Part shown: one piece after another, positions 1 through 41,244 of the stretch
How positions within the stretch are numbered: the first letter of the stretch is position 1
Layout of the letters: the number at the start of each line of letters is the position of its first letter
Origin: a virus
Virus record (IMG/VR): IMGVR_UViG_3300045988_176248
Coordinates: 1 to 41,244 of that record
Direction: 5' to 3' (one strand)
Length of the DNA stretch: 41,244 bases
Made by a program: the position numbers and the translations under genes
Notes under the pieces: model-generated
Told to the model about the DNA's origin: nothing
The model's input: the letters and a program-made list of their open reading frames with translations, nothing else
Databases searched by the model: none

Positions 1-55
1 TTGCTGACATTGCTGTCATAAGCATTAAGGCGGTTTTCAATGGCTTTGTCAATTA
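1..55. repeat. Terminal overlap, copy 1: 55 bp identical to 41190-41244. Indicates a circular assembly or terminal redundancy.
   Basis: Direct comparison: ttgctgacattgctgtcataagcattaaggcggttttcaatggctttgtcaatta is found at both ends of the window. Confidence 0.95.
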
Positions 56-422
56 CACTGGTTGCATCATACAGGGCTTTGCCGTAAGCACGCTGTGCTA
101 CAGAGTTAATGAAGTTTCCCAACTTACTTGGGTCTTGCATCAGCTCAGCAGCGTCGTACTCGACTCCGTCAAGGAAGTTCTGCTTAGCTACATACTGCTT
201 GAATACATCGCTGCTGCTCGCACCCTGTGTGCTTTGCACATTCTGTGCACTTTGTGTCCCTTGGGCACCCTGTTGTGCCGCTTGCTGACTTGTTTGAGTC
301 GGCGGCACCTGCTTGAACGGATTAAGCTCTTCCGGCGCTTCAGGTTGACTTGACGTAAAGACTTGCTTGAGTCTGGCCAAAAACCCGGCATCATCGTTTA
401 CTTGTTCGTTTTCAGTTTCCAT
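1..422 (-). CDS. Putative scaffolding protein, 5' (N-terminal) part. The gene crosses the circular junction and continues at 41189 down to 40913.
   Basis: ATG at 422-420 is preceded by GGAG (ggagtaaaataaATG). Hand translation gives METENEQVNDDAGFLARL... and the frame stays open to position 1. With position 1 equal to 41190, it is in frame with ORF 40913..41128 (offset 483 nt = 161 codons). Total about 232 aa, Q/A-rich and acidic, located between portal and capsid genes. Confidence 0.6.
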   Translation of the reverse strand, partial: METENEQVNDDAGFLARLKQVFTSSQPEAPEELNPFKQVPPTQTSQQAAQQGAQGTQSAQNVQSTQGASSSDVFKQYVAKQNFLDGVEYDAAELMQDPSKLGNFINSVAQRAYGKALYDATSVIDKAIENRLNAYDSNVS

Positions 423-440
423 TTATTTTACTCCTTTATT

Positions 441-2345
441 CTAAATGTTTTGACTGTTTTGGTCAACAGGTATTTCCTGCTGCTGTTGCTGTTGTGCCAT
501 AGCCTGCTGAAGTAACTGGTAAGCTAAGTTCCTCTGCTGGATTGGCAGTGAGTCAATCGGTGACTCTTTCTTAAACATACTGAAGTCTATTTGGTGCCCT
601 GTCAAGCTGCTCTGGTAATCGAACAACTTAGTTAAGTCGTATTCCTGGGCGACTTGCGGCAACTGGATTAACTTGTTAATGAATGTATCCATCTGCTGAG
701 CTTTTATATCTCTATCCACTCCGGTCATAGCAGTGGTAATTGAGTACATAACACCGCGGCCGCTGAACTCGCCTACTGCGGTGGGAACATCATTGCCTTG
801 GTCATCCTTAACTGGCAGGGTAGCTTCATGGTCGAAAATCGTCTGGATGTGAATTGACTTCAACGGTGTAATTAACATCGCCTGAATTTGCCGCGCCATT
901 AGCTTCGTAGCCTTACCCGACGTCTCAAGTGCCTTTTTGGCCTGCCACTCAGTTGCTCTGTCAAGGCTGCTCATTAAGCTGGCTTGGTCAGTCGGCATAA
1001 TAATCTGCATTATGTTCTTCATCTGGTTGATGTCACTTAGGATATGCTGTGTATCCGGTGCATCATTGAAGTGCATAATTGCAGAGCCAAGTGACTCATT
1101 TGGCTCAGACGACACCGGAATCCACGGGCACTCTTCATCAGCTTCCTTAGCTTTGGTGATTTCATTGAGCGATATGCGGTTGCGGTCGTAGAAATTGAGC
1201 CCGTAAACTTTCTTCCGGTCGCCTTTCTGCTTAGTGTTAATTAAGAAGTTTATGAAACATTGAACCGGAGTGAGATTTTCGGCCGGAGCAACTCCAGGGA
1301 ATATCGGGGCCACAACTACGGGAATGACTCCATTGGAACTGACTTCTGCATTAACCAGCGTCTGTCCGATGTAAGTCAATTTAAGCAGCGTCTTAGTAAG
1401 CGGCTCGAGCCCGGGAAGTTCGAAGCCAAGTAACTCAGGGCAAACGCGCACATAGACAGTTGTCTTGTTAATGAAGTTCTCTCTTGTAATGTCGCTATCG
1501 CGTTCGGTGTCGTGCGGAAGAGGGTTGAAGTCAAGTATGTACTTGAAGTCCCTTGGGTTGTTCATTGAAAAAACGGCTCGATAGCCGGCTGTTCTACTGC
1601 ACTCAAGTAACTCAGAAAGTTCCTTGTCCCCGACTTCGGGGTGCAAGGCTTGATTGAGAATGTCTGTTTTGGCGATGCTCTCAACATAGGCACAGAAGTC
1701 GCCACATTCACTGAAAGAGCGCATATCAGTCAATTTACTGAAGTACAGGCAGCCGGGGTTAATTAACTTTAGATTCACACCGAACGCCGGATTCTCCGTG
1801 ATGCCCTCGACGTTGAACTGGTTAATTGAGTCCTTATCCCAACGAGCTTCCACAGCGGCAATGCCATAATGGAGTATGCACTTGAACGCCTGAAGTAACA
1901 CGTTAAAATGGTCGAACCTCGTGAAGTCCTGACTCATACGCTCCGCCACCGCCGCAACATACTTCTGGTTATTTGGGTTGCCGAAAGCTGTGTAGCTGTC
2001 ATTGGAACTAATGAGTAAATTGACTAGGTCTGAGGCAGCTTCATTAAGTTGGGTTGCAGCAAGTGGCAATTTAATCTCACTGCGGTTTTTCATCTTACTT
2101 AACGCATAACGCGTAATGCGGTTTACGAGCTCCTGAATGTTGCCGAGCCCTAAAGAGCCACTCCGAGTTACTCCATCATAGCGGTCAATTGAGCTGCTTC
2201 GGCCATACAAGTCAATTAACACCCTATCGCAAAGGTGCACCAAGTCGTTGGTCGAGTCGCTGCACATGCCGACAAAGTGGCTGCAGTAACTTCGCAACTC
2301 CCTTGACTCACTGTAAGCCTTAAAGTTTTCTACTGGTATAAACAT
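441..2345 (-). CDS. Portal protein
   Basis: 634-aa ORF immediately downstream of the large terminase gene and upstream of the scaffold and capsid genes. Size and position are typical of portals. Q-rich C-terminus. No motif-level proof. Confidence 0.7.
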   Translation of the reverse strand: MFIPVENFKAYSESRELRSYCSHFVGMCSDSTNDLVHLCDRVLIDLYGRSSSIDRYDGVTRSGSLGLGNIQELVNRITRYALSKMKNRSEIKLPLAATQLNEAASDLVNLLISSNDSYTAFGNPNNQKYVAAVAERMSQDFTRFDHFNVLLQAFKCILHYGIAAVEARWDKDSINQFNVEGITENPAFGVNLKLINPGCLYFSKLTDMRSFSECGDFCAYVESIAKTDILNQALHPEVGDKELSELLECSRTAGYRAVFSMNNPRDFKYILDFNPLPHDTERDSDITRENFINKTTVYVRVCPELLGFELPGLEPLTKTLLKLTYIGQTLVNAEVSSNGVIPVVVAPIFPGVAPAENLTPVQCFINFLINTKQKGDRKKVYGLNFYDRNRISLNEITKAKEADEECPWIPVSSEPNESLGSAIMHFNDAPDTQHILSDINQMKNIMQIIMPTDQASLMSSLDRATEWQAKKALETSGKATKLMARQIQAMLITPLKSIHIQTIFDHEATLPVKDDQGNDVPTAVGEFSGRGVMYSITTAMTGVDRDIKAQQMDTFINKLIQLPQVAQEYDLTKLFDYQSSLTGHQIDFSMFKKESPIDSLPIQQRNLAYQLLQQAMAQQQQQQEIPVDQNSQNI

Positions 2346-2362
2346 ATTAGGTACCTTTCTAT

Positions 2363-3889
2363 TTATAAACTACTTGCTGCCGCGATTCGCTGTAACAACT
2401 CACTTGAGTATCCGGACTTACTTAACTTCCGATTTTTGGCCGTCTTGATTTTCTCGAGGTGCAACTCAAGCATCTGGCAGCCATAGGCCTCTACGTCGAT
2501 TAAGTCGTCTGAATTGTCTTTGCACGTCGGGTCGAAGGCAAGTAACTGAGTAATGGTTAAATTATCATTATCACTTAAATGATATACACCTTGGTAAAGT
2601 AAGTCAACAAAAGATTTTATCCTAGATGCTTTGCTTTTCTTGAGCGTTTTTAGCGGGACATACTCAATTAAACCGCTGCTTCCATTCACTGAGTCCATGT
2701 ACTCGAACATTGATTTCAAAGATGCTTGATACGCTTCGGCTTCGAAGCCCACAATTGAGACATTCCACTTACTGCACATATCCTGCATTGCGGCGTACAA
2801 AGCAACTGGTGATTCTCCATAGGCCACCCTTGAGTCGACTATCTGCCAATGAGGTGTTGGAGTTTCATAGTAGCAATGGACGGCCATTGTTTGTGCGTGT
2901 CCCCAGGCCGCTTGGCTGATTGCAGGGTCAATTGTGATGAATCCATATTCATGCTCACTTGACTCAGGGTCTACCTTAGGGCTTCGGGTGATTCGTTGCA
3001 AGTCAATTGACAGCGTATTTGCAGCCACGGGGTCATTGAGCATTTCGGCACACCACTGCCCAGCTAATCCCTTGCTGGCATACTCGTTGTATTCAGCTAT
3101 GAGGTCAGCGAAGCTGTTAAGCTCTGGCCACAAAGGGGTGCCATCTTGCTTGAGTGCGCTCAACTTAATTGACGCCCATTTCGGGCTCGCGCAGTTCTCG
3201 TTGACGATGCTGTTTCTGTTGACGATGTTGCCCAACATAATTAACCGCCCCTGAGGGCTCAGCGCCTTAATGCAGTCAGAGAAGAACCAGCGCTTCAGCT
3301 TGTCGAAGAGGATTTCGGATTCATTCTCTTGGCGGTCTTCTAGGTCGTCAACTAACAGCACGTCAATTCGGCGGTTATTTACGTTGTAGCCTCGAATCTG
3401 GCTGTTTGCACCAAAGCTGCTCATATTGAATGTATGTCCATTAAGTTGGAATGAATATTCGCCGCGGTCAAGCTGCTCCTTAATGAACTTGGGCACTCCG
3501 AAGGCCGCCATCATAGATTCAGAGCAAATTAAGTTCCGAATGTCCATTAAGGCCTTTGTGGCAAGAGGGCTACTGTGGCTCAGATACCCAATGTTCATAT
3601 CTGAGGCGGCACCGTGAATTAACCGGCTAACAGCTATCTTGGCAATTGTCGTCTTGGCGTGAGAGCGCGGACAAGCAACACAGACCCTCTTAATTGACTC
3701 ATCAATAAAAAGCCGGAACATCTGCAAATGGAACTCCGGTGTGGGCAAGAGGTCATCACCTGCTTGAGCTCCCAAAGCAAATTGAATGTAGGCTGCTTCA
3801 CTGCCAAGCAGCGTCTGCCGCAATTCTTGTGCATTAACTTCGTATAACATGTTCGCTCCCTGCTCACTGCGTTCGCATATTTGGTTCAT
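2363..3889 (-). CDS. terL: Terminase large subunit. The true start may be the ATG at 3850.
   Basis: Walker A-like CPRSHAKTT, Walker B VLLVDDLED, and RNaseH-like nuclease signature ITIDPA in the C-terminal half. The ATG at 3850 (MLYEV...) has a better SD (gggagcgaacATG) than the one at 3889. Confidence 0.9.
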   Translation of the reverse strand: MNQICERSEQGANMLYEVNAQELRQTLLGSEAAYIQFALGAQAGDDLLPTPEFHLQMFRLFIDESIKRVCVACPRSHAKTTIAKIAVSRLIHGAASDMNIGYLSHSSPLATKALMDIRNLICSESMMAAFGVPKFIKEQLDRGEYSFQLNGHTFNMSSFGANSQIRGYNVNNRRIDVLLVDDLEDRQENESEILFDKLKRWFFSDCIKALSPQGRLIMLGNIVNRNSIVNENCASPKWASIKLSALKQDGTPLWPELNSFADLIAEYNEYASKGLAGQWCAEMLNDPVAANTLSIDLQRITRSPKVDPESSEHEYGFITIDPAISQAAWGHAQTMAVHCYYETPTPHWQIVDSRVAYGESPVALYAAMQDMCSKWNVSIVGFEAEAYQASLKSMFEYMDSVNGSSGLIEYVPLKTLKKSKASRIKSFVDLLYQGVYHLSDNDNLTITQLLAFDPTCKDNSDDLIDVEAYGCQMLELHLEKIKTAKNRKLSKSGYSSELLQRIAAASSL

Positions 3890-3946
3890 TTAATATTCCG
3901 GCTATTCCACCAGCTACTTCACTAGCTGCTCTAGCCTCGTCTGGAT

Positions 3947-4678
3947 TCATCTGGATTCTCCGGTGGCGCTTGATGGCAAGTCAATTAAGTCATCAACCTG
4001 CTTGAGCATCTCAATGCCAGCTGGGCTCGTTGCCTCGGCCTGCCGCACGGGTTCAAAGTAAGCTTCTATCTCAGAGCCGCCTCGAGCAAGTCGCTCCATG
4101 TCCTTAGCGGTGAATACGTCGAGGACTTTGCTGGAGGCACCTTGGGTGCTTGAGGTGCCCTGCACAGGTGCAGTTAATTGAGTTACTGATTCCGAAACTG
4201 GCCCCGCCGCGGGCCCCGCATTTACAAGTGCATTGACGACTTGTTGATTAAGCTGCAGCGTGATAGTCTTAGCTCCTTCGACCAGTTGCTGCATAGCCTG
4301 CTGCTTGCCTTTATGCGACCTAATTGCCTTGTTTGCAACGGCCGCAGCCTTGAGGGCGAAAACAGGGTCGGGACGTGAATTGAGTTCCCCAAGGACATTC
4401 TTCAAAGCCAGTACTTCCACTTCATCCCACTTACTTGAGGCGTCAGCCGAGTTCAGGCGCTCAGCCGCTTCCTGCTGGGCAATTAACTGTTTAAGCTCAG
4501 GAACTTCCAAGAGGTCAGCAAGCTGAGCAGGTTCGAGGTTCAGGAAGTCGGCCATCATTGCTGTGGGCATTCCAGAGTTAATTAACTGCACCAACTTACT
4601 TCGCGCCCCTGCATTAAGTGATTGCCATAGGCTTGCGCCGTTTGCAGAACTGTTGTTTATTTCATTGCCGTTTTCCAT
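3947..4678 (-). CDS. Putative terminase small subunit or DNA-binding packaging protein
   Basis: 243-aa ORF directly upstream of terL. The N-terminal segment LVQLINSGMPTAMMADFLNLEPAQLADLL looks like a helix-turn-helix. The assignment rests on position only. Confidence 0.4.
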   Translation of the reverse strand: MENGNEINNSSANGASLWQSLNAGARSKLVQLINSGMPTAMMADFLNLEPAQLADLLEVPELKQLIAQQEAAERLNSADASSKWDEVEVLALKNVLGELNSRPDPVFALKAAAVANKAIRSHKGKQQAMQQLVEGAKTITLQLNQQVVNALVNAGPAAGPVSESVTQLTAPVQGTSSTQGASSKVLDVFTAKDMERLARGGSEIEAYFEPVRQAEATSPAGIEMLKQVDDLIDLPSSATGESR

Positions 4679-5561
4679 CTTCCTTACCTTCCTTAACTTC
4701 TATGACCTTGTGATTCGAGATAAACTTTGTAGCCTTGTAATTAACATCTTGGAGTAAAGCCCAGCCTCGGGGCGTTCTGTAGTATGGTTCCTTAATTAAC
4801 TTCTCAAGTTCATGAAGCTTCTGCCAGATAAGCGGCCACCCTTGCTTAATTACCTGAAGCTCCTTGATGTTCCTACTGCGGCAGCACCAGCACCCAGGCT
4901 TAATTAACCCCGAAGTGTAAAGCCGCCCTATTGCCCAACCCTTCCTGCTTAACCACTCAACACAATAGGCCTTGCTGCGGCCTTCGGCGATGTTAGGGCT
5001 AATTAACTTGAAGTTTTTGAGCACGGGCACTGAGAGGCGGTTTAGGGTAAGCTCAGCTGACCTTTCTGACGTACAGCCGAAAATTAGCTGGAACTCCAGC
5101 TGCTTCTCAGCAACTTTCTTCAAGTACTGCTCTTTAAGGTACCTGTTGATGAGAAGCCACTTAATTGACTCACCCCATCTCAATTTGCCACCGCACCAGC
5201 CGCGGCCCCGCTGCAACCGCTGTACGAAGCCCTGCCATTGAAGATTCTTTGAAGCATCTAGGGGTCTGTAGAGCTTCTCGATTGACTTATGCAGCATCTC
5301 ATACTCAAGGCGGCCTTGCAGCTCAGTAAACTTAATTAACTTCTCTCTGCAAATTGCCTTGAGTGCCTCGGCCGCCTGCTCCTGTTCTGGCCACTCGAAG
5401 CCCAAATTGACATAGACAAGTTCATCGCCTTGCTGCAGCTCACCACGCTCAAGTAACTTGCAGAAGGCCATTAGCGCCCCGGCACTCATTTTTGCCAGTA
5501 ACACCTTAGTGGTTTTGCGGCTCGTAGCCTCGTCGCTTGATTCTTCATTGATTAAAGTCAT
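4662..5561 (-). CDS. Hypothetical protein: first gene of the minus-strand block, basic and Trp/Cys-rich
   Basis: 299-aa ORF with a strong SD (ggaggaatcaagcaATG), about 25 nt downstream of a sigma70-type promoter. Its stop overlaps the next gene's start by 17 nt. No recognisable motif. Confidence 0.7.
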   Translation of the reverse strand: MTLINEESSDEATSRKTTKVLLAKMSAGALMAFCKLLERGELQQGDELVYVNLGFEWPEQEQAAEALKAICREKLIKFTELQGRLEYEMLHKSIEKLYRPLDASKNLQWQGFVQRLQRGRGWCGGKLRWGESIKWLLINRYLKEQYLKKVAEKQLEFQLIFGCTSERSAELTLNRLSVPVLKNFKLISPNIAEGRSKAYCVEWLSRKGWAIGRLYTSGLIKPGCWCCRSRNIKELQVIKQGWPLIWQKLHELEKLIKEPYYRTPRGWALLQDVNYKATKFISNHKVIEVKEGKEDGKRQ

Positions 5562-5584
5562 TGCTTGATTCCTCCTATTTAGCT

Positions 5585-5613
5585 AGCTTACCAAATAATT
5601 CGGCAGATGTCAA
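5585..5613 (-). promoter_or_regulatory. Sigma70-type promoter driving the minus-strand block
   Basis: Read on the minus strand: TTGACA, then a 17-nt spacer (tctgccgaattatttgg), then TAAGCT. The spacer ends in TGG, matching the TGn of an extended -10. It sits just upstream of the SD and ATG at 5561. Confidence 0.6.
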
Positions 5614-6081
5614 CATAGTAGCTGTGGCAAACTTATAGTCAATTAGCCATTAAAGTTGCTCTGGCATCTCTGGCAGCTTCTGGTAATTCGAGGCCGCTGG
5701 CAAGCAGCGGCTGACCAGCCGAAGTCAATTAGCTTCCCAGCCAGAAAGCCACCTCAGAGCATCTATGCTGCTTAAATGTTAATGATGCACCAACACAATT
5801 AACTACCAAGATTAGCCTAAGGTTCCTGCTTAGCCGGTTACTCGAGTTTCGCGGCAAGCCGCTCTGGCCACTGCAGAGTTAATTGACTTGTGAAGCTAAT
5901 CAACATCACAAGAAACCAGCCTCGGAATATGTCAATTAGGTTACATCCGCTGGAATTTCAATTTTCTTGCGAATTTGCGAAGGGTACATTTATATACGCC
6001 GGAGCCCCTAGCTTGTCTTTGGGGTGCAATAGCCCCTTTTGCTGGTGGGTAAAAAATTTTTGGTATTCATTGATTTTTCGC

Positions 6082-6110
6082 TTGCAATTAAAATTGAACT
6101 CTGGTAGAAT
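6082..6110 (+). promoter_or_regulatory. Sigma70-type promoter driving the plus-strand early/replication block
   Basis: TTGCAA, then a 17-nt spacer (ttaaaattgaactctgg), then TAGAAT, again with TGn immediately before the -10. It lies 63 nt upstream of the first plus-strand ATG (6173). Confidence 0.6.
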
Positions 6111-6172
6111 ACCCTTATATAAGCAAGGTTACCTATATATTGTTCAACAGAATTTTTTGAGAGGCTACTAAA

Positions 6173-6535
6173 ATGAATAGAATGATTAAAAGTAAAGCTA
6201 CAACCGCAACCGCAACAAACACAATTGCTTCAGCGTTAATTAAAGCCGTGCAAGTCAACGGCTACGACTACGAACAGCAAAAAGTGTTACTTGATAAACT
6301 GGCAATTTGCACACAAGAGGCCGGCGACGGTTACGGCATCATATTTTACTTTACGGATTATTCCGCAATTGAGTGCAACGACTTAACAAAGTCATTTACC
6401 GAATTTTACGGCGCGCGGCGTGATTTTGCGGAGATTGCAATGCGGATACAGTATTTTAACGGCTGTGCCGCCGATTGCCCCGCTTATTTACGCAACGACC
6501 TTTTAACGTGGTTAAAGGAAAACGACGCTGAATAA
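6173..6535 (+). CDS. Hypothetical early protein
   Basis: 120-aa ORF with SD gagagg 8 nt upstream. First gene after the plus promoter. Confidence 0.65.
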   Translation: MNRMIKSKATTATATNTIASALIKAVQVNGYDYEQQKVLLDKLAICTQEAGDGYGIIFYFTDYSAIECNDLTKSFTEFYGARRDFAEIAMRIQYFNGCAADCPAYLRNDLLTWLKENDAE

Positions 6536-6549
6536 TTATCGCAAGGCTT

Positions 6550-6582
6550 GCCGGTAGCCTTTAATTAAACCGGCTTTATTCT
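6550..6582 (+). terminator. Candidate weak intrinsic terminator
   Basis: Stem gccggt / accggc with a 13-nt loop that contains TTAATTAA, followed by tttattct. Confidence 0.35.
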
Positions 6583-6671
6583 ATGCGCCTTAATCGGTGC
6601 GCCTCTAAAATTGAACCGGCGGTAAACGCCGCCTAACGTAAACTAACTTTTAATTAAAAGGAATTAAGAAA

Positions 6672-7409
6672 ATGGAAAAAGAAGAAATTTTGAATGAATT
6701 AAATAGAATCAGTGCGGGTGATGCCGTACGTGTTGCCGTTGATGACAGTGGCAATTTAGTTGCCACTGTTGCCGGTGAATCAGCAAAAAGCGTATCTGTC
6801 CGTGTTATTGACGGTATTTCTAACCGTCAATTAAGTTGTCGTTTGATTAAGGATAAGCAGGGAAAATATGATGTGCTTTATACGAATATACCGGACGTAA
6901 TGGAAGTTGCTGGACTTAATGACATTTGCCGTGAATTCGTTGAAAAGTATTTTTTAAGCAATTATATCCGCAAACTGCTTACGCTTCCAAATCTTAACAA
7001 CATCGTGGATATTCTCACCCCGCAGAACGGCGGCAACGCCCAAGCTAACCCGCTTTCTAAGCCGTTCAACGCTCTGGTTAAAGCGCTGGTTGTTAGCCTT
7101 AAGGCTAATATGCCGGCAAAAGCAAGCTTGATTAATGAAAAGACGGTTAAGACTTTCTTAGCTGACTTGCAAGCCGCTAATCTTATCTTAGGCAACACCA
7201 CCGTGAAGGGTAAATCGGTTACCGTTGCCGACTACATTAAAGCTTTGATTAAGTGGCATTGTGAGAAGCAGAGCCCTAACGCCGTCAATTTCGCACACGG
7301 GGTGACTTTCTCACTCGATGATTATATTAGCTATGCGGTTGCGCTTGCCGCTAAAGCCGTTGACCGCAAAGTCGAAACAAGCATTGACGAAGATGACTTA
7401 GATATCTAA
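6672..7409 (+). CDS. Hypothetical early protein
   Basis: 245-aa ORF with SD aaaagga upstream. No recognisable motif. Confidence 0.7.
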   Translation: MEKEEILNELNRISAGDAVRVAVDDSGNLVATVAGESAKSVSVRVIDGISNRQLSCRLIKDKQGKYDVLYTNIPDVMEVAGLNDICREFVEKYFLSNYIRKLLTLPNLNNIVDILTPQNGGNAQANPLSKPFNALVKALVVSLKANMPAKASLINEKTVKTFLADLQAANLILGNTTVKGKSVTVADYIKALIKWHCEKQSPNAVNFAHGVTFSLDDYISYAVALAAKAVDRKVETSIDEDDLDI

Positions 7410-7426
7410 TTGCTTGCCGCAAAATG

Positions 7427-7460
7427 AGAGGGGCTTTAGTTGCCCCTCTTTTCTTGCTTT
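7427..7460 (+). terminator. Rho-independent terminator
   Basis: 8-bp GC-rich stem agaggggc / gcccctct, loop tttagtt, followed by ttttcttgcttt. Confidence 0.7.
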
Positions 7461-7529
7461 AAGTTACAACCTTTTCGTGCATTAACACAATTAAACCACA
7501 TAACACAACCACATTAAGGACTCACTAAG

Positions 7530-8204
7530 ATGACAAACTTCAATACATTTAATCAAAACGCAACCATTTACTACAATCTTAACATTTTCGCTAAACCTCA
7601 ATTAAAACAGCTATCTCAATTTACACTCGCTGATTTTTCCACCCTTGCGGAATATGTTGCTACGAATTGTCATACAATCGAACTTGTTAACGCACCATCG
7701 GAAAAAACAGCCTTGCTTAACTTGCTTAACTTGCTTAATTCAATCGACGCAATCGACGCCGCCGACAAAATCCGCTCCGGCTATTCCGCCGTTTTGCAAC
7801 ACTTGCCCCGCTTAACTATCATCGACTACATTAAACTCTTATCGGATAGCGCAAGCGCTAGCGCCGTTTACGGCTGTAAATTGACCGAAAACCCACAAGA
7901 AGCGCTCGCTGTTTTATCGAACTTAATTGACAAGCTAACCACCGAAACGGCAAGCAAGAGCTTGCGAATCAAGCAGTTTGAAGCAGAGCGCCGCAAGCAG
8001 CAGCAAGCACGCGCCGAACGTAGAGCTAGCTTAGAAGAAAAGCAGTTAATTGAGCTCCGCAAACAGCGGGCTAAGCAAGTTCAAGCGCAAAAAACTAACT
8101 TGAAGATGTTCATTAAGGCGCTTTCGGTTAGCGCCGATGAAGCTACTTTTTCCCAGAAGGTGCTTAGGGTGGCCGAGTTAATTGACTCTGACTTAGATTT
8201 GTAA
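7530..8204 (+). CDS. Hypothetical early protein with a basic coiled-coil-like C-terminal half
   Basis: 224-aa ORF with SD taagga. Contains the tandem codon repeats LLNLLNLLN (cttgcttaa x3 at about 7721-7747) and IDAIDA. The C-terminal segment EAERRKQQQARAERRASLEEKQLIELRKQRAKQVQAQK is K/R/Q-rich. Confidence 0.7.
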   Translation: MTNFNTFNQNATIYYNLNIFAKPQLKQLSQFTLADFSTLAEYVATNCHTIELVNAPSEKTALLNLLNLLNSIDAIDAADKIRSGYSAVLQHLPRLTIIDYIKLLSDSASASAVYGCKLTENPQEALAVLSNLIDKLTTETASKSLRIKQFEAERRKQQQARAERRASLEEKQLIELRKQRAKQVQAQKTNLKMFIKALSVSADEATFSQKVLRVAELIDSDLDL

Positions 8205-8291
8205 GCCTTCGGCCTTCGGCCTTTGGCCTAACTTGCTTAACAAGCACCTAATTAGCACTTACTTAACTACTTAACCTAAGTAACTTCCCTT

Positions 8292-8343
8292 AAAAATAGT
8301 ACTCACTTTGGACAAAATTTTCTGTCTGGGTGAGTACATTTTT
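8292..8343 (+). terminator. 52-bp imperfect palindrome followed by a T-run: candidate terminator of the early operon or a regulatory hairpin
   Basis: Arms aaaaatagtactcac...gtgagtacattttt with an inner pairing gacaaaa / ttttctgtc. Followed by tttgtc. Confidence 0.4.
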
Positions 8344-8376
8344 GTCTAAATTCAAACTTAATAAGGGCTGTAAAAT

Positions 8377-8449
8377 CGGTAATTAAGTTAAAAGTTGCTC
8401 AATGCACTCGGAATCCGACTGCATTTACCAAAAAATAAGTTAATTACCG
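8377..8449. repeat. 73-bp imperfect palindrome centred on 8413
   Basis: Outer arms cggtaattaa (8377-8386) and ttaattaccg (8440-8449) are perfect complements. The core tcggaatccga (8408-8418) is concentric with them. By hand alignment 28 of 36 positions pair. Confidence 0.7.
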
Positions 8450-8640
8450 ACTGGACGCACGTTATGACCTTTTCTACTAAGTGGTTTTTCAAGGTTAATT
8501 AACACTTTTTTCTTGACAGCCAGCCTCGCTTAGCTTCGCTGCGCTCAGCGACTCAATTAATTTCAATTCATCATAAAAGTTAATCGAGCCTATCGGCTTA
8601 ACACAAGTGCTCTGCACATTAACATAAAGAGGATAATTAA

Positions 8641-10431
8641 ATGCCCATTTCTATGAATGAGTTAATTAAACAACTCAATAAAGTAACACCGGCTAGCCAG
8701 CCGGCACAGGCCGGCCAAGCAACCCCAATGCCTGCAGCAACTTCGCTTTGCTCAGCAACACAAGCTAGTCAGCCAGCTAGCCAGCCAAGCAACACGGAAG
8801 CTCCGGCATCTTCGCTGCCTTCATTGCCACCAGCAACTCAATTACCTTCACCTTGTTCGTCATCTCAATTAGACACAAGCCAGCAAACCGCCGTGCGGAA
8901 TATCTGTTCAAGCCAATTAAGCATCCTCACCGGAGCCGCAGGCACAGGCAAGACCTTTACCTTAAAAGCTGTTTTGCAGGAGCTCTTAACTAAGTTCGAT
9001 GCGTCAAGCATCTTCCTCTGCGCTTTCACAGGCAAGGCGGTGCTTAACATCATCAAGTCAATTAAGTCAGACCCTGCCCTAGCACCCTTCATTCCCCAGT
9101 GCCTCACGTTGCACAAGTGGCTGCAATTTGTGCCGGAGTCAATTGAGATACCAGACCCAAGCAAGCCCTGCGGATACCGCCTAAGCCGGCGCTTTGTTCC
9201 GACCTTTAATTCAGCCAACAAGCGAATTGACACAAAGGTGTTAATTATCGATGAGGTGTCAATGGTATCTAACGAGCTAATGCTGCAGACCCTAGCTGCT
9301 TTAGACCTGCACAGCCTACATAAGTTAATTCTCGTTGGGGATATAAATCAACTTCAGCCAGTTATCGGCAAGACAAGCTTGGCTTACTTCGGGGCGCATT
9401 CTGGTTGCTCACTCAATTATCTTACCACTGTGCACCGGCAAGCTGATGGAAATGACATCGTCCAAGCAGCTCACCTCTTCAAGTCAGCCAACCTGCTTGC
9501 CCTGCAACAGGCCATCCAAGCAAAGCAGTTCAAGAACGTCAAGTTCATCAAGGCCGAAAACTACCTTGACCTCTACCGGATTATTGAGTTAATTAACGAG
9601 AAATACCACCTGCGCTTCAATGAACAAGAGGACTGCATTATCACCCCGACTAACATTGGAGCTACTGGACAAGAGGTTCTCAATCAGCGGCTCAACAAGT
9701 ACCTCAACGTAACTAAGCAAGCGGTGCTTTGCGGCGTGACAATTAAGTTATTCGGCGTCGGTGATAACGTGATGTTCACGAAGAACAATTACGAAGACGG
9801 CTACATCAACGGGACAGTAGGCCGCATAATTGAGATGCAACTTAATTCAGACGTGGTGGCTGGCGCCACAAATGCAGCATCAACAGAAACATCAACAACA
9901 GCAGCGCCCTGCGCTCAGCTCAGCCCTGATGAACTCGATAACTTAATTGACCAGTCAGCCCAGCAATCAGCTCAGCAAAGTGATGGGCAGAGCCCATCAG
10001 ATGATGAAGGCTTCTTCTCAAAGAAAGCAAGTCATACGCTGACCATAGAATTCATTGACATCTATGGCACTTTACGTCAAATCAGCTTGAGCACCATAGG
10101 CGAGATAAGTAACTTGCTCCTCGCCAACGCCATCACCTGCTACAAAGCGCAAGGCTCAACGTACAAGCGGTGCATCATCAATTTACTTGACTGGAAAAAT
10201 GGCAACTCAATTAACAACGAGTACGCCTACACTGCCTTGACGCGGGCTTCTGATTTTGCTTGGGTAATCTACAACAAGAGTGGCTTAGCCAAGCTCAAAA
10301 ACCGCCAGCTGGCAGGTTCTTCGGACAAGGAGAAAATTGAGAATCTTATCTCAAGTAACAGCGACAGCGAAACCGCCGCTTACATTGAGGACTTCCTAAG
10401 CAAGTGGCTTAGCGGCACGCCTGCGGCTTAG
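8641..10431 (+). CDS. SF1 DNA helicase (RecD/Dda-like) with a low-complexity N-terminal extension and an internal insert
   Basis: Walker A GAAGTGKTF, Walker B VLIIDEVSMV, LILVGDINQLQPV, TVHRQ, CYKAQGSTY, YTALTRA. The N-terminal ~80 aa are P/S/Q/A-rich. A second low-complexity insert is present (AATNAASTETSTTAAP...SAQQSAQQSDGQSPSDDEG). Confidence 0.9.
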   Translation: MPISMNELIKQLNKVTPASQPAQAGQATPMPAATSLCSATQASQPASQPSNTEAPASSLPSLPPATQLPSPCSSSQLDTSQQTAVRNICSSQLSILTGAAGTGKTFTLKAVLQELLTKFDASSIFLCAFTGKAVLNIIKSIKSDPALAPFIPQCLTLHKWLQFVPESIEIPDPSKPCGYRLSRRFVPTFNSANKRIDTKVLIIDEVSMVSNELMLQTLAALDLHSLHKLILVGDINQLQPVIGKTSLAYFGAHSGCSLNYLTTVHRQADGNDIVQAAHLFKSANLLALQQAIQAKQFKNVKFIKAENYLDLYRIIELINEKYHLRFNEQEDCIITPTNIGATGQEVLNQRLNKYLNVTKQAVLCGVTIKLFGVGDNVMFTKNNYEDGYINGTVGRIIEMQLNSDVVAGATNAASTETSTTAAPCAQLSPDELDNLIDQSAQQSAQQSDGQSPSDDEGFFSKKASHTLTIEFIDIYGTLRQISLSTIGEISNLLLANAITCYKAQGSTYKRCIINLLDWKNGNSINNEYAYTALTRASDFAWVIYNKSGLAKLKNRQLAGSSDKEKIENLISSNSDSETAAYIEDFLSKWLSGTPAA

Positions 10432-10523
10432 CCGAAACAACTACAGCTGCAACAATTGAAACCTAAATAACAGCAACTCAACTAACAACTTTATGCCGTA
10501 AGGCATAATGGAAGGACATTGAA

Positions 10524-11564
10524 ATGAACAACACAATTAGCACTTCATGTGCTTCGCACACTCAAAAGGTAATCCACGTTGAAAGCGGAGCCGAACTTTT
10601 GAAGTTAATTAAGTCAGACTCTCAATTAGCACAGGCAGATGTAATCCGGCTAGTGGAGAAAGCCAACGGATTCTACGCCGCAATTCCACTAGCTGACTTA
10701 CTTGAAGCCTCAACGGCAATTAAGTTGCAGCAAAGCCCCAAGAAGCTCTGTTTCACTGGAAGAGCCAAGTTAAGCTACACCTTCGAGGCCGCCCAGCTGA
10801 AGAACCTAAATCAGGTTCTCGAGTTCCTTAGCTACTCCCTGCAGGACATCACAATTAAAGCGATGAACAATCAAACCGCCGGAGCTTACGCAAACATAAT
10901 TGTCCTCGGAGAACTCACTGTAGCCGGCGAGCATCAGAACTTTCCATTAACTTCAAGTGCCTTACGCCGCAAAGTTATAACAGAGCAGCTTGACTTTCTC
11001 CCTTTCGCTATGTTCAATGCAGCACAGCGCAACCCACTTGACGGCTCTTATCAGAACTTAATTAAGTGGAATTCGGGCATGAGCTTCGAGCAGCAAGCAG
11101 CGAGCCCGCTTGGGACTGTGGACTTAATTATGTTGGAATACAGCGAAACCACCTTGCGTTCTGTCTTGCGCCAAAGGCACTGGGAGGGCTTTGTCTTTTA
11201 TGACTCAAGTAGCTCCTTCATCCCAAGCAAGCGCACGAGCCGGGTCGCCGCCCTGAAGTTCCCCGTGTTTATTCTGGCTCAAGTAACTTCATTCGCTTAC
11301 AACTACACAACGAGGGGCCGAATCATAACTCAAGTAACTTGTTGTACTGCCGAAACCGTGCTACCAGATGGGACTACATTGCCTTCAAAGCGTGTAATCC
11401 TGGGCTCTGGAATCGACGACTTAATGCGCAGTAAGCTCGAGGCCGGCTTTCGGGTTGACCTCTTAATTAAGTGCGAACATGTTAATCGAGATGGCAACCT
11501 AATTAAGCCCGTAATTTCCAGCAAGACTTACATAGATGAAGCTAAGGCAAGTGGTTACGAATAG
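10524..11564 (+). CDS. Hypothetical protein in the replication module
   Basis: 346-aa ORF with SD ggaagga. No recognisable motif. Confidence 0.7.
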   Translation: MNNTISTSCASHTQKVIHVESGAELLKLIKSDSQLAQADVIRLVEKANGFYAAIPLADLLEASTAIKLQQSPKKLCFTGRAKLSYTFEAAQLKNLNQVLEFLSYSLQDITIKAMNNQTAGAYANIIVLGELTVAGEHQNFPLTSSALRRKVITEQLDFLPFAMFNAAQRNPLDGSYQNLIKWNSGMSFEQQAASPLGTVDLIMLEYSETTLRSVLRQRHWEGFVFYDSSSSFIPSKRTSRVAALKFPVFILAQVTSFAYNYTTRGRIITQVTCCTAETVLPDGTTLPSKRVILGSGIDDLMRSKLEAGFRVDLLIKCEHVNRDGNLIKPVISSKTYIDEAKASGYE

Positions 11565-11670
11565 CGATGCTAGCGCATAGCAAGTAACTTCAACAACATA
11601 ACACCAGTAACAATTCACTCAATTCACAAACGTGGCTTTAGTCACTAGCCTCACTGAAAGGACAATTAAG

Positions 11671-12312
11671 ATGACAACAATAACAAGATATTCCAAGCCG
11701 GCTTCCAGAAGAAGCCGTCAAGCAACTTCCAAGTCAAGCAAGTTCACCCAGCGGAAAGCCACCCCAAGTATCCCAAATTCCGTCAGACTAGCCGAAGAAG
11801 TTAAAGCATACAGGAAAGCTAAGCTGGCCTTTCGCGTTTACGCTTCAATGGGCGATTTTTCCAAGGCACTCAAGGAACTTATGAAACTCAATGAAATCAC
11901 TCGCTTCTCCGTGCACCCAGCTATCACAGGCAGCGGCCCAGAGGGTGCTTGCTTCAGTAAGTACCCCGGCAGATGGACTCAAGGAATGCTCAAGCTGATT
12001 CCAGCGAAAGAGTTAATTAATTTCCAACTTGAACACCGCTCTAAAATCTGCTTTGGAAACATCAAGATAATTGACTCTCACCTGAAACAGCGGCGCCACA
12101 AAATCGTTTACAACTTAATTGCCTCGGAGAAACTCAAGCTAACTCGAAGGGAGCTTAGCCACTACATTCACGAGTGCCTTGCACAGCAGCCCTATAGCTA
12201 CCCCCTTTGTTTCTTCGCTGATTGGGAAATCAAAGTTAATTGGGTTGAACAGACCATTGAGGGCACAAGTGGCAAAGCCGAAGCCGCAGGCGAGGCCGCC
12301 CATGCCGATTAA
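11671..12312 (+). CDS. Hypothetical protein with a basic N-terminus
   Basis: The ORF track begins at a GTG (11632). The ATG at 11671 has SD gaaaggacaattaagATG, like neighbouring genes. N-terminus RYSKPASRRSRQATSKSSKFTQRK. Confidence 0.65.
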   Translation: MTTITRYSKPASRRSRQATSKSSKFTQRKATPSIPNSVRLAEEVKAYRKAKLAFRVYASMGDFSKALKELMKLNEITRFSVHPAITGSGPEGACFSKYPGRWTQGMLKLIPAKELINFQLEHRSKICFGNIKIIDSHLKQRRHKIVYNLIASEKLKLTRRELSHYIHECLAQQPYSYPLCFFADWEIKVNWVEQTIEGTSGKAEAAGEAAHAD

Positions 12313-12520
12313 GTTAAAAGAAGTTAAGCGACATATCAAGTTAATTGAGCGTCGCCAAGAGCAGCCCTTTAAGATAGTTATAACATTTAGCCGCAATGGA
12401 CTTATAACGCGGCAGGAACTTCATTCAGTCAAAGATTTTGTTTACTTATACTTTGATTTGATGTATAATAACAACGGAATAATCAACCTTTACATAGAGG
12501 AAACAAACGGAAATGATTAG
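12302..12520 (+). CDS. Small hypothetical protein (72 aa)
   Basis: The internal ATG at 12302 overlaps the stop of the previous gene (12312). The longer track ORF from 12179 would lie out of frame inside the previous gene. Confidence 0.45.
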   Translation: MPIKLKEVKRHIKLIERRQEQPFKIVITFSRNGLITRQELHSVKDFVYLYFDLMYNNNGIINLYIEETNGND

Positions 12521-13115
12521 CTTAAACGAATTACTTAACACACTGCCAGCTGGCGGCCCTGCGGTGACTAGCGCATCATTAAATGCTGAAAGCAAAGCAG
12601 AAGAGCCGAAGGCTCCGAAGGAAGAAGTCAATTTATTGAATGCACCTATCAACGCAGTCCAATCAGCTCAAGTGTGGTCAACTGACCTCACGGCGCTGGC
12701 CAACTTTGAAGACTCAATTGACTATATGGACCGCATTGAGGCGATGCCGCCACTGGCTGACTTAATTGACCTATATTCCAAGGAAGCGGCCGACGCGGCC
12801 TTGCAACTTAACAGCGAGCAAAGCGAGCTCCTTACTTTAGTTCACAATGAGCTCAGTAAGATAGAAGAGTCAATCGACTTGAAGCAAATAGACACCTCAG
12901 TGAGTGCTATAATGGAGCGGCTTCAGGAGAATCCCGAGGTTCTGAACTGCGTCCAACCTAAGGATATGCGTATCTTAATTAACTCATTCGACCGCTTGTA
13001 CGCCACGAAGTCGGCAGTTAGTTCAGCGCGCAAAGAAAAAGCGGCCGAAAAACGGAGCAACAAAGCCAAGCAACTTGCATTTTTGGAGGACTTAGACAAT
13101 GAACTCGACATCTAA
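12513..13115 (+). CDS. Hypothetical acidic protein
   Basis: 200-aa ORF whose ATG overlaps the upstream stop (ATGATTAG). SD gaggaa. D/E-rich. Confidence 0.65.
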   Translation: MISLNELLNTLPAGGPAVTSASLNAESKAEEPKAPKEEVNLLNAPINAVQSAQVWSTDLTALANFEDSIDYMDRIEAMPPLADLIDLYSKEAADAALQLNSEQSELLTLVHNELSKIEESIDLKQIDTSVSAIMERLQENPEVLNCVQPKDMRILINSFDRLYATKSAVSSARKEKAAEKRSNKAKQLAFLEDLDNELDI

Positions 13116-13944
13116 AATCGCACAAGGTGCACAGAGTGCACAACACAGTTCCAACATTAGCAACACACTCAAGCTAAGCGCGGTAGGAGAAAACAACCTA
13201 ATGGACTACTGCGGCGCCACGCTGATTCCAGTAATTGAGCATCACATAGCAAGCAACCCCGGCGCCCAGCGCCTTTACGTCGAAGTTGCTTTAAGCCACT
13301 ATTACGCTCTTAGCACCATTGACATGATAAAGCAATATATCAACAAACATTTAACCAGTTCAGTAAGTTGGCGAATCAAGGCCGTCGATTACCGCGAGGC
13401 CGCTTTTCTGCTCTCGCTGTTAATTATGCCGGTTGAAGTCAAGCAAGCTTCAAAGGAAGAAACTGATTCAATTAAAGCAAAGAGTCAATTAGTGGAATAC
13501 AAGAAAGCAACTTCAGCTAGCGCTCACAGTAGCCGTAAGGCTACCTGTTGGAGATGGTGCAACAAGGTAATTAACATCAATGGCTCATTCGCCACATTGG
13601 AACACAAGCTTCTTATAGCAGTCAACGAGGCCGAAGCTGATGGCTTCGTGGCAATTAACTGTACCTGCTTAATTGACCCCGCAATTTGGCCCGAGGCTCC
13701 GGAGGCCCAGCCCAAGCTCGAGCGTCAATTTAGAACCGAACTTAATCGAGCCGTTAGAAAAACGCCTCTGAAGTATGCACGATTACAATTTGTTAAGGAG
13801 AATCACATAATCAAGTTCTCATTAACTCCAAGAGTTCGTTGGGTTAAGTGCTGCATTTGCGGCGAATTGAAACCTCAGGAAGAATTCGGGCCGGCTAAGA
13901 CTATCTGTCTTAATTGTCTTGAAGTAATGGAGGCATCTGAATGA
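13099..13944 (+). CDS. Hypothetical protein with a C-terminal zinc ribbon
   Basis: 281-aa ORF with SD ggagga. C-terminal CCICGELKPQEEFGPAKTICLNC (CxxC-N14-CxxC). Confidence 0.7.
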   Translation: MNSTSKIAQGAQSAQHSSNISNTLKLSAVGENNLMDYCGATLIPVIEHHIASNPGAQRLYVEVALSHYYALSTIDMIKQYINKHLTSSVSWRIKAVDYREAAFLLSLLIMPVEVKQASKEETDSIKAKSQLVEYKKATSASAHSSRKATCWRWCNKVININGSFATLEHKLLIAVNEAEADGFVAINCTCLIDPAIWPEAPEAQPKLERQFRTELNRAVRKTPLKYARLQFVKENHIIKFSLTPRVRWVKCCICGELKPQEEFGPAKTICLNCLEVMEASE

Positions 13945-14930
13945 GCAACATAACAGATGAAAGCAACGAGGTGCAAAACAGCTCTCCAAGCTGCAAGACA
14001 ATTTCAATTAGCTACAGCTCCCTCGGTAGCTTTGGAAATTGCCCGATGCGCTTTGTCCTAAGCAAGTGCAGTAACTTCGAAGTTCCGAGGCGCAGCTCGG
14101 CAGCTTCGTTAATTGGCACAGCTATCCACGAAGCCTTCCAGTTCTACCTCATCACAAGGAGCTTCGATGGAGCAGTCAAGGTGCTTATGTTGAAGTACCC
14201 AATTAAGTTGAAGAAAGCGATGCAGGGCAATTACCACTTCCTCACGGCCTACCGCATTTTGAGGGAGCTTGTTAATTGGTTCGAGCAGGGCACATACGAC
14301 TTACTTTACATCAACGAGAAACCGGCCATTGAGTTCAAGGTTGATACAACGTACTTAATTGAACACACAGATAAGTTGCGAGGCAACAGAGAAGTTGAGT
14401 TGGATGAAGTCAATTATATCGGCTTCATTGATGCCATCTTCATTGACCGCTCAACCGGTGAAATCGTCGTCTGTGACATTAAGACCTCGTCAACTACCAG
14501 CTCTGAGGAAGAGGAGATAAGTAAGTATGCCCTAAGCCCGCAAACTGTTGAATACGTAACTAACATATTGAACTTACTTGGGTTCGACCAGCAAGAAGCG
14601 GCCTCGCTTATCTCATCAATCAAAGTCCTTTACTTAATCTGCCGGTTCAAAGGAACAGAATATGCAATTAATCCGCTGTTCCTAAGTAAGACCCCAGAGT
14701 GCGTTGACAACCTGATGAACGGGCTGCGGCAAGTTGTAAGGTTAATTGAGTCGAATGGCCTAAGCACAGCAAACTACTACAAAAGCGGCAATTGTGTTAC
14801 CTATGGAAACCGCTGCCCGTTTTTTGAGTGGTGTCAATCAGGTGCTGTATGTCAATTAACTCTTCAACAGGCCGAAGACCCAAGGAGAGCATATAGCACT
14901 AAGAAGATAATTAAAGTGCTTGAAGTTTAA
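13941..14930 (+). CDS. PD-(D/E)XK exonuclease, Cas4/RecB-like with Fe-S cysteines
   Basis: GFIDAIFIDRSTGEIVVCDIKTS matches the D...(D/E)xK core. N-terminal Cys in GNCPMRF plus a C-terminal Cys cluster CVTYGNRCPFFEWC, as in Cas4/AddB-type nucleases. ATGA start-stop overlap with the upstream gene. Confidence 0.85.
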   Translation: MSNITDESNEVQNSSPSCKTISISYSSLGSFGNCPMRFVLSKCSNFEVPRRSSAASLIGTAIHEAFQFYLITRSFDGAVKVLMLKYPIKLKKAMQGNYHFLTAYRILRELVNWFEQGTYDLLYINEKPAIEFKVDTTYLIEHTDKLRGNREVELDEVNYIGFIDAIFIDRSTGEIVVCDIKTSSTTSSEEEEISKYALSPQTVEYVTNILNLLGFDQQEAASLISSIKVLYLICRFKGTEYAINPLFLSKTPECVDNLMNGLRQVVRLIESNGLSTANYYKSGNCVTYGNRCPFFEWCQSGAVCQLTLQQAEDPRRAYSTKKIIKVLEV

Positions 14931-14985
14931 CAACAAAGTGGCACTTAAGTGCCTTGGATTAATTTAACGAACGAAGTGAGTTAAA

Positions 14986-15942
14986 ATGAAATTGAGTGAA
15001 TATCTTAATAAAAAACCAGTCGTAAAAGTCCTTTGCTTTGGCGAGGGCAAGACCGGCAAGACAACCTTTGTTACTGATGTCTTCAACTTAATTGACAAAG
15101 GTTACCATATCATCTACATTGACTGCGACAAGTCAATGAACATCATCTTCAACCAAGCGGCCAAGTTCAAGCATCTTGATAAAGTCGACTACTTTCAGCT
15201 TCGCGACGAGCAGCACATCACAATCTTGCCATTCGTCAATGCACTGATAAGCAAGTGCGACTTCTACTACAACGAACATACTGGAGAAGTGGTCAACGAT
15301 GCAAGGTTGCTTAAGAACAGGAGTCAATTTACTTGCATTCACGCAAGCCGCATTGATGAACATACAATCATAATCCTCGACTCGCTTACAGCTTTTGCGG
15401 AAAGTATGTTCAATAAGTTAAGGGAGAAACAGCTGTATGTAATGGGTAGCTTTGATAAGGATAAGCTCTACAACGGTCAAGTACAGCAGTACTACGGAGT
15501 GCTCTCAACGGAGTTCTTTGAGTTCCTTGACAGGCTAAGCAACTTAGCGGCCTCGGTATTCGTGATTTCACATACCAAGACAGTCGAGAGGAAGAATAAG
15601 GCCGGTGAGGTAATTGAGCGAAAAATTTACCCACTGTCAACTACCATTAATGCATCAGAGGCGCTAAGTAAGTACTTCGACGAATGCTTGTACTTCTACT
15701 CAAGGGCCGGCAAGTATTATGTTTCAGCTCAAGCAACTTCAGAAGTTTGCGGCATCGGAGGGCGGCAGCTTGAGCCCAAAATTTACCAGTCGAGTGAATT
15801 AACTCCCAGTGTAATCCTCCAGAAGTACAACCACCGATTAGATGAAGCGCCGATTCACGACATCAAGTTAATTGAGTCTGAAACTCCGGAGCCGGCTTCG
15901 AACTCCGTGATTGCATTAACTTCAAACAAGCTAACCATCTAA
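14986..15942 (+). CDS. P-loop ATPase, AAA_24/Sak4 (RecA-like) type
   Basis: Walker A VLCFGEGKTGKTTF and Walker B IIILDSLT. Size and neighbourhood (nuclease, SSB-like protein, polymerase) fit phage recombination/replication ATPases. Confidence 0.7.
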   Translation: MKLSEYLNKKPVVKVLCFGEGKTGKTTFVTDVFNLIDKGYHIIYIDCDKSMNIIFNQAAKFKHLDKVDYFQLRDEQHITILPFVNALISKCDFYYNEHTGEVVNDARLLKNRSQFTCIHASRIDEHTIIILDSLTAFAESMFNKLREKQLYVMGSFDKDKLYNGQVQQYYGVLSTEFFEFLDRLSNLAASVFVISHTKTVERKNKAGEVIERKIYPLSTTINASEALSKYFDECLYFYSRAGKYYVSAQATSEVCGIGGRQLEPKIYQSSELTPSVILQKYNHRLDEAPIHDIKLIESETPEPASNSVIALTSNKLTI

Positions 15943-15949
15943 CCCCTTC

Positions 15950-15981
15950 TTGATTGAGATGCGATTCAGCATCTCAATCAA
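15950..15981 (+). other. Strong 13-bp stem-loop between the ATPase and SSB-like genes, with no U-tract
   Basis: ttgattgagatgc (15950-15962), loop gattca, gcatctcaatcaa (15969-15981). Perfect complementarity. Confidence 0.6.
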
Positions 15982-16048
15982 ATATGCACTACATTAAGTG
16001 CACCTCAATAAATTAACATTAACCTATAAGTAAAGAAAGGAATTTACT

Positions 16049-16501
16049 ATGAGCAATGAAATCAATTTCTTGGACGTCAACTCTAATGAAGTTAAGGAAG
16101 TATCCACTAACTTTGTGTGGCCGAAAGGCACTTATGCACTTAAATTGGAAGAAGTTAAGCAGGTTGACAACGAAACCAGCAGCCGAATTGTCTTTTTCTT
16201 CGTAATTGAGGACGCCGCAGATGTTAGCAGCTCAATGGACATCTCCAAGATAATTGGCAAGAAAATGGTCTATAGCATGCCTATCTTCAACCAGACTCCT
16301 GAAGATATTGCCGAAAGTTTGGGTAAAGTAAAATATGCTATCCTGAACTCTGGGGCCAACAAAGACACTCAAGGAACTTTGATGGACTTAATTAACTCGG
16401 CAATCGGCCAGGTTACTTGGCACAAGGTTTTCGAGCAGAATGGTAAAGATGGCGTAACCAGAAACCAGATTGACTGGACCGAGTTCAAACCGAAAGCTTA
16501 A
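16049..16501 (+). CDS. Hypothetical protein, possibly an ssDNA-binding protein (by position only)
   Basis: 150-aa acidic ORF with SD gaaaggaatttactATG, between the AAA_24-type ATPase and the DNA polymerase. Confidence 0.35.
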   Translation: MSNEINFLDVNSNEVKEVSTNFVWPKGTYALKLEEVKQVDNETSSRIVFFFVIEDAADVSSSMDISKIIGKKMVYSMPIFNQTPEDIAESLGKVKYAILNSGANKDTQGTLMDLINSAIGQVTWHKVFEQNGKDGVTRNQIDWTEFKPKA

Positions 16502-16539
16502 CATCTACAAAAGCCTTTGAGCACTTCAAAACAAATAAG

Positions 16540-16563
16540 GTGGGTGGGCTTCGGCTCACCCAC
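16540..16563 (+). other. 10-bp stem with a UUCG tetraloop upstream of the polymerase gene (attenuator or RNA-stability hairpin)
   Basis: gtgggtgggc - ttcg - gctcacccac, with one G-U pair. The downstream sequence is only moderately T-rich. Confidence 0.5.
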
Positions 16564-16609
16564 TCAATTAACTTATCTAGTTTCAACCTCGTAAATCGGG
16601 TATAATAAG

Positions 16610-19066
16610 ATGATTATCTTAAACATTAACTCTCATGATTCAGCCAACCGCATGCTTGGGCAGATGTTAATTAACTCAGCCGCGAAATTCGGCCTACCTA
16701 AGCCAGCGGTCAAAATCCTAACTGGTGCTAATCAGGTTACCAAGTTCATTAACAAGGAGGCACTTTTAGGCCTCAAGGAAACCATCTTCATAACAGATGA
16801 TATTAAGTATGCTAGCAACCACAAGAAGCCACACTTCTGCCAAGGGGAAGTTACTTCACTCGAGGCCGAAAATAGCTTCGTTATCTACTTGAGTTGCAAA
16901 GAGATAAGTAGCTTCTTCAACCCAGCTAGCCGCATTCATTATGAGCACATCTGTGAAAAGGCTGTGTTACTTAACTACCACTTATTGCCGAAATTTAATT
17001 TCACATATAAGCCAATTTACAGCACGGCCGAATTTCGGCTCTTCGTTGAGTGGCTTACAAATAGTTCAGCAAACTGTATGTGGCTAATTGGATGCGACAT
17101 TGAAACCAGCAACTCACTTATCACCTGCATCTCATACACCATCATCAATTTAACAAAGCCGCAGGCCCCACTAAGTTTCTGCGTGGACTTAATTGAGTAT
17201 GCCTCAGGAAACCGCCTCGGTGAATCCAACATTCAGGTGTACCTTGAGAAACTCGTCTTAATTAAAAAGTTGCACAGCAACACCGCCATTAGGTTTGTTT
17301 TCCACAACGGAACCTATGACAATTCGTACTTAATTAAGTATAGCTGCCCAGCTTGGGCTTATAGGTGGGACACTCAGTATCTCTTCTACTCAATGCACTC
17401 CCTGAGTCGCAAAGCTCTGTGGCACGTAAGCAGCTCGGTCAACCCAATGTACAAGTATTGGAAAGAGGAGATTAGAGGCGGTGAAGAAGATGACCTTGAT
17501 GTTAAGGAAAGCGGAATGCCGCATACAGTTGATGGATACAAGCGCTACTTGCGTTACTGCGCCCTCGATTCATTCCAGACGCTAACTAACTTGTTTTATA
17601 TGTTGCAGTTAATTAACTTCCACTACAAGTGGGCACCCCGCAACTACGGCCAGATTCAGCGCTTGAACTTAATCTATATGGAAATGCAATTCCACTCATT
17701 TCCTGTTGACCGCGAGCACTTAACCCAGATTATTCAGGGGAAGTCAATTAAGTCCAACAAGGTAAAAGCACTCTTCGAGTATATCTTCGCTGACGCCCTG
17801 CCTAACTTCAACATCAACAGCGTGGTAAGTAAGCGGAAAATCTTTTACGACTTACTTAAAGCCGACCCCGTCGGAGGGGCTCTGAGCACGGACGCCGACA
17901 CATTAAGTCAGCTGGCTAAACAGCACCCGTTAATTGAGTGGTTCGCAAACAAGCTCAAGGAATACCAAGAGAATAATAAGTTTGTAAGTGACTTTGGGAA
18001 GCTACTTAACACCAGCTCAATCAGCTGCAAGCTTAACGCCACCGGCACAATTACCTCGAGAGCCAACGCCAAGGCAACGGACTTCAACAAAGGTCGCAAT
18101 TTACAGAACATCACGGCCGAAATTCGAGAAGCTTTTGTTGCGCCGCAAGGCTACTTAATTGCCGACATCGATTACAGTCAAGCAGATACCTATTTTGTGG
18201 CCGCTTCAACGGACGAGAAGATGTTTCAGGTAGTTACTGATGACAGAGATACGCACGCTGTTCACGCAAGTCAGGTATTCGGAATCCCTTACGAAGAGGT
18301 GCTGGCGCACAAAGGAGATAAGCATAGCGCAAGGAAACTCGTGAAGCCAATTAGCCACGGCGGCAACTACTTCATGACAGCGAGAACGATGTATGCAAGG
18401 CTATTAACTGAAATCGGCACAACGGGACTTCAGCAGATGGCCGAGCGGCTCGGTCTGCCCAAACCCAAATTAACAAAGGACTTCATTAAGTTATGCGAAA
18501 TTGCGCTTCACAGATACAGGGCGCAGTATCCGAAGTTACTTCACTGGCACTACACCCTCTACGGCGAGCAGACGGCGAACCAAGGACTCATCTCAACAGC
18601 CTTCGGATTCACCACGTGGTTCCCAATTAAGATGGATAAAGAGAAAGTCGATGGAGTCTTACGGCAAATTGCCGCTTACAAAGGGCAGGGTGGAACGGCT
18701 GGCTTAATGAACCGCTTCTTAGTCAACACTTACTTCGAGGGCCGCTCTCAGGAATTTGACTCAATGGAGTATCCTGAATATGGGAAGTTAATGAAAGAAG
18801 CTCTGAATGCCAGCGACTTCATACCTGTAGTTCAGGTGCATGACTCCATTGTCTTCTTTATCCGCGAAACACGGCTTCAACTCCTTGACGCAATTATGAA
18901 GCAGATGATGGCACCAATTAACTACAACGGCCACAAGTTCCACGTACCGGTGGAATGTGAAGTAGGCCGCTTTTGGTCGAAGCGGTTAATGAGCTCGTAC
19001 AAGTTAGGCGACTTCGAAAATTTCGACCTGAATAAATTACACACTCTAGAAGAAAGGATTTTATAA
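16610..19066 (+). CDS. Family A DNA polymerase with a 3'-5' proofreading exonuclease domain
   Basis: ExoI GCDIETS, ExoII FHNGTYDNSYL, ExoIII YCALD. Pol motif A DIDYSQADTY, motif B RKLVKPISHGGNYFMT, motif C VVQVHDSIVF. Confidence 0.95.
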   Translation: MIILNINSHDSANRMLGQMLINSAAKFGLPKPAVKILTGANQVTKFINKEALLGLKETIFITDDIKYASNHKKPHFCQGEVTSLEAENSFVIYLSCKEISSFFNPASRIHYEHICEKAVLLNYHLLPKFNFTYKPIYSTAEFRLFVEWLTNSSANCMWLIGCDIETSNSLITCISYTIINLTKPQAPLSFCVDLIEYASGNRLGESNIQVYLEKLVLIKKLHSNTAIRFVFHNGTYDNSYLIKYSCPAWAYRWDTQYLFYSMHSLSRKALWHVSSSVNPMYKYWKEEIRGGEEDDLDVKESGMPHTVDGYKRYLRYCALDSFQTLTNLFYMLQLINFHYKWAPRNYGQIQRLNLIYMEMQFHSFPVDREHLTQIIQGKSIKSNKVKALFEYIFADALPNFNINSVVSKRKIFYDLLKADPVGGALSTDADTLSQLAKQHPLIEWFANKLKEYQENNKFVSDFGKLLNTSSISCKLNATGTITSRANAKATDFNKGRNLQNITAEIREAFVAPQGYLIADIDYSQADTYFVAASTDEKMFQVVTDDRDTHAVHASQVFGIPYEEVLAHKGDKHSARKLVKPISHGGNYFMTARTMYARLLTEIGTTGLQQMAERLGLPKPKLTKDFIKLCEIALHRYRAQYPKLLHWHYTLYGEQTANQGLISTAFGFTTWFPIKMDKEKVDGVLRQIAAYKGQGGTAGLMNRFLVNTYFEGRSQEFDSMEYPEYGKLMKEALNASDFIPVVQVHDSIVFFIRETRLQLLDAIMKQMMAPINYNGHKFHVPVECEVGRFWSKRLMSSYKLGDFENFDLNKLHTLEERIL

Positions 19067-19067
19067 A

Positions 19068-19628
19068 ATGACAAATGTATTACAAGAAAGATTAGATGAT
19101 TGTATCAGCACATTACTCAAGTACCCAAATTTATTCGGGGCGGAAATTAACTCATTGAAGTTAATTAACCAGTATGGCAAAAAGCCAGTCTGGCAAACCA
19201 GGGCTATTAGCGGTGCTATGTTTAATGCAGTCGAATTAACTTTCGGAATACCAACAACTTACTATGAAGTAAAGCGAATATTCACAGAAAATGAAGTTCC
19301 AAACTTACTTGACTGCTACAAACTTCAGCTAGAGTGGATGGAAAAATTCGGCCCGGTTAAAGAAGTTTACCGCTTTGCCAGTGCCGACGATATGTTCAAA
19401 ATGTGCCAGTACATTAGCCAACGAGGCTTACGTGGCAGCATAAGTTACTGCTCAGGGGAAGATAATCAAACACCGGCAGTCATCTTAATGGACTTTTATT
19501 CTAATGTGGGCGAAACAAGGGCAATTAACAGAACCACCATACTTTGCCCCGATTGGGTAATGGAGCGTGAATATTTGGACGAGGCAATTAGCGAACTTTT
19601 AGAAAAGCGCCCTGACTTGACAAATTAA
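19068..19628 (+). CDS. Hypothetical protein
   Basis: 186-aa ORF starting 1 nt after the polymerase stop. SD gaaagga. Confidence 0.7.
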   Translation: MTNVLQERLDDCISTLLKYPNLFGAEINSLKLINQYGKKPVWQTRAISGAMFNAVELTFGIPTTYYEVKRIFTENEVPNLLDCYKLQLEWMEKFGPVKEVYRFASADDMFKMCQYISQRGLRGSISYCSGEDNQTPAVILMDFYSNVGETRAINRTTILCPDWVMEREYLDEAISELLEKRPDLTN

Positions 19629-19708
19629 AGAAAATGAATTATTATGTAAGGGTACCACCAAGCCGGTACATTTGTTTTAACTCAATTAACATAAGAAAGG
19701 AAATTAAG

Positions 19709-19900
19709 ATGGCAGAAGTAATTAAGACTGCGGCTCCGATGTGGGCAGATGACTATGATAGCCTAGTTGAATTGCTTGAGTCTATCGGCGACGGGACTTA
19801 TGATAGTCAGACTATTGCTCCTGAGTTGTGCCAGATTCCGCCGCACGTAGCTAAGCTGCTGGCTGCTGAGTTGGTAGCGCTTAAACCGGCAGCTGCTTAA
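19709..19900 (+). CDS. Small hypothetical acidic protein (63 aa)
   Basis: The internal ATG at 19709 carries SD gaaaggaaattaagATG. The track start at 19634 lacks one. Confidence 0.5.
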   Translation: MAEVIKTAAPMWADDYDSLVELLESIGDGTYDSQTIAPELCQIPPHVAKLLAAELVALKPAAA

Positions 19901-19978
19901 CTCTTAAAGTTAATGTACGGTAAAGTGCGAGGGCGGCCTTCGAGGTTCGCCCTCCATTAAGAAAGGAATATCATTAAG

Positions 19979-21226
19979 ATGCGCATACATAACAAGTTAA
20001 TTAAGCGCTTCATTGAACTAAATCAACATACAGAAGCTCCTGAGCTTTTCCTTGTATGGAGCTTACTTGGAATAGCATCTGCTTGTGCCGCTCGGGAAGT
20101 ATCCTTTCAATTAGGTGATACTACAATTTGGCCCAATCAGATGATACTCTTAGTTGGCAACGCAGGAGTCAGGAAGTCAACGGTGATAAATACGATAAAA
20201 CCGCTAATTCCCAGCTATGTTACTTTAGCCCCTAATGAACTTGAGGCCGGAAGTAACGGCTTGGTTCAATTTATGGCCGGCATCACCAATGTTCAGCAGA
20301 AGCGCCTCGAAAAGAAGTTACTTAAGTATGAGCACATAGTACCAGAAGATGAAATAAGCGACCTGTTAAATTCAGACACAAGTAACATAGAATGTAAAGT
20401 AAGAAGCAAGAATTTCAGCACTCCATTAATCTTAAATAGTGAATTTAGTACCTTTGCAGGAACCGGCTCGTTTAAGTTATTCACAACACTGAGCCACTTG
20501 TGGGACGGCTCAGATTATAATAGGCAAGGAATAGAAATTAAAGAACCTTTAATTAACATCTTATCAGCCATAACTCCAGCAACTCTGGCCAAAATTTTGC
20601 CACCCGAGCAAATGGAGCAGGGCTTCGTAAGTAGGTGCATATTTGTATATGGCTCTAAGGAAAAGCAGATTCCGCGCCCGAGATTTTTCACGCCCGATAA
20701 AATGCCAGAGTTAATTGACGCCTTCAAGAACATTGAGTTTGTATACCACAACACGACATTTGATGAAACACCAGAAGCAGCAGAATTTTTAGATAACCTC
20801 TATATGTTAAATAAGCAAGTCAAAGATTTTCGCTTCACGTATTACAACGCGCGGCGACATATACACTTAATTAAGACGGCAATGTCAATCGCCATCTTAT
20901 CAAACAGCACTACATTAACAAAAGAAATCTATGAAGATGCCGATGAGATTCTGAGCACAACGGAGGCGCTAATGCCAGAAGCACTTGGTGAATATGGATT
21001 GAGTAAATTGAGCGAGGCTAAGCAGAAGCTGCTTGATTACATCAGGCAGTCAGAGGCCCCAATTACCTATACAGAACTTAGCCGCCTCGCCGCTAAGGAT
21101 ATGAGGGACGCTGACTTCAGTGCCATTTTGCAAGGCTTTGTCAATGAGAAGAAAGTGTTTACTTGGGTTGGTGCCAACAATGTGCGCTTCTACTCGACGG
21201 CCAAATCTTCGATGAATCTTCAATGA
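19979..21226 (+). CDS. P-loop NTPase, VirE/D5-like: putative replicative helicase or primase-associated ATPase
   Basis: Walker A LLVGNAGVRKST and a candidate Walker B LILNSEF. 415 aa, sits after the polymerase as in polA-VirE modules. The family assignment is tentative. Confidence 0.45.
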   Translation: MRIHNKLIKRFIELNQHTEAPELFLVWSLLGIASACAAREVSFQLGDTTIWPNQMILLVGNAGVRKSTVINTIKPLIPSYVTLAPNELEAGSNGLVQFMAGITNVQQKRLEKKLLKYEHIVPEDEISDLLNSDTSNIECKVRSKNFSTPLILNSEFSTFAGTGSFKLFTTLSHLWDGSDYNRQGIEIKEPLINILSAITPATLAKILPPEQMEQGFVSRCIFVYGSKEKQIPRPRFFTPDKMPELIDAFKNIEFVYHNTTFDETPEAAEFLDNLYMLNKQVKDFRFTYYNARRHIHLIKTAMSIAILSNSTTLTKEIYEDADEILSTTEALMPEALGEYGLSKLSEAKQKLLDYIRQSEAPITYTELSRLAAKDMRDADFSAILQGFVNEKKVFTWVGANNVRFYSTAKSSMNLQ

Positions 21227-21247
21227 ACTTAGGAAAGGCAATTAACT

Positions 21248-21898
21248 ATGGGAATAGATAAGCGACGCTTGGTTATAAGCGCCATAACTAAACGAATCCA
21301 GACGTACTGGCCGGAGCTCAAAATTTCGCGGAACACAATTTACTTGTACTACCTAATTGAGGGCTGGTCAGACATACTGTACACAGATACCACTGGAAAC
21401 CAGACAATTGGGTTGGGACATAAATTAACAGCCGAGGACAAATTGCGCCTTGAGAAAGGCCTGCAACTCGGCCGTGAGCAACTTGTCTGCTGGGCCGCTA
21501 ATGATATTGTGAAGTCAATTAACTTGGCAGAAACACAGCCCGAGTACAAGAGCAAGGTCATCAGGCCAGTCTTCGGCTACTTGATATTCAACTTAGGGCA
21601 CTATGGATTTTCGAAGTTCGTTAACTTCCGAGCTGCGGCCCTCAAGTTTCAGGAAATGATGACAGATGTTAATGCACTTAAAATGCTCAATGAACTCGCA
21701 GACTCAAAGTGGGCCACGCAAGTTCCTCGGGCTTTGCGCATCATCTCGAATTATGTGCTAAGGGGTGAGGTAACAGCTAATTATCTTGACGAAGCAGATT
21801 ACCACTTCAAAGGTGAGAAGATTCACCCGAATCTCCGAGAGGCCGCTTTTCGAGAACCAAGTTACTTTAACCTACCCGCTCAACAGGAAGTTAAGTGA
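21248..21898 (+). CDS. Endolysin, T4-type lysozyme (GH24)
   Basis: LIEGWSDILYTDTTGNQTIGLGH matches the E-x8-D-x5-T catalytic pattern of T4 lysozyme (compare [22 protein letters not shown]). No N-terminal hydrophobic SAR or signal segment. Confidence 0.9.
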   Translation: MGIDKRRLVISAITKRIQTYWPELKISRNTIYLYYLIEGWSDILYTDTTGNQTIGLGHKLTAEDKLRLEKGLQLGREQLVCWAANDIVKSINLAETQPEYKSKVIRPVFGYLIFNLGHYGFSKFVNFRAAALKFQEMMTDVNALKMLNELADSKWATQVPRALRIISNYVLRGEVTANYLDEADYHFKGEKIHPNLREAAFREPSYFNLPAQQEVK

Positions 21899-21909
21899 GC
21901 AAAAAGAAA

Positions 21910-21944
21910 GGGTGGAATCAATTAAGATTCCACCCTATTTTTGT
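21910..21944. terminator. Bidirectional Rho-independent terminator between the convergent blocks
   Basis: 10-bp stem gggtggaatc / gattccaccc with loop aattaa. Flanked by aaaaagaaa on the left and tatttttgt on the right. A second small GTGCAC hairpin follows. Confidence 0.85.
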
Positions 21945-21981
21945 GTGCACAGAGTGCACTTTATTTGCGACCGTAGGTCGC

Positions 21982-24900
21982 TTAGTCTTCTAGTGGCTCG
22001 AACAAGTCCCTGTACGCTTCATAGGAAGAGGCGCTCATTAACTTCTGCAAGTCATTGAAGGCCTCGACGCTCTGTTGCGACCCAAGTAACTCAATCTGCC
22101 GGTCAACCTTAGTCATCGTAGCAGCATTGTACTGCGCCTGCGCCCAAGGTATGAAGGCGTCAATTGAGCCGCCAGACTTAATGTAGCCCTCGAATGCTTG
22201 AGTGATTAAGTCGGTATCAATCTGCACGTTACCTGACCGCAAGAACCTAAAGCCGGCCTTAAACGCCTTTCGAAGGTCATTAAGTTTCTCCTGGTTAATT
22301 GCGTCCCTAGCCCGCATTCGGGATTCGAGGCGCCAATTTTCTGCTTGCTCAATTGAGTTGAAACCAAGTGCAGTAACTAGGCTGTTAATCCGCTGGATAT
22401 TACCATTACGGTCAACTGAGTAAGTAAACTCATTCCCGTTCTCATCATACATCTGGTTGCCCAATTTAGCAAAAGCTCTAATTGACGACACCGGCGAATA
22501 CTGGCTAATTAACTCTTGAAGCCGATGAGCGCTCAGGCCAACTTCGCTCTTCATTGCCCCATACATATCCTTAACCAAATTAACAGAATCGTCCAGCATT
22601 GACATAACAGGGCTAATGTCTTGCAATGTGAACGAACCGTTAATTGGCAAGAAGCCTCCAGTAACAGGGTCGATATCACCGCGGGTACTTAGGTCAGTAT
22701 CGACAAGTGAGCCTAGGGTGTACATTGCGGCCCGAGCAGCGGAGTCGCTTCCCAAGGCATTTCTCAAGTAACTATAAGTATCCTCTTCGCCCTCCACGGG
22801 GAAAATTACATTCTGCATTACTTGACTAAACGGAAGTGAATTGAGCCCGAAAGTCAAGTACTGCGTCAAAAATGCTTTCAGCACTGAGGCGTTTCCCAGA
22901 GAGTAGGCGTCAAGTAACTGTTGCATTACATTGAGCTTATAGGTCTTAAAGGTTCCAAGCAGCGCAGGAACAGCACCTCTGTATACATTGGGTTTATTCA
23001 GCACGCTGTAATTACCAACAACGTTATCAGAGAACTGCTTAGCAAAGATGAACCTCATTTGCTGAGTCTTCAAGCCAGCGCGTCCAGCAAGTTCGTAGCC
23101 CATCAGGAAGCTGAAAGACCTACTTAACTCTTCCGTCTGGTCGGCGGCCGCTGTAGCACCCTTGTTAATTAACTTCAAAGCCTGCTTGAACAGCCCAGAA
23201 TCAGAGGCTACTTTAGTCGGCTCGAATACAATGTCGCGAAGCATATTAGCATCTCGGCTAACATACCCTTGCTTCTCGGCCAGCTGAAGAATCGCCTTGC
23301 CTTTCTTTGTAAACTGTTTCTTCATTGACTCGAAAAAAGCACCAAGCCAATCAACAGTGCCCCAACGCTGAGTCATATCAACTTCGCGCCCGTAGAAGCC
23401 GACTCTAGCAGCATAGCTAGAGGCGTCTTCCCACTTAGTCGGGTTAAGCGACATGGTAGCAAAGTGGCTCATCGGTATAACACCAAGTACATTAAGTACC
23501 GCCTGACTCATGCGCCCAAAGCGAAGCAAGCTCCAGTTCACAAGTTGCTGAAGTTTATGCGTTACTCCAAGCGCATTGGCTTTTGGCAGCTTCCCAATTA
23601 CATTGCTCATCAGCTTCTGCTCGTCGGCAATTTTCAAGTCCTTGGCAATTTGGTCATTCAACTTACTTGAGTGCAAATCGCACATTGAACTATAAAAGCT
23701 GTCGACTACTTCGTTGAACTTCTGCACTGTCGGCGAGGTATTTACGGAGCGGCCGTTCAGTAAGTTAATGTACTCGTGAATCGCCGTCCGAACCTCAGGA
23801 GAGGTGCCAGCATTCTCACCAAGCATCTTGGCGTACTGTGCTTCTCGGTTGAAGAACGCCCCTTGGTACATCTTGCCCAAACCTTGGCCGCGCTTAATTA
23901 AGTCATTGTACAAAGTCGAGGCAATGTCCGGGTCGTATTCAAAGGCCAAGCCAATTGACGTCCTGTCCAAGCGCCCGCTGTTATACTTCAACTTGCTGTA
24001 CTCACCAGAGGCATTAACCCAACCGAGCCACTCTTCATCGGGGTCAATTAAGTGGTCGCGCTGAACGTCGGCCCGAGATTTCACCTGTAGCTTAGAACCC
24101 TTGCCGGCCCACATAGGTGAGTACTGATTGAGAAGTTCAAGTTCCTTAGCTGTGGCCGCTTTCAGCTCCTTGGCCGAATTTGCGGTTACGGTGCTAATTA
24201 ACTGGTCACCATCATAGATGAAATTAACTTCAGAGCCCAATTTGTTGGCAATGTGGAAAGGTTGCGTATACTGTGCATTGCCTCCAAATGCCCTAACAAT
24301 CTTCTTGCGGCCGCTGTACAGCTCATTGTTAATTGACTTATACAAGTTAAGGAACTCTTGAGTAGATTCACCCAGCTCCAATGTTTTGCCCTCTGCTATG
24401 TTAGCTAAGTCCGGCAATTCGGTTATCTCAAGGTTGCGGTAGCGATTAGCTTGGTCAGGCGTGAGAAGCCCGAGCCGCTCAGCACGGTCAATGGCAATTG
24501 TGTTTCTCGTGGTAAGCATCTCGACTTCTTCTTCTCCAACTCGCTTAACTGTAGTCATCAGAGTGAAGTCATCGCCGATTTCGAAGCCCATCTTAGTTAA
24601 CTTGGCAAACTTATTAAGTTGCACTTTCTCAACTTCGCCGAGCTTCTCACCAACTTGCTTTAGCGGTTGCAGTCGGTCAGTAAGATACTTATACATAGAA
24701 TTGTTACTTAACTCTGTAAGCCGATTGACGGCTGCCATCGTAGTATCCCCAATGTAGTTATACATCTTACTGAACAGATTACCCAGTGCTCGCGGTAAAT
24801 GGCTTCCTACAATGTCATCAACTTGCCGAACTTGGTCAACAAGAGGATTCTTCGTGAACATATCCGCGAGGCCTTTCAGGGCCGGATTTCCTTGACCGAT

Positions 24901-27297
24901 GTCAATTAACTGCTGGCTGAAATTCGCGGCATTAGCTTCAGAGATGGCTCGAGCATTAAGCATCTGCTCATACTCATTAAGTTTAGCTGAGTCAACCTCA
25001 ATGACCAACTTATCCTGTGGGGTTAAGTCAAGCTTGTTCCAGCCAGCATCTCTGAGGCCACTTGACTTAACATCTCGATTAAGCTGTCCCTTAAAAAGCC
25101 GGCTCACAAACTTGGACTGGTCAGTAACTTCATAGCCGAATTTTTGCACTTCGGCAACTAAGTCATCAGCCAGACCTAAGTCTAATTTACGCAACAGGTA
25201 ATGCTTAGTAAATCTATCTGCCATAGTCCGGTAAGACTTCGGAGTGGCCAAAACCATCTTAGAGGCAATTTGCGGCTGATCTTCAATTAACTGTGTAAGT
25301 GCATTAGCGACCCACGGATTTTCGGGCGCCATTTTATCCATTGCTTCAATTATCTTCTTATTCACAAGCAAGCCCTCTTTGCTCACTTTACCCAGCTTCT
25401 CAGCATTAGCCTTAATTAAGTAAGCATAAGCTTCAGCGGTGTCAAAAGTCGGGGCAGTTACTCGAGGGTCAACAGTCAGAGTGTTAAGCAAGCCTTTTTT
25501 GCCAACACGATACTGCAAGAAACCAGAAGCATCTCTCGTGAAGTCACTTTTCTCGGCGTAGTCAATGAACCTCGGCTTGATTTGCGCGGCCGGAGTAACA
25601 GTGCCATCTTCATGAACCACAAAGTAGCTCTTCTGCGGATTTTTCTTAGCAAGGTCATTAACTTGGTTCAAGCTAATTGACTTCAAATTTTGGCCCTGCT
25701 TAGCAGGTTCATTTTTCAGCAAAGTCTTATAGTCCTTAATGCTGTCAGTAGCAGCTAGAAGCATCGGATTCTGGTCAGCTAAGTTACTCAGCACCAAAGC
25801 TTCGCGCGGATTTTTAGCCAGCTTCCCAAGTAACTGTTTACTCATTTGGTCGTTCATTGACTTCATTTGAGTCAATTCAGCTTTGGCATCAGAAAACAGC
25901 TTCGTGTCGATTTTGCCCTCAGCAAGTAAATTAGAAAGGTCAGCTGTAATAGCCTGCTCAACTTGAGCCAGCTGCCTACCAGATTCCTTAGCTGCAACAA
26001 AAGCAACCGAGTTATTAGAAACCTGTTCCCCGAAGGCGAAATTTGTGGTTGGCTTAATTGAAGCGCGCTGCTTGAACACTGAGTTAGCCTGGCGTGTAAG
26101 TTGATTAATTGTGTTTTTGGCTTGCCGCATCGTTGCGATGGTTTCAAAAGCGGTTCCACCAAGCAGCAATCCCCAAGACCACTTAGGCGACTCCTTATAT
26201 ACATTCAAGTATTCATCAACTGCTTTGCCATAAGAGTCTTCATAAGAAGCACCTAAGAATGCAAGTTCACCAACTCCAGCTCTGGTTGCGGCTTGGGCAA
26301 CATTGCGGCTAAGTGGAATAGCTAATTGAGTTGCCACCTCACCAATGGGCTTAATGCCAATAGAAGCTAATGAACTGGCTTTCTCATAAGCGGCCCACTG
26401 GCTTTTATTCCCATACCAACCTGCTTTAATACCCATAGCTCGATTGGTAATTCCCATTGCGCCTCCAATTGACGCAAGGTTCCCAAGGAACCGCCCTGCG
26501 AAAAGTTGGGCCTCGTTGGCCTCGTCAGCCTGACCGGTAATTGCCTCGGTTATAGCTGCGTAACTCTCAGCATCATCGCGGCCATTAAGTCCGATGAAAT
26601 CATAAGCTTGGTCAACTATATTGCGAAGTCCATGGAAATCACCTGATGCGCCGGTCGCTCTGCGGGCAGAGTTAATTAAGAAGTCCCCAATGTTAGCAGT
26701 AGCTTTAGGAGTATTCAGGGCCGCTAAGTAGCCGATTCCGGCAATTGACTTAGTAGTTTCAATTGCGCTCATATTTTCAGTTGCCACCTTTACACCAGCG
26801 ACAGTTTCACCAAGGCCTTCACCGGCAGAGTAAGTTGCTTTAGCAACATCAACAACAGCTTCTCCGACCGCTTTTCCAGCTTTAGCTGCTAATTGAGTCG
26901 GTAAGCTAATTGCGTCAACTAAAGAGCCAGCGCCCTTAATTAACTTATCCATAAAGCCGCCCTCGGGTTCTTTTGCGGCACCATTCGTAGCTTGCTCACT
27001 TTTAACAATATCTTCCTGAACTTTAGCATCAATGACCGGAGCTAGCAGCTCGTCCATTTCAACTTCATCAGGCATAACAGTTTGAGCCAGACCATCAGGA
27101 GTTGACTCGTAGTTCACAAGTAAGTCTTCAATAGCTGCTTGCTGCTCAGCCTGAAGTTGGGCTTCATTAACTTCACTAACCTGCTTAGCGACTCGCTCTT
27201 GCTTGGGCATCGCATCGTCAATTATCTCTTCTTTGACAAATTGCAGCTCAAGCAACTCTTCTATTTCAGGCGGCAGAGCTTCATTCACGTTTGCCAT
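21982..27297 (-). CDS. Giant virion protein (1771 aa): putative internal core / DNA-ejection protein, gp16-like by position. A tape-measure-like role is not excluded.
   Basis: Last gene of the late block, preceded by 206-aa and 587-aa genes, which mirrors the T7 gp14/15/16 size order. The N-terminal third is Gly/Ala-rich and hydrophobic. No catalytic motif recognised. Confidence 0.45.
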   Translation of the reverse strand: MANVNEALPPEIEELLELQFVKEEIIDDAMPKQERVAKQVSEVNEAQLQAEQQAAIEDLLVNYESTPDGLAQTVMPDEVEMDELLAPVIDAKVQEDIVKSEQATNGAAKEPEGGFMDKLIKGAGSLVDAISLPTQLAAKAGKAVGEAVVDVAKATYSAGEGLGETVAGVKVATENMSAIETTKSIAGIGYLAALNTPKATANIGDFLINSARRATGASGDFHGLRNIVDQAYDFIGLNGRDDAESYAAITEAITGQADEANEAQLFAGRFLGNLASIGGAMGITNRAMGIKAGWYGNKSQWAAYEKASSLASIGIKPIGEVATQLAIPLSRNVAQAATRAGVGELAFLGASYEDSYGKAVDEYLNVYKESPKWSWGLLLGGTAFETIATMRQAKNTINQLTRQANSVFKQRASIKPTTNFAFGEQVSNNSVAFVAAKESGRQLAQVEQAITADLSNLLAEGKIDTKLFSDAKAELTQMKSMNDQMSKQLLGKLAKNPREALVLSNLADQNPMLLAATDSIKDYKTLLKNEPAKQGQNLKSISLNQVNDLAKKNPQKSYFVVHEDGTVTPAAQIKPRFIDYAEKSDFTRDASGFLQYRVGKKGLLNTLTVDPRVTAPTFDTAEAYAYLIKANAEKLGKVSKEGLLVNKKIIEAMDKMAPENPWVANALTQLIEDQPQIASKMVLATPKSYRTMADRFTKHYLLRKLDLGLADDLVAEVQKFGYEVTDQSKFVSRLFKGQLNRDVKSSGLRDAGWNKLDLTPQDKLVIEVDSAKLNEYEQMLNARAISEANAANFSQQLIDIGQGNPALKGLADMFTKNPLVDQVRQVDDIVGSHLPRALGNLFSKMYNYIGDTTMAAVNRLTELSNNSMYKYLTDRLQPLKQVGEKLGEVEKVQLNKFAKLTKMGFEIGDDFTLMTTVKRVGEEEVEMLTTRNTIAIDRAERLGLLTPDQANRYRNLEITELPDLANIAEGKTLELGESTQEFLNLYKSINNELYSGRKKIVRAFGGNAQYTQPFHIANKLGSEVNFIYDGDQLISTVTANSAKELKAATAKELELLNQYSPMWAGKGSKLQVKSRADVQRDHLIDPDEEWLGWVNASGEYSKLKYNSGRLDRTSIGLAFEYDPDIASTLYNDLIKRGQGLGKMYQGAFFNREAQYAKMLGENAGTSPEVRTAIHEYINLLNGRSVNTSPTVQKFNEVVDSFYSSMCDLHSSKLNDQIAKDLKIADEQKLMSNVIGKLPKANALGVTHKLQQLVNWSLLRFGRMSQAVLNVLGVIPMSHFATMSLNPTKWEDASSYAARVGFYGREVDMTQRWGTVDWLGAFFESMKKQFTKKGKAILQLAEKQGYVSRDANMLRDIVFEPTKVASDSGLFKQALKLINKGATAAADQTEELSRSFSFLMGYELAGRAGLKTQQMRFIFAKQFSDNVVGNYSVLNKPNVYRGAVPALLGTFKTYKLNVMQQLLDAYSLGNASVLKAFLTQYLTFGLNSLPFSQVMQNVIFPVEGEEDTYSYLRNALGSDSAARAAMYTLGSLVDTDLSTRGDIDPVTGGFLPINGSFTLQDISPVMSMLDDSVNLVKDMYGAMKSEVGLSAHRLQELISQYSPVSSIRAFAKLGNQMYDENGNEFTYSVDRNGNIQRINSLVTALGFNSIEQAENWRLESRMRARDAINQEKLNDLRKAFKAGFRFLRSGNVQIDTDLITQAFEGYIKSGGSIDAFIPWAQAQYNAATMTKVDRQIELLGSQQSVEAFNDLQKLMSASSYEAYRDLFEPLED

Positions 27298-29044
27298 TAG
27301 ATGTACTCCTATTGTTAAGTTTACGAACAGACGCTGTTTGTCTGTTGCGGAACTGATTAATATTAGATGCTATTGTTGAAAGGTCATTAACAGCTGTCAA
27401 ACTTTTAATCCCATAGCTACCTCTAGCATATTGAACTCGCTTAGCTTCAACAAACATATTGGTAATCTCAGGAGATTCCAACACTTCATTAACTATAGCA
27501 TAAGTTTGCGACGTAATTACATTAATCTTCGCATACCTATCAGCTAAGAGCTTTAGCGCCTGAAGACCCGTAAGCGGATTTTTCAGCTGTCTGTTAATTG
27601 CCTCTTGCTGGTACAAGCTGACACCATTGAGCAAGGTGCCCAAATCAGGGTGCCCTTTTTCGGCTACTTCACCAAGGCGGCTAAGTGTAAAGTCAACGAA
27701 CTCTTGTTCAATACCTTGAGTAAAGTTATTAGTCTTAGAAGCCGCATTCACAGACTCTTCATAGATTTTGTCGAAGTTAATCTGGTTGAGATAGGCATTC
27801 TGGATATCCTTAGCAAAGCCACCTACATTGTTTCTAATTAACATATCTGCCATAAGAACATCAGTTGGACTTTCACTGTTAAATGCTCTCTTATTTTGCT
27901 GAGCAAATACATCAGCAACAGTATTACGAATGTTGTCAGGTAACTTGTTAAACTCCGATATTACTCTACCTTGATAACTTAATCTAGCATCTCGCAGAAT
28001 TTTGCCCTCAAGCGTAGCGGATTCATCAAACGGTACAGATTCATTTGCGGTTTCAAGGAAGTAATCAGCAGCTATGTTATTGTTCTGCGGAGTTAATACG
28101 CCACCATTGTTAATTGCCGCATCAAACACTTTCTGAGTTACTGGACTCAAGGTGCTTCTAATTTCCTTAAAACCTTCATCTGCTTCTTTATTAGCTGTCA
28201 CCCAGCTTTCTTTAAGTACCACAGGGTCACCAACTTTAAGGGCTTCTTCACCAGCATTAGCGGCAGCTTTAGCCGCAGTAAACTTAGGTTGCGTTGCGTA
28301 TTCGCCACCGTTAAATTGACTTGCCAAGTCAATCCGCTGTCTATTAGAATCCCTGTAAATGTTATAATGCGGTTGCCAAGCTTCAGCTACTTTAGTTCCG
28401 CCGCCACCACTACCACTAGCTTTGACCTTCTGCCCCGCTCTATAGACATCAGTTAAAAGGTCAGCTGTATTAGGTGTTGAAACACTAGAGCTAATTGTCT
28501 CTCTTTGTTCCATAAACTGCTTCTGCAAATTTGCAGCCCGCTGCTCATCAAAGGGGTTAGTCCCAGTGGCCAGCATCATACGGGCGGTGTAATTAAGGTC
28601 TTTCTGCTCTTTCTGCTTACTTAACTCGTTAAGTTGATTGTCCACTCTGGCAAGGTCTTGCTGATACTCAATGTCACCGGTGGCTAAGAATGGCAAGAGT
28701 ACCTTGAGCGACCCTGGGATTTTAGAGCTAATTGAGTTATCATACTCCTTGCGGATTTCATCTTTACGGTTAAGTAACTGCAAGGCCATTTCACTGGTAT
28801 CAATGTCATCTTGAAGCTTAGCTCTATTAAGCGCTTCTTGATGAGTGCTGTTAATTGAGTTGGCTTGGTCAATGTACTCCTGGGCCAAAGCGGCGCCTAC
28901 TGGAGATTGGGCGGCATCAAGTTCCTTGAACGTGTTTTGCGGCTTCGAGCTACTCCACGAATAAGGAACTTTCTCGTGCTCAACAATATAATTAACCAAG
29001 GCCTCTTCTGTCAACGGATTTAATTTACTGTTATTTTCAGCCAT
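27281..29044 (-). CDS. Putative internal virion protein (gp15-like by position)
   Basis: 587-aa ORF with SD aaggag. Its stop overlaps the start of the 1771-aa gene by 17 nt. Confidence 0.4.
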   Translation of the reverse strand: MAENNSKLNPLTEEALVNYIVEHEKVPYSWSSSKPQNTFKELDAAQSPVGAALAQEYIDQANSINSTHQEALNRAKLQDDIDTSEMALQLLNRKDEIRKEYDNSISSKIPGSLKVLLPFLATGDIEYQQDLARVDNQLNELSKQKEQKDLNYTARMMLATGTNPFDEQRAANLQKQFMEQRETISSSVSTPNTADLLTDVYRAGQKVKASGSGGGGTKVAEAWQPHYNIYRDSNRQRIDLASQFNGGEYATQPKFTAAKAAANAGEEALKVGDPVVLKESWVTANKEADEGFKEIRSTLSPVTQKVFDAAINNGGVLTPQNNNIAADYFLETANESVPFDESATLEGKILRDARLSYQGRVISEFNKLPDNIRNTVADVFAQQNKRAFNSESPTDVLMADMLIRNNVGGFAKDIQNAYLNQINFDKIYEESVNAASKTNNFTQGIEQEFVDFTLSRLGEVAEKGHPDLGTLLNGVSLYQQEAINRQLKNPLTGLQALKLLADRYAKINVITSQTYAIVNEVLESPEITNMFVEAKRVQYARGSYGIKSLTAVNDLSTIASNINQFRNRQTASVRKLNNRSTSNGKRE

Positions 29045-29062
29045 AACTTAATCTCCTTCAAA

Positions 29063-29683
29063 TTAGAAAAGGCCACCTGGGCTAAATTGGCCCTTAATAC
29101 CACCAGACAATTTATAAGCTTTTTTACTCGTGGTGCTGGTTCCTTGCGACTTAGTTTCAGCACCTTTCAAGACGTTAAGCAGGCTGTTAAGAGCTTCCAA
29201 GCTAATTGACTCATCCTGAGCCAGAGAGTTAAGCAGCACCTGGCTCGCATTAAGTTGCTGATTACCGGCTTGAGCTTCGAGTTCAGCACGTTTTCCTGCT
29301 AATTGAGTCGCAGCATTAGTAACGGCCTCGTCGTAGAAAGCCTGCACAAGTGAGTTGTCAGCGGCACCAACAGACCTAGCTAAGTCCTGATAGCTCTGGC
29401 CGAGTGCTTCGTCCGACTGTTGCTTAGCGGCGGCCATAATAGCATCTACATCAATATTGCCGCCTTCGGCAAGTTGACCCAAAGTGTCATAAGCTCCGGT
29501 GGCCCGAGGGTCTTCAGTGTTAATTAGGTCACTATAAGCGTCAAGGTTATCCAAGGCCGCTTCATTGAGAGCGTCAAGTAACTCGGACCTAAATTGTGTA
29601 GTATATGAACTTTCCTGCGTCTTAGACTTTTCTTTAGAATAAGAGCCAGAAAGCTTACTGGTTAATCCGGTCATACCAAACAT
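29063..29683 (-). CDS. Putative internal virion protein (gp14-like by position)
   Basis: 206-aa ORF with SD aaggag. Ala/Gln-rich helical composition. Confidence 0.35.
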   Translation of the reverse strand: MFGMTGLTSKLSGSYSKEKSKTQESSYTTQFRSELLDALNEAALDNLDAYSDLINTEDPRATGAYDTLGQLAEGGNIDVDAIMAAAKQQSDEALGQSYQDLARSVGAADNSLVQAFYDEAVTNAATQLAGKRAELEAQAGNQQLNASQVLLNSLAQDESISLEALNSLLNVLKGAETKSQGTSTTSKKAYKLSGGIKGQFSPGGLF

Positions 29684-29702
29684 TTAATTATCTCCTTTCA
29701 TC

Positions 29703-29969
29703 TTAATTAACTTTCTTCAAAATTGGCCGCTCGTTGCACAAGCCATAGGCGCGTTCTAGAAATGCCGTCCATTGAACAAGGTCGCCATTGGTCTTAATTG
29801 ACGGTCGAACGAGCTGGGCGCATTGAACTTTCTGTACAATTACCCGCTCAGTCGAGCAAGCACTCAGCAGGCACAGGGCTGCTATAATAATCAGCGCAAC
29901 TGTTATTGCTGCTGTTAATTTCATTAAAACGCTTATTAACTTCAACAGAAGCTTGAGTGATTTTATCAT
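29703..29969 (-). CDS. Putative o-spanin (Rz1-like outer-membrane lipoprotein)
   Basis: SD aaggagcaaatagATG. Hydrophobic signal ending in the lipobox LLSAC, followed by a short ~50-aa mature part. Starts inside the i-spanin gene in another frame and extends past it (overlapped architecture). Confidence 0.55.
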   Translation of the reverse strand: MIKSLKLLLKLISVLMKLTAAITVALIIIAALCLLSACSTERVIVQKVQCAQLVRPSIKTNGDLVQWTAFLERAYGLCNERPILKKVN

Positions 29970-30120
29970 CTATTTGCTCCTTAACTTTTATAAGTTCATT
30001 AACTTCAGTTTTCGCCCTAGCATATCCAGCGGCTTCGCGGCGTTCTGCATACCAAATTGACATCATCAAGCCAATTAGCTGCAGGGTCAAAAAAGCGCCT
30101 ATGAGCTTAATGCTTCCCAT
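29848..30120 (-). CDS. Putative i-spanin (Rz-like)
   Basis: The ATG at 30120 has SD aaaggacaagtgcgATG. N-terminal TM IKLIGAFLTLQLIGLMMSIWY, then a charged coiled-coil region. Immediately downstream of the holin candidate. Confidence 0.55.
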   Translation of the reverse strand: MGSIKLIGAFLTLQLIGLMMSIWYAERREAAGYARAKTEVNELIKVKEQIDDKITQASVEVNKRFNEINSSNNSCADYYSSPVPAECLLD

Positions 30121-30508
30121 CGCACTTGTCCTTTTCTGATATCTTAATGTGGTCGGTGCCGGCATCAAACGAGATGCTTACATCTTTATACTTAATTGAG
30201 TACAGCTTAGAAAGCGCCTGACTTATGTGCTCACCAAGCAGAAAGAGTCCAGAAACGCATGAAGCCCAAATTATGATATAGGCAATCAATTTAGTTTCCA
30301 TGTGCGGCTCGTGTAAAGTAACTAGATACACAACAGTAGCACACGGGATTACTGTAATTATCCACTTCCTTGAGATGAACCTAAAAGCCAGCTCTCGCTT
30401 GTTGCATTGCATCTTAAGTAACCACGAGGTGATAAATGGCACGAATGTACTCAGCAAGATAATTGCTATCAATGCTAAGCAAGGCATTATTTCAAAGTCT
30501 ATCAGCAT
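30107..30508 (-). CDS. Putative class I holin (three TM segments, charged C-terminal tail)
   Basis: 133 aa. Hydrophobic segments PCLALIAIILLSTFVPFITSWLL, WIITVIPCATVVYLVTL and LIAYIIIWASCVSGLFLLG. K/D/E-rich tail. Located directly upstream of the spanin pair. Confidence 0.5.
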   Translation of the reverse strand: MLIDFEIMPCLALIAIILLSTFVPFITSWLLKMQCNKRELAFRFISRKWIITVIPCATVVYLVTLHEPHMETKLIAYIIIWASCVSGLFLLGEHISQALSKLYSIKYKDVSISFDAGTDHIKISEKDKCDGKH

Positions 30509-30543
30509 TGTAAATTCCTTTCTTAATTAGCTTCTCTCATAAT

Positions 30544-30572
30544 AATTGTACCAATAATTCGTGTAAATGTCA
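30544..30572 (-). promoter_or_regulatory. Sigma70-type promoter upstream of the holin-spanin cassette
   Basis: Read on the minus strand: TTGACA, then a 17-nt spacer (tttacacgaattattgg), then TACAAT, with TGn before the -10. Shares CGAATTATT with the promoter at 5585-5613. Confidence 0.55.
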
Positions 30573-30586
30573 ACTTGCCGCTTCAG

Positions 30587-31165
30587 CTACACTACAACAG
30601 TTAATGCAACACAGAACCAAAGTAAGCCGCCCCAAACCCACTCACCTAAGTTCCAAGCGTTTTTGCCTTCATCACAATTAAGTGCTTGGCAGACCATTGT
30701 GGCAATTAGGTATGCGGGGCCCATTAACAGCCCAGACAGCATTAGGGGTATGGAGTATAAGGGTAAGCCAATTAAGAACGTCCAGACAAGGCCACGTAGG
30801 CAGAGGCCGCAAAACCCGTAGACTCTCGGTGAACTTATATTCTCAATTAACTCATCTATGGCTGCGCACTCACTTCGAGAGCTCTGCTTCCCAGTAGTCA
30901 ATTCACCTATGTAGGTGCCCCAGCCACAAATCTGCTGGCCGAGGTACATAGCAAGGCAATTGAGTATTGCATAGGTAAGCGGGCTTACAGCTTCAGGGCA
31001 GTAGCTTGAGGCGAAATTCGCCATAGTTAAGCCATACGTGAGTGGCTGCCAGAGTTTATTAAGTGGCAACTCGCCTAACCCAGGTAGCTCAAGGCCGCCC
31101 CGAATCCGGTTAACTAAAGCCCCGTATAGGGTTAGAATGATAATTGAGCGTATAGTGTTAATCAT
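30587..31165 (-). CDS. Polytopic membrane protein of unknown function
   Basis: 192-aa ORF with SD ggagg. At least five hydrophobic stretches, Cys/Trp/Gly-rich. Lies between the fibre genes and the holin promoter. Confidence 0.65.
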   Translation of the reverse strand: MINTIRSIIILTLYGALVNRIRGGLELPGLGELPLNKLWQPLTYGLTMANFASSYCPEAVSPLTYAILNCLAMYLGQQICGWGTYIGELTTGKQSSRSECAAIDELIENISSPRVYGFCGLCLRGLVWTFLIGLPLYSIPLMLSGLLMGPAYLIATMVCQALNCDEGKNAWNLGEWVWGGLLWFCVALTVVV

Positions 31166-31176
31166 CTTTAATCCTC

Positions 31177-32730
31177 CTAATCTTTCTTCATTAAATCATA
31201 CATGCTAACGCGACAGATTTTTGATCCTAAGACAATCTTATTCTCAGCCATATTTCGGCTCATCCGTTCATTAGGGTTGTTAATTTGCACGAAGTAAACA
31301 TAATTGCGGAAGAAGCCAATGACAGCCCATTTACTTGAACCGTTAAAAATCGGCTTAAATTCCTTATATACATTACTGCCAGGAATTCCGGAGTAGGTAA
31401 ATTGTATCAACCTAATTGAGTAATCAGCTCTCTGAACAATTAGGTAATTAGCCATTGAATGCAATGAAATAACTTTATTATTATTGTCCGCTACAGCTAT
31501 GCCTGTATTAGTAAAGCTAAGCCTGTTGTTTGGTATGGTTTTTCCTCCTTGAGGCTGAAAATTGTAATCTAAGATAAGTAACGTATGCGGCGCATCGGTG
31601 TTGGTTCTTAGCACCGCTAAGAATCTATCATAAGGTGCCGAGTTGTTCATAGCCCAAGGGGCGTAAATTGAGATTTTCTGTCCATTAGTCGAGTCCCAAA
31701 AAGTCTGGTTAGTTGACATTATACCGTCAATGTTCTGCTCAGATGTTTGCGCACTCCAACATACTTTAGCATAGCTAAGTGAATCACCGTAAAAATTTGC
31801 CACTTGGCTATACGTAAACATATCAACCATAATGCAAAATGCGCCATACAAGCCATTAACATAATGATAAGAGCAACTCCATGGAGTTGCTTTATCAAAT
31901 TTCGACGCACTTCCTCGATGTAGATATAACTTAATTGCTGTTTTTTGCGATACCCAATTTCCTCCAGTCGAATAAGAACCACCAGATTTAAGCCCGTTGT
32001 TTTCACTTAATTGAGATTCTGCACCGGGAGCTCCATTAACTCTGCTTGCAATAACACCCATCATTGACGTGTTGTTTCTAAAGGGGCCGTAAATTTGGCT
32101 ACTGCCTGAAAAGCCAGAAACTCCACTTATGTATGCTCGCTTCATTAAGACCCAATTCTCAGGGTTGGCCGAAGCATCTCTGGCGGTTCGCAAGTTAATC
32201 TGATTGAGGCCTGAATCAGCGTAATAAGTAGATGCGTACCAATGCTTCTGTGCAGGTTCATAAACAGGACCAAACATCATGGGTGTGTTATCGTTTATAG
32301 TTACAGGACTGTTGCTTGAAGTGAAAGTTAATTGACTATCAAGATAATTAAAGTTACTTATCATTTCAACACTGTCAATAGCTTCTTCATCATTACTTGA
32401 ATTAGCAGTAAATCCAGTACCTTTGAATCTAATCATATTTCTAAATTGAACCAGCCCAGCTGGTAATATTTCATTTAGAGCACCACTCAAGTAATAATTC
32501 TGTCTACAATTATATATACTTTGCCCAGTACTTAGGAATCTTCCACGAAGCCTATCCTCATACATTTGCATATAAGGATTGTAAATTGACCGCCCTGCGT
32601 GGTCAGCATTATATTCACTTGTCATCTGAGGTTCATCTGGGTAAGTCAAAGTAAGCCCATTGAACCATTCAAGAGGGACTAAATTCGAGGCCCCTTTTCC
32701 AAGGGGCCTTAATGAAGTTCTTATCACCAT
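31177..32730 (-). CDS. Hypothetical tail or receptor-binding protein
   Basis: 517-aa ORF with SD ggagg. S/N/G/Y-rich composition typical of beta-rich fibre or spike proteins. In the fibre cluster. Confidence 0.4.
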   Translation of the reverse strand: MVIRTSLRPLGKGASNLVPLEWFNGLTLTYPDEPQMTSEYNADHAGRSIYNPYMQMYEDRLRGRFLSTGQSIYNCRQNYYLSGALNEILPAGLVQFRNMIRFKGTGFTANSSNDEEAIDSVEMISNFNYLDSQLTFTSSNSPVTINDNTPMMFGPVYEPAQKHWYASTYYADSGLNQINLRTARDASANPENWVLMKRAYISGVSGFSGSSQIYGPFRNNTSMMGVIASRVNGAPGAESQLSENNGLKSGGSYSTGGNWVSQKTAIKLYLHRGSASKFDKATPWSCSYHYVNGLYGAFCIMVDMFTYSQVANFYGDSLSYAKVCWSAQTSEQNIDGIMSTNQTFWDSTNGQKISIYAPWAMNNSAPYDRFLAVLRTNTDAPHTLLILDYNFQPQGGKTIPNNRLSFTNTGIAVADNNNKVISLHSMANYLIVQRADYSIRLIQFTYSGIPGSNVYKEFKPIFNGSSKWAVIGFFRNYVYFVQINNPNERMSRNMAENKIVLGSKICRVSMYDLMKKD

Positions 32731-32748
32731 TAACTTATTCCTCCTAAT

Positions 32749-34800
32749 TTACGCCGTGGTGTCATATTCGGCTTCGATATTAGCTATCCATTGAGGCTCG
32801 TAGCCCGGAAGTGCCGCCGTTGAATTATACCTAAGTGAACGCCGCAAGGCAATTAACTTATATGGAGCACTCGACTCTTGGAATACACCATCAGAATTAT
32901 CAATCCAGTAAGGTGTTATAGCTGAGCCATTAACTGTAAATTCGACGCCAGTTACCAACGAGCCGTAGCTTGAGTCAGAGCAGTCAATTAGCAGCTCAAA
33001 AGTAATTACCGCATCATCCGGAATGCCAGCCGGAACTGTGATAGCAACTGGCAATTTAGCACTGCTGTTCATATGAGTTACTCGAATCGTATAGTGCTTA
33101 ATCTGGTTATCAAGAGTAACCGCAGCACTATCAACAGCGCTAATTTGAGAGTTCCTTGACATCACTTTCTCGGTTGCGGCGCAGAGCATATTGGCCGTAA
33201 ATGTACTTCCAGAAGTCCATTCAGATGTTGCCATAGCAAGCGAGCCATTGGAGTCGATTAGAGGCCACTTAGTTGAATCTGACAAAGTGTACTCAGAATA
33301 ATCATCTCCTGGGTTCTTAGCCGCTACTTCAATCTGACCGCTAAATGTACTTCCAATCCCAAGTGAGCCAGTTGCAACAGCAATGTAAGGTGCTGATAAG
33401 CGGGAAGTAAAGTAAGCCGAACTTAATGCGTTACCAGATGAAGCCATATCCCAAGAATCATATTGAATATTTCCGTTAAGGATAGACTTAATTCTGTACA
33501 TATATAATCCACGGTTAATTGTACCGTTATTCGGCAGAGTTACTTGACCGCTGTCAGCAAAAATCCACCCACCAACTTCTGGTGTTAATCCCGAGAATAG
33601 GGCCGAAAATTCCTCAACAGTGTTTGGTACGTCATTAAAATCACTTAGTACGCCATAAATGGTTTGGTTAATCGTGATATTCTGTGAATTACTGACTTCA
33701 GCAACATTAGCCATCTGGCAGATAGTTAAGTCAGCAGAGCACACAATGAACTGGTCGAGGTAAATTGCGCGGCTGCTTAACTGGCTTAGGTTCCAATTAA
33801 GGTCTTTCAAGCCAAGCTCCGCTTCTTGCACAGAGGTAAACAGCTGGCTTTCGTCAGAAACCTGCTGAAGCAGCAAGAGGATTTGGCCAGTTTCAATTAA
33901 CACCAACCGAAATACCACAAATTTACTCGTGCCGTTACTTGAGTCAAGCAGAGTTTTCGCGCTCGTTGTTGTATTGTAATAATAGGGTTGAATATTCGGT
34001 TGAGCAGTTTCGCCATCATGGTCATAATTAGGGTAGTAATATTTGAAGTTAATTGACGACATAGCCGGAAACAGCTTACGGTCAGGCCGCTGTGAATTAC
34101 CGGCGTAGTTGATGCCTTCCTTAATTAAGTCGAAACTTTGGCAACTCAAGCCCTTGGCCGCATCCGAAGAAGTTACTTGAGCGGCGAAGTTAACTACCAT
34201 TATAGGGTGGTCGCGGCCAAATGTACTTGAATCAGCCAAAAACGGCCGCACTGAAAGTTCCGAGGCCGTTAAGTCGCCATCTGCATTAACATAGATGTTG
34301 CACAGTGCTAAGTAGATGTCATAATCTGATGTGCTTATTTCTCCAATGCCACTTTCATTAAGTCCAACATAAACAACTTGGCCTGCATATTTGGGCCCAA
34401 TTGTGATAGTTTCTTCCTGATGTTGCACCAAATCCGTGCCGTCAAACCACTGGAAGGACTTAAGTAAGATGGTATTAGTCGAGCTAACCGTGGCAATATC
34501 GGCCGTATAGGGTTTGGTCAGCCCAATTAACAAGTCCTTCTTTTTCGGCAATGCAGCTGCATTTGCACCAGACTCTGCGGTAACAGATGACAGCTGGTCT
34601 TCAAGTTCCTGAAGTTCATCTGCTACTTTACTTCTAACTGCATCGGCCGCCACGTTATTCATATCAGCACGAGCCAAGTCAATTCTAGTGCTGTTCAAGT
34701 AAACGCTAAGCGTCTGGCCGGTTTCGGTGCTGATTTCACGGTCGTTGTAATCAACACCATCTCCAGTAACATTAGCAATTTGTAAAACGCCCTTGCTCAT
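32749..34800 (-). CDS. Putative tail fibre or tail spike protein
   Basis: 683-aa ORF in the fibre cluster. S/T/N/G-rich. N-terminal coiled segment VADELQELEDQLSSV. Confidence 0.45.
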   Translation of the reverse strand: MSKGVLQIANVTGDGVDYNDREISTETGQTLSVYLNSTRIDLARADMNNVAADAVRSKVADELQELEDQLSSVTAESGANAAALPKKKDLLIGLTKPYTADIATVSSTNTILLKSFQWFDGTDLVQHQEETITIGPKYAGQVVYVGLNESGIGEISTSDYDIYLALCNIYVNADGDLTASELSVRPFLADSSTFGRDHPIMVVNFAAQVTSSDAAKGLSCQSFDLIKEGINYAGNSQRPDRKLFPAMSSINFKYYYPNYDHDGETAQPNIQPYYYNTTTSAKTLLDSSNGTSKFVVFRLVLIETGQILLLLQQVSDESQLFTSVQEAELGLKDLNWNLSQLSSRAIYLDQFIVCSADLTICQMANVAEVSNSQNITINQTIYGVLSDFNDVPNTVEEFSALFSGLTPEVGGWIFADSGQVTLPNNGTINRGLYMYRIKSILNGNIQYDSWDMASSGNALSSAYFTSRLSAPYIAVATGSLGIGSTFSGQIEVAAKNPGDDYSEYTLSDSTKWPLIDSNGSLAMATSEWTSGSTFTANMLCAATEKVMSRNSQISAVDSAAVTLDNQIKHYTIRVTHMNSSAKLPVAITVPAGIPDDAVITFELLIDCSDSSYGSLVTGVEFTVNGSAITPYWIDNSDGVFQESSAPYKLIALRRSLRYNSTAALPGYEPQWIANIEAEYDTTA

Positions 34801-34824
34801 TTTCTATCCTTTCGTCAATTAAGT

Positions 34825-36105
34825 TTAATAAATCCGCATCCGCATAAAGTTGCTGAAGCTACTCTGGTTGTAGCCCCAAACTACACAATTATCTCTGTAG
34901 GCCAAACCATTCTTATTAAACCGCACGCGGTAATTAGCAGGAATGATGAATTGGCCGCTCGAGCAACCAGAGCTGCTTCCGGTGAAGTGGCCGTAAAACA
35001 GATGGTTTTCTAATTGAGTGCCATTTGGGCTAGAGATAATTATGTTGGCTGTTGAACCACCTGGCCCTGCAGCAGTGGCACTAATGAAGACTGGCTGACT
35101 CCACGATTTGTTACTTGTGAACAGCGACCCGTTGTATAGCTCTGAGGAGTAATTCGGGGCGCCGTTTGACGAGGTAGACCTAATTAACGGTCGAACACAA
35201 GTCGAAGCCCCTTTGTCCCAAATAAAGTAACTTCCTTTAATAGTACCATTGTTAGTTGAGCTGTGAGTCTTAGTAGCTATTCCTTTAGTTCCTCCAGAAT
35301 CTAAGTAAAGCTGCATCTGGGCTTTAAGTGGGTTCATCATAGAAGTGAGGGTCGTAGTGCCGCCATCGCAGGTTACGACTCCATTGCCTTCCAAGTACTT
35401 AAGCGACTCAAAAGCAGTCCACATGGGTTGCTGAGAATTTCCACTCGAGTAATCTCCCTGGAAAGTATCTTTGAAGCAAGCGGCAGTGTAATTACCAATG
35501 TAGACGGAGCCAGCTCCGGTAATGAAGTCAGTGCCACTAACGGTTCCATCTACAATGAGTTTGCAGCCTTCTTCAATTGTCAAGGTGTACGCACTAGAGC
35601 CAATTAAGTTGAAACAGTGCAAAACGGCTCCACCTGACAGCGTCACATTACCAACCATATTGAATGTGGCATAAGGTGCTTCGACCCGTTTTCCAGCGAA
35701 GCTACTTAGGTTGGCATTTGAAGCATCTTGGCAAAAAATGAACCCACTTGAGTCAGCTGCTGCAGCGCCGCCCAGTGACACCTTTGCTAATTGAGGGTTA
35801 TTTCCAGCCAGCACATCGTTGCCGCCTTCGCTGATGAAAGTTCCTTCATAGGTGTTTAAGGCCAACTTAGTTACAGGAATATTCTCAAGCTGGTTGATAA
35901 TATCAGATGAAGCTACGTTGCTAAAATCGGCCCGAGCAAGCCAATGGCCTCCTGGAGTGGCGCCATCGTGAATTGCCACTGTCCAGTTTCGAGTGTCAAC
36001 GAAGAACTCTCGAGGGTTATAAACTGCATTGATTTCTTCCAAGTTACCGGAGCCCAACTGCGAAATTCGGCCTTGGTAATCACTATTAGGTAATCTATCT
36101 GTCAT
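34825..36105 (-). CDS. Tail fibre protein with an Mtd-N-like N-terminal domain
   Basis: REFFVDTRNWTVAIHDGATPGGHWLAR closely parallels, from memory, the N-terminus of the Bordetella phage BPP-1 Mtd protein (REITVDTDKNTVVVHDGATAGGFPLAR). The rest is G/S/T-rich. Confidence 0.6.
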   Translation of the reverse strand: MTDRLPNSDYQGRISQLGSGNLEEINAVYNPREFFVDTRNWTVAIHDGATPGGHWLARADFSNVASSDIINQLENIPVTKLALNTYEGTFISEGGNDVLAGNNPQLAKVSLGGAAAADSSGFIFCQDASNANLSSFAGKRVEAPYATFNMVGNVTLSGGAVLHCFNLIGSSAYTLTIEEGCKLIVDGTVSGTDFITGAGSVYIGNYTAACFKDTFQGDYSSGNSQQPMWTAFESLKYLEGNGVVTCDGGTTTLTSMMNPLKAQMQLYLDSGGTKGIATKTHSSTNNGTIKGSYFIWDKGASTCVRPLIRSTSSNGAPNYSSELYNGSLFTSNKSWSQPVFISATAAGPGGSTANIIISSPNGTQLENHLFYGHFTGSSSGCSSGQFIIPANYRVRFNKNGLAYRDNCVVWGYNQSSFSNFMRMRIY

Positions 36106-37924
36106 AAATAAGACCTCCCTTAAATAAGTTAAATTGTATTCCTGTTATCTCACAAAAGCCTTTTACAGCATAATTGAGCATATGGTAAATGCCGGTGTTA
36201 TAGATGTTTCCTACAAGACGACGCCCAACGAAGTATTTGTCCTCAATTGACACCTTGTGATGAGGCAAATTGCCGTAGGCGTCAGTTGAAGATGTCAAGG
36301 TAATTGACACATCATAGCCCATTGAAATGTTCTGGTTCCACTCGAAATCAGGTTCCTGGGTGACGGCACAATCAAGCTGGGGCGCTTGAAGCTGGCAGTC
36401 CCAAATGAACTCCTTTCTGTTACTTGACATGTTGGTGTCAATTCGGGTTATAACCGTAGTGCACTCGATGGGGATTTCTGGCGCGAAGCTAATTGAATTA
36501 AACTCAAAAAACGCATCCACTTTGTCAATGCGCTTAGCTTGCTGATAGACATCTGTTTCAAAGCCGCAACTTAATTCAAAGCCGCTACTCCATGTATTGT
36601 CATAATCATTCAAGTCAACATCAAAGGTGCTGTCATTTAGATCTTCATTAAGTAAGCTGTCATTCAGGTCTTCATCGAATACTGCTGGTAATGGCGGCTT
36701 GAAGCCACTAAATGTTGGCTCGAGTTTATCAACTAAATGCGTTATGACTGCATCAGCGAGCGGCAATTCTGCATAGAGGTTAATTGAGGTGCACATCGTA
36801 TCCGGTTGCTCAGCTGACAAGCTTCCAATTGACTCAACGTGCAACCTGTTGCCGTAGTAGCTTATTTCATTAAACTCTGTATTGTAGGCACTGCGGTACT
36901 CGAAGTTCCAGAAGTGCTGGAAGTTAATGAAGTTGAAACCACGCACAGCAGTTAATGAGTGCTGCACCTTGAAAACGCGCCCGAGTAGCAGGTCAATGCC
37001 AAGTATGTTTCCGTAGTAATTAACAACGAGATAGCGAGTTTCCAGCAAGTCAAGGTATTCGATGTCGATGCCGATTGAGTTGAAATAGTCAATTAACATC
37101 TCATTTACGACCTTGAACCCACCGGAACCCAAAGAGCCCAAATCTTCGTAGCTGTAAAGGTTCTTGTCAGAGTCAATGAAGTATACAATACCAAAGGTGC
37201 TAGTTAAGCAGCAATCTCTATTAAGAATCCGATGCTTACTAACTTCCTTGAAATTGTAAACCAAAGCCGTGTTTAGCTCGGTGGCGCTAATTACATTATC
37301 CGATGTGAACACCAGAAAGCCGTTTTTCTTCTTAGCCAAGGCAATTCCCTTGCCAGTGCTAAGTGAGTCCAAACTCTGAAAACCGGCTCCAGTGGTTGTA
37401 CTCGGCTGGAAATCATCTCCATTACCAACGGCACTCCAAGCTATGACATCGTCGCTCAAGGCAATTAACCTATTATTCGTAGCACAGATGAACTTGGTGC
37501 TCTGAGGGAATCCCGTAGGGCTGATTTGCTGAATAGAGTTAATTAAATGGTCATACTTAAACAGCACTTGGTCACAAAGGATATAGTAATAGGAGCCAAT
37601 GTAGTCCACGCTTACATTTTCGGCATCGCTGCTAAGCATCAACAACACAGTTCCATCGCCCGTATCGGCTGAGTACCTGTAAATGTACTTGTTTGTGATA
37701 ATTAATTTACCAGCATCATCCTGTAAATCAACTACCTTTTTCAGCTCGACGTTCCTTGAGTACGGCATAAAAAACAGCGGCTTGTAGCCGAGGCCAGTTG
37801 AGTAGCCATTGTATGTCGGGATAATGTTCGAGCCGTCTGTTATGTTAAGTTGATTGCCTTCTACCCTATCATAGGTTATATTAGGATTGAATATCAATAA
37901 GTTCTTATTAACTATCGAAACCAT
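36095..37924 (-). CDS. Putative tail tubular / nozzle-type structural protein (by position)
   Basis: 609-aa ORF downstream of the capsid and adaptor-sized genes. Contains the short tandem acidic repeat EDLNDS / EDLNDS / VDLNDY. Confidence 0.3.
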   Translation of the reverse strand: MVSIVNKNLLIFNPNITYDRVEGNQLNITDGSNIIPTYNGYSTGLGYKPLFFMPYSRNVELKKVVDLQDDAGKLIITNKYIYRYSADTGDGTVLLMLSSDAENVSVDYIGSYYYILCDQVLFKYDHLINSIQQISPTGFPQSTKFICATNNRLIALSDDVIAWSAVGNGDDFQPSTTTGAGFQSLDSLSTGKGIALAKKKNGFLVFTSDNVISATELNTALVYNFKEVSKHRILNRDCCLTSTFGIVYFIDSDKNLYSYEDLGSLGSGGFKVVNEMLIDYFNSIGIDIEYLDLLETRYLVVNYYGNILGIDLLLGRVFKVQHSLTAVRGFNFINFQHFWNFEYRSAYNTEFNEISYYGNRLHVESIGSLSAEQPDTMCTSINLYAELPLADAVITHLVDKLEPTFSGFKPPLPAVFDEDLNDSLLNEDLNDSTFDVDLNDYDNTWSSGFELSCGFETDVYQQAKRIDKVDAFFEFNSISFAPEIPIECTTVITRIDTNMSSNRKEFIWDCQLQAPQLDCAVTQEPDFEWNQNISMGYDVSITLTSSTDAYGNLPHHKVSIEDKYFVGRRLVGNIYNTGIYHMLNYAVKGFCEITGIQFNLFKGGLIYDR

Positions 37925-37941
37925 ATTGTGGCCTCCTTGAG

Positions 37942-38433
37942 TTACAAGCAGTAGAACTTATAGTATCCTGTAAAGTCTACCGTCTTTGTGATTACATTAG
38001 CTAATTTAGCACTGACACTAAGCAAGTTGCCCTCTTGGTCAACCATATAATAGCAGTTGTACTGGCAGTCGCCGCCGGAAACTGCGAAAGTTAATTGACG
38101 AGTCTTAATAGACCACGCCAGTGACTCATCTTGTAGCACGTCCCAATCTGTGGTGGAAGGTACTGTGAGGGTTACTGGAGTATAGTTAGTTGACTCAACA
38201 ATGTCGCTTAACTCAGTCGTCTTGTCAAAGGCCTCGGATATCTGGCCTAACTTAATTGTGACTGAGGTAATAGCACGCTGTCCCTTAAACATAGCTTTAA
38301 GCACTTCTTCCTCGAGTGTGCCACTTACCATATTAGGTGCTGTAGCGTCATCAAAAACATAAGTACCTCCGAATAGTTTCTTACGACCGCCTTTCTTGCT
38401 GCCGCACTTACTTTTCTCTGCTGAAAATTCCAT
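37942..38433 (-). CDS. Hypothetical structural protein
   Basis: 163-aa ORF with SD ggagg, in the late block. Confidence 0.6.
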   Translation of the reverse strand: MEFSAEKSKCGSKKGGRKKLFGGTYVFDDATAPNMVSGTLEEEVLKAMFKGQRAITSVTIKLGQISEAFDKTTELSDIVESTNYTPVTLTVPSTTDWDVLQDESLAWSIKTRQLTFAVSGGDCQYNCYYMVDQEGNLLSVSAKLANVITKTVDFTGYYKFYCL

Positions 38434-38438
38434 CTTAA

Positions 38439-38585
38439 TTAACCTCCATTCTGATTAACGCCCGCAGCTTCTTCGAGGGCTTGAAGCCGCTCTTCAATTA
38501 TCTGCAGGTTATAATTAAGTTGCTCTATTAAATCATTGCTCTCTTCCTCATAGAGAGGTAATTGGAGCGTTTTTACATCAGCCAT
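38439..38585 (-). CDS. Small hypothetical protein (48 aa)
   Basis: The internal ATG at 38585 has a strong SD (agaggaggtaattgagATG). The longer track ORF (to 38708) overlaps the upstream gene by 107 nt. Confidence 0.45.
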   Translation of the reverse strand: MADVKTLQLPLYEEESNDLIEQLNYNLQIIEERLQALEEAAGVNQNGG

Positions 38586-38601
38586 CTCAATTACCTCCTC
38601 T

Positions 38602-39333
38602 CTAATACCCAAAGTTAGCGTAGCGCTCGTTCTGAACAAGTACAGCAAACAGCTGGTTGAACTCGGCGAATTCACGCTTGAAACGTTCGGAGTCGTCAAG
38701 TAAGCCATACAACTTACTTAGCGTTCCAGAAATTACCACGTCCTTGTAATCCCTGAGCAGCCAGTTTCCGTAGGCCGCCAATTCTTCTTCGCGTTCATTA
38801 ACTTCTTCTAAGTTAAGCACCTTCCATTCGTCGCTTTGGGCATCTTCTCTGACTAGCCACTCATTAGATGACCAGTCGTATTTAACCAGTCGCTCAGCTT
38901 CTGGGATATATTCGAACTTCTTTGGGAAGCTGTAATATGTTATCTCAATTGACGTCGGCTCTTCATTAACAAGAATATCGTAAACGCCCCCGCCGAAGAC
39001 AAAGACATACTTCTCGCCCACTTTGTACCAGTAGTTGTTAAGCGAGTTCTGCCCAACACTAGGCTGATTGTTTGGCGGGTATAATCCAAGCGGCTTGTAG
39101 CAGACAGAGTTAATTAACCTCACATCTGGATTGCGCCTCCATACCCACTTTGCAGCACTCTGCATTTCCAAGTTAGGCATGTCAGGTGTCAATTCAAGTT
39201 GCTTCAAATCGCTTTGGAAATACTGCTTACTGTGAATCCTTGAGATAATTCCCTGAGCCAATTTAACAACAATGTCTTTCATATCAATTCTATTTGACAG
39301 CTGGCAGACATCGTCCACAATTTGACTAAACAT
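38602..39333 (-). CDS. Putative head-tail adaptor / connector protein (by position)
   Basis: 243-aa ORF. First gene after the terminator that follows the capsid operon. Confidence 0.3.
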   Translation of the reverse strand: MFSQIVDDVCQLSNRIDMKDIVVKLAQGIISRIHSKQYFQSDLKQLELTPDMPNLEMQSAAKWVWRRNPDVRLINSVCYKPLGLYPPNNQPSVGQNSLNNYWYKVGEKYVFVFGGGVYDILVNEEPTSIEITYYSFPKKFEYIPEAERLVKYDWSSNEWLVREDAQSDEWKVLNLEEVNEREEELAAYGNWLLRDYKDVVISGTLSKLYGLLDDSERFKREFAEFNQLFAVLVQNERYANFGY

Positions 39334-39352
39334 CTCAATTACCTTTCATACG

Positions 39353-39388
39353 AAAAAAGCCCCAAGGCGTTTCTGCCTCAGGGCTTTT
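39353..39388 (-). terminator. Rho-independent terminator after the capsid genes
   Basis: On the minus strand: agccctgaggc - agaaac - gccttggggct (two mismatches) followed by tttttt. The top strand also ends in tttt. Confidence 0.7.
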
Positions 39389-39399
39389 AATTACCTTTG

Positions 39400-39717
39400 T
39401 TACTTAACAGACGGCAACGGATTCGAGCCCTTAACTAAGTTATTAAAGTTAAATGACTGCGCCGAGCCCACATTGCCAGTGCCAAGTTCATTGCCTTCAT
39501 CATGTCCCTTGGCCGCTTCCTCATCTGCCTGCTGCTTTTCAGCGTCAGACTTAATTGCCTCAACAGAAGCAAATTTAGAAAGCTCCTTGGAAAACGGCCC
39601 GACTTCTTCGTCTGTTTCCAGCTCAATGAAGCCAATGCCATTTTCCAACTTAATGTGCCCTTTGGAGGTAATGAGGCTTCGCAGGTTCTTATTATAGACT
39701 CTAATTACGCACTGCAT
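39400..39717 (-). CDS. Hypothetical protein downstream of the capsid gene (possible decoration or head protein)
   Basis: 105-aa ORF with SD ggaggtgcttatATG. Acidic, low-complexity C-terminal half. Confidence 0.55.
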   Translation of the reverse strand: MQCVIRVYNKNLRSLITSKGHIKLENGIGFIELETDEEVGPFSKELSKFASVEAIKSDAEKQQADEEAAKGHDEGNELGTGNVGSAQSFNFNNLVKGSNPLPSVK

Positions 39718-39739
39718 ATAAGCACCTCCTAATTGAAAA

Positions 39740-40891
39740 TTATTCCAAGTAGATGTTACTCAGAACACCACCCGTATTTTCATCCGCATACTCAAGGGTG
39801 AGCTCAGAGGTAATTACGTTGGCCTGACCGTCCATACCTACCGGAGTCGCGTCCTTGATTTCGGCGTCGGTCATATAACCAATCTTAATCAAGCCCGGGT
39901 GGTAAACCAGCATCGATTTGTTAAGCGACTCAGTCTGGCTGAACAGCGGGTGAGCAAGAATCTTAACTTCCTGCATTCCAGGCAACTGAAGCGCATAAAC
40001 GTCGAGGCCATATACTTTAGTCGCAGTCCCAATCGGGTAATACGAGCTGCCAGCATCTCTAATGAGTTTATTAAGAATATAAAGTACATTGAGAGAAGTC
40101 ATAACGACGCGTTCATTAGGAACACCCTCGGGGCAGGTCTCGAAGTTACCGTACAGCCATTCCTGAATTGAGTCCAGAGTTGCAGCAGCGGCCAATGCAG
40201 TGTTGTTTTTAACAATGCTCATCAAGCCGTCCATCGTACTCAGCACTTCAGAGCCATCAACCTGATTAAGAGATTTACGGCCAAGCAGCAAAGCCATCTC
40301 GATGTCCTGTGCGTGCATTGACACGGCATCTTCTTTATTCTCCGTTGCCTTGTTTCCAGTAATGAACTTAATGTACTCAGCTGTGCGAGTCGTGCCCCAG
40401 CCATTACGGAAAATCTGGCTGTAATTCATACGGGGAACGCCACGGCGGTACTTAGGATTCGGTGCCAATGAACCTTCTTTTTTGGCAGTACCCAAGTAAA
40501 GCAGTTCGTCATTCTGAGTTACTGCGGCTGCCGTCGATTCAGCAAAGCCACGAACGACAGTCAGGGTGTTACCGGACACGGCGCTAACGAACATATATTC
40601 ATTAGTCTTGGTGTTCATAATCACCGAAGACGGTTCAACCACAGCACCTTTATCTACTGTGATGGAAGTTGCTGTGTTGTTTGCCGCAGCCGAGGCAATT
40701 AACTTCGAGCTATACGGCTGCTTCATGAACCAGTAGTGGATTTTGGAAGTCAGCTGAAACTGAGCGGAACCCGAACTCAATGCGAATATCGGGGCAGTAC
40801 CGGCCAGCTGAGACCGGAACAATTTACTATTGAAGCTATCAAGCCGCTCAGCATTGATACCTCCTTGAGATGAAAAGATTCCTGGAATCAT
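39740..40891 (-). CDS. Major capsid protein
   Basis: 383-aa ORF with strong SD (aaaggagtaaatagATG), immediately after the scaffold-like gene and followed by a strong terminator. Size fits HK97-fold capsid proteins. Assignment by position. Confidence 0.65.
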   Translation of the reverse strand: MIPGIFSSQGGINAERLDSFNSKLFRSQLAGTAPIFALSSGSAQFQLTSKIHYWFMKQPYSSKLIASAAANNTATSITVDKGAVVEPSSVIMNTKTNEYMFVSAVSGNTLTVVRGFAESTAAAVTQNDELLYLGTAKKEGSLAPNPKYRRGVPRMNYSQIFRNGWGTTRTAEYIKFITGNKATENKEDAVSMHAQDIEMALLLGRKSLNQVDGSEVLSTMDGLMSIVKNNTALAAAATLDSIQEWLYGNFETCPEGVPNERVVMTSLNVLYILNKLIRDAGSSYYPIGTATKVYGLDVYALQLPGMQEVKILAHPLFSQTESLNKSMLVYHPGLIKIGYMTDAEIKDATPVGMDGQANVITSELTLEYADENTGGVLSNIYLE

Positions 40892-40912
40892 CTATTTACT
40901 CCTTTGTTAAAT

Positions 40913-41244
40913 TTACTTACTAATCAACAAGTTACCGAAGAGGCCATCAAGGTCTTTACGATGCTTGTCAGCTGCTTTTTCCTCAGCGCCTTTACTTGAT
41001 AGCTTGTTACTGAAGTCCTGCAAAAAGGTCTTAGTTGCTTCAGTTGCCTCGTCAAGCGACTTACCCTGCTGCAAAAACCCTTTCATTACCTGAGTAATAA
41101 TCGGGGCGGCACTTGGGTCTTTCATCAATGGAATCTCCCGAGTGGCCTTGTCTAATTGACTCCTGCTTGAAACGGCCGCCTGAATCCTGTTGCTGACATT
41201 GCTGTCATAAGCATTAAGGCGGTTTTCAATGGCTTTGTCAATTA
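40913..41244 (-). CDS. Putative scaffolding protein, 3' (C-terminal) part. Continuation of 1..422 across the junction; 41190-41244 duplicates 1-55.
   Basis: Open frame through 41129-41244 on the minus strand, in phase with the ATG at 422. The track shows only the internal-Met piece 40913..41128. Confidence 0.6.
   Translation of the reverse strand, partial: IDKAIENRLNAYDSNVSNRIQAAVSSRSQLDKATREIPLMKDPSAAPIITQVMKGFLQQGKSLDEATEATKTFLQDFSNKLSSKGAEEKAADKHRKDLDGLFGNLLISK
41190..41244. repeat. Terminal overlap, copy 2: identical to 1-55.
   Basis: Same 55-mer as positions 1-55. A minus-strand ORF reads in frame across the join. Confidence 0.95.

Follow-up and report, generated by a model that had tools for sequence, protein, structure and literature searches.

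The genome of a human-gut phage, analyzed here as a window of 41,244 nt, is densely studded with a degenerate palindrome, TYAATTRA, which occurs 96 times where about 4.4 copies are expected (order-0/1 models; about one per octamer). The array is a new finding. The reading we prefer, tentatively, is that the sites make up a lineage-specific self-label, recognized on double-stranded DNA by a dimeric protein which the phage itself probably encodes.

A dense array of symmetric sites

By exact count, the whole genome holds 36 copies of TTAATTAA, 30 of TTAATTGA, 22 of TCAATTAA and 8 of TCAATTGA, spaced at about one site per 430–520 bp. A sequence-only reading had already proposed a highly iterated degenerate palindrome in DNA of about 45% GC; the computed GC content is 45.07%, and the enrichment proves stronger than first stated. 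Its hand counts agree with ours in all six regions (21 in 1–6840, 6 in 8641–10431, 12 in 21982–27297, 4 in 34825–37924, 3 in 32749–34800, and 2 in 31177–32730), as do the positions it listed for TTAATTAA.

The symmetry continues into the flanks, as had been suggested: S stands at −1 in 92% of sites and at +1 in 86%, while A at −2 (54%) is mirrored across the dyad by T at +2 (51%). S adjoins half-sites of the TT and the TC type alike; just 3 of 192 half-sites have A at −1, and in their Y/R degeneracy the two half-sites behave independently. The actual unit is a dyad of 10–12 bp, (A)S-TYAATTRA-S(T), and to the earlier octamer reading we add that the 10-mer S-TYAATTRA-S is the functional unit. 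STYAATTRAS is present in 79 copies against 0.97 ± 1.16 (maximum 7) in dinucleotide-preserving shuffles, and the full 12-mer ASTYAATTRAST occurs 21 times genome-wide. A sequence-specific protein may read such double-stranded DNA as a symmetric dimer, with the half-site 5'-(A)S-T-Y-A-A. HIP1, named earlier as the closest established system, stands as the nearest described analogue of the array.

Table 1 Coordinates of sites and genes in the window
Feature	Coordinates	Strand	Evidence or context
TYAATTRA octamer starts, part 1	1237 1759 1822 2185 2212 2664 3003 3165 3690 3981 4174 4578 4792 4900 5161 5332 5879 6236 6561 6650 6827 7598 7923 8046 8178 8495 8553 8662 9058 9139 9589 9943		
TYAATTRA octamer starts, part 2	10207 10605 11058 11463 12013 12341 12714 12762 12975 13468 13669 14355 14742 14852 15088 15868 16388 16564 16667 17189 17258 17330 17609 17744 17930 19161 19682 19997		
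TYAATTRA octamer starts, part 3	20549 20711 20867 21515 21918 22160 22349 23165 23894 24044 24329 24902 25283 25412 26054 26672 26936 28851 29703 29794		
TYAATTRA octamer starts, part 4	30192 30843 32007 32328 33893 34049 34121 34815 36243 36780 37089 37539 38091 38435 38945 39110		
Non-coding 10-mer GTTAATTGAC	5878..5887	.	Divergent intergenic region 5562-6172
Non-coding 10-mer GTTAATTAAC	8494..8503	.	Intergenic region 8205-8640
Non-coding 10-mer CTCAATTAAC	16563..16572	.	Upstream of PolA gene
Non-coding 10-mer GTCAATTAAG	34814..34823	.	Between two late genes
10-mer CTTAATTAAC	38434..38443	.	Intergenic or gene-junction
Alternative-frame example, xST-CAA-TTA-ASx (Gln-Leu)	6826..6835	+	Inside gene 6672-7409; frame 2
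Large terminase gene	2363..3889	-	PHROG 38, 1.4e-47; phylogenetic anchor
Putative small terminase, 243 aa	3947..4678	-	Adjoins TerL upstream; same-position homologues in all relatives
PP-loop ATP-pyrophosphatase (PAPS-reductase-like) fold protein, 299 aa	4662..5561	-	PHROG 424; NCBIfam PRK13795
RecD-like SF1 helicase gene	8641..10431	+	Pfam AAA_19/AAA_30/SH3_13/UvrD_C_2; PADLOC RecD-like
PD-(D/E)XK nuclease gene	13941..14930	+	Pfam PDDEXK_1, 1.6e-12

A signal written into genes at the DNA level

Sites lie within genes of both strands and in non-coding DNA, as the sequence-only reading had it: 78 in frame 0, seven as x-CAA-TTR-A, one overlapping a stop, and ten non-coding. Besides its tabulated 10-mer, the intergenic region 8205–8640 holds a second octamer, at 8553, with a W flank.

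That the array is no by-product of amino-acid or codon composition, also claimed from the outset, is borne out on several counts. Synonymous-codon shuffling within genes yields 16.8 ± 3.6 sites against the 86 observed in coding sequence (z = 19). A first-order codon (codon-pair) Markov model gives 54.3 octamers against 78 and is exceeded by the 10-mer, at 66 against 28.0. Codon-pair-preserving shuffles, proposed earlier as a possible refutation, are partly circular in that role, yet the 10-mer withstands a test of this kind. Non-coding DNA totals 2597 nt and has nine octamers where 1.17 ± 1.06 are expected; for the 10-mer the figures are five and 0.25. A maximal-order Markov model gives 31.5 against 36 for the octamer, which it "explains" only because its 7-mers are parts of the longer motif.

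Synonymously reachable positions are realized as the octamer in 78 of 100 cases, and the 10-mer is realized alike in two frames (66/100 in frame 0; 6/10 in the x-CAA-TTR frame). The motif spans four codons; S occupies flanking third positions in 90–94% of cases at sites versus 50% generally, and TTA-ATT is favored over CTA-ATT by 77:9. The signal belongs to DNA rather than to translation, because of the non-coding excess, the two realized frames, the four-codon span and the S flanks. The tripeptide [LS]I[DENK] is inflated about threefold (100 against 34.8 ± 5.6), and no enrichment was found for control tripeptides. Sites have been written into genes through the choice of both codon and amino acid, and the motif has reshaped protein sequence. 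Writing would occur wherever the protein tolerates [Leu/Ser]-Ile-[Asp/Glu/Asn/Lys], through the codons chosen and, if these do not suffice, through exchange of amino acids, and in intergenic DNA too.

An effect at the level of RNA or translation—codon-context optimization, an mRNA-binding factor, or selection for off-frame stops—is highly improbable and already largely refuted. It would draw on the TAA or TGA that TTAATTRA places in the two other frames of each strand, on the single frame that holds 78 of the 86 coding sites, on the off-frame stop triplets present in all words of the family (those of related lineages all include TAG), and on a palindrome that reads the same in mRNA from either strand. 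The non-coding enrichment, the second frame in which the 10-mer is realized equally often and the unenriched control tripeptides nevertheless argue against it. S flanks and A/T at −2/+2 have no decoding or stop-codon rationale, CTA-ATT gives the same off-frame stop yet is passed over for TTA-ATT, and the word of a related lineage (L018, below) occupies both strands and non-coding DNA as densely as genes.

Constraint within sites and turnover between lineages

Among 14 relatives (89–96% nucleotide identity), ATT codons diverge at their third base by 0.6% inside sites versus 10.4% elsewhere, and TTA codons by 0% versus 16.0%; the outer motif positions are less constrained. Each of the 15 genomes carries 40–50 sites in 22.5 kb (28 in a partly covered relative), and 33 of the 63 sites in the union set are polymorphic. 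Only three of 34 sites sit at the same place in the window and in its sister lineage L015; at the unshared positions orthologues carry other residues or codons, as in the large terminase, whose four frame-0 sites have no counterparts at the corresponding positions of orthologues, and non-synonymous substitutions have created sites. Because sites turn over between sister lineages, it is density, not position, that is maintained. These comparisons indicate that the motif is kept by selection, with strong constraint on the synonymous positions inside it; the target of that selection would be how many sites there are, or how densely they lie, and not where they lie.

Biased repair or gene conversion could be an alternative source of the synonymous conservation. 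The word would then be functionless for the phage and restored by a sequence-specific bias, be it very-short-patch-like correction or biased gene conversion among co-infecting relatives; a mutational or repair bias was once proposed for HIP1. A restoring drive predicts just this pairing of short-term "conservation" with turnover of positions over longer times, the one-mismatch variants CTAATTRA, TTCATTAA and TTACTTGA are common too, and the phage has recombination genes of its own (AAA_24, PD-(D/E)XK, RecD-like helicase). We consider such a drive quite unlikely, however, since, given the altered proteins with their inflated tripeptide and the sites gained non-synonymously, it would have to overpower the purifying selection that acts on many proteins. 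The number of sites also stays within its narrow band in all genomes, no correcting enzyme (Vsr-like or methyltransferase partner) was found among the phage proteins, and for HIP1 the same kind of conservation evidence was judged to favor selection (PMC5861425).

Different words in related phages

Our searches used a triple-site scan, which has power only at about half the phage's site density or above. At that sensitivity, IMG/VR returned only this clade plus tandem repeats, with no other phage group at comparable density, and 185,579 GTDB species genomes returned 23 stretches, each on a different contig and each a tandem repeat or isolated chance match, with no dispersed multiple matches. 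In JGI metagenomes, among the at least 120 matches listed, dispersed sites occurred only in this clade. On the sequences searched, TYAATTRA appears to belong to the phage lineage and not to any sequenced host-like genome.

L015 (GC 35%) shares the motif of the window (GC 45%). Other related gut phages carry other iterated words: L315 and L313 have K-CTA-N-TAG-M (CTANTAG) instead, sometimes at homologous Leu-Val-Asp positions, and L018, L184 and L185 have the words TAGCGA and CTAGCCCAG. The L018 word occurs on both strands, at a non-coding density equal to the coding one; in L185, CTAGCCCAG/GCTGGGCTA shows a 15:1 strand bias, the strand switching at the divergence point. No iterated word was found in more distant and environmental relatives. 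The asymmetric words of two related lineages, one of them strongly strand-biased, do not suit recognition by a symmetric dimer, and the reader may be of a different kind, single-strand or processive, across the whole family.

A host factor might read the motif—as a Chi-like RecBCD/AddAB attenuator, a nucleoid-associated or occlusion site, or a host defense or modification specificity—with each phage lineage accumulating its own host's word. Lineages with different words do also avoid different restriction sites, and presumably infect different hosts, and the L185 bias, with its switch, is like that of Chi-type polar signals; the G-rich strand of its word resembles E. coli Chi. Chi enrichment is documented in phages dependent on host recombination (PMC3784561). 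Moreover, since the scan is blind to host densities lower than about half that in the phage, a host motif of moderate enrichment, read by a host protein, could have escaped it. We still hold a host reader to be unlikely. The motif-sharing pairs (window/L015 and L315/L313) each differ internally in GATC/CATG/TTTAAA avoidance, and the first also in GC; the dyad is perfect and its degeneracy symmetric, unlike the known Chi, KOPS and uptake sequences, which lack symmetry and are recognized on a single strand; and the scan found neither dispersed multiple matches in the species genomes nor a comparable density in other IMG/VR phage groups, although host-sharing phages would be expected to have the motif.

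A single-strand replication or processing signal, read by a very specific phage primase (on both strands, the word being self-complementary) or a site-specific nickase, is in our view very unlikely. The observed spacing fits a process that requires sites a few hundred bases apart on either strand, density is conserved rather than position, and PolA and a protein of DUF3987 primase/helicase type are both encoded by the phage; the L185 strand bias would fit a lagging-strand template if the origin is the divergent region. Single-strand recognition, however, gives no cause for a symmetric dyad, and palindromes occur in two independent lineages. Known primase sites are 3–5 nt long. A precedent in favor comes from the Pseudomonas phages tf and Rembedalsseter, in which the nick-marking motif WACTRTGAC is present in 13 copies against 0.7 expected, lineage-specific and enriched in coding sequence (PMC11780129). 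Nick motifs are, however, single-stranded and number about 10–15 per genome, against 80–100 in the window's array, and about 80 palindromes nicked on both strands would fragment the genome; simple double-strand nicking at a palindrome of such density is unlikely.

Candidate readers

For the preferred reading, of a dimeric protein and its site array, the specificity of the motif to the phage lineage suggests that the reader is probably phage-encoded. Searches including Pfam, PHROG, NCBIfam and PADLOC found no recognizable methyltransferase, HTH repressor or restriction-like enzyme among the phage proteins, and no reader protein for the motif. The PP-loop protein, encoded by the first gene in the late operon, is the sole clade-restricted candidate, its gene being confined to the four lineages with palindromic iterated motifs. 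Its PP-loop is degenerate, alignment reveals conserved GWCGG and CWCCR cysteine motifs, and its AF2 model (pLDDT 69) matches YcfA/TilS/NcsA/PAPS reductase in Foldseek; among PDB entries it matches PptA (E=3e-7). It is a weak candidate for a motif reader or modifier: similarity among homologues does not co-vary with motif type, and iterated motifs are absent from other phages that carry distant homologues. The putative small terminase, conserved yet divergent across the family and with a weak SAP-domain match, may be a DNA-recognition protein. The RecD-like helicase, whose gene contains six sites and is conserved in all relatives, is a candidate part of a motif-reading helicase/nuclease machine, with the PD-(D/E)XK nuclease as its possible partner.

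A proposed virus-owned label

The likeliest role of the array would be that of a label telling phage DNA from a large excess of host DNA; alternatively, the label may serve in coating, modifying or sparing phage DNA. The sequence-only reading had offered a modification target, a binding-site array, and priming or nicking sites as candidate roles. Candidates for the machine that would use the label are a packaging or replication factor, an enzyme that modifies DNA, and a helicase-nuclease whose activity the motif attenuates. Given that related phages carry different repeated words, the motif looks like a DNA label owned by the virus.

The iterated unit

Exact counting places 96 TYAATTRA octamers in the window (TTAATTAA 36, TTAATTGA 30, TCAATTAA 22 and TCAATTGA 8), against roughly one copy per octamer, or about 4.4 for all four together, expected from base composition or under a first-order model; the regional hand counts of the sequence-only reading were all matched exactly. 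The octamer belongs to a longer word, of which the eight commonest octamers in the genome are fragments. In a position matrix of the sites, the base before the octamer (-1) is S in 92% and the base after it (+1) in 86%; one step further out, 54% have A (-2) and 51% have T (+2). The S flank is found with TT and TC half-sites alike, and A occupies -1 in only 3 of 192 half-sites. Dinucleotide-preserving shuffles yield 0.97±1.16 copies of the ten-mer S-TYAATTRA-S and the genome has 79, an excess of about 80-fold at about 2 per kb; the 12-mer ASTYAATTRAST has 21 copies. The proportions of the four octamers are those expected of two independent half-sites, and the counts of sense-oriented TTAATTGA (22) and TCAATTAA (17) are consistent with the same rule, giving a perfect dyad with no strand polarity. 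The flank pattern, the ten-mer and 12-mer counts, and the half-site proportions thus define the unit as a dyad of 10–12 bp and, because it is self-complementary, both strands carry it.

The sites are spaced in close to Poisson fashion (coefficient of variation of the gaps 0.82; largest gap 1915 bp), which rules out regular spacing or periodicity. An association with promoters or terminators was likewise rejected, since scan matches were no higher than in shuffles. One-mismatch variants are also frequent (CTAATTGA 14, TTCATTAA 15, TTACTTGA 14 and AAGTAACT 18), and the commonest of them are A-to-C changes at the two central A positions.

The genome that carries the motif

The assembly is a complete phage genome, circularly permuted (circular or terminally redundant) and about 41.19 kb long, with bases 1–55 recurring at 41190–41244 and a GC content of 45.1%. 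Its genes lie in two arms, strong AGGAGG-type ribosome-binding sites stand before nearly every gene, and no tRNA genes were found in the window. There is no nucleotide match to the window among GenBank phages, and the nearest cultured terminases, those of Pseudomonas podophages, share 27% identity with its large terminase (TerL). The close terminase cluster holds 569 member sequences, and the source record of one close relative is named as a human gut metagenome; this source and the strong Shine-Dalgarno sites are the extent of the clues to the host.

Between the convergent arms the perfect hairpin GGGTGGAATCAATTAAGATTCCACCC, with a TCAATTAA octamer in its loop and the top of its stem, probably acts as a bidirectional terminator. 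Annotation of the structural module is all but lacking in this abundant gut phage: for the 1771-aa late protein and for most of the other late proteins (587, 517, 683, 426 and 609 aa), Pfam gives no match and PHROGs almost none.

Features of the window
Feature	Position	Strand
Open reading frame crossing the contig junction	1-440 / 40892-41244	minus
Probable portal	441-2345	minus
Large terminase (TerL)	2363-3889	minus
PAPS-reductase-like protein, predicted fold	4662-5561	minus
Point of divergence of the gene arms	5562-6172	
245-aa early protein	6672-7409	plus
RecD-like helicase	8641-10431	
PD-(D/E)XK nuclease	13941-14930	
AAA_24 ATPase	14986-15942	
Family-A DNA polymerase	16610-19066	
DUF3987 primase/helicase-type protein	19979-21226	
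Hairpin, probable bidirectional terminator	21899-21981	
Point of convergence of the gene arms	~21.9 kb	
1771-aa late protein	21982-27297	minus
SU10-type major capsid protein	39740-40891	minus
Lysozyme-like protein		

Codon and peptide content do not explain the excess

Codon usage is ordinary, with TTA making up 24% of Leu codons and ATT 58% of Ile codons, and was rejected as the cause: independent codon frequencies give 4.85 sites in the frame TTA/TCA-ATT-RAx (frame 0) against 78 observed. Within-gene synonymous-codon shuffles give 16.8±3.6 sites against 86 (z=19). That the signal is not purely a codon or protein effect had been proposed from the sequence alone, and the excess indeed survives a codon-pair-preserving model which, while already holding much of the motif signal, predicts 28.0 ten-mers against 66 observed and 54.3 octamers against 78. 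Avoidance of GATC and CATG was also considered as a force on codon pairs and was set aside, as it forbids xxG-ATC only and cannot yield 60% TTA-ATT.

The choice of codons extends to the flanks, with S as the third base of the preceding codon in 94% of cases and of the last codon in 90%, compared with 50–52% in general. The octamer is present at 78 of the 100 positions where the protein sequence permits a frame-0 site. The ten-mer is realised at 66 of 100 reachable positions in frame 0 and, in similar proportion, at 6 of 10 in the second open frame, xST-CAA-TTR-ASx. Codon-embedded sites, 86 of the 96, are without orientation. The 2,597 nt of non-coding DNA would be expected to hold 1.17±1.06 octamers and 0.25 ten-mers but have 9 and 5, so the enrichment claimed there in the earlier reading is real. 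Effects at the level of RNA or translation, off-frame stops among them, are largely refuted.

Protein sequence bends to the motif as well. There are 100 copies of the tripeptide [L/S]-I-[D/E/N/K], where shuffling within proteins leaves 34.8±5.6 (z=11.6). Of eight control tripeptides, six match expectation or exceed it only mildly (z≤1.9), and F-I-[DENK], a one-mismatch neighbour, is modestly raised (17 vs 7.6). The proteins are therefore altered by the motif. As in a palindrome of the HIP type, the excess is many-fold, lies inside and between ORFs, and does not derive from codon or peptide content.

Conservation and turnover of sites

A repeat of the count in related genomes, also suggested by the sequence-only reading, found the same excess in 14 IMG/VR relatives of 89–96% nucleotide identity. 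Third codon positions diverge by 2.4% inside sites and by 17.8% elsewhere. Judged against the same codons outside sites—or, for the preceding codon, against all third positions—the outer T and the flanking S are held less tightly than the core.

Divergence at codon positions inside and outside sites
Position	Inside sites	Comparison
ATT third base	0.6%	10.4% (same codon elsewhere)
TTA third base	0%	16.0% (same codon elsewhere)
TTA first base	8.0%	12.9% (same codon elsewhere)
RAN codon third base (flanking S)	8.2%	13.3% (same codon elsewhere)
Preceding codon third base (flanking S)	6.9%	17.8% (all third positions)

Individual sites turn over. In the 22.5 kb common to 15 genomes there are 63 sites in union, 30 of them fixed and 33 polymorphic, and each genome has 40–50 in that span, save one partly covered relative with 28; the most frequent lost allele is CTAATTRA. 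Six proteins of the window were compared with their orthologues in the sister lineage L015: 3 sites coincide, 18 belong to the window only and 13 to L015 only, and at lineage-specific sites the orthologue carries different residues or codons. It is density that is maintained, and not location. A drive arising from biased repair is hard to reconcile with a threefold change in protein sequence and with so narrow a band of site numbers.

The symmetric degeneracy, the independence of frame, the non-coding sites and the gradient of constraint from core to flank all argue that the motif is read as double-stranded DNA by a symmetric dimer. Selection would then act on the density of sites.

Iterated words across the related lineages

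Identities of portal, capsid and terminase give the tree ((window, L015), L315, L313), L017, L018, and the words of these phages were compared over about half of each relative's genome. The TYAATTRA excess is absent from L315 and L313, whose own palindrome sometimes reads CTA-GTA-GAx at homologous Leu-Val-Asp/Glu positions where the window has TTA-ATT-GAx. The second word of L185, CTAGCCCAG, has 21 copies in a ratio of 15:1, sense to antisense, and its strand flips where the gene arms diverge: a polar distribution of the Chi or KOPS kind. In L018, which with L184 and L185 belongs to the more distant gut relatives, the tetramer CTAG reaches 181 copies.

Iterated words in related phages
Phage (region)	TerL identity to window	Word and remarks
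L015/L016	68%	S-TYAATTRA-S, 21 ten-mers/21.5 kb vs 0.8; GC 35%, TTTAAA not avoided
L315 (1-20960)	67%	K-CTA-N-TAG-M; CTASTAG 39 vs 2.6 expected, CTAWTAG 24
L313 (1-12309)	59%	K-CTA-N-TAG-M, as L315
L017	44%	No comparable word
L184	41%	TAGCGA, less enriched
L018 (1-21539)	39%	TAGCGA, 110 copies/21.5 kb, both strands and non-coding DNA
L185 (1-21332)	39%	TAGCGA, less enriched; also CTAGCCCAG
Environmental relatives	≤37%	No comparable word; normal GATC content

Other short palindromes are depleted in patterns of their own. The window has 3 GATC against about 100–157 expected, 33 CATG against about 133–158, and no TTTAAA against 6–29, a depletion shared by its close relatives. L015 keeps 26 TTTAAA and has neither GATC nor CATG, and L315 keeps 39 GATC with neither CATG nor TTTAAA. 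This looks like lineage-specific restriction avoidance and, as lineages that share a word differ in which of these sites they avoid, the word tracks phage phylogeny and not the restriction environment.

The word outside the clade

Scans of other genomes required three ten-mers at fixed distances from one another, a pattern for which about 0.3 matches per 41 kb (about 20 per 3 Mb) are expected at phage-like density; a two-site pattern was uninformative owing to random matches. Throughout IMG/VR, three-site matches comprised the window clade and one tandem repeat only. The 185,579 GTDB species genomes gave 23 stretches, each on a separate contig and each a tandem repeat or isolated chance match, and in none of these genomes were there dispersed multiple matches, the scan having power only at or above about half the phage's density. 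Among the matches listed for JGI metagenomes, dispersed sites occurred only in the window clade (L373, L404) and the others were tandem repeats. A palindrome iterated genome-wide in the host was accordingly rejected at densities of at least about half that of the phage; a moderate host excess, below the reach of the scan, may still exist.

The TYAATTRA clusters outside the clade are tandem repeats with periods of 9–84 bp, spread over unrelated bacteria, archaea and viruses (L142, L159, L160, L162, L164 and many JGI loci, L316-L435). Examples are a 9-bp unit in 45 copies in Marinomonas and a 20-bp unit in Terrilactibacillus.

Candidate readers

Searches of the scanned proteins with Pfam, PHROGs, NCBIfam and PADLOC recognised no methyltransferase, restriction-type enzyme or repressor, and no integrase was detected in the window. 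One gene stands out by its distribution: within the regions covered, only the gene that opens the late operon, just upstream of the putative small terminase, is confined to the four lineages whose words are palindromic. Its product is predicted to have a PP-loop ATP-pyrophosphatase or PAPS-reductase-like fold (AF2 model, pLDDT 69), with Foldseek matches to YcfA, TilS, the Fe-S thiolase NcsA and PAPS reductase and a profile match to the PDB chain PptA (21fy; E=3e-7). The PP-loop is degenerate, with SAGAL instead of SxGxDS, and the Fe-S-type cysteine motifs GWCGG and CWCCR are invariant. On the predicted fold, a nucleic-acid-modifying activity is conceivable. A link to the motif is not supported, on two counts: similarity of the protein among the four lineages does not track motif type and, of 49 loci fetched from other phages with distant homologues, the 46 of at least 10 kb are without an iterated word at z above about 12, save one homopolymer run.

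The 245-aa early protein was discarded as a reader, being an orphan with an unusable AF2 model (pLDDT 44). Its relatives amount to 7 clusters among 1.84 billion representative proteins, and the genes at the corresponding position in L018 and L185 show only a trace of similarity to it (E=1e-4 to 0.003). Its gene is fast-evolving, early and specific to the family.

Likeness to known systems

HIP1 (GCGATCGC), which the sequence-only reading had named as the closest analogue, does prove to be the nearest described phenomenon, alike in format, fold-excess, occurrence in ORFs and conservation. It is a trait of cellular chromosomes that cyanophages carry secondarily. HIP1 is a cyanobacterial octameric palindrome with conserved flanks, 15–300-fold over-represented at about one per gene, and lies inside and between ORFs; its conservation between genomes argues for selection, and its function is unknown (PMC5861425). 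The window motif displays the same kind of conservation signal. It differs in being owned by a phage lineage, at a density absent from all scanned cellular genomes; in being AT-rich and degenerate (Y/R), with an unrelated sequence lacking GATC; in having no associated methyltransferase that we could find; and in giving way to other words in sister phages.

A second comparison is with the nick motifs of the Pseudomonas phages tf and Rembedalsseter, TACTRTGMC and WACTRTGAC. These are lineage-specific 9-mers enriched about 10–20-fold, mostly in coding sequences, and conserved despite little nucleotide similarity; their function is unknown (PMC11780129). They are asymmetric, confined to one strand and number about 13 per genome, whereas the window motif is a palindrome with 79–96 copies on both strands; the strand-biased word of L185 is the closer parallel. 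The WACTRTGAC motifs nevertheless offer a precedent for single-strand priming or nicking signals (PMC11780129), a reading that fits poorly with a palindrome at such density.

Chi resembles the window motif in being a short word for which density counts and location does not; it serves as a self-label for a processive helicase-nuclease, and the window phage encodes both a RecD-like helicase and a PD-(D/E)XK nuclease. Chi is, however, asymmetric, polar, host-defined and about tenfold rarer per kb, whereas the window motif is a dyad for which the scanned bacterial genomes showed no enrichment at phage-like density; it lacks the strand polarity that the L185 word shows (15:1). We know of no Chi with the sequence of the window motif. 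The main rival to a phage-encoded reader is a host one, for which the motif would be, for example, a Chi-like or nucleoid-protein site. The polar L185 word and the known enrichment of Chi sites in some phages (PMC3784561) speak for such a reader; the dyad symmetry, and a word common to lineages with different restriction-avoidance patterns, speak against it.

Protein-binding arrays and restriction sites offer two further parallels in format. In mycobacteriophage stoperators and the C1 operators of P1, a single protein-binding word specific to the phage recurs some tens of times across its genome. These arrays belong to temperate phages with a repressor and comprise about 20–35 asymmetric copies, oriented with transcription and mostly in short intergenic gaps; the window sites, by contrast, are codon-embedded, number about 80–96 and have no orientation, and neither repressor nor integrase was found. 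A palindrome of 6–10 bp (with asymmetric 6–9-mers in related lineages) also has the format of restriction-modification or DNA-modification specificity. PacI (TTAATTAA), MfeI (CAATTG) and MseI (TTAA) sites are type II restriction sites, which phages normally deplete. The window motif is instead enriched about 80-fold, whereas GATC, CATG and TTTAAA are depleted, and among the scanned genes neither a methyltransferase nor an endonuclease was recognised. In the literature searched, neither TTAATTAA-type enrichment nor an iterated palindrome specific to phages turned up.

What the motif may mean for the phage

Ownership of the word by a phage lineage, its switching between sisters and its absence, at comparable density, from the scanned cellular genomes lead us to favour, tentatively and at somewhat short of an even chance, a phage-encoded reader for which the motif would label the phage's own DNA. 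A broader and more doubtful proposal is that these phages form a human-gut podophage family with virus-owned "genomic barcodes", lineage words at 1–5 per kb that are read by a co-evolving phage machine. Such words (S-TYAATTRA-S, K-CTA-N-TAG-M, TAGCGA and the strand-polar CTAGCCCAG) would be set in coding sequence by the choice of codons and amino acids. The machine would tell phage from host DNA, whether for selective packaging or replication, for modification, or for sparing from the phage helicase-nuclease.

There are practical consequences too. Words of this kind distort the codon-pair and k-mer statistics that underlie host prediction and binning, and the motif creates dense PacI/MseI sites. 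In an abundant group of gut phages, they could also serve to mark lineages. The system supplies three things that work on HIP1 has gone without for decades: a genome of small size, natural variants by the hundred in public metagenomes, and sister lineages whose word has switched. A reader could therefore be found by co-variation and tested by synonymous recoding.

To keep a private 10-bp palindrome at about 80 copies would cost the phage constraint on about 100 codon triplets and the change of dozens of amino acids. If the palindrome is so maintained, the phage DNA is subject to a strong process of sequence reading that has yet to be described. Should the reading of barcodes prove true, it would be a viral counterpart of Chi/RecBCD self-recognition, one whose specificity switches between lineages.

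Follow-up and report, generated by a model that had tools for sequence, protein, structure and literature searches.

In E. coli, Vsr repair raises the frequency of CCWGG, and uptake sequences have been explained by molecular drive; both are precedents for the accumulation of words by drive. For HIP1, the conservation of sites in position, rather than their replenishment, is the argument for selection (PMC5861425). The window analyzed here, the whole stretch of 41,244 nucleotides (1..41244), is a near-complete ~41 kb genome of an abundant, uncultured human-gut podophage, and its source is human gut metagenomes. It carries the word TYAATTRA (motif 1) and the word AGTWACT (motif 2), and both are carried by all strains of the species.

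Results

AGTWACT is over-represented about four- to six-fold, and the enrichment exceeds every null tried. Across the whole window, 38 copies are found against 5.76 in dinucleotide shuffles (maximum 10), in line with the roughly 35 against 7 given in the first-pass annotation. The 9-mer AAGTWACTT, which is the AGTWACT core plus a general A/T flank, has 13 exact copies against a mean of 0.68 (maximum 3). These include all 12 that had been listed as a minimum, and one more at 32351 (Table 1). A codon-shuffled null had been proposed as the critical comparison, and it too is exceeded, with means of 3.05 for the 9-mer (sd 0.99, maximum 7) and 9.0 for the 7-mer (maximum 16) when synonymous codons are shuffled within genes. 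The stricter dicodon shuffle, which preserves protein, codon usage and codon-junction dinucleotides, gives 5.0 (maximum 10, z 5.3) and 16.9 (maximum 25, z 7.4).

Table 1. Copies of AAGTWACTT (9-mer) and of the AGTWACT core without the full flank (core) in the window, with coding context and the strains that keep them
Positions	Word	Context	Strains keeping it
511-517	core	QLL	14/14
1429-1435	core	ELL	14/14
1606-1612	core, composite TCAAGTAACT	ELL	12/14
2166-2172	core	GVT	14/14, flanks variable
2285-2291	core	SYC	14/14
2541-2547	core	QLL	4/14
4181-4187	core adjoining TTAATTGA at 4174		2/14 (variable region)
5451-5459	9-mer AAGTAACTT	gene 4662-5561(-), AAG TTA CTT (KLL)	core 15/15
8278-8286	9-mer AAGTAACTT	intergenic (8204-8641)	core 2/15
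10107-10115	9-mer AAGTAACTT	helicase gene 8641-10431(+), AGT AAC TTG (SNL)	9-mer 15/15
11281-11289	9-mer ctcAAGTAACTT, composite TCAAGTAACT	gene 10524-11564(+), CAA GTA ACT (QVT)	9-mer 14/15, core 15/15
11332-11340	9-mer ctcAAGTAACTT, composite TCAAGTAACT	gene 10524-11564(+), QVT	9-mer 14/15, core 15/15
11582-11590	9-mer AAGTAACTT	intergenic (11564-11632)	9-mer 7/15, core 9/15
14070-14076	core	SNF
16848-16856	9-mer AAGTTACTT	PolA gene (+), GAA GTT ACT (EVT)	13/14
18232-18238	core	VVT
18533-18541	9-mer AAGTTACTT	PolA gene (+), AAG TTA CTT (KLL)	14/14, preceding silent base varies
19443-19449	core	SYC
20315-20323	9-mer AAGTTACTT	primase/helicase-like gene 19979-21226(+), KLL	9-mer 13/14, core 14/14
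21859-21867	9-mer AAGTTACTT	lysozyme-like gene 21248-21898(+), AGT TAC TTT (SYF)	4/13, rest AAGCTACTT
22085-22091	core	ELL
22372-22378	core	LVT
22767-22773	core, composite TCAAGTAACT	SYL
22913-22919	core, composite TCAAGTAACT	QLL
25123-25129	core	EVT
25456-25462	core	RVT
25782-25788	core	SNL
25829-25835	core	QLL
28136-28142	core	PVT
28773-28779	core, composite TTAAGTAACT	QLL
29577-29583	core, composite TCAAGTAACT	ELL
30317-30323	core	LVT	11/11
32351-32359	9-mer AAGTTACTT	gene 31177-32730(-)	11/11
33076-33082	core	RVT	12/12
33538-33544	core, composite TCAAGTAACT	QVT	7-mer 1/13, TCAAGTAA kept
34170-34178	9-mer AAGTTACTTga, reverse complement TCAAGTAACTT (composite)	gene 32749-34800(-), QVT	14/14, flanking bases vary
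35225-35233	9-mer AAGTAACTT	gene 34825-36105(-), SYF	14/14
40517-40523	core	AVT, major capsid gene, sole copy there	14/14

The core is used in several frames, as had been noticed: xAG TTA CTT ([Q/E/K]LL) at 12 of the 38 sites, xxA GTA ACT (xVT) at 10, AGT TAC and xxA GTT ACT at 5 each and AGT AAC at 4, with the two copies at 8278 and 11582 intergenic as described. The assignment of ELL to minus-strand genes and QVT to plus-strand genes is too simple, since there are also QVT copies in minus-strand genes and KLL copies in plus-strand genes. Oriented variants are equally common on coding and template strands. The five frame/orientation classes, the intergenic copies and the strand-equal variants therefore point to a signal in the DNA and not in peptide or RNA, and the earlier argument for DNA-level selection holds, the silent sites being strongly conserved as well. 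At 76 of its 83 coding sites motif 1 is locked to one frame, since TRA would read as a stop codon in the others, and the proteome is reshaped, with 98 occurrences of [LS]I[NKDE] against 33 expected.

Conservation was measured as third-codon-position divergence among 15 strains of the species with 89-95% identity. Divergence is 0.060 inside AGTWACT, 0.023 inside AAGTWACTT and 0.025 inside TYAATTRA, against a background of 0.185 for random k-mers; AT-rich control 7-mers show no conservation (0.171), and AGTSACT and AAGTGAS stand at 0.41 and 0.23. For the codon ATT the values inside and outside motif 1 are 0.7% and 12.4%, and for TTA 2.1% and 15.2%. The constraint footprint stops exactly at the motif edges, and all strains agree at 59% of AGTWACT sites, compared with 22% of random 7-mers. 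At about 91% identity, 16-17 of 17 sites hold their position, and site density is maintained even though sites turn over in the fast-evolving early region. The 9-mer at 5451 is unique to this strain, the others ending in C, and the place orthologous to 8278 reads AATTAACT in several strains, a direct interchange of motif 2 and a motif-1 half-site. The family is nearly absent from the major capsid gene (1.7 against about 10 per kb). AGTWACT is a genuine double-stranded-DNA word under purifying selection; conservation alone does not distinguish selection from a strong drive by biased repair.

AGTWACT occurs alongside the much denser AATT-centered family S-TYAATTRA-S, and in part the two overlap. 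Across 1..41244 the counts for this family are 96 for TYAATTRA, of which 79 are STYAATTRAS, and 47 for the variant TYAAGTRA, and AAKTRAS half-sites have a density of about 10 per kb. The family is fuzzy, with one-mismatch variants enriched, and what acts as its unit is a half-site of 7-8 bp, AA[T/G]T[A/G]A[C/G]T. Upstream of AGTAACT there is a T-Y-A consensus (24, 26 and 25 of 38, respectively) and downstream only a T at +1 is enriched, so that the motif 2 flanks are not mirror-symmetric. AAGTAACT differs from AATTAACT by one base and is flanked in the same way as the motif-1 half-site AATTRAST, and many copies are therefore composites, TYAAGTAACT (11 sites against 0.7 expected). AAGTAAGT, which has no ACT arm, is likewise enriched (18 against 4.7), and TAACT is enriched only behind AAT (55 against 13), AAG (25 against 4.5) and CAT (21 against 7.7). 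Without a 5' A, AGTAACT is still enriched (13 against 4.8) and AGTAAGT is not (8 against 7.1), which speaks for AGTWACT as a unit in its own right; AAGTAAC is also more conserved than AAGTAAG (0.050 against 0.111). The nearly self-complementary AGT-W-ACT is favored beyond the prediction of the half-site model, which makes it probable that it is read as an odd palindrome of 7 bp as well.

For AGT-Nk-ACT with k from 0 to 12, enrichment is found only at k=1 (43 against 13.3) and k=6 (37 against 15.6), the remaining ratios being 0.6-1.8. This bears out the anticipated preference for spacings of 1 and 6 bp, and the sequence relationship between the motifs is real. However, the arms of motif 1 are A-S-T and not specifically AGT...ACT, with nearly equal G (97) and C (75) adjoining TYAATTRA. 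GTYAATTRAC makes up 22 of the 79 STYAATTRAS sites, where independence of the two sides predicts ~25, and ACT-N6-AGT is enriched too (28 against 16.9). The form AGT-YAATTR-ACT that had been quoted for motif 1 (AGTYAATTRACT) fits only 6 of the 96 TYAATTRA sites.

The trait is confined to particular lineages, as a specific reader would predict. The sister lineage L362 (MCP 77% identity) lies 10 GC points from the window yet has both TYAATTRA (35 against 5.1) and AGTWACT (14 against 3.5); AAGTAACT is not enriched there (2 against 3.0). L361 and L364 (64-65%) lack motif 1 and carry CTASTAG instead (39 against 3.2), with AGTWACT over-represented in L364 (12 against 3.4) and marginally so in L361 (10 against 4.1). 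L022 and L023 (41-43%) have none of these words, and relatives more distant than L361 and L364 are GANTC-rich. AGTWACT is strongly strand-skewed in the relatives (12/14 and 11/12 on one strand) and may arise there as a side effect of the words that these lineages favor. No relatives were found among 185,579 species genomes searched, and a host-wide signature therefore stays conceivable.

Discussion

The reading favored here, held with about even confidence on the sequence patterns, is that AGTWACT and TYAATTRA would be selected recognition sites for at least one sequence-specific protein that binds or modifies double-stranded DNA. The putative reader or readers would be dimeric, of the kind that recognizes Type II methyltransferase/restriction-type palindromes, and either phage or host may encode them. 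The density of sites would count for more than exact position, and selection would therefore maintain about one family site per 100 bp genome-wide. Against this, phages normally avoid restriction-type palindromes and do not accumulate them. The scanned ORFs of at least 100 aa, which were all but the 113-aa ORF 12179-12520, the 29848-30508 ORFs and 37942-39717, showed neither a methyltransferase nor an obvious DNA-binding domain.

It is possible, though unlikely, that two independent readers are at work, such as a pair of methyltransferase or restriction-type specificities, one for the even palindrome TYAATTRA and one for the odd palindrome AGTWACT, whose sequences overlap by accident. AGTAACT without the upstream TYA is as conserved as the composites (0.063 against 0.054), the relatives have odd palindromes with degenerate centers (CTASTAG, dense GANTC), and the AGTWACT excess in L364 and L361 comes without motif 1. 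However, the common flanks and the roughly 15-fold enrichment of TYAAGTAACT suggest one graded preference, the strand-skewed enrichment in the relatives may come from their TACTA-rich words, and the scanned ORFs did not yield the enzyme gene.

The first-pass annotation had proposed one dimeric factor that binds (A)AGT/ACT(T) half-sites 1 bp or 6 bp apart. The two spacing peaks support that model, as do the enrichment of AGTAACT over AGTAAGT without the 5' A and the stronger conservation of AAGTAAC. It nevertheless appears improbable: the A-S-T arms combine as under independence, ACT-N6-AGT and AAGTAAGT, without the ACT arm, are also enriched, motif 2 flanks are asymmetric, and L362 has motif 1 without an excess of AAGTAACT. 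A spacing shift of 5 bp, half a helical turn, also moves one half-site to the far side of the helix relative to the other, and a rigid dimer cannot bind half-sites whose spacing varies by that much.

Equally doubtful is a non-adaptive drive, in which context-specific mismatch repair or biased gene conversion, under frequent phage recombination, turns near-motifs into motifs, so that words accumulate and look conserved without a function of their own. The phage does encode a recombination module (Sak4-like annealase, PD-(D/E)XK exonuclease and Dda-like helicase), and the fuzziness of the family and its turnover at constant density fit such a process. But sites are kept in position and not continually replenished, no Vsr-like gene was found, and the nearly family-free major capsid gene shows that selection is able to oppose the family.

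A by-product of host composition or coding constraints (codon-pair bias, amino-acid usage, hidden off-frame stops or avoided neighboring words) is very improbable: motif 1 is frame-locked, off-frame TAA and TGA are mildly enriched and many AT-rich palindromes are avoided in the window, but observed counts remain above the dicodon shuffle (z 5-14), AGTWACT is read in five frame classes, the neighboring TYAATCRA is at expectation and so not forbidden (20 against 22.5), TAACT depends on specific prefixes, AT-rich controls are not conserved, the word is common to the window and L362 despite their GC difference, and no bacterial contig with dispersed dual enrichment was among the matches listed in a metagenome scan.

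Under the favored reading of selected recognition sites, the family may serve as a genome-wide tag, with protection, replication or packaging as candidate roles. In this respect the phage sites may be likened to HIP1, uptake sequences and Chi.

Abundance of AGTWACT in the genome

AGTWACT is a real and non-trivial feature of this phage genome. Its 38 copies compare with 5.8 expected from a dinucleotide shuffle, 9.0 (maximum 16) from a codon shuffle that permutes synonymous codons within genes, and 16.9 (maximum 25) from a stricter dicodon shuffle that also keeps the dinucleotides at codon junctions. The extended form AAGTWACTT occurs 13 times (0.68 expected; 3.05, maximum 7; and 5.0, maximum 10, in the same order), and the second abundant word, TYAATTRA, occurs 96 times (5.2, 29 and 52). 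The first-pass annotation listed 12 copies of the nine-mer, all of which are real, and its proposed check against a codon-shuffled null leaves both the nine-mer and the seven-mer in excess. The spacing preference that it expected is also found, since enrichment of AGT-Nk-ACT is confined to k=1 (43 versus 13.3) and k=6 (37 versus 15.6), with ratios of 0.6-1.8 at other spacings.

AGTWACT has a density of 0.9 per kb and TYAATTRA of 2.3 per kb, while the half-site family to which both relate (see below) reaches about 10 per kb. The two motifs show neither co-localisation nor regular spacing, and their counts are Poisson-like. The near-absence of the family from the major capsid gene (see table of features) suggests that the sites are costly where coding or expression is most constrained. 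Over all protein-coding genes there are 98 [L/S]-I-[N/K/D/E] tripeptides against 33 expected from amino-acid composition, and 76 of the 98 are encoded by TYA-ATT-RAN, indicating that proteins have been reshaped by the DNA word.

Features of the window and of related or retrieved loci, with positions in the sequence named
Feature	Sequence	Position	Strand	Description
299-aa protein gene	window	4662-5561	-	directly upstream of the small and large terminase genes
Early region	window	5600-8700		strains 75-80% identical, against about 91% elsewhere; motif sites are replaced (about 7 shared, 3 lost, 5 gained) without a change in density
Intergenic AGTWACT site	window	8278		AATTAACT in other strains
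281-aa protein gene	window	13099-13944	+	function unassigned; C-terminal Cys4 zinc-ribbon-like motif (CCICG...CLNC), may bind nucleic acid
Thirteenth AAGTWACTT	window	32351		additional to the 12 listed copies
Major capsid gene	window	39740-40891	-	TYAATTRA 0, AGTWACT 1; half-sites 1.7 per kb, against about 10 per kb genome-wide
AAGCGGCC/GGCCGCTT	window	e.g. 2906, 4830, 12784, 13039, 13398, 14596, 18199, 21841		14 versus about 2 expected
Syntenic relative	L362			capsid identity to window 77%; GC 35%; TYAATTRA present
Syntenic relative	L361			capsid identity 64%; GC 36%; no TYAATTRA; CTASTAG 39 versus 3.2 (shuffles); AGTWACT 10 versus 4.1
Other enriched words	L361	1-20960		CTAWTAG 24 versus 6.1; CTAACAG 23 versus 6.4
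Syntenic relative	L364	1-12309		capsid identity 65%; GC 37%; no TYAATTRA; CTASTAG 19 versus 5.0; AGTWACT 12 versus 3.4
Relatives	L022, L023			capsid identity 41-43%; GC 35-40%; no hyper-abundant word; no 4662-5561 gene
Distant relatives	L024, L026	1-21206, 1-17063		capsid identity about 30%; GC 55-58%; GANTC 15-18 per kb, both orientations
CRISPR-like array	L252 (contig Ga0209149_1000030)	2600-4240		unrelated to window; 23 units, 36-nt repeat includes GTCAATTAAC

Conservation across strains and reading as DNA

Alignments of 15 strains with 89-95% nucleotide identity cover the whole genome and show that AGTWACT is under purifying selection (see table of divergence). Silent sites within the two palindromic words evolve 3-8 times slower than the rest of the genome. 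At 10 of the 13 nine-mer sites the 7-mer core is kept in at least 13 of 14 strains, often beside silent bases that vary. For TYAATTRA the same codons can be compared inside and outside the word, where divergence is 0.7% against 12.4% for ATT, 2.1% against 15.2% for TTA and 1.8% against 21.3% for TCA, a 10-18-fold difference. The constraint footprint of this motif is S-TYAATTRA-S, with surrounding silent sites at or above background. In the conserved structural module (about 91% identity), 16-17 of 17 TYAATTRA sites and 6 of 7 AGTWACT sites lie at corresponding positions. The early region evolves fast (about 78% identity), and there individual sites come and go while their density is maintained.

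Divergence of the words and of control words between strains
Word	Third-position divergence	Invariant in all strains
Genome background/random k-mers	0.185	22% (7-mers), 18% (8-mers)
AT-rich control 7-mers	0.171	27%
AGTWACT	0.060	59%
AAGTWACTT	0.023	38%
TYAATTRA	0.025	53%
AGTSACT	0.41	0%
AGTACT	0.14	11%
AAGTGAS	0.23	18%

AGTWACT sites are coding in 36 of 38 cases, in both orientations, and the other two are intergenic. Five of the six frame and orientation classes are used, encoding [Q/E/K]LL, xVT, SY and SN, and the sixth would place a stop codon in frame. The use of several frames, the intergenic copies and the purifying selection together uphold the earlier proposal of selection at the DNA level. 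The related word TYAAGTRA lies 22 times in the same orientation as the coding strand and 23 times against it, and the central W of AGTWACT shows no significant runs of orientation along the genome (14 versus 19.5 expected, z about -1.9). AGTWACT is thus read as double-stranded DNA.

Four other explanations of the excess were considered. For hidden off-frame stops a mild excess does exist, but it is explained by the motif; TAACT is enriched only after AAT (55 versus 13), AAG (25 versus 4.5) and CAT (21 versus 7.7) and stands at expectation after other prefixes. If the words were instead refuges from forbidden neighbours, their one-step synonymous neighbours should be depleted; these occur at expectation (TYAATCRA, 20 versus 22.5). 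A mutational cold spot due to AT-richness is contradicted by the divergence of the AT-rich control 7-mers. A codon or amino-acid artefact is ruled out by the codon and dicodon shuffles and by the use of multiple frames.

GGCCGC (57 versus 25) and CGAGGCC are also enriched in the window. The GC-rich enriched words are intragenic and occur in both orientations, with a third-position divergence of 0.12-0.17 between strains. AAGCGGCC and GGCCGC were rejected as members of the system because they are not conserved between strains.

Relation between AGTWACT and TYAATTRA

The two motifs are related, as the first-pass annotation had suggested, and the relation is borne out by common flanks and by composite sites. 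AAGTAA and AATTRA share T then Y upstream and S then T downstream, and the composite TYAAGTAACT has 11 copies against 0.7 expected. Among the single substitutions compared, the central T-to-G variant TYAAGTRA (47 versus 12.4) is enriched as strongly as TYAATTRA itself, and A or C at this position gives no enrichment. AATTRAS lacking its partner half shows both enrichment and conservation (0.063), unlike AATTRAW (0.172); half-sites are thus a real unit. Strict palindrome cooperativity in TYAATTRA was rejected, since the excess of sites with both halves present is only modest (96 versus 77 expected). The common flanks, the prefix pattern of TAACT, the composites and the half-site unit show that much of the AGTWACT motif belongs to a fuzzy half-site, AAKTRAST, in which it represents K=G.

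The near-self-complementary form of AGTWACT has an advantage of its own beyond membership of this half-site family. Without the 5' A, AGTAACT is still enriched (13 versus 4.8) and AGTAAGT is not (8 versus 7.1). AGTAACT sites that lack the upstream TYA are as conserved as the composites.

The earlier proposal that a single dimeric factor reads the same AGT...ACT arms in both motifs fares less well. The arms of TYAATTRA are A-S-T, with the adjoining base G or C almost equally. GT...AC arms are found at 22 of 79 sites, against about 25 expected if the two sides are independent, ACT-N6-AGT is enriched too, and the form originally quoted for this motif, AGTYAATTRACT, accounts for only 6 of 96 sites. 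The spacing peaks do fall at exactly 1 and 6 bp, as one dimer with two spacings would have it, but the arms are not common to both motifs. A rigid dimer is unable to bridge spacings half a helical turn apart. DNA-level selection and the relatedness of the motifs are thus the parts of that mechanism that stand, and the common arms and the single dimer at two spacings do not.

The phage and its relatives

The window is the almost complete genome of a podovirus-like phage that has not been cultured. It encodes a portal, a large terminase, an SU10-type major capsid protein, a Dda-like helicase, a PD-(D/E)XK exonuclease, a Sak4-like annealase, a family A DNA polymerase, a D5-like primase/helicase and a 1,771-aa virion protein. 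The genome is of lytic type, with no repressor or integrase found in the ORFs scanned and no tRNA genes in the window. Hundreds of human-gut metagenomes hold circularly permuted contigs of 40.4-41.3 kb with capsid proteins 98-99% identical. None of 50,697 deposited phage genomes has a nucleotide match to the window, the best PolA hits (LUZ24-like and Aeromonas phages) are only about 23% identical, and two scans of 185,579 species genomes returned neither its relatives nor its host. Among the matches listed from motif-triplet scans of IMG/VR and JGI metagenomes there is nothing besides this phage, CRISPR arrays and repeats within proteins; the dense non-phage matches in that set are a CRISPR array (L252), which the motif pattern alone brought up, and a tandem repeat in a protein (L346). 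The 16 distant capsid proteins aligned are too divergent to seed a locus search, and the queries P0122 and P0124 gave no IMG/VR matches.

Three syntenic relatives, the metagenome loci L361, L362 and L364, were reached via homologues of the lineage-restricted gene 4662-5561. L362 resembles the window most closely in its words, with TYAATTRA at 35 versus 5.1, AATTAACT at 24 versus 6.8, AGTWACT at 14 versus 3.5 and AAGTAACT at only 2 versus 3.0. The other two have CTASTAG in place of TYAATTRA. AGTWACT in L364 lies on one strand in 11 of 12 cases and may be part of the TACTA-rich words of that locus. GANTC, a CcrM/HinfI-type site, is dense in the distant L024 and L026, with an excess of 2-3-fold by an order-2 model but only about 1.2-fold by an order-3 model. 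Nothing comparable was found in about 40 other distant terminase relatives.

GATC is nearly absent from the window (3 versus about 98 expected); it has no copies in L022, L023, L362 and L364, and 39 in L361. GTCTC (5 versus 36), TTTAAA (0 versus 15.6), CATG (33 versus 85), ATTAAT, GTTAAC and ACTAGT are also depleted in the window, and L362 lacks GTCTC as well. The depleted words are a restriction-avoidance fingerprint that differs between lineages. L361 and L364 have unlike fingerprints, with GATC present in the first and absent from the second and TTTAAA the reverse, and CTASTAG is common to both; the window and L362 are 10 GC points apart and share TYAATTRA. Across these few genomes, the choice of enriched word therefore appears to follow phage lineage. 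The occurrence of different words in related lineages points to a specific, evolvable reader.

Candidate readers

Comparison with Pfam, PHROGs and NCBIfam revealed no methyltransferase, restriction or DNA-binding domain in the scanned ORFs of at least 100 aa, which are those other than 12179-12520 (113 aa), 29848-30508 and 37942-39717. Smaller ORFs lie outside this set. It is possible that the cognate enzyme is encoded by the host.

The gene 4662-5561 is present in L361, L362 and L364 and absent from L022 and L023. The structural model of its 299-aa product (pLDDT 74.6) has a PP-loop ATP-pyrophosphatase fold like that of TilS, NcsA and PAPS reductase, and among its homologues one is annotated as a PAPS reductase at source and one has PF01507. 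The PP-loop itself is degenerate (MSAGAL/SMGAPS, not SxGxDS), and WCGG and CWCCR are invariant. Sequence-selective phosphorothioates in gut bacteria are written by enzymes of the PP-loop fold (PMC12914056). As a lead only, the predicted fold makes this protein a candidate nucleic-acid-modifying enzyme that may read or write the motif. The gene also occurs in the CTASTAG lineages. The genes of about 300 aa in L024 and L026 were considered as its positional equivalents and rejected, as there is no homology.

Interpretation

On the best-supported interpretation, selection maintains AGTWACT and the TYAATTRA family as recognition sites for at least one sequence-specific reader or modifier of double-stranded DNA. 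A more speculative extension, which we consider unlikely as it stands, is that this podophage family self-tags its DNA with lineage-specific palindromes that are read or marked by a fast-evolving phage factor, with the PP-loop-fold protein as candidate. The tags would be TYAATTRA and AGTWACT in the window, CTASTAG in two sister lineages and dense GANTC in more distant ones. Such a tag could separate the phage's own DNA from that of the host for packaging, replication or protection, and would give viruses an equivalent of uptake sequences or HIP1.

Avoidance of short palindromes is typical of phage genomes. This phage avoids GATC, GTCTC and TTTAAA, yet it accumulates and defends two other palindromic words. 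If a reader exists, this very common human-gut virus would carry a genome-wide self-tag of a new kind.

Comparison with known systems

Chi and KOPS are over-represented octamer-scale words with an additive benefit per site, asymmetric and strand-skewed, and some phages accumulate the Chi of their host. The phage words differ in being palindromic, and their oriented variants are unskewed. The stoperators of cluster A mycobacteriophages offer a likeness in that one short word, bound by a phage protein, is dispersed over the genome in dozens of copies. Stoperators are, however, 13-bp, asymmetric, mostly intergenic and oriented with transcription, at about 20-35 per genome, whereas the AGTWACT sites are nearly all coding, in both orientations, and belong to a family of hundreds of sites.

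The words have the form of Type II restriction or methyltransferase recognition sites, being 7-10 bp palindromes with degenerate positions and, in AGT-W-ACT, CTA-S-TAG and GA-N-TC, an odd length with a degenerate base at the centre. AGT-W-ACT and T-Y-AATT-R-A have the form of a Type II site in the narrower sense of a 4-8 bp palindrome with degeneracy allowed. Type II sites are normally depleted in phages, as GATC and GTCTC are here, whereas these words are enriched and conserved. We know of no enzyme with AGTWACT- or TYAATTRA-type specificity.

The uptake sequences of Pasteurellaceae (USS) and Neisseria (DUS) reach a density of about one site per kb or higher. They lie in either orientation and mostly within genes, in whichever frames the coding sequence permits, and have reshaped peptide content; the explanation given is a self-tag that selection or molecular drive maintains. 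The phage words share this density, orientation, intragenic location and peptide imprint. They differ in being palindromic and viral, whereas an uptake sequence is an asymmetric 9-12-mer recognised by the competence receptor of a bacterium.

By analogy, the closest counterpart of the phage words is HIP1 (GCGATCGC), a cyanobacterial palindrome that is over-represented and conserved between related genomes, which is interpreted as selection (PMC5861425). HIP1 has no known peptide, RNA or expression role, and its function is unknown (PMC5861425). The phage words are likewise many-fold over-represented within and between genes and conserved above background. The words of the window, which comes from a human-gut phage, differ in sequence from GCGATCGC, and the window has no CGATCG and three copies of GATC. 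HIP1 characterises the chromosomes of a bacterial phylum, whereas the phage words are AT-rich, comprise a fuzzy family and an odd palindrome, and sit in a phage, where they switch by lineage (TYAATTRA/AGTWACT, CTASTAG, GANTC). Why HIP1-like palindromes exist has been a question for more than 20 years, and here it could be addressed in a recodable 41 kb genome.
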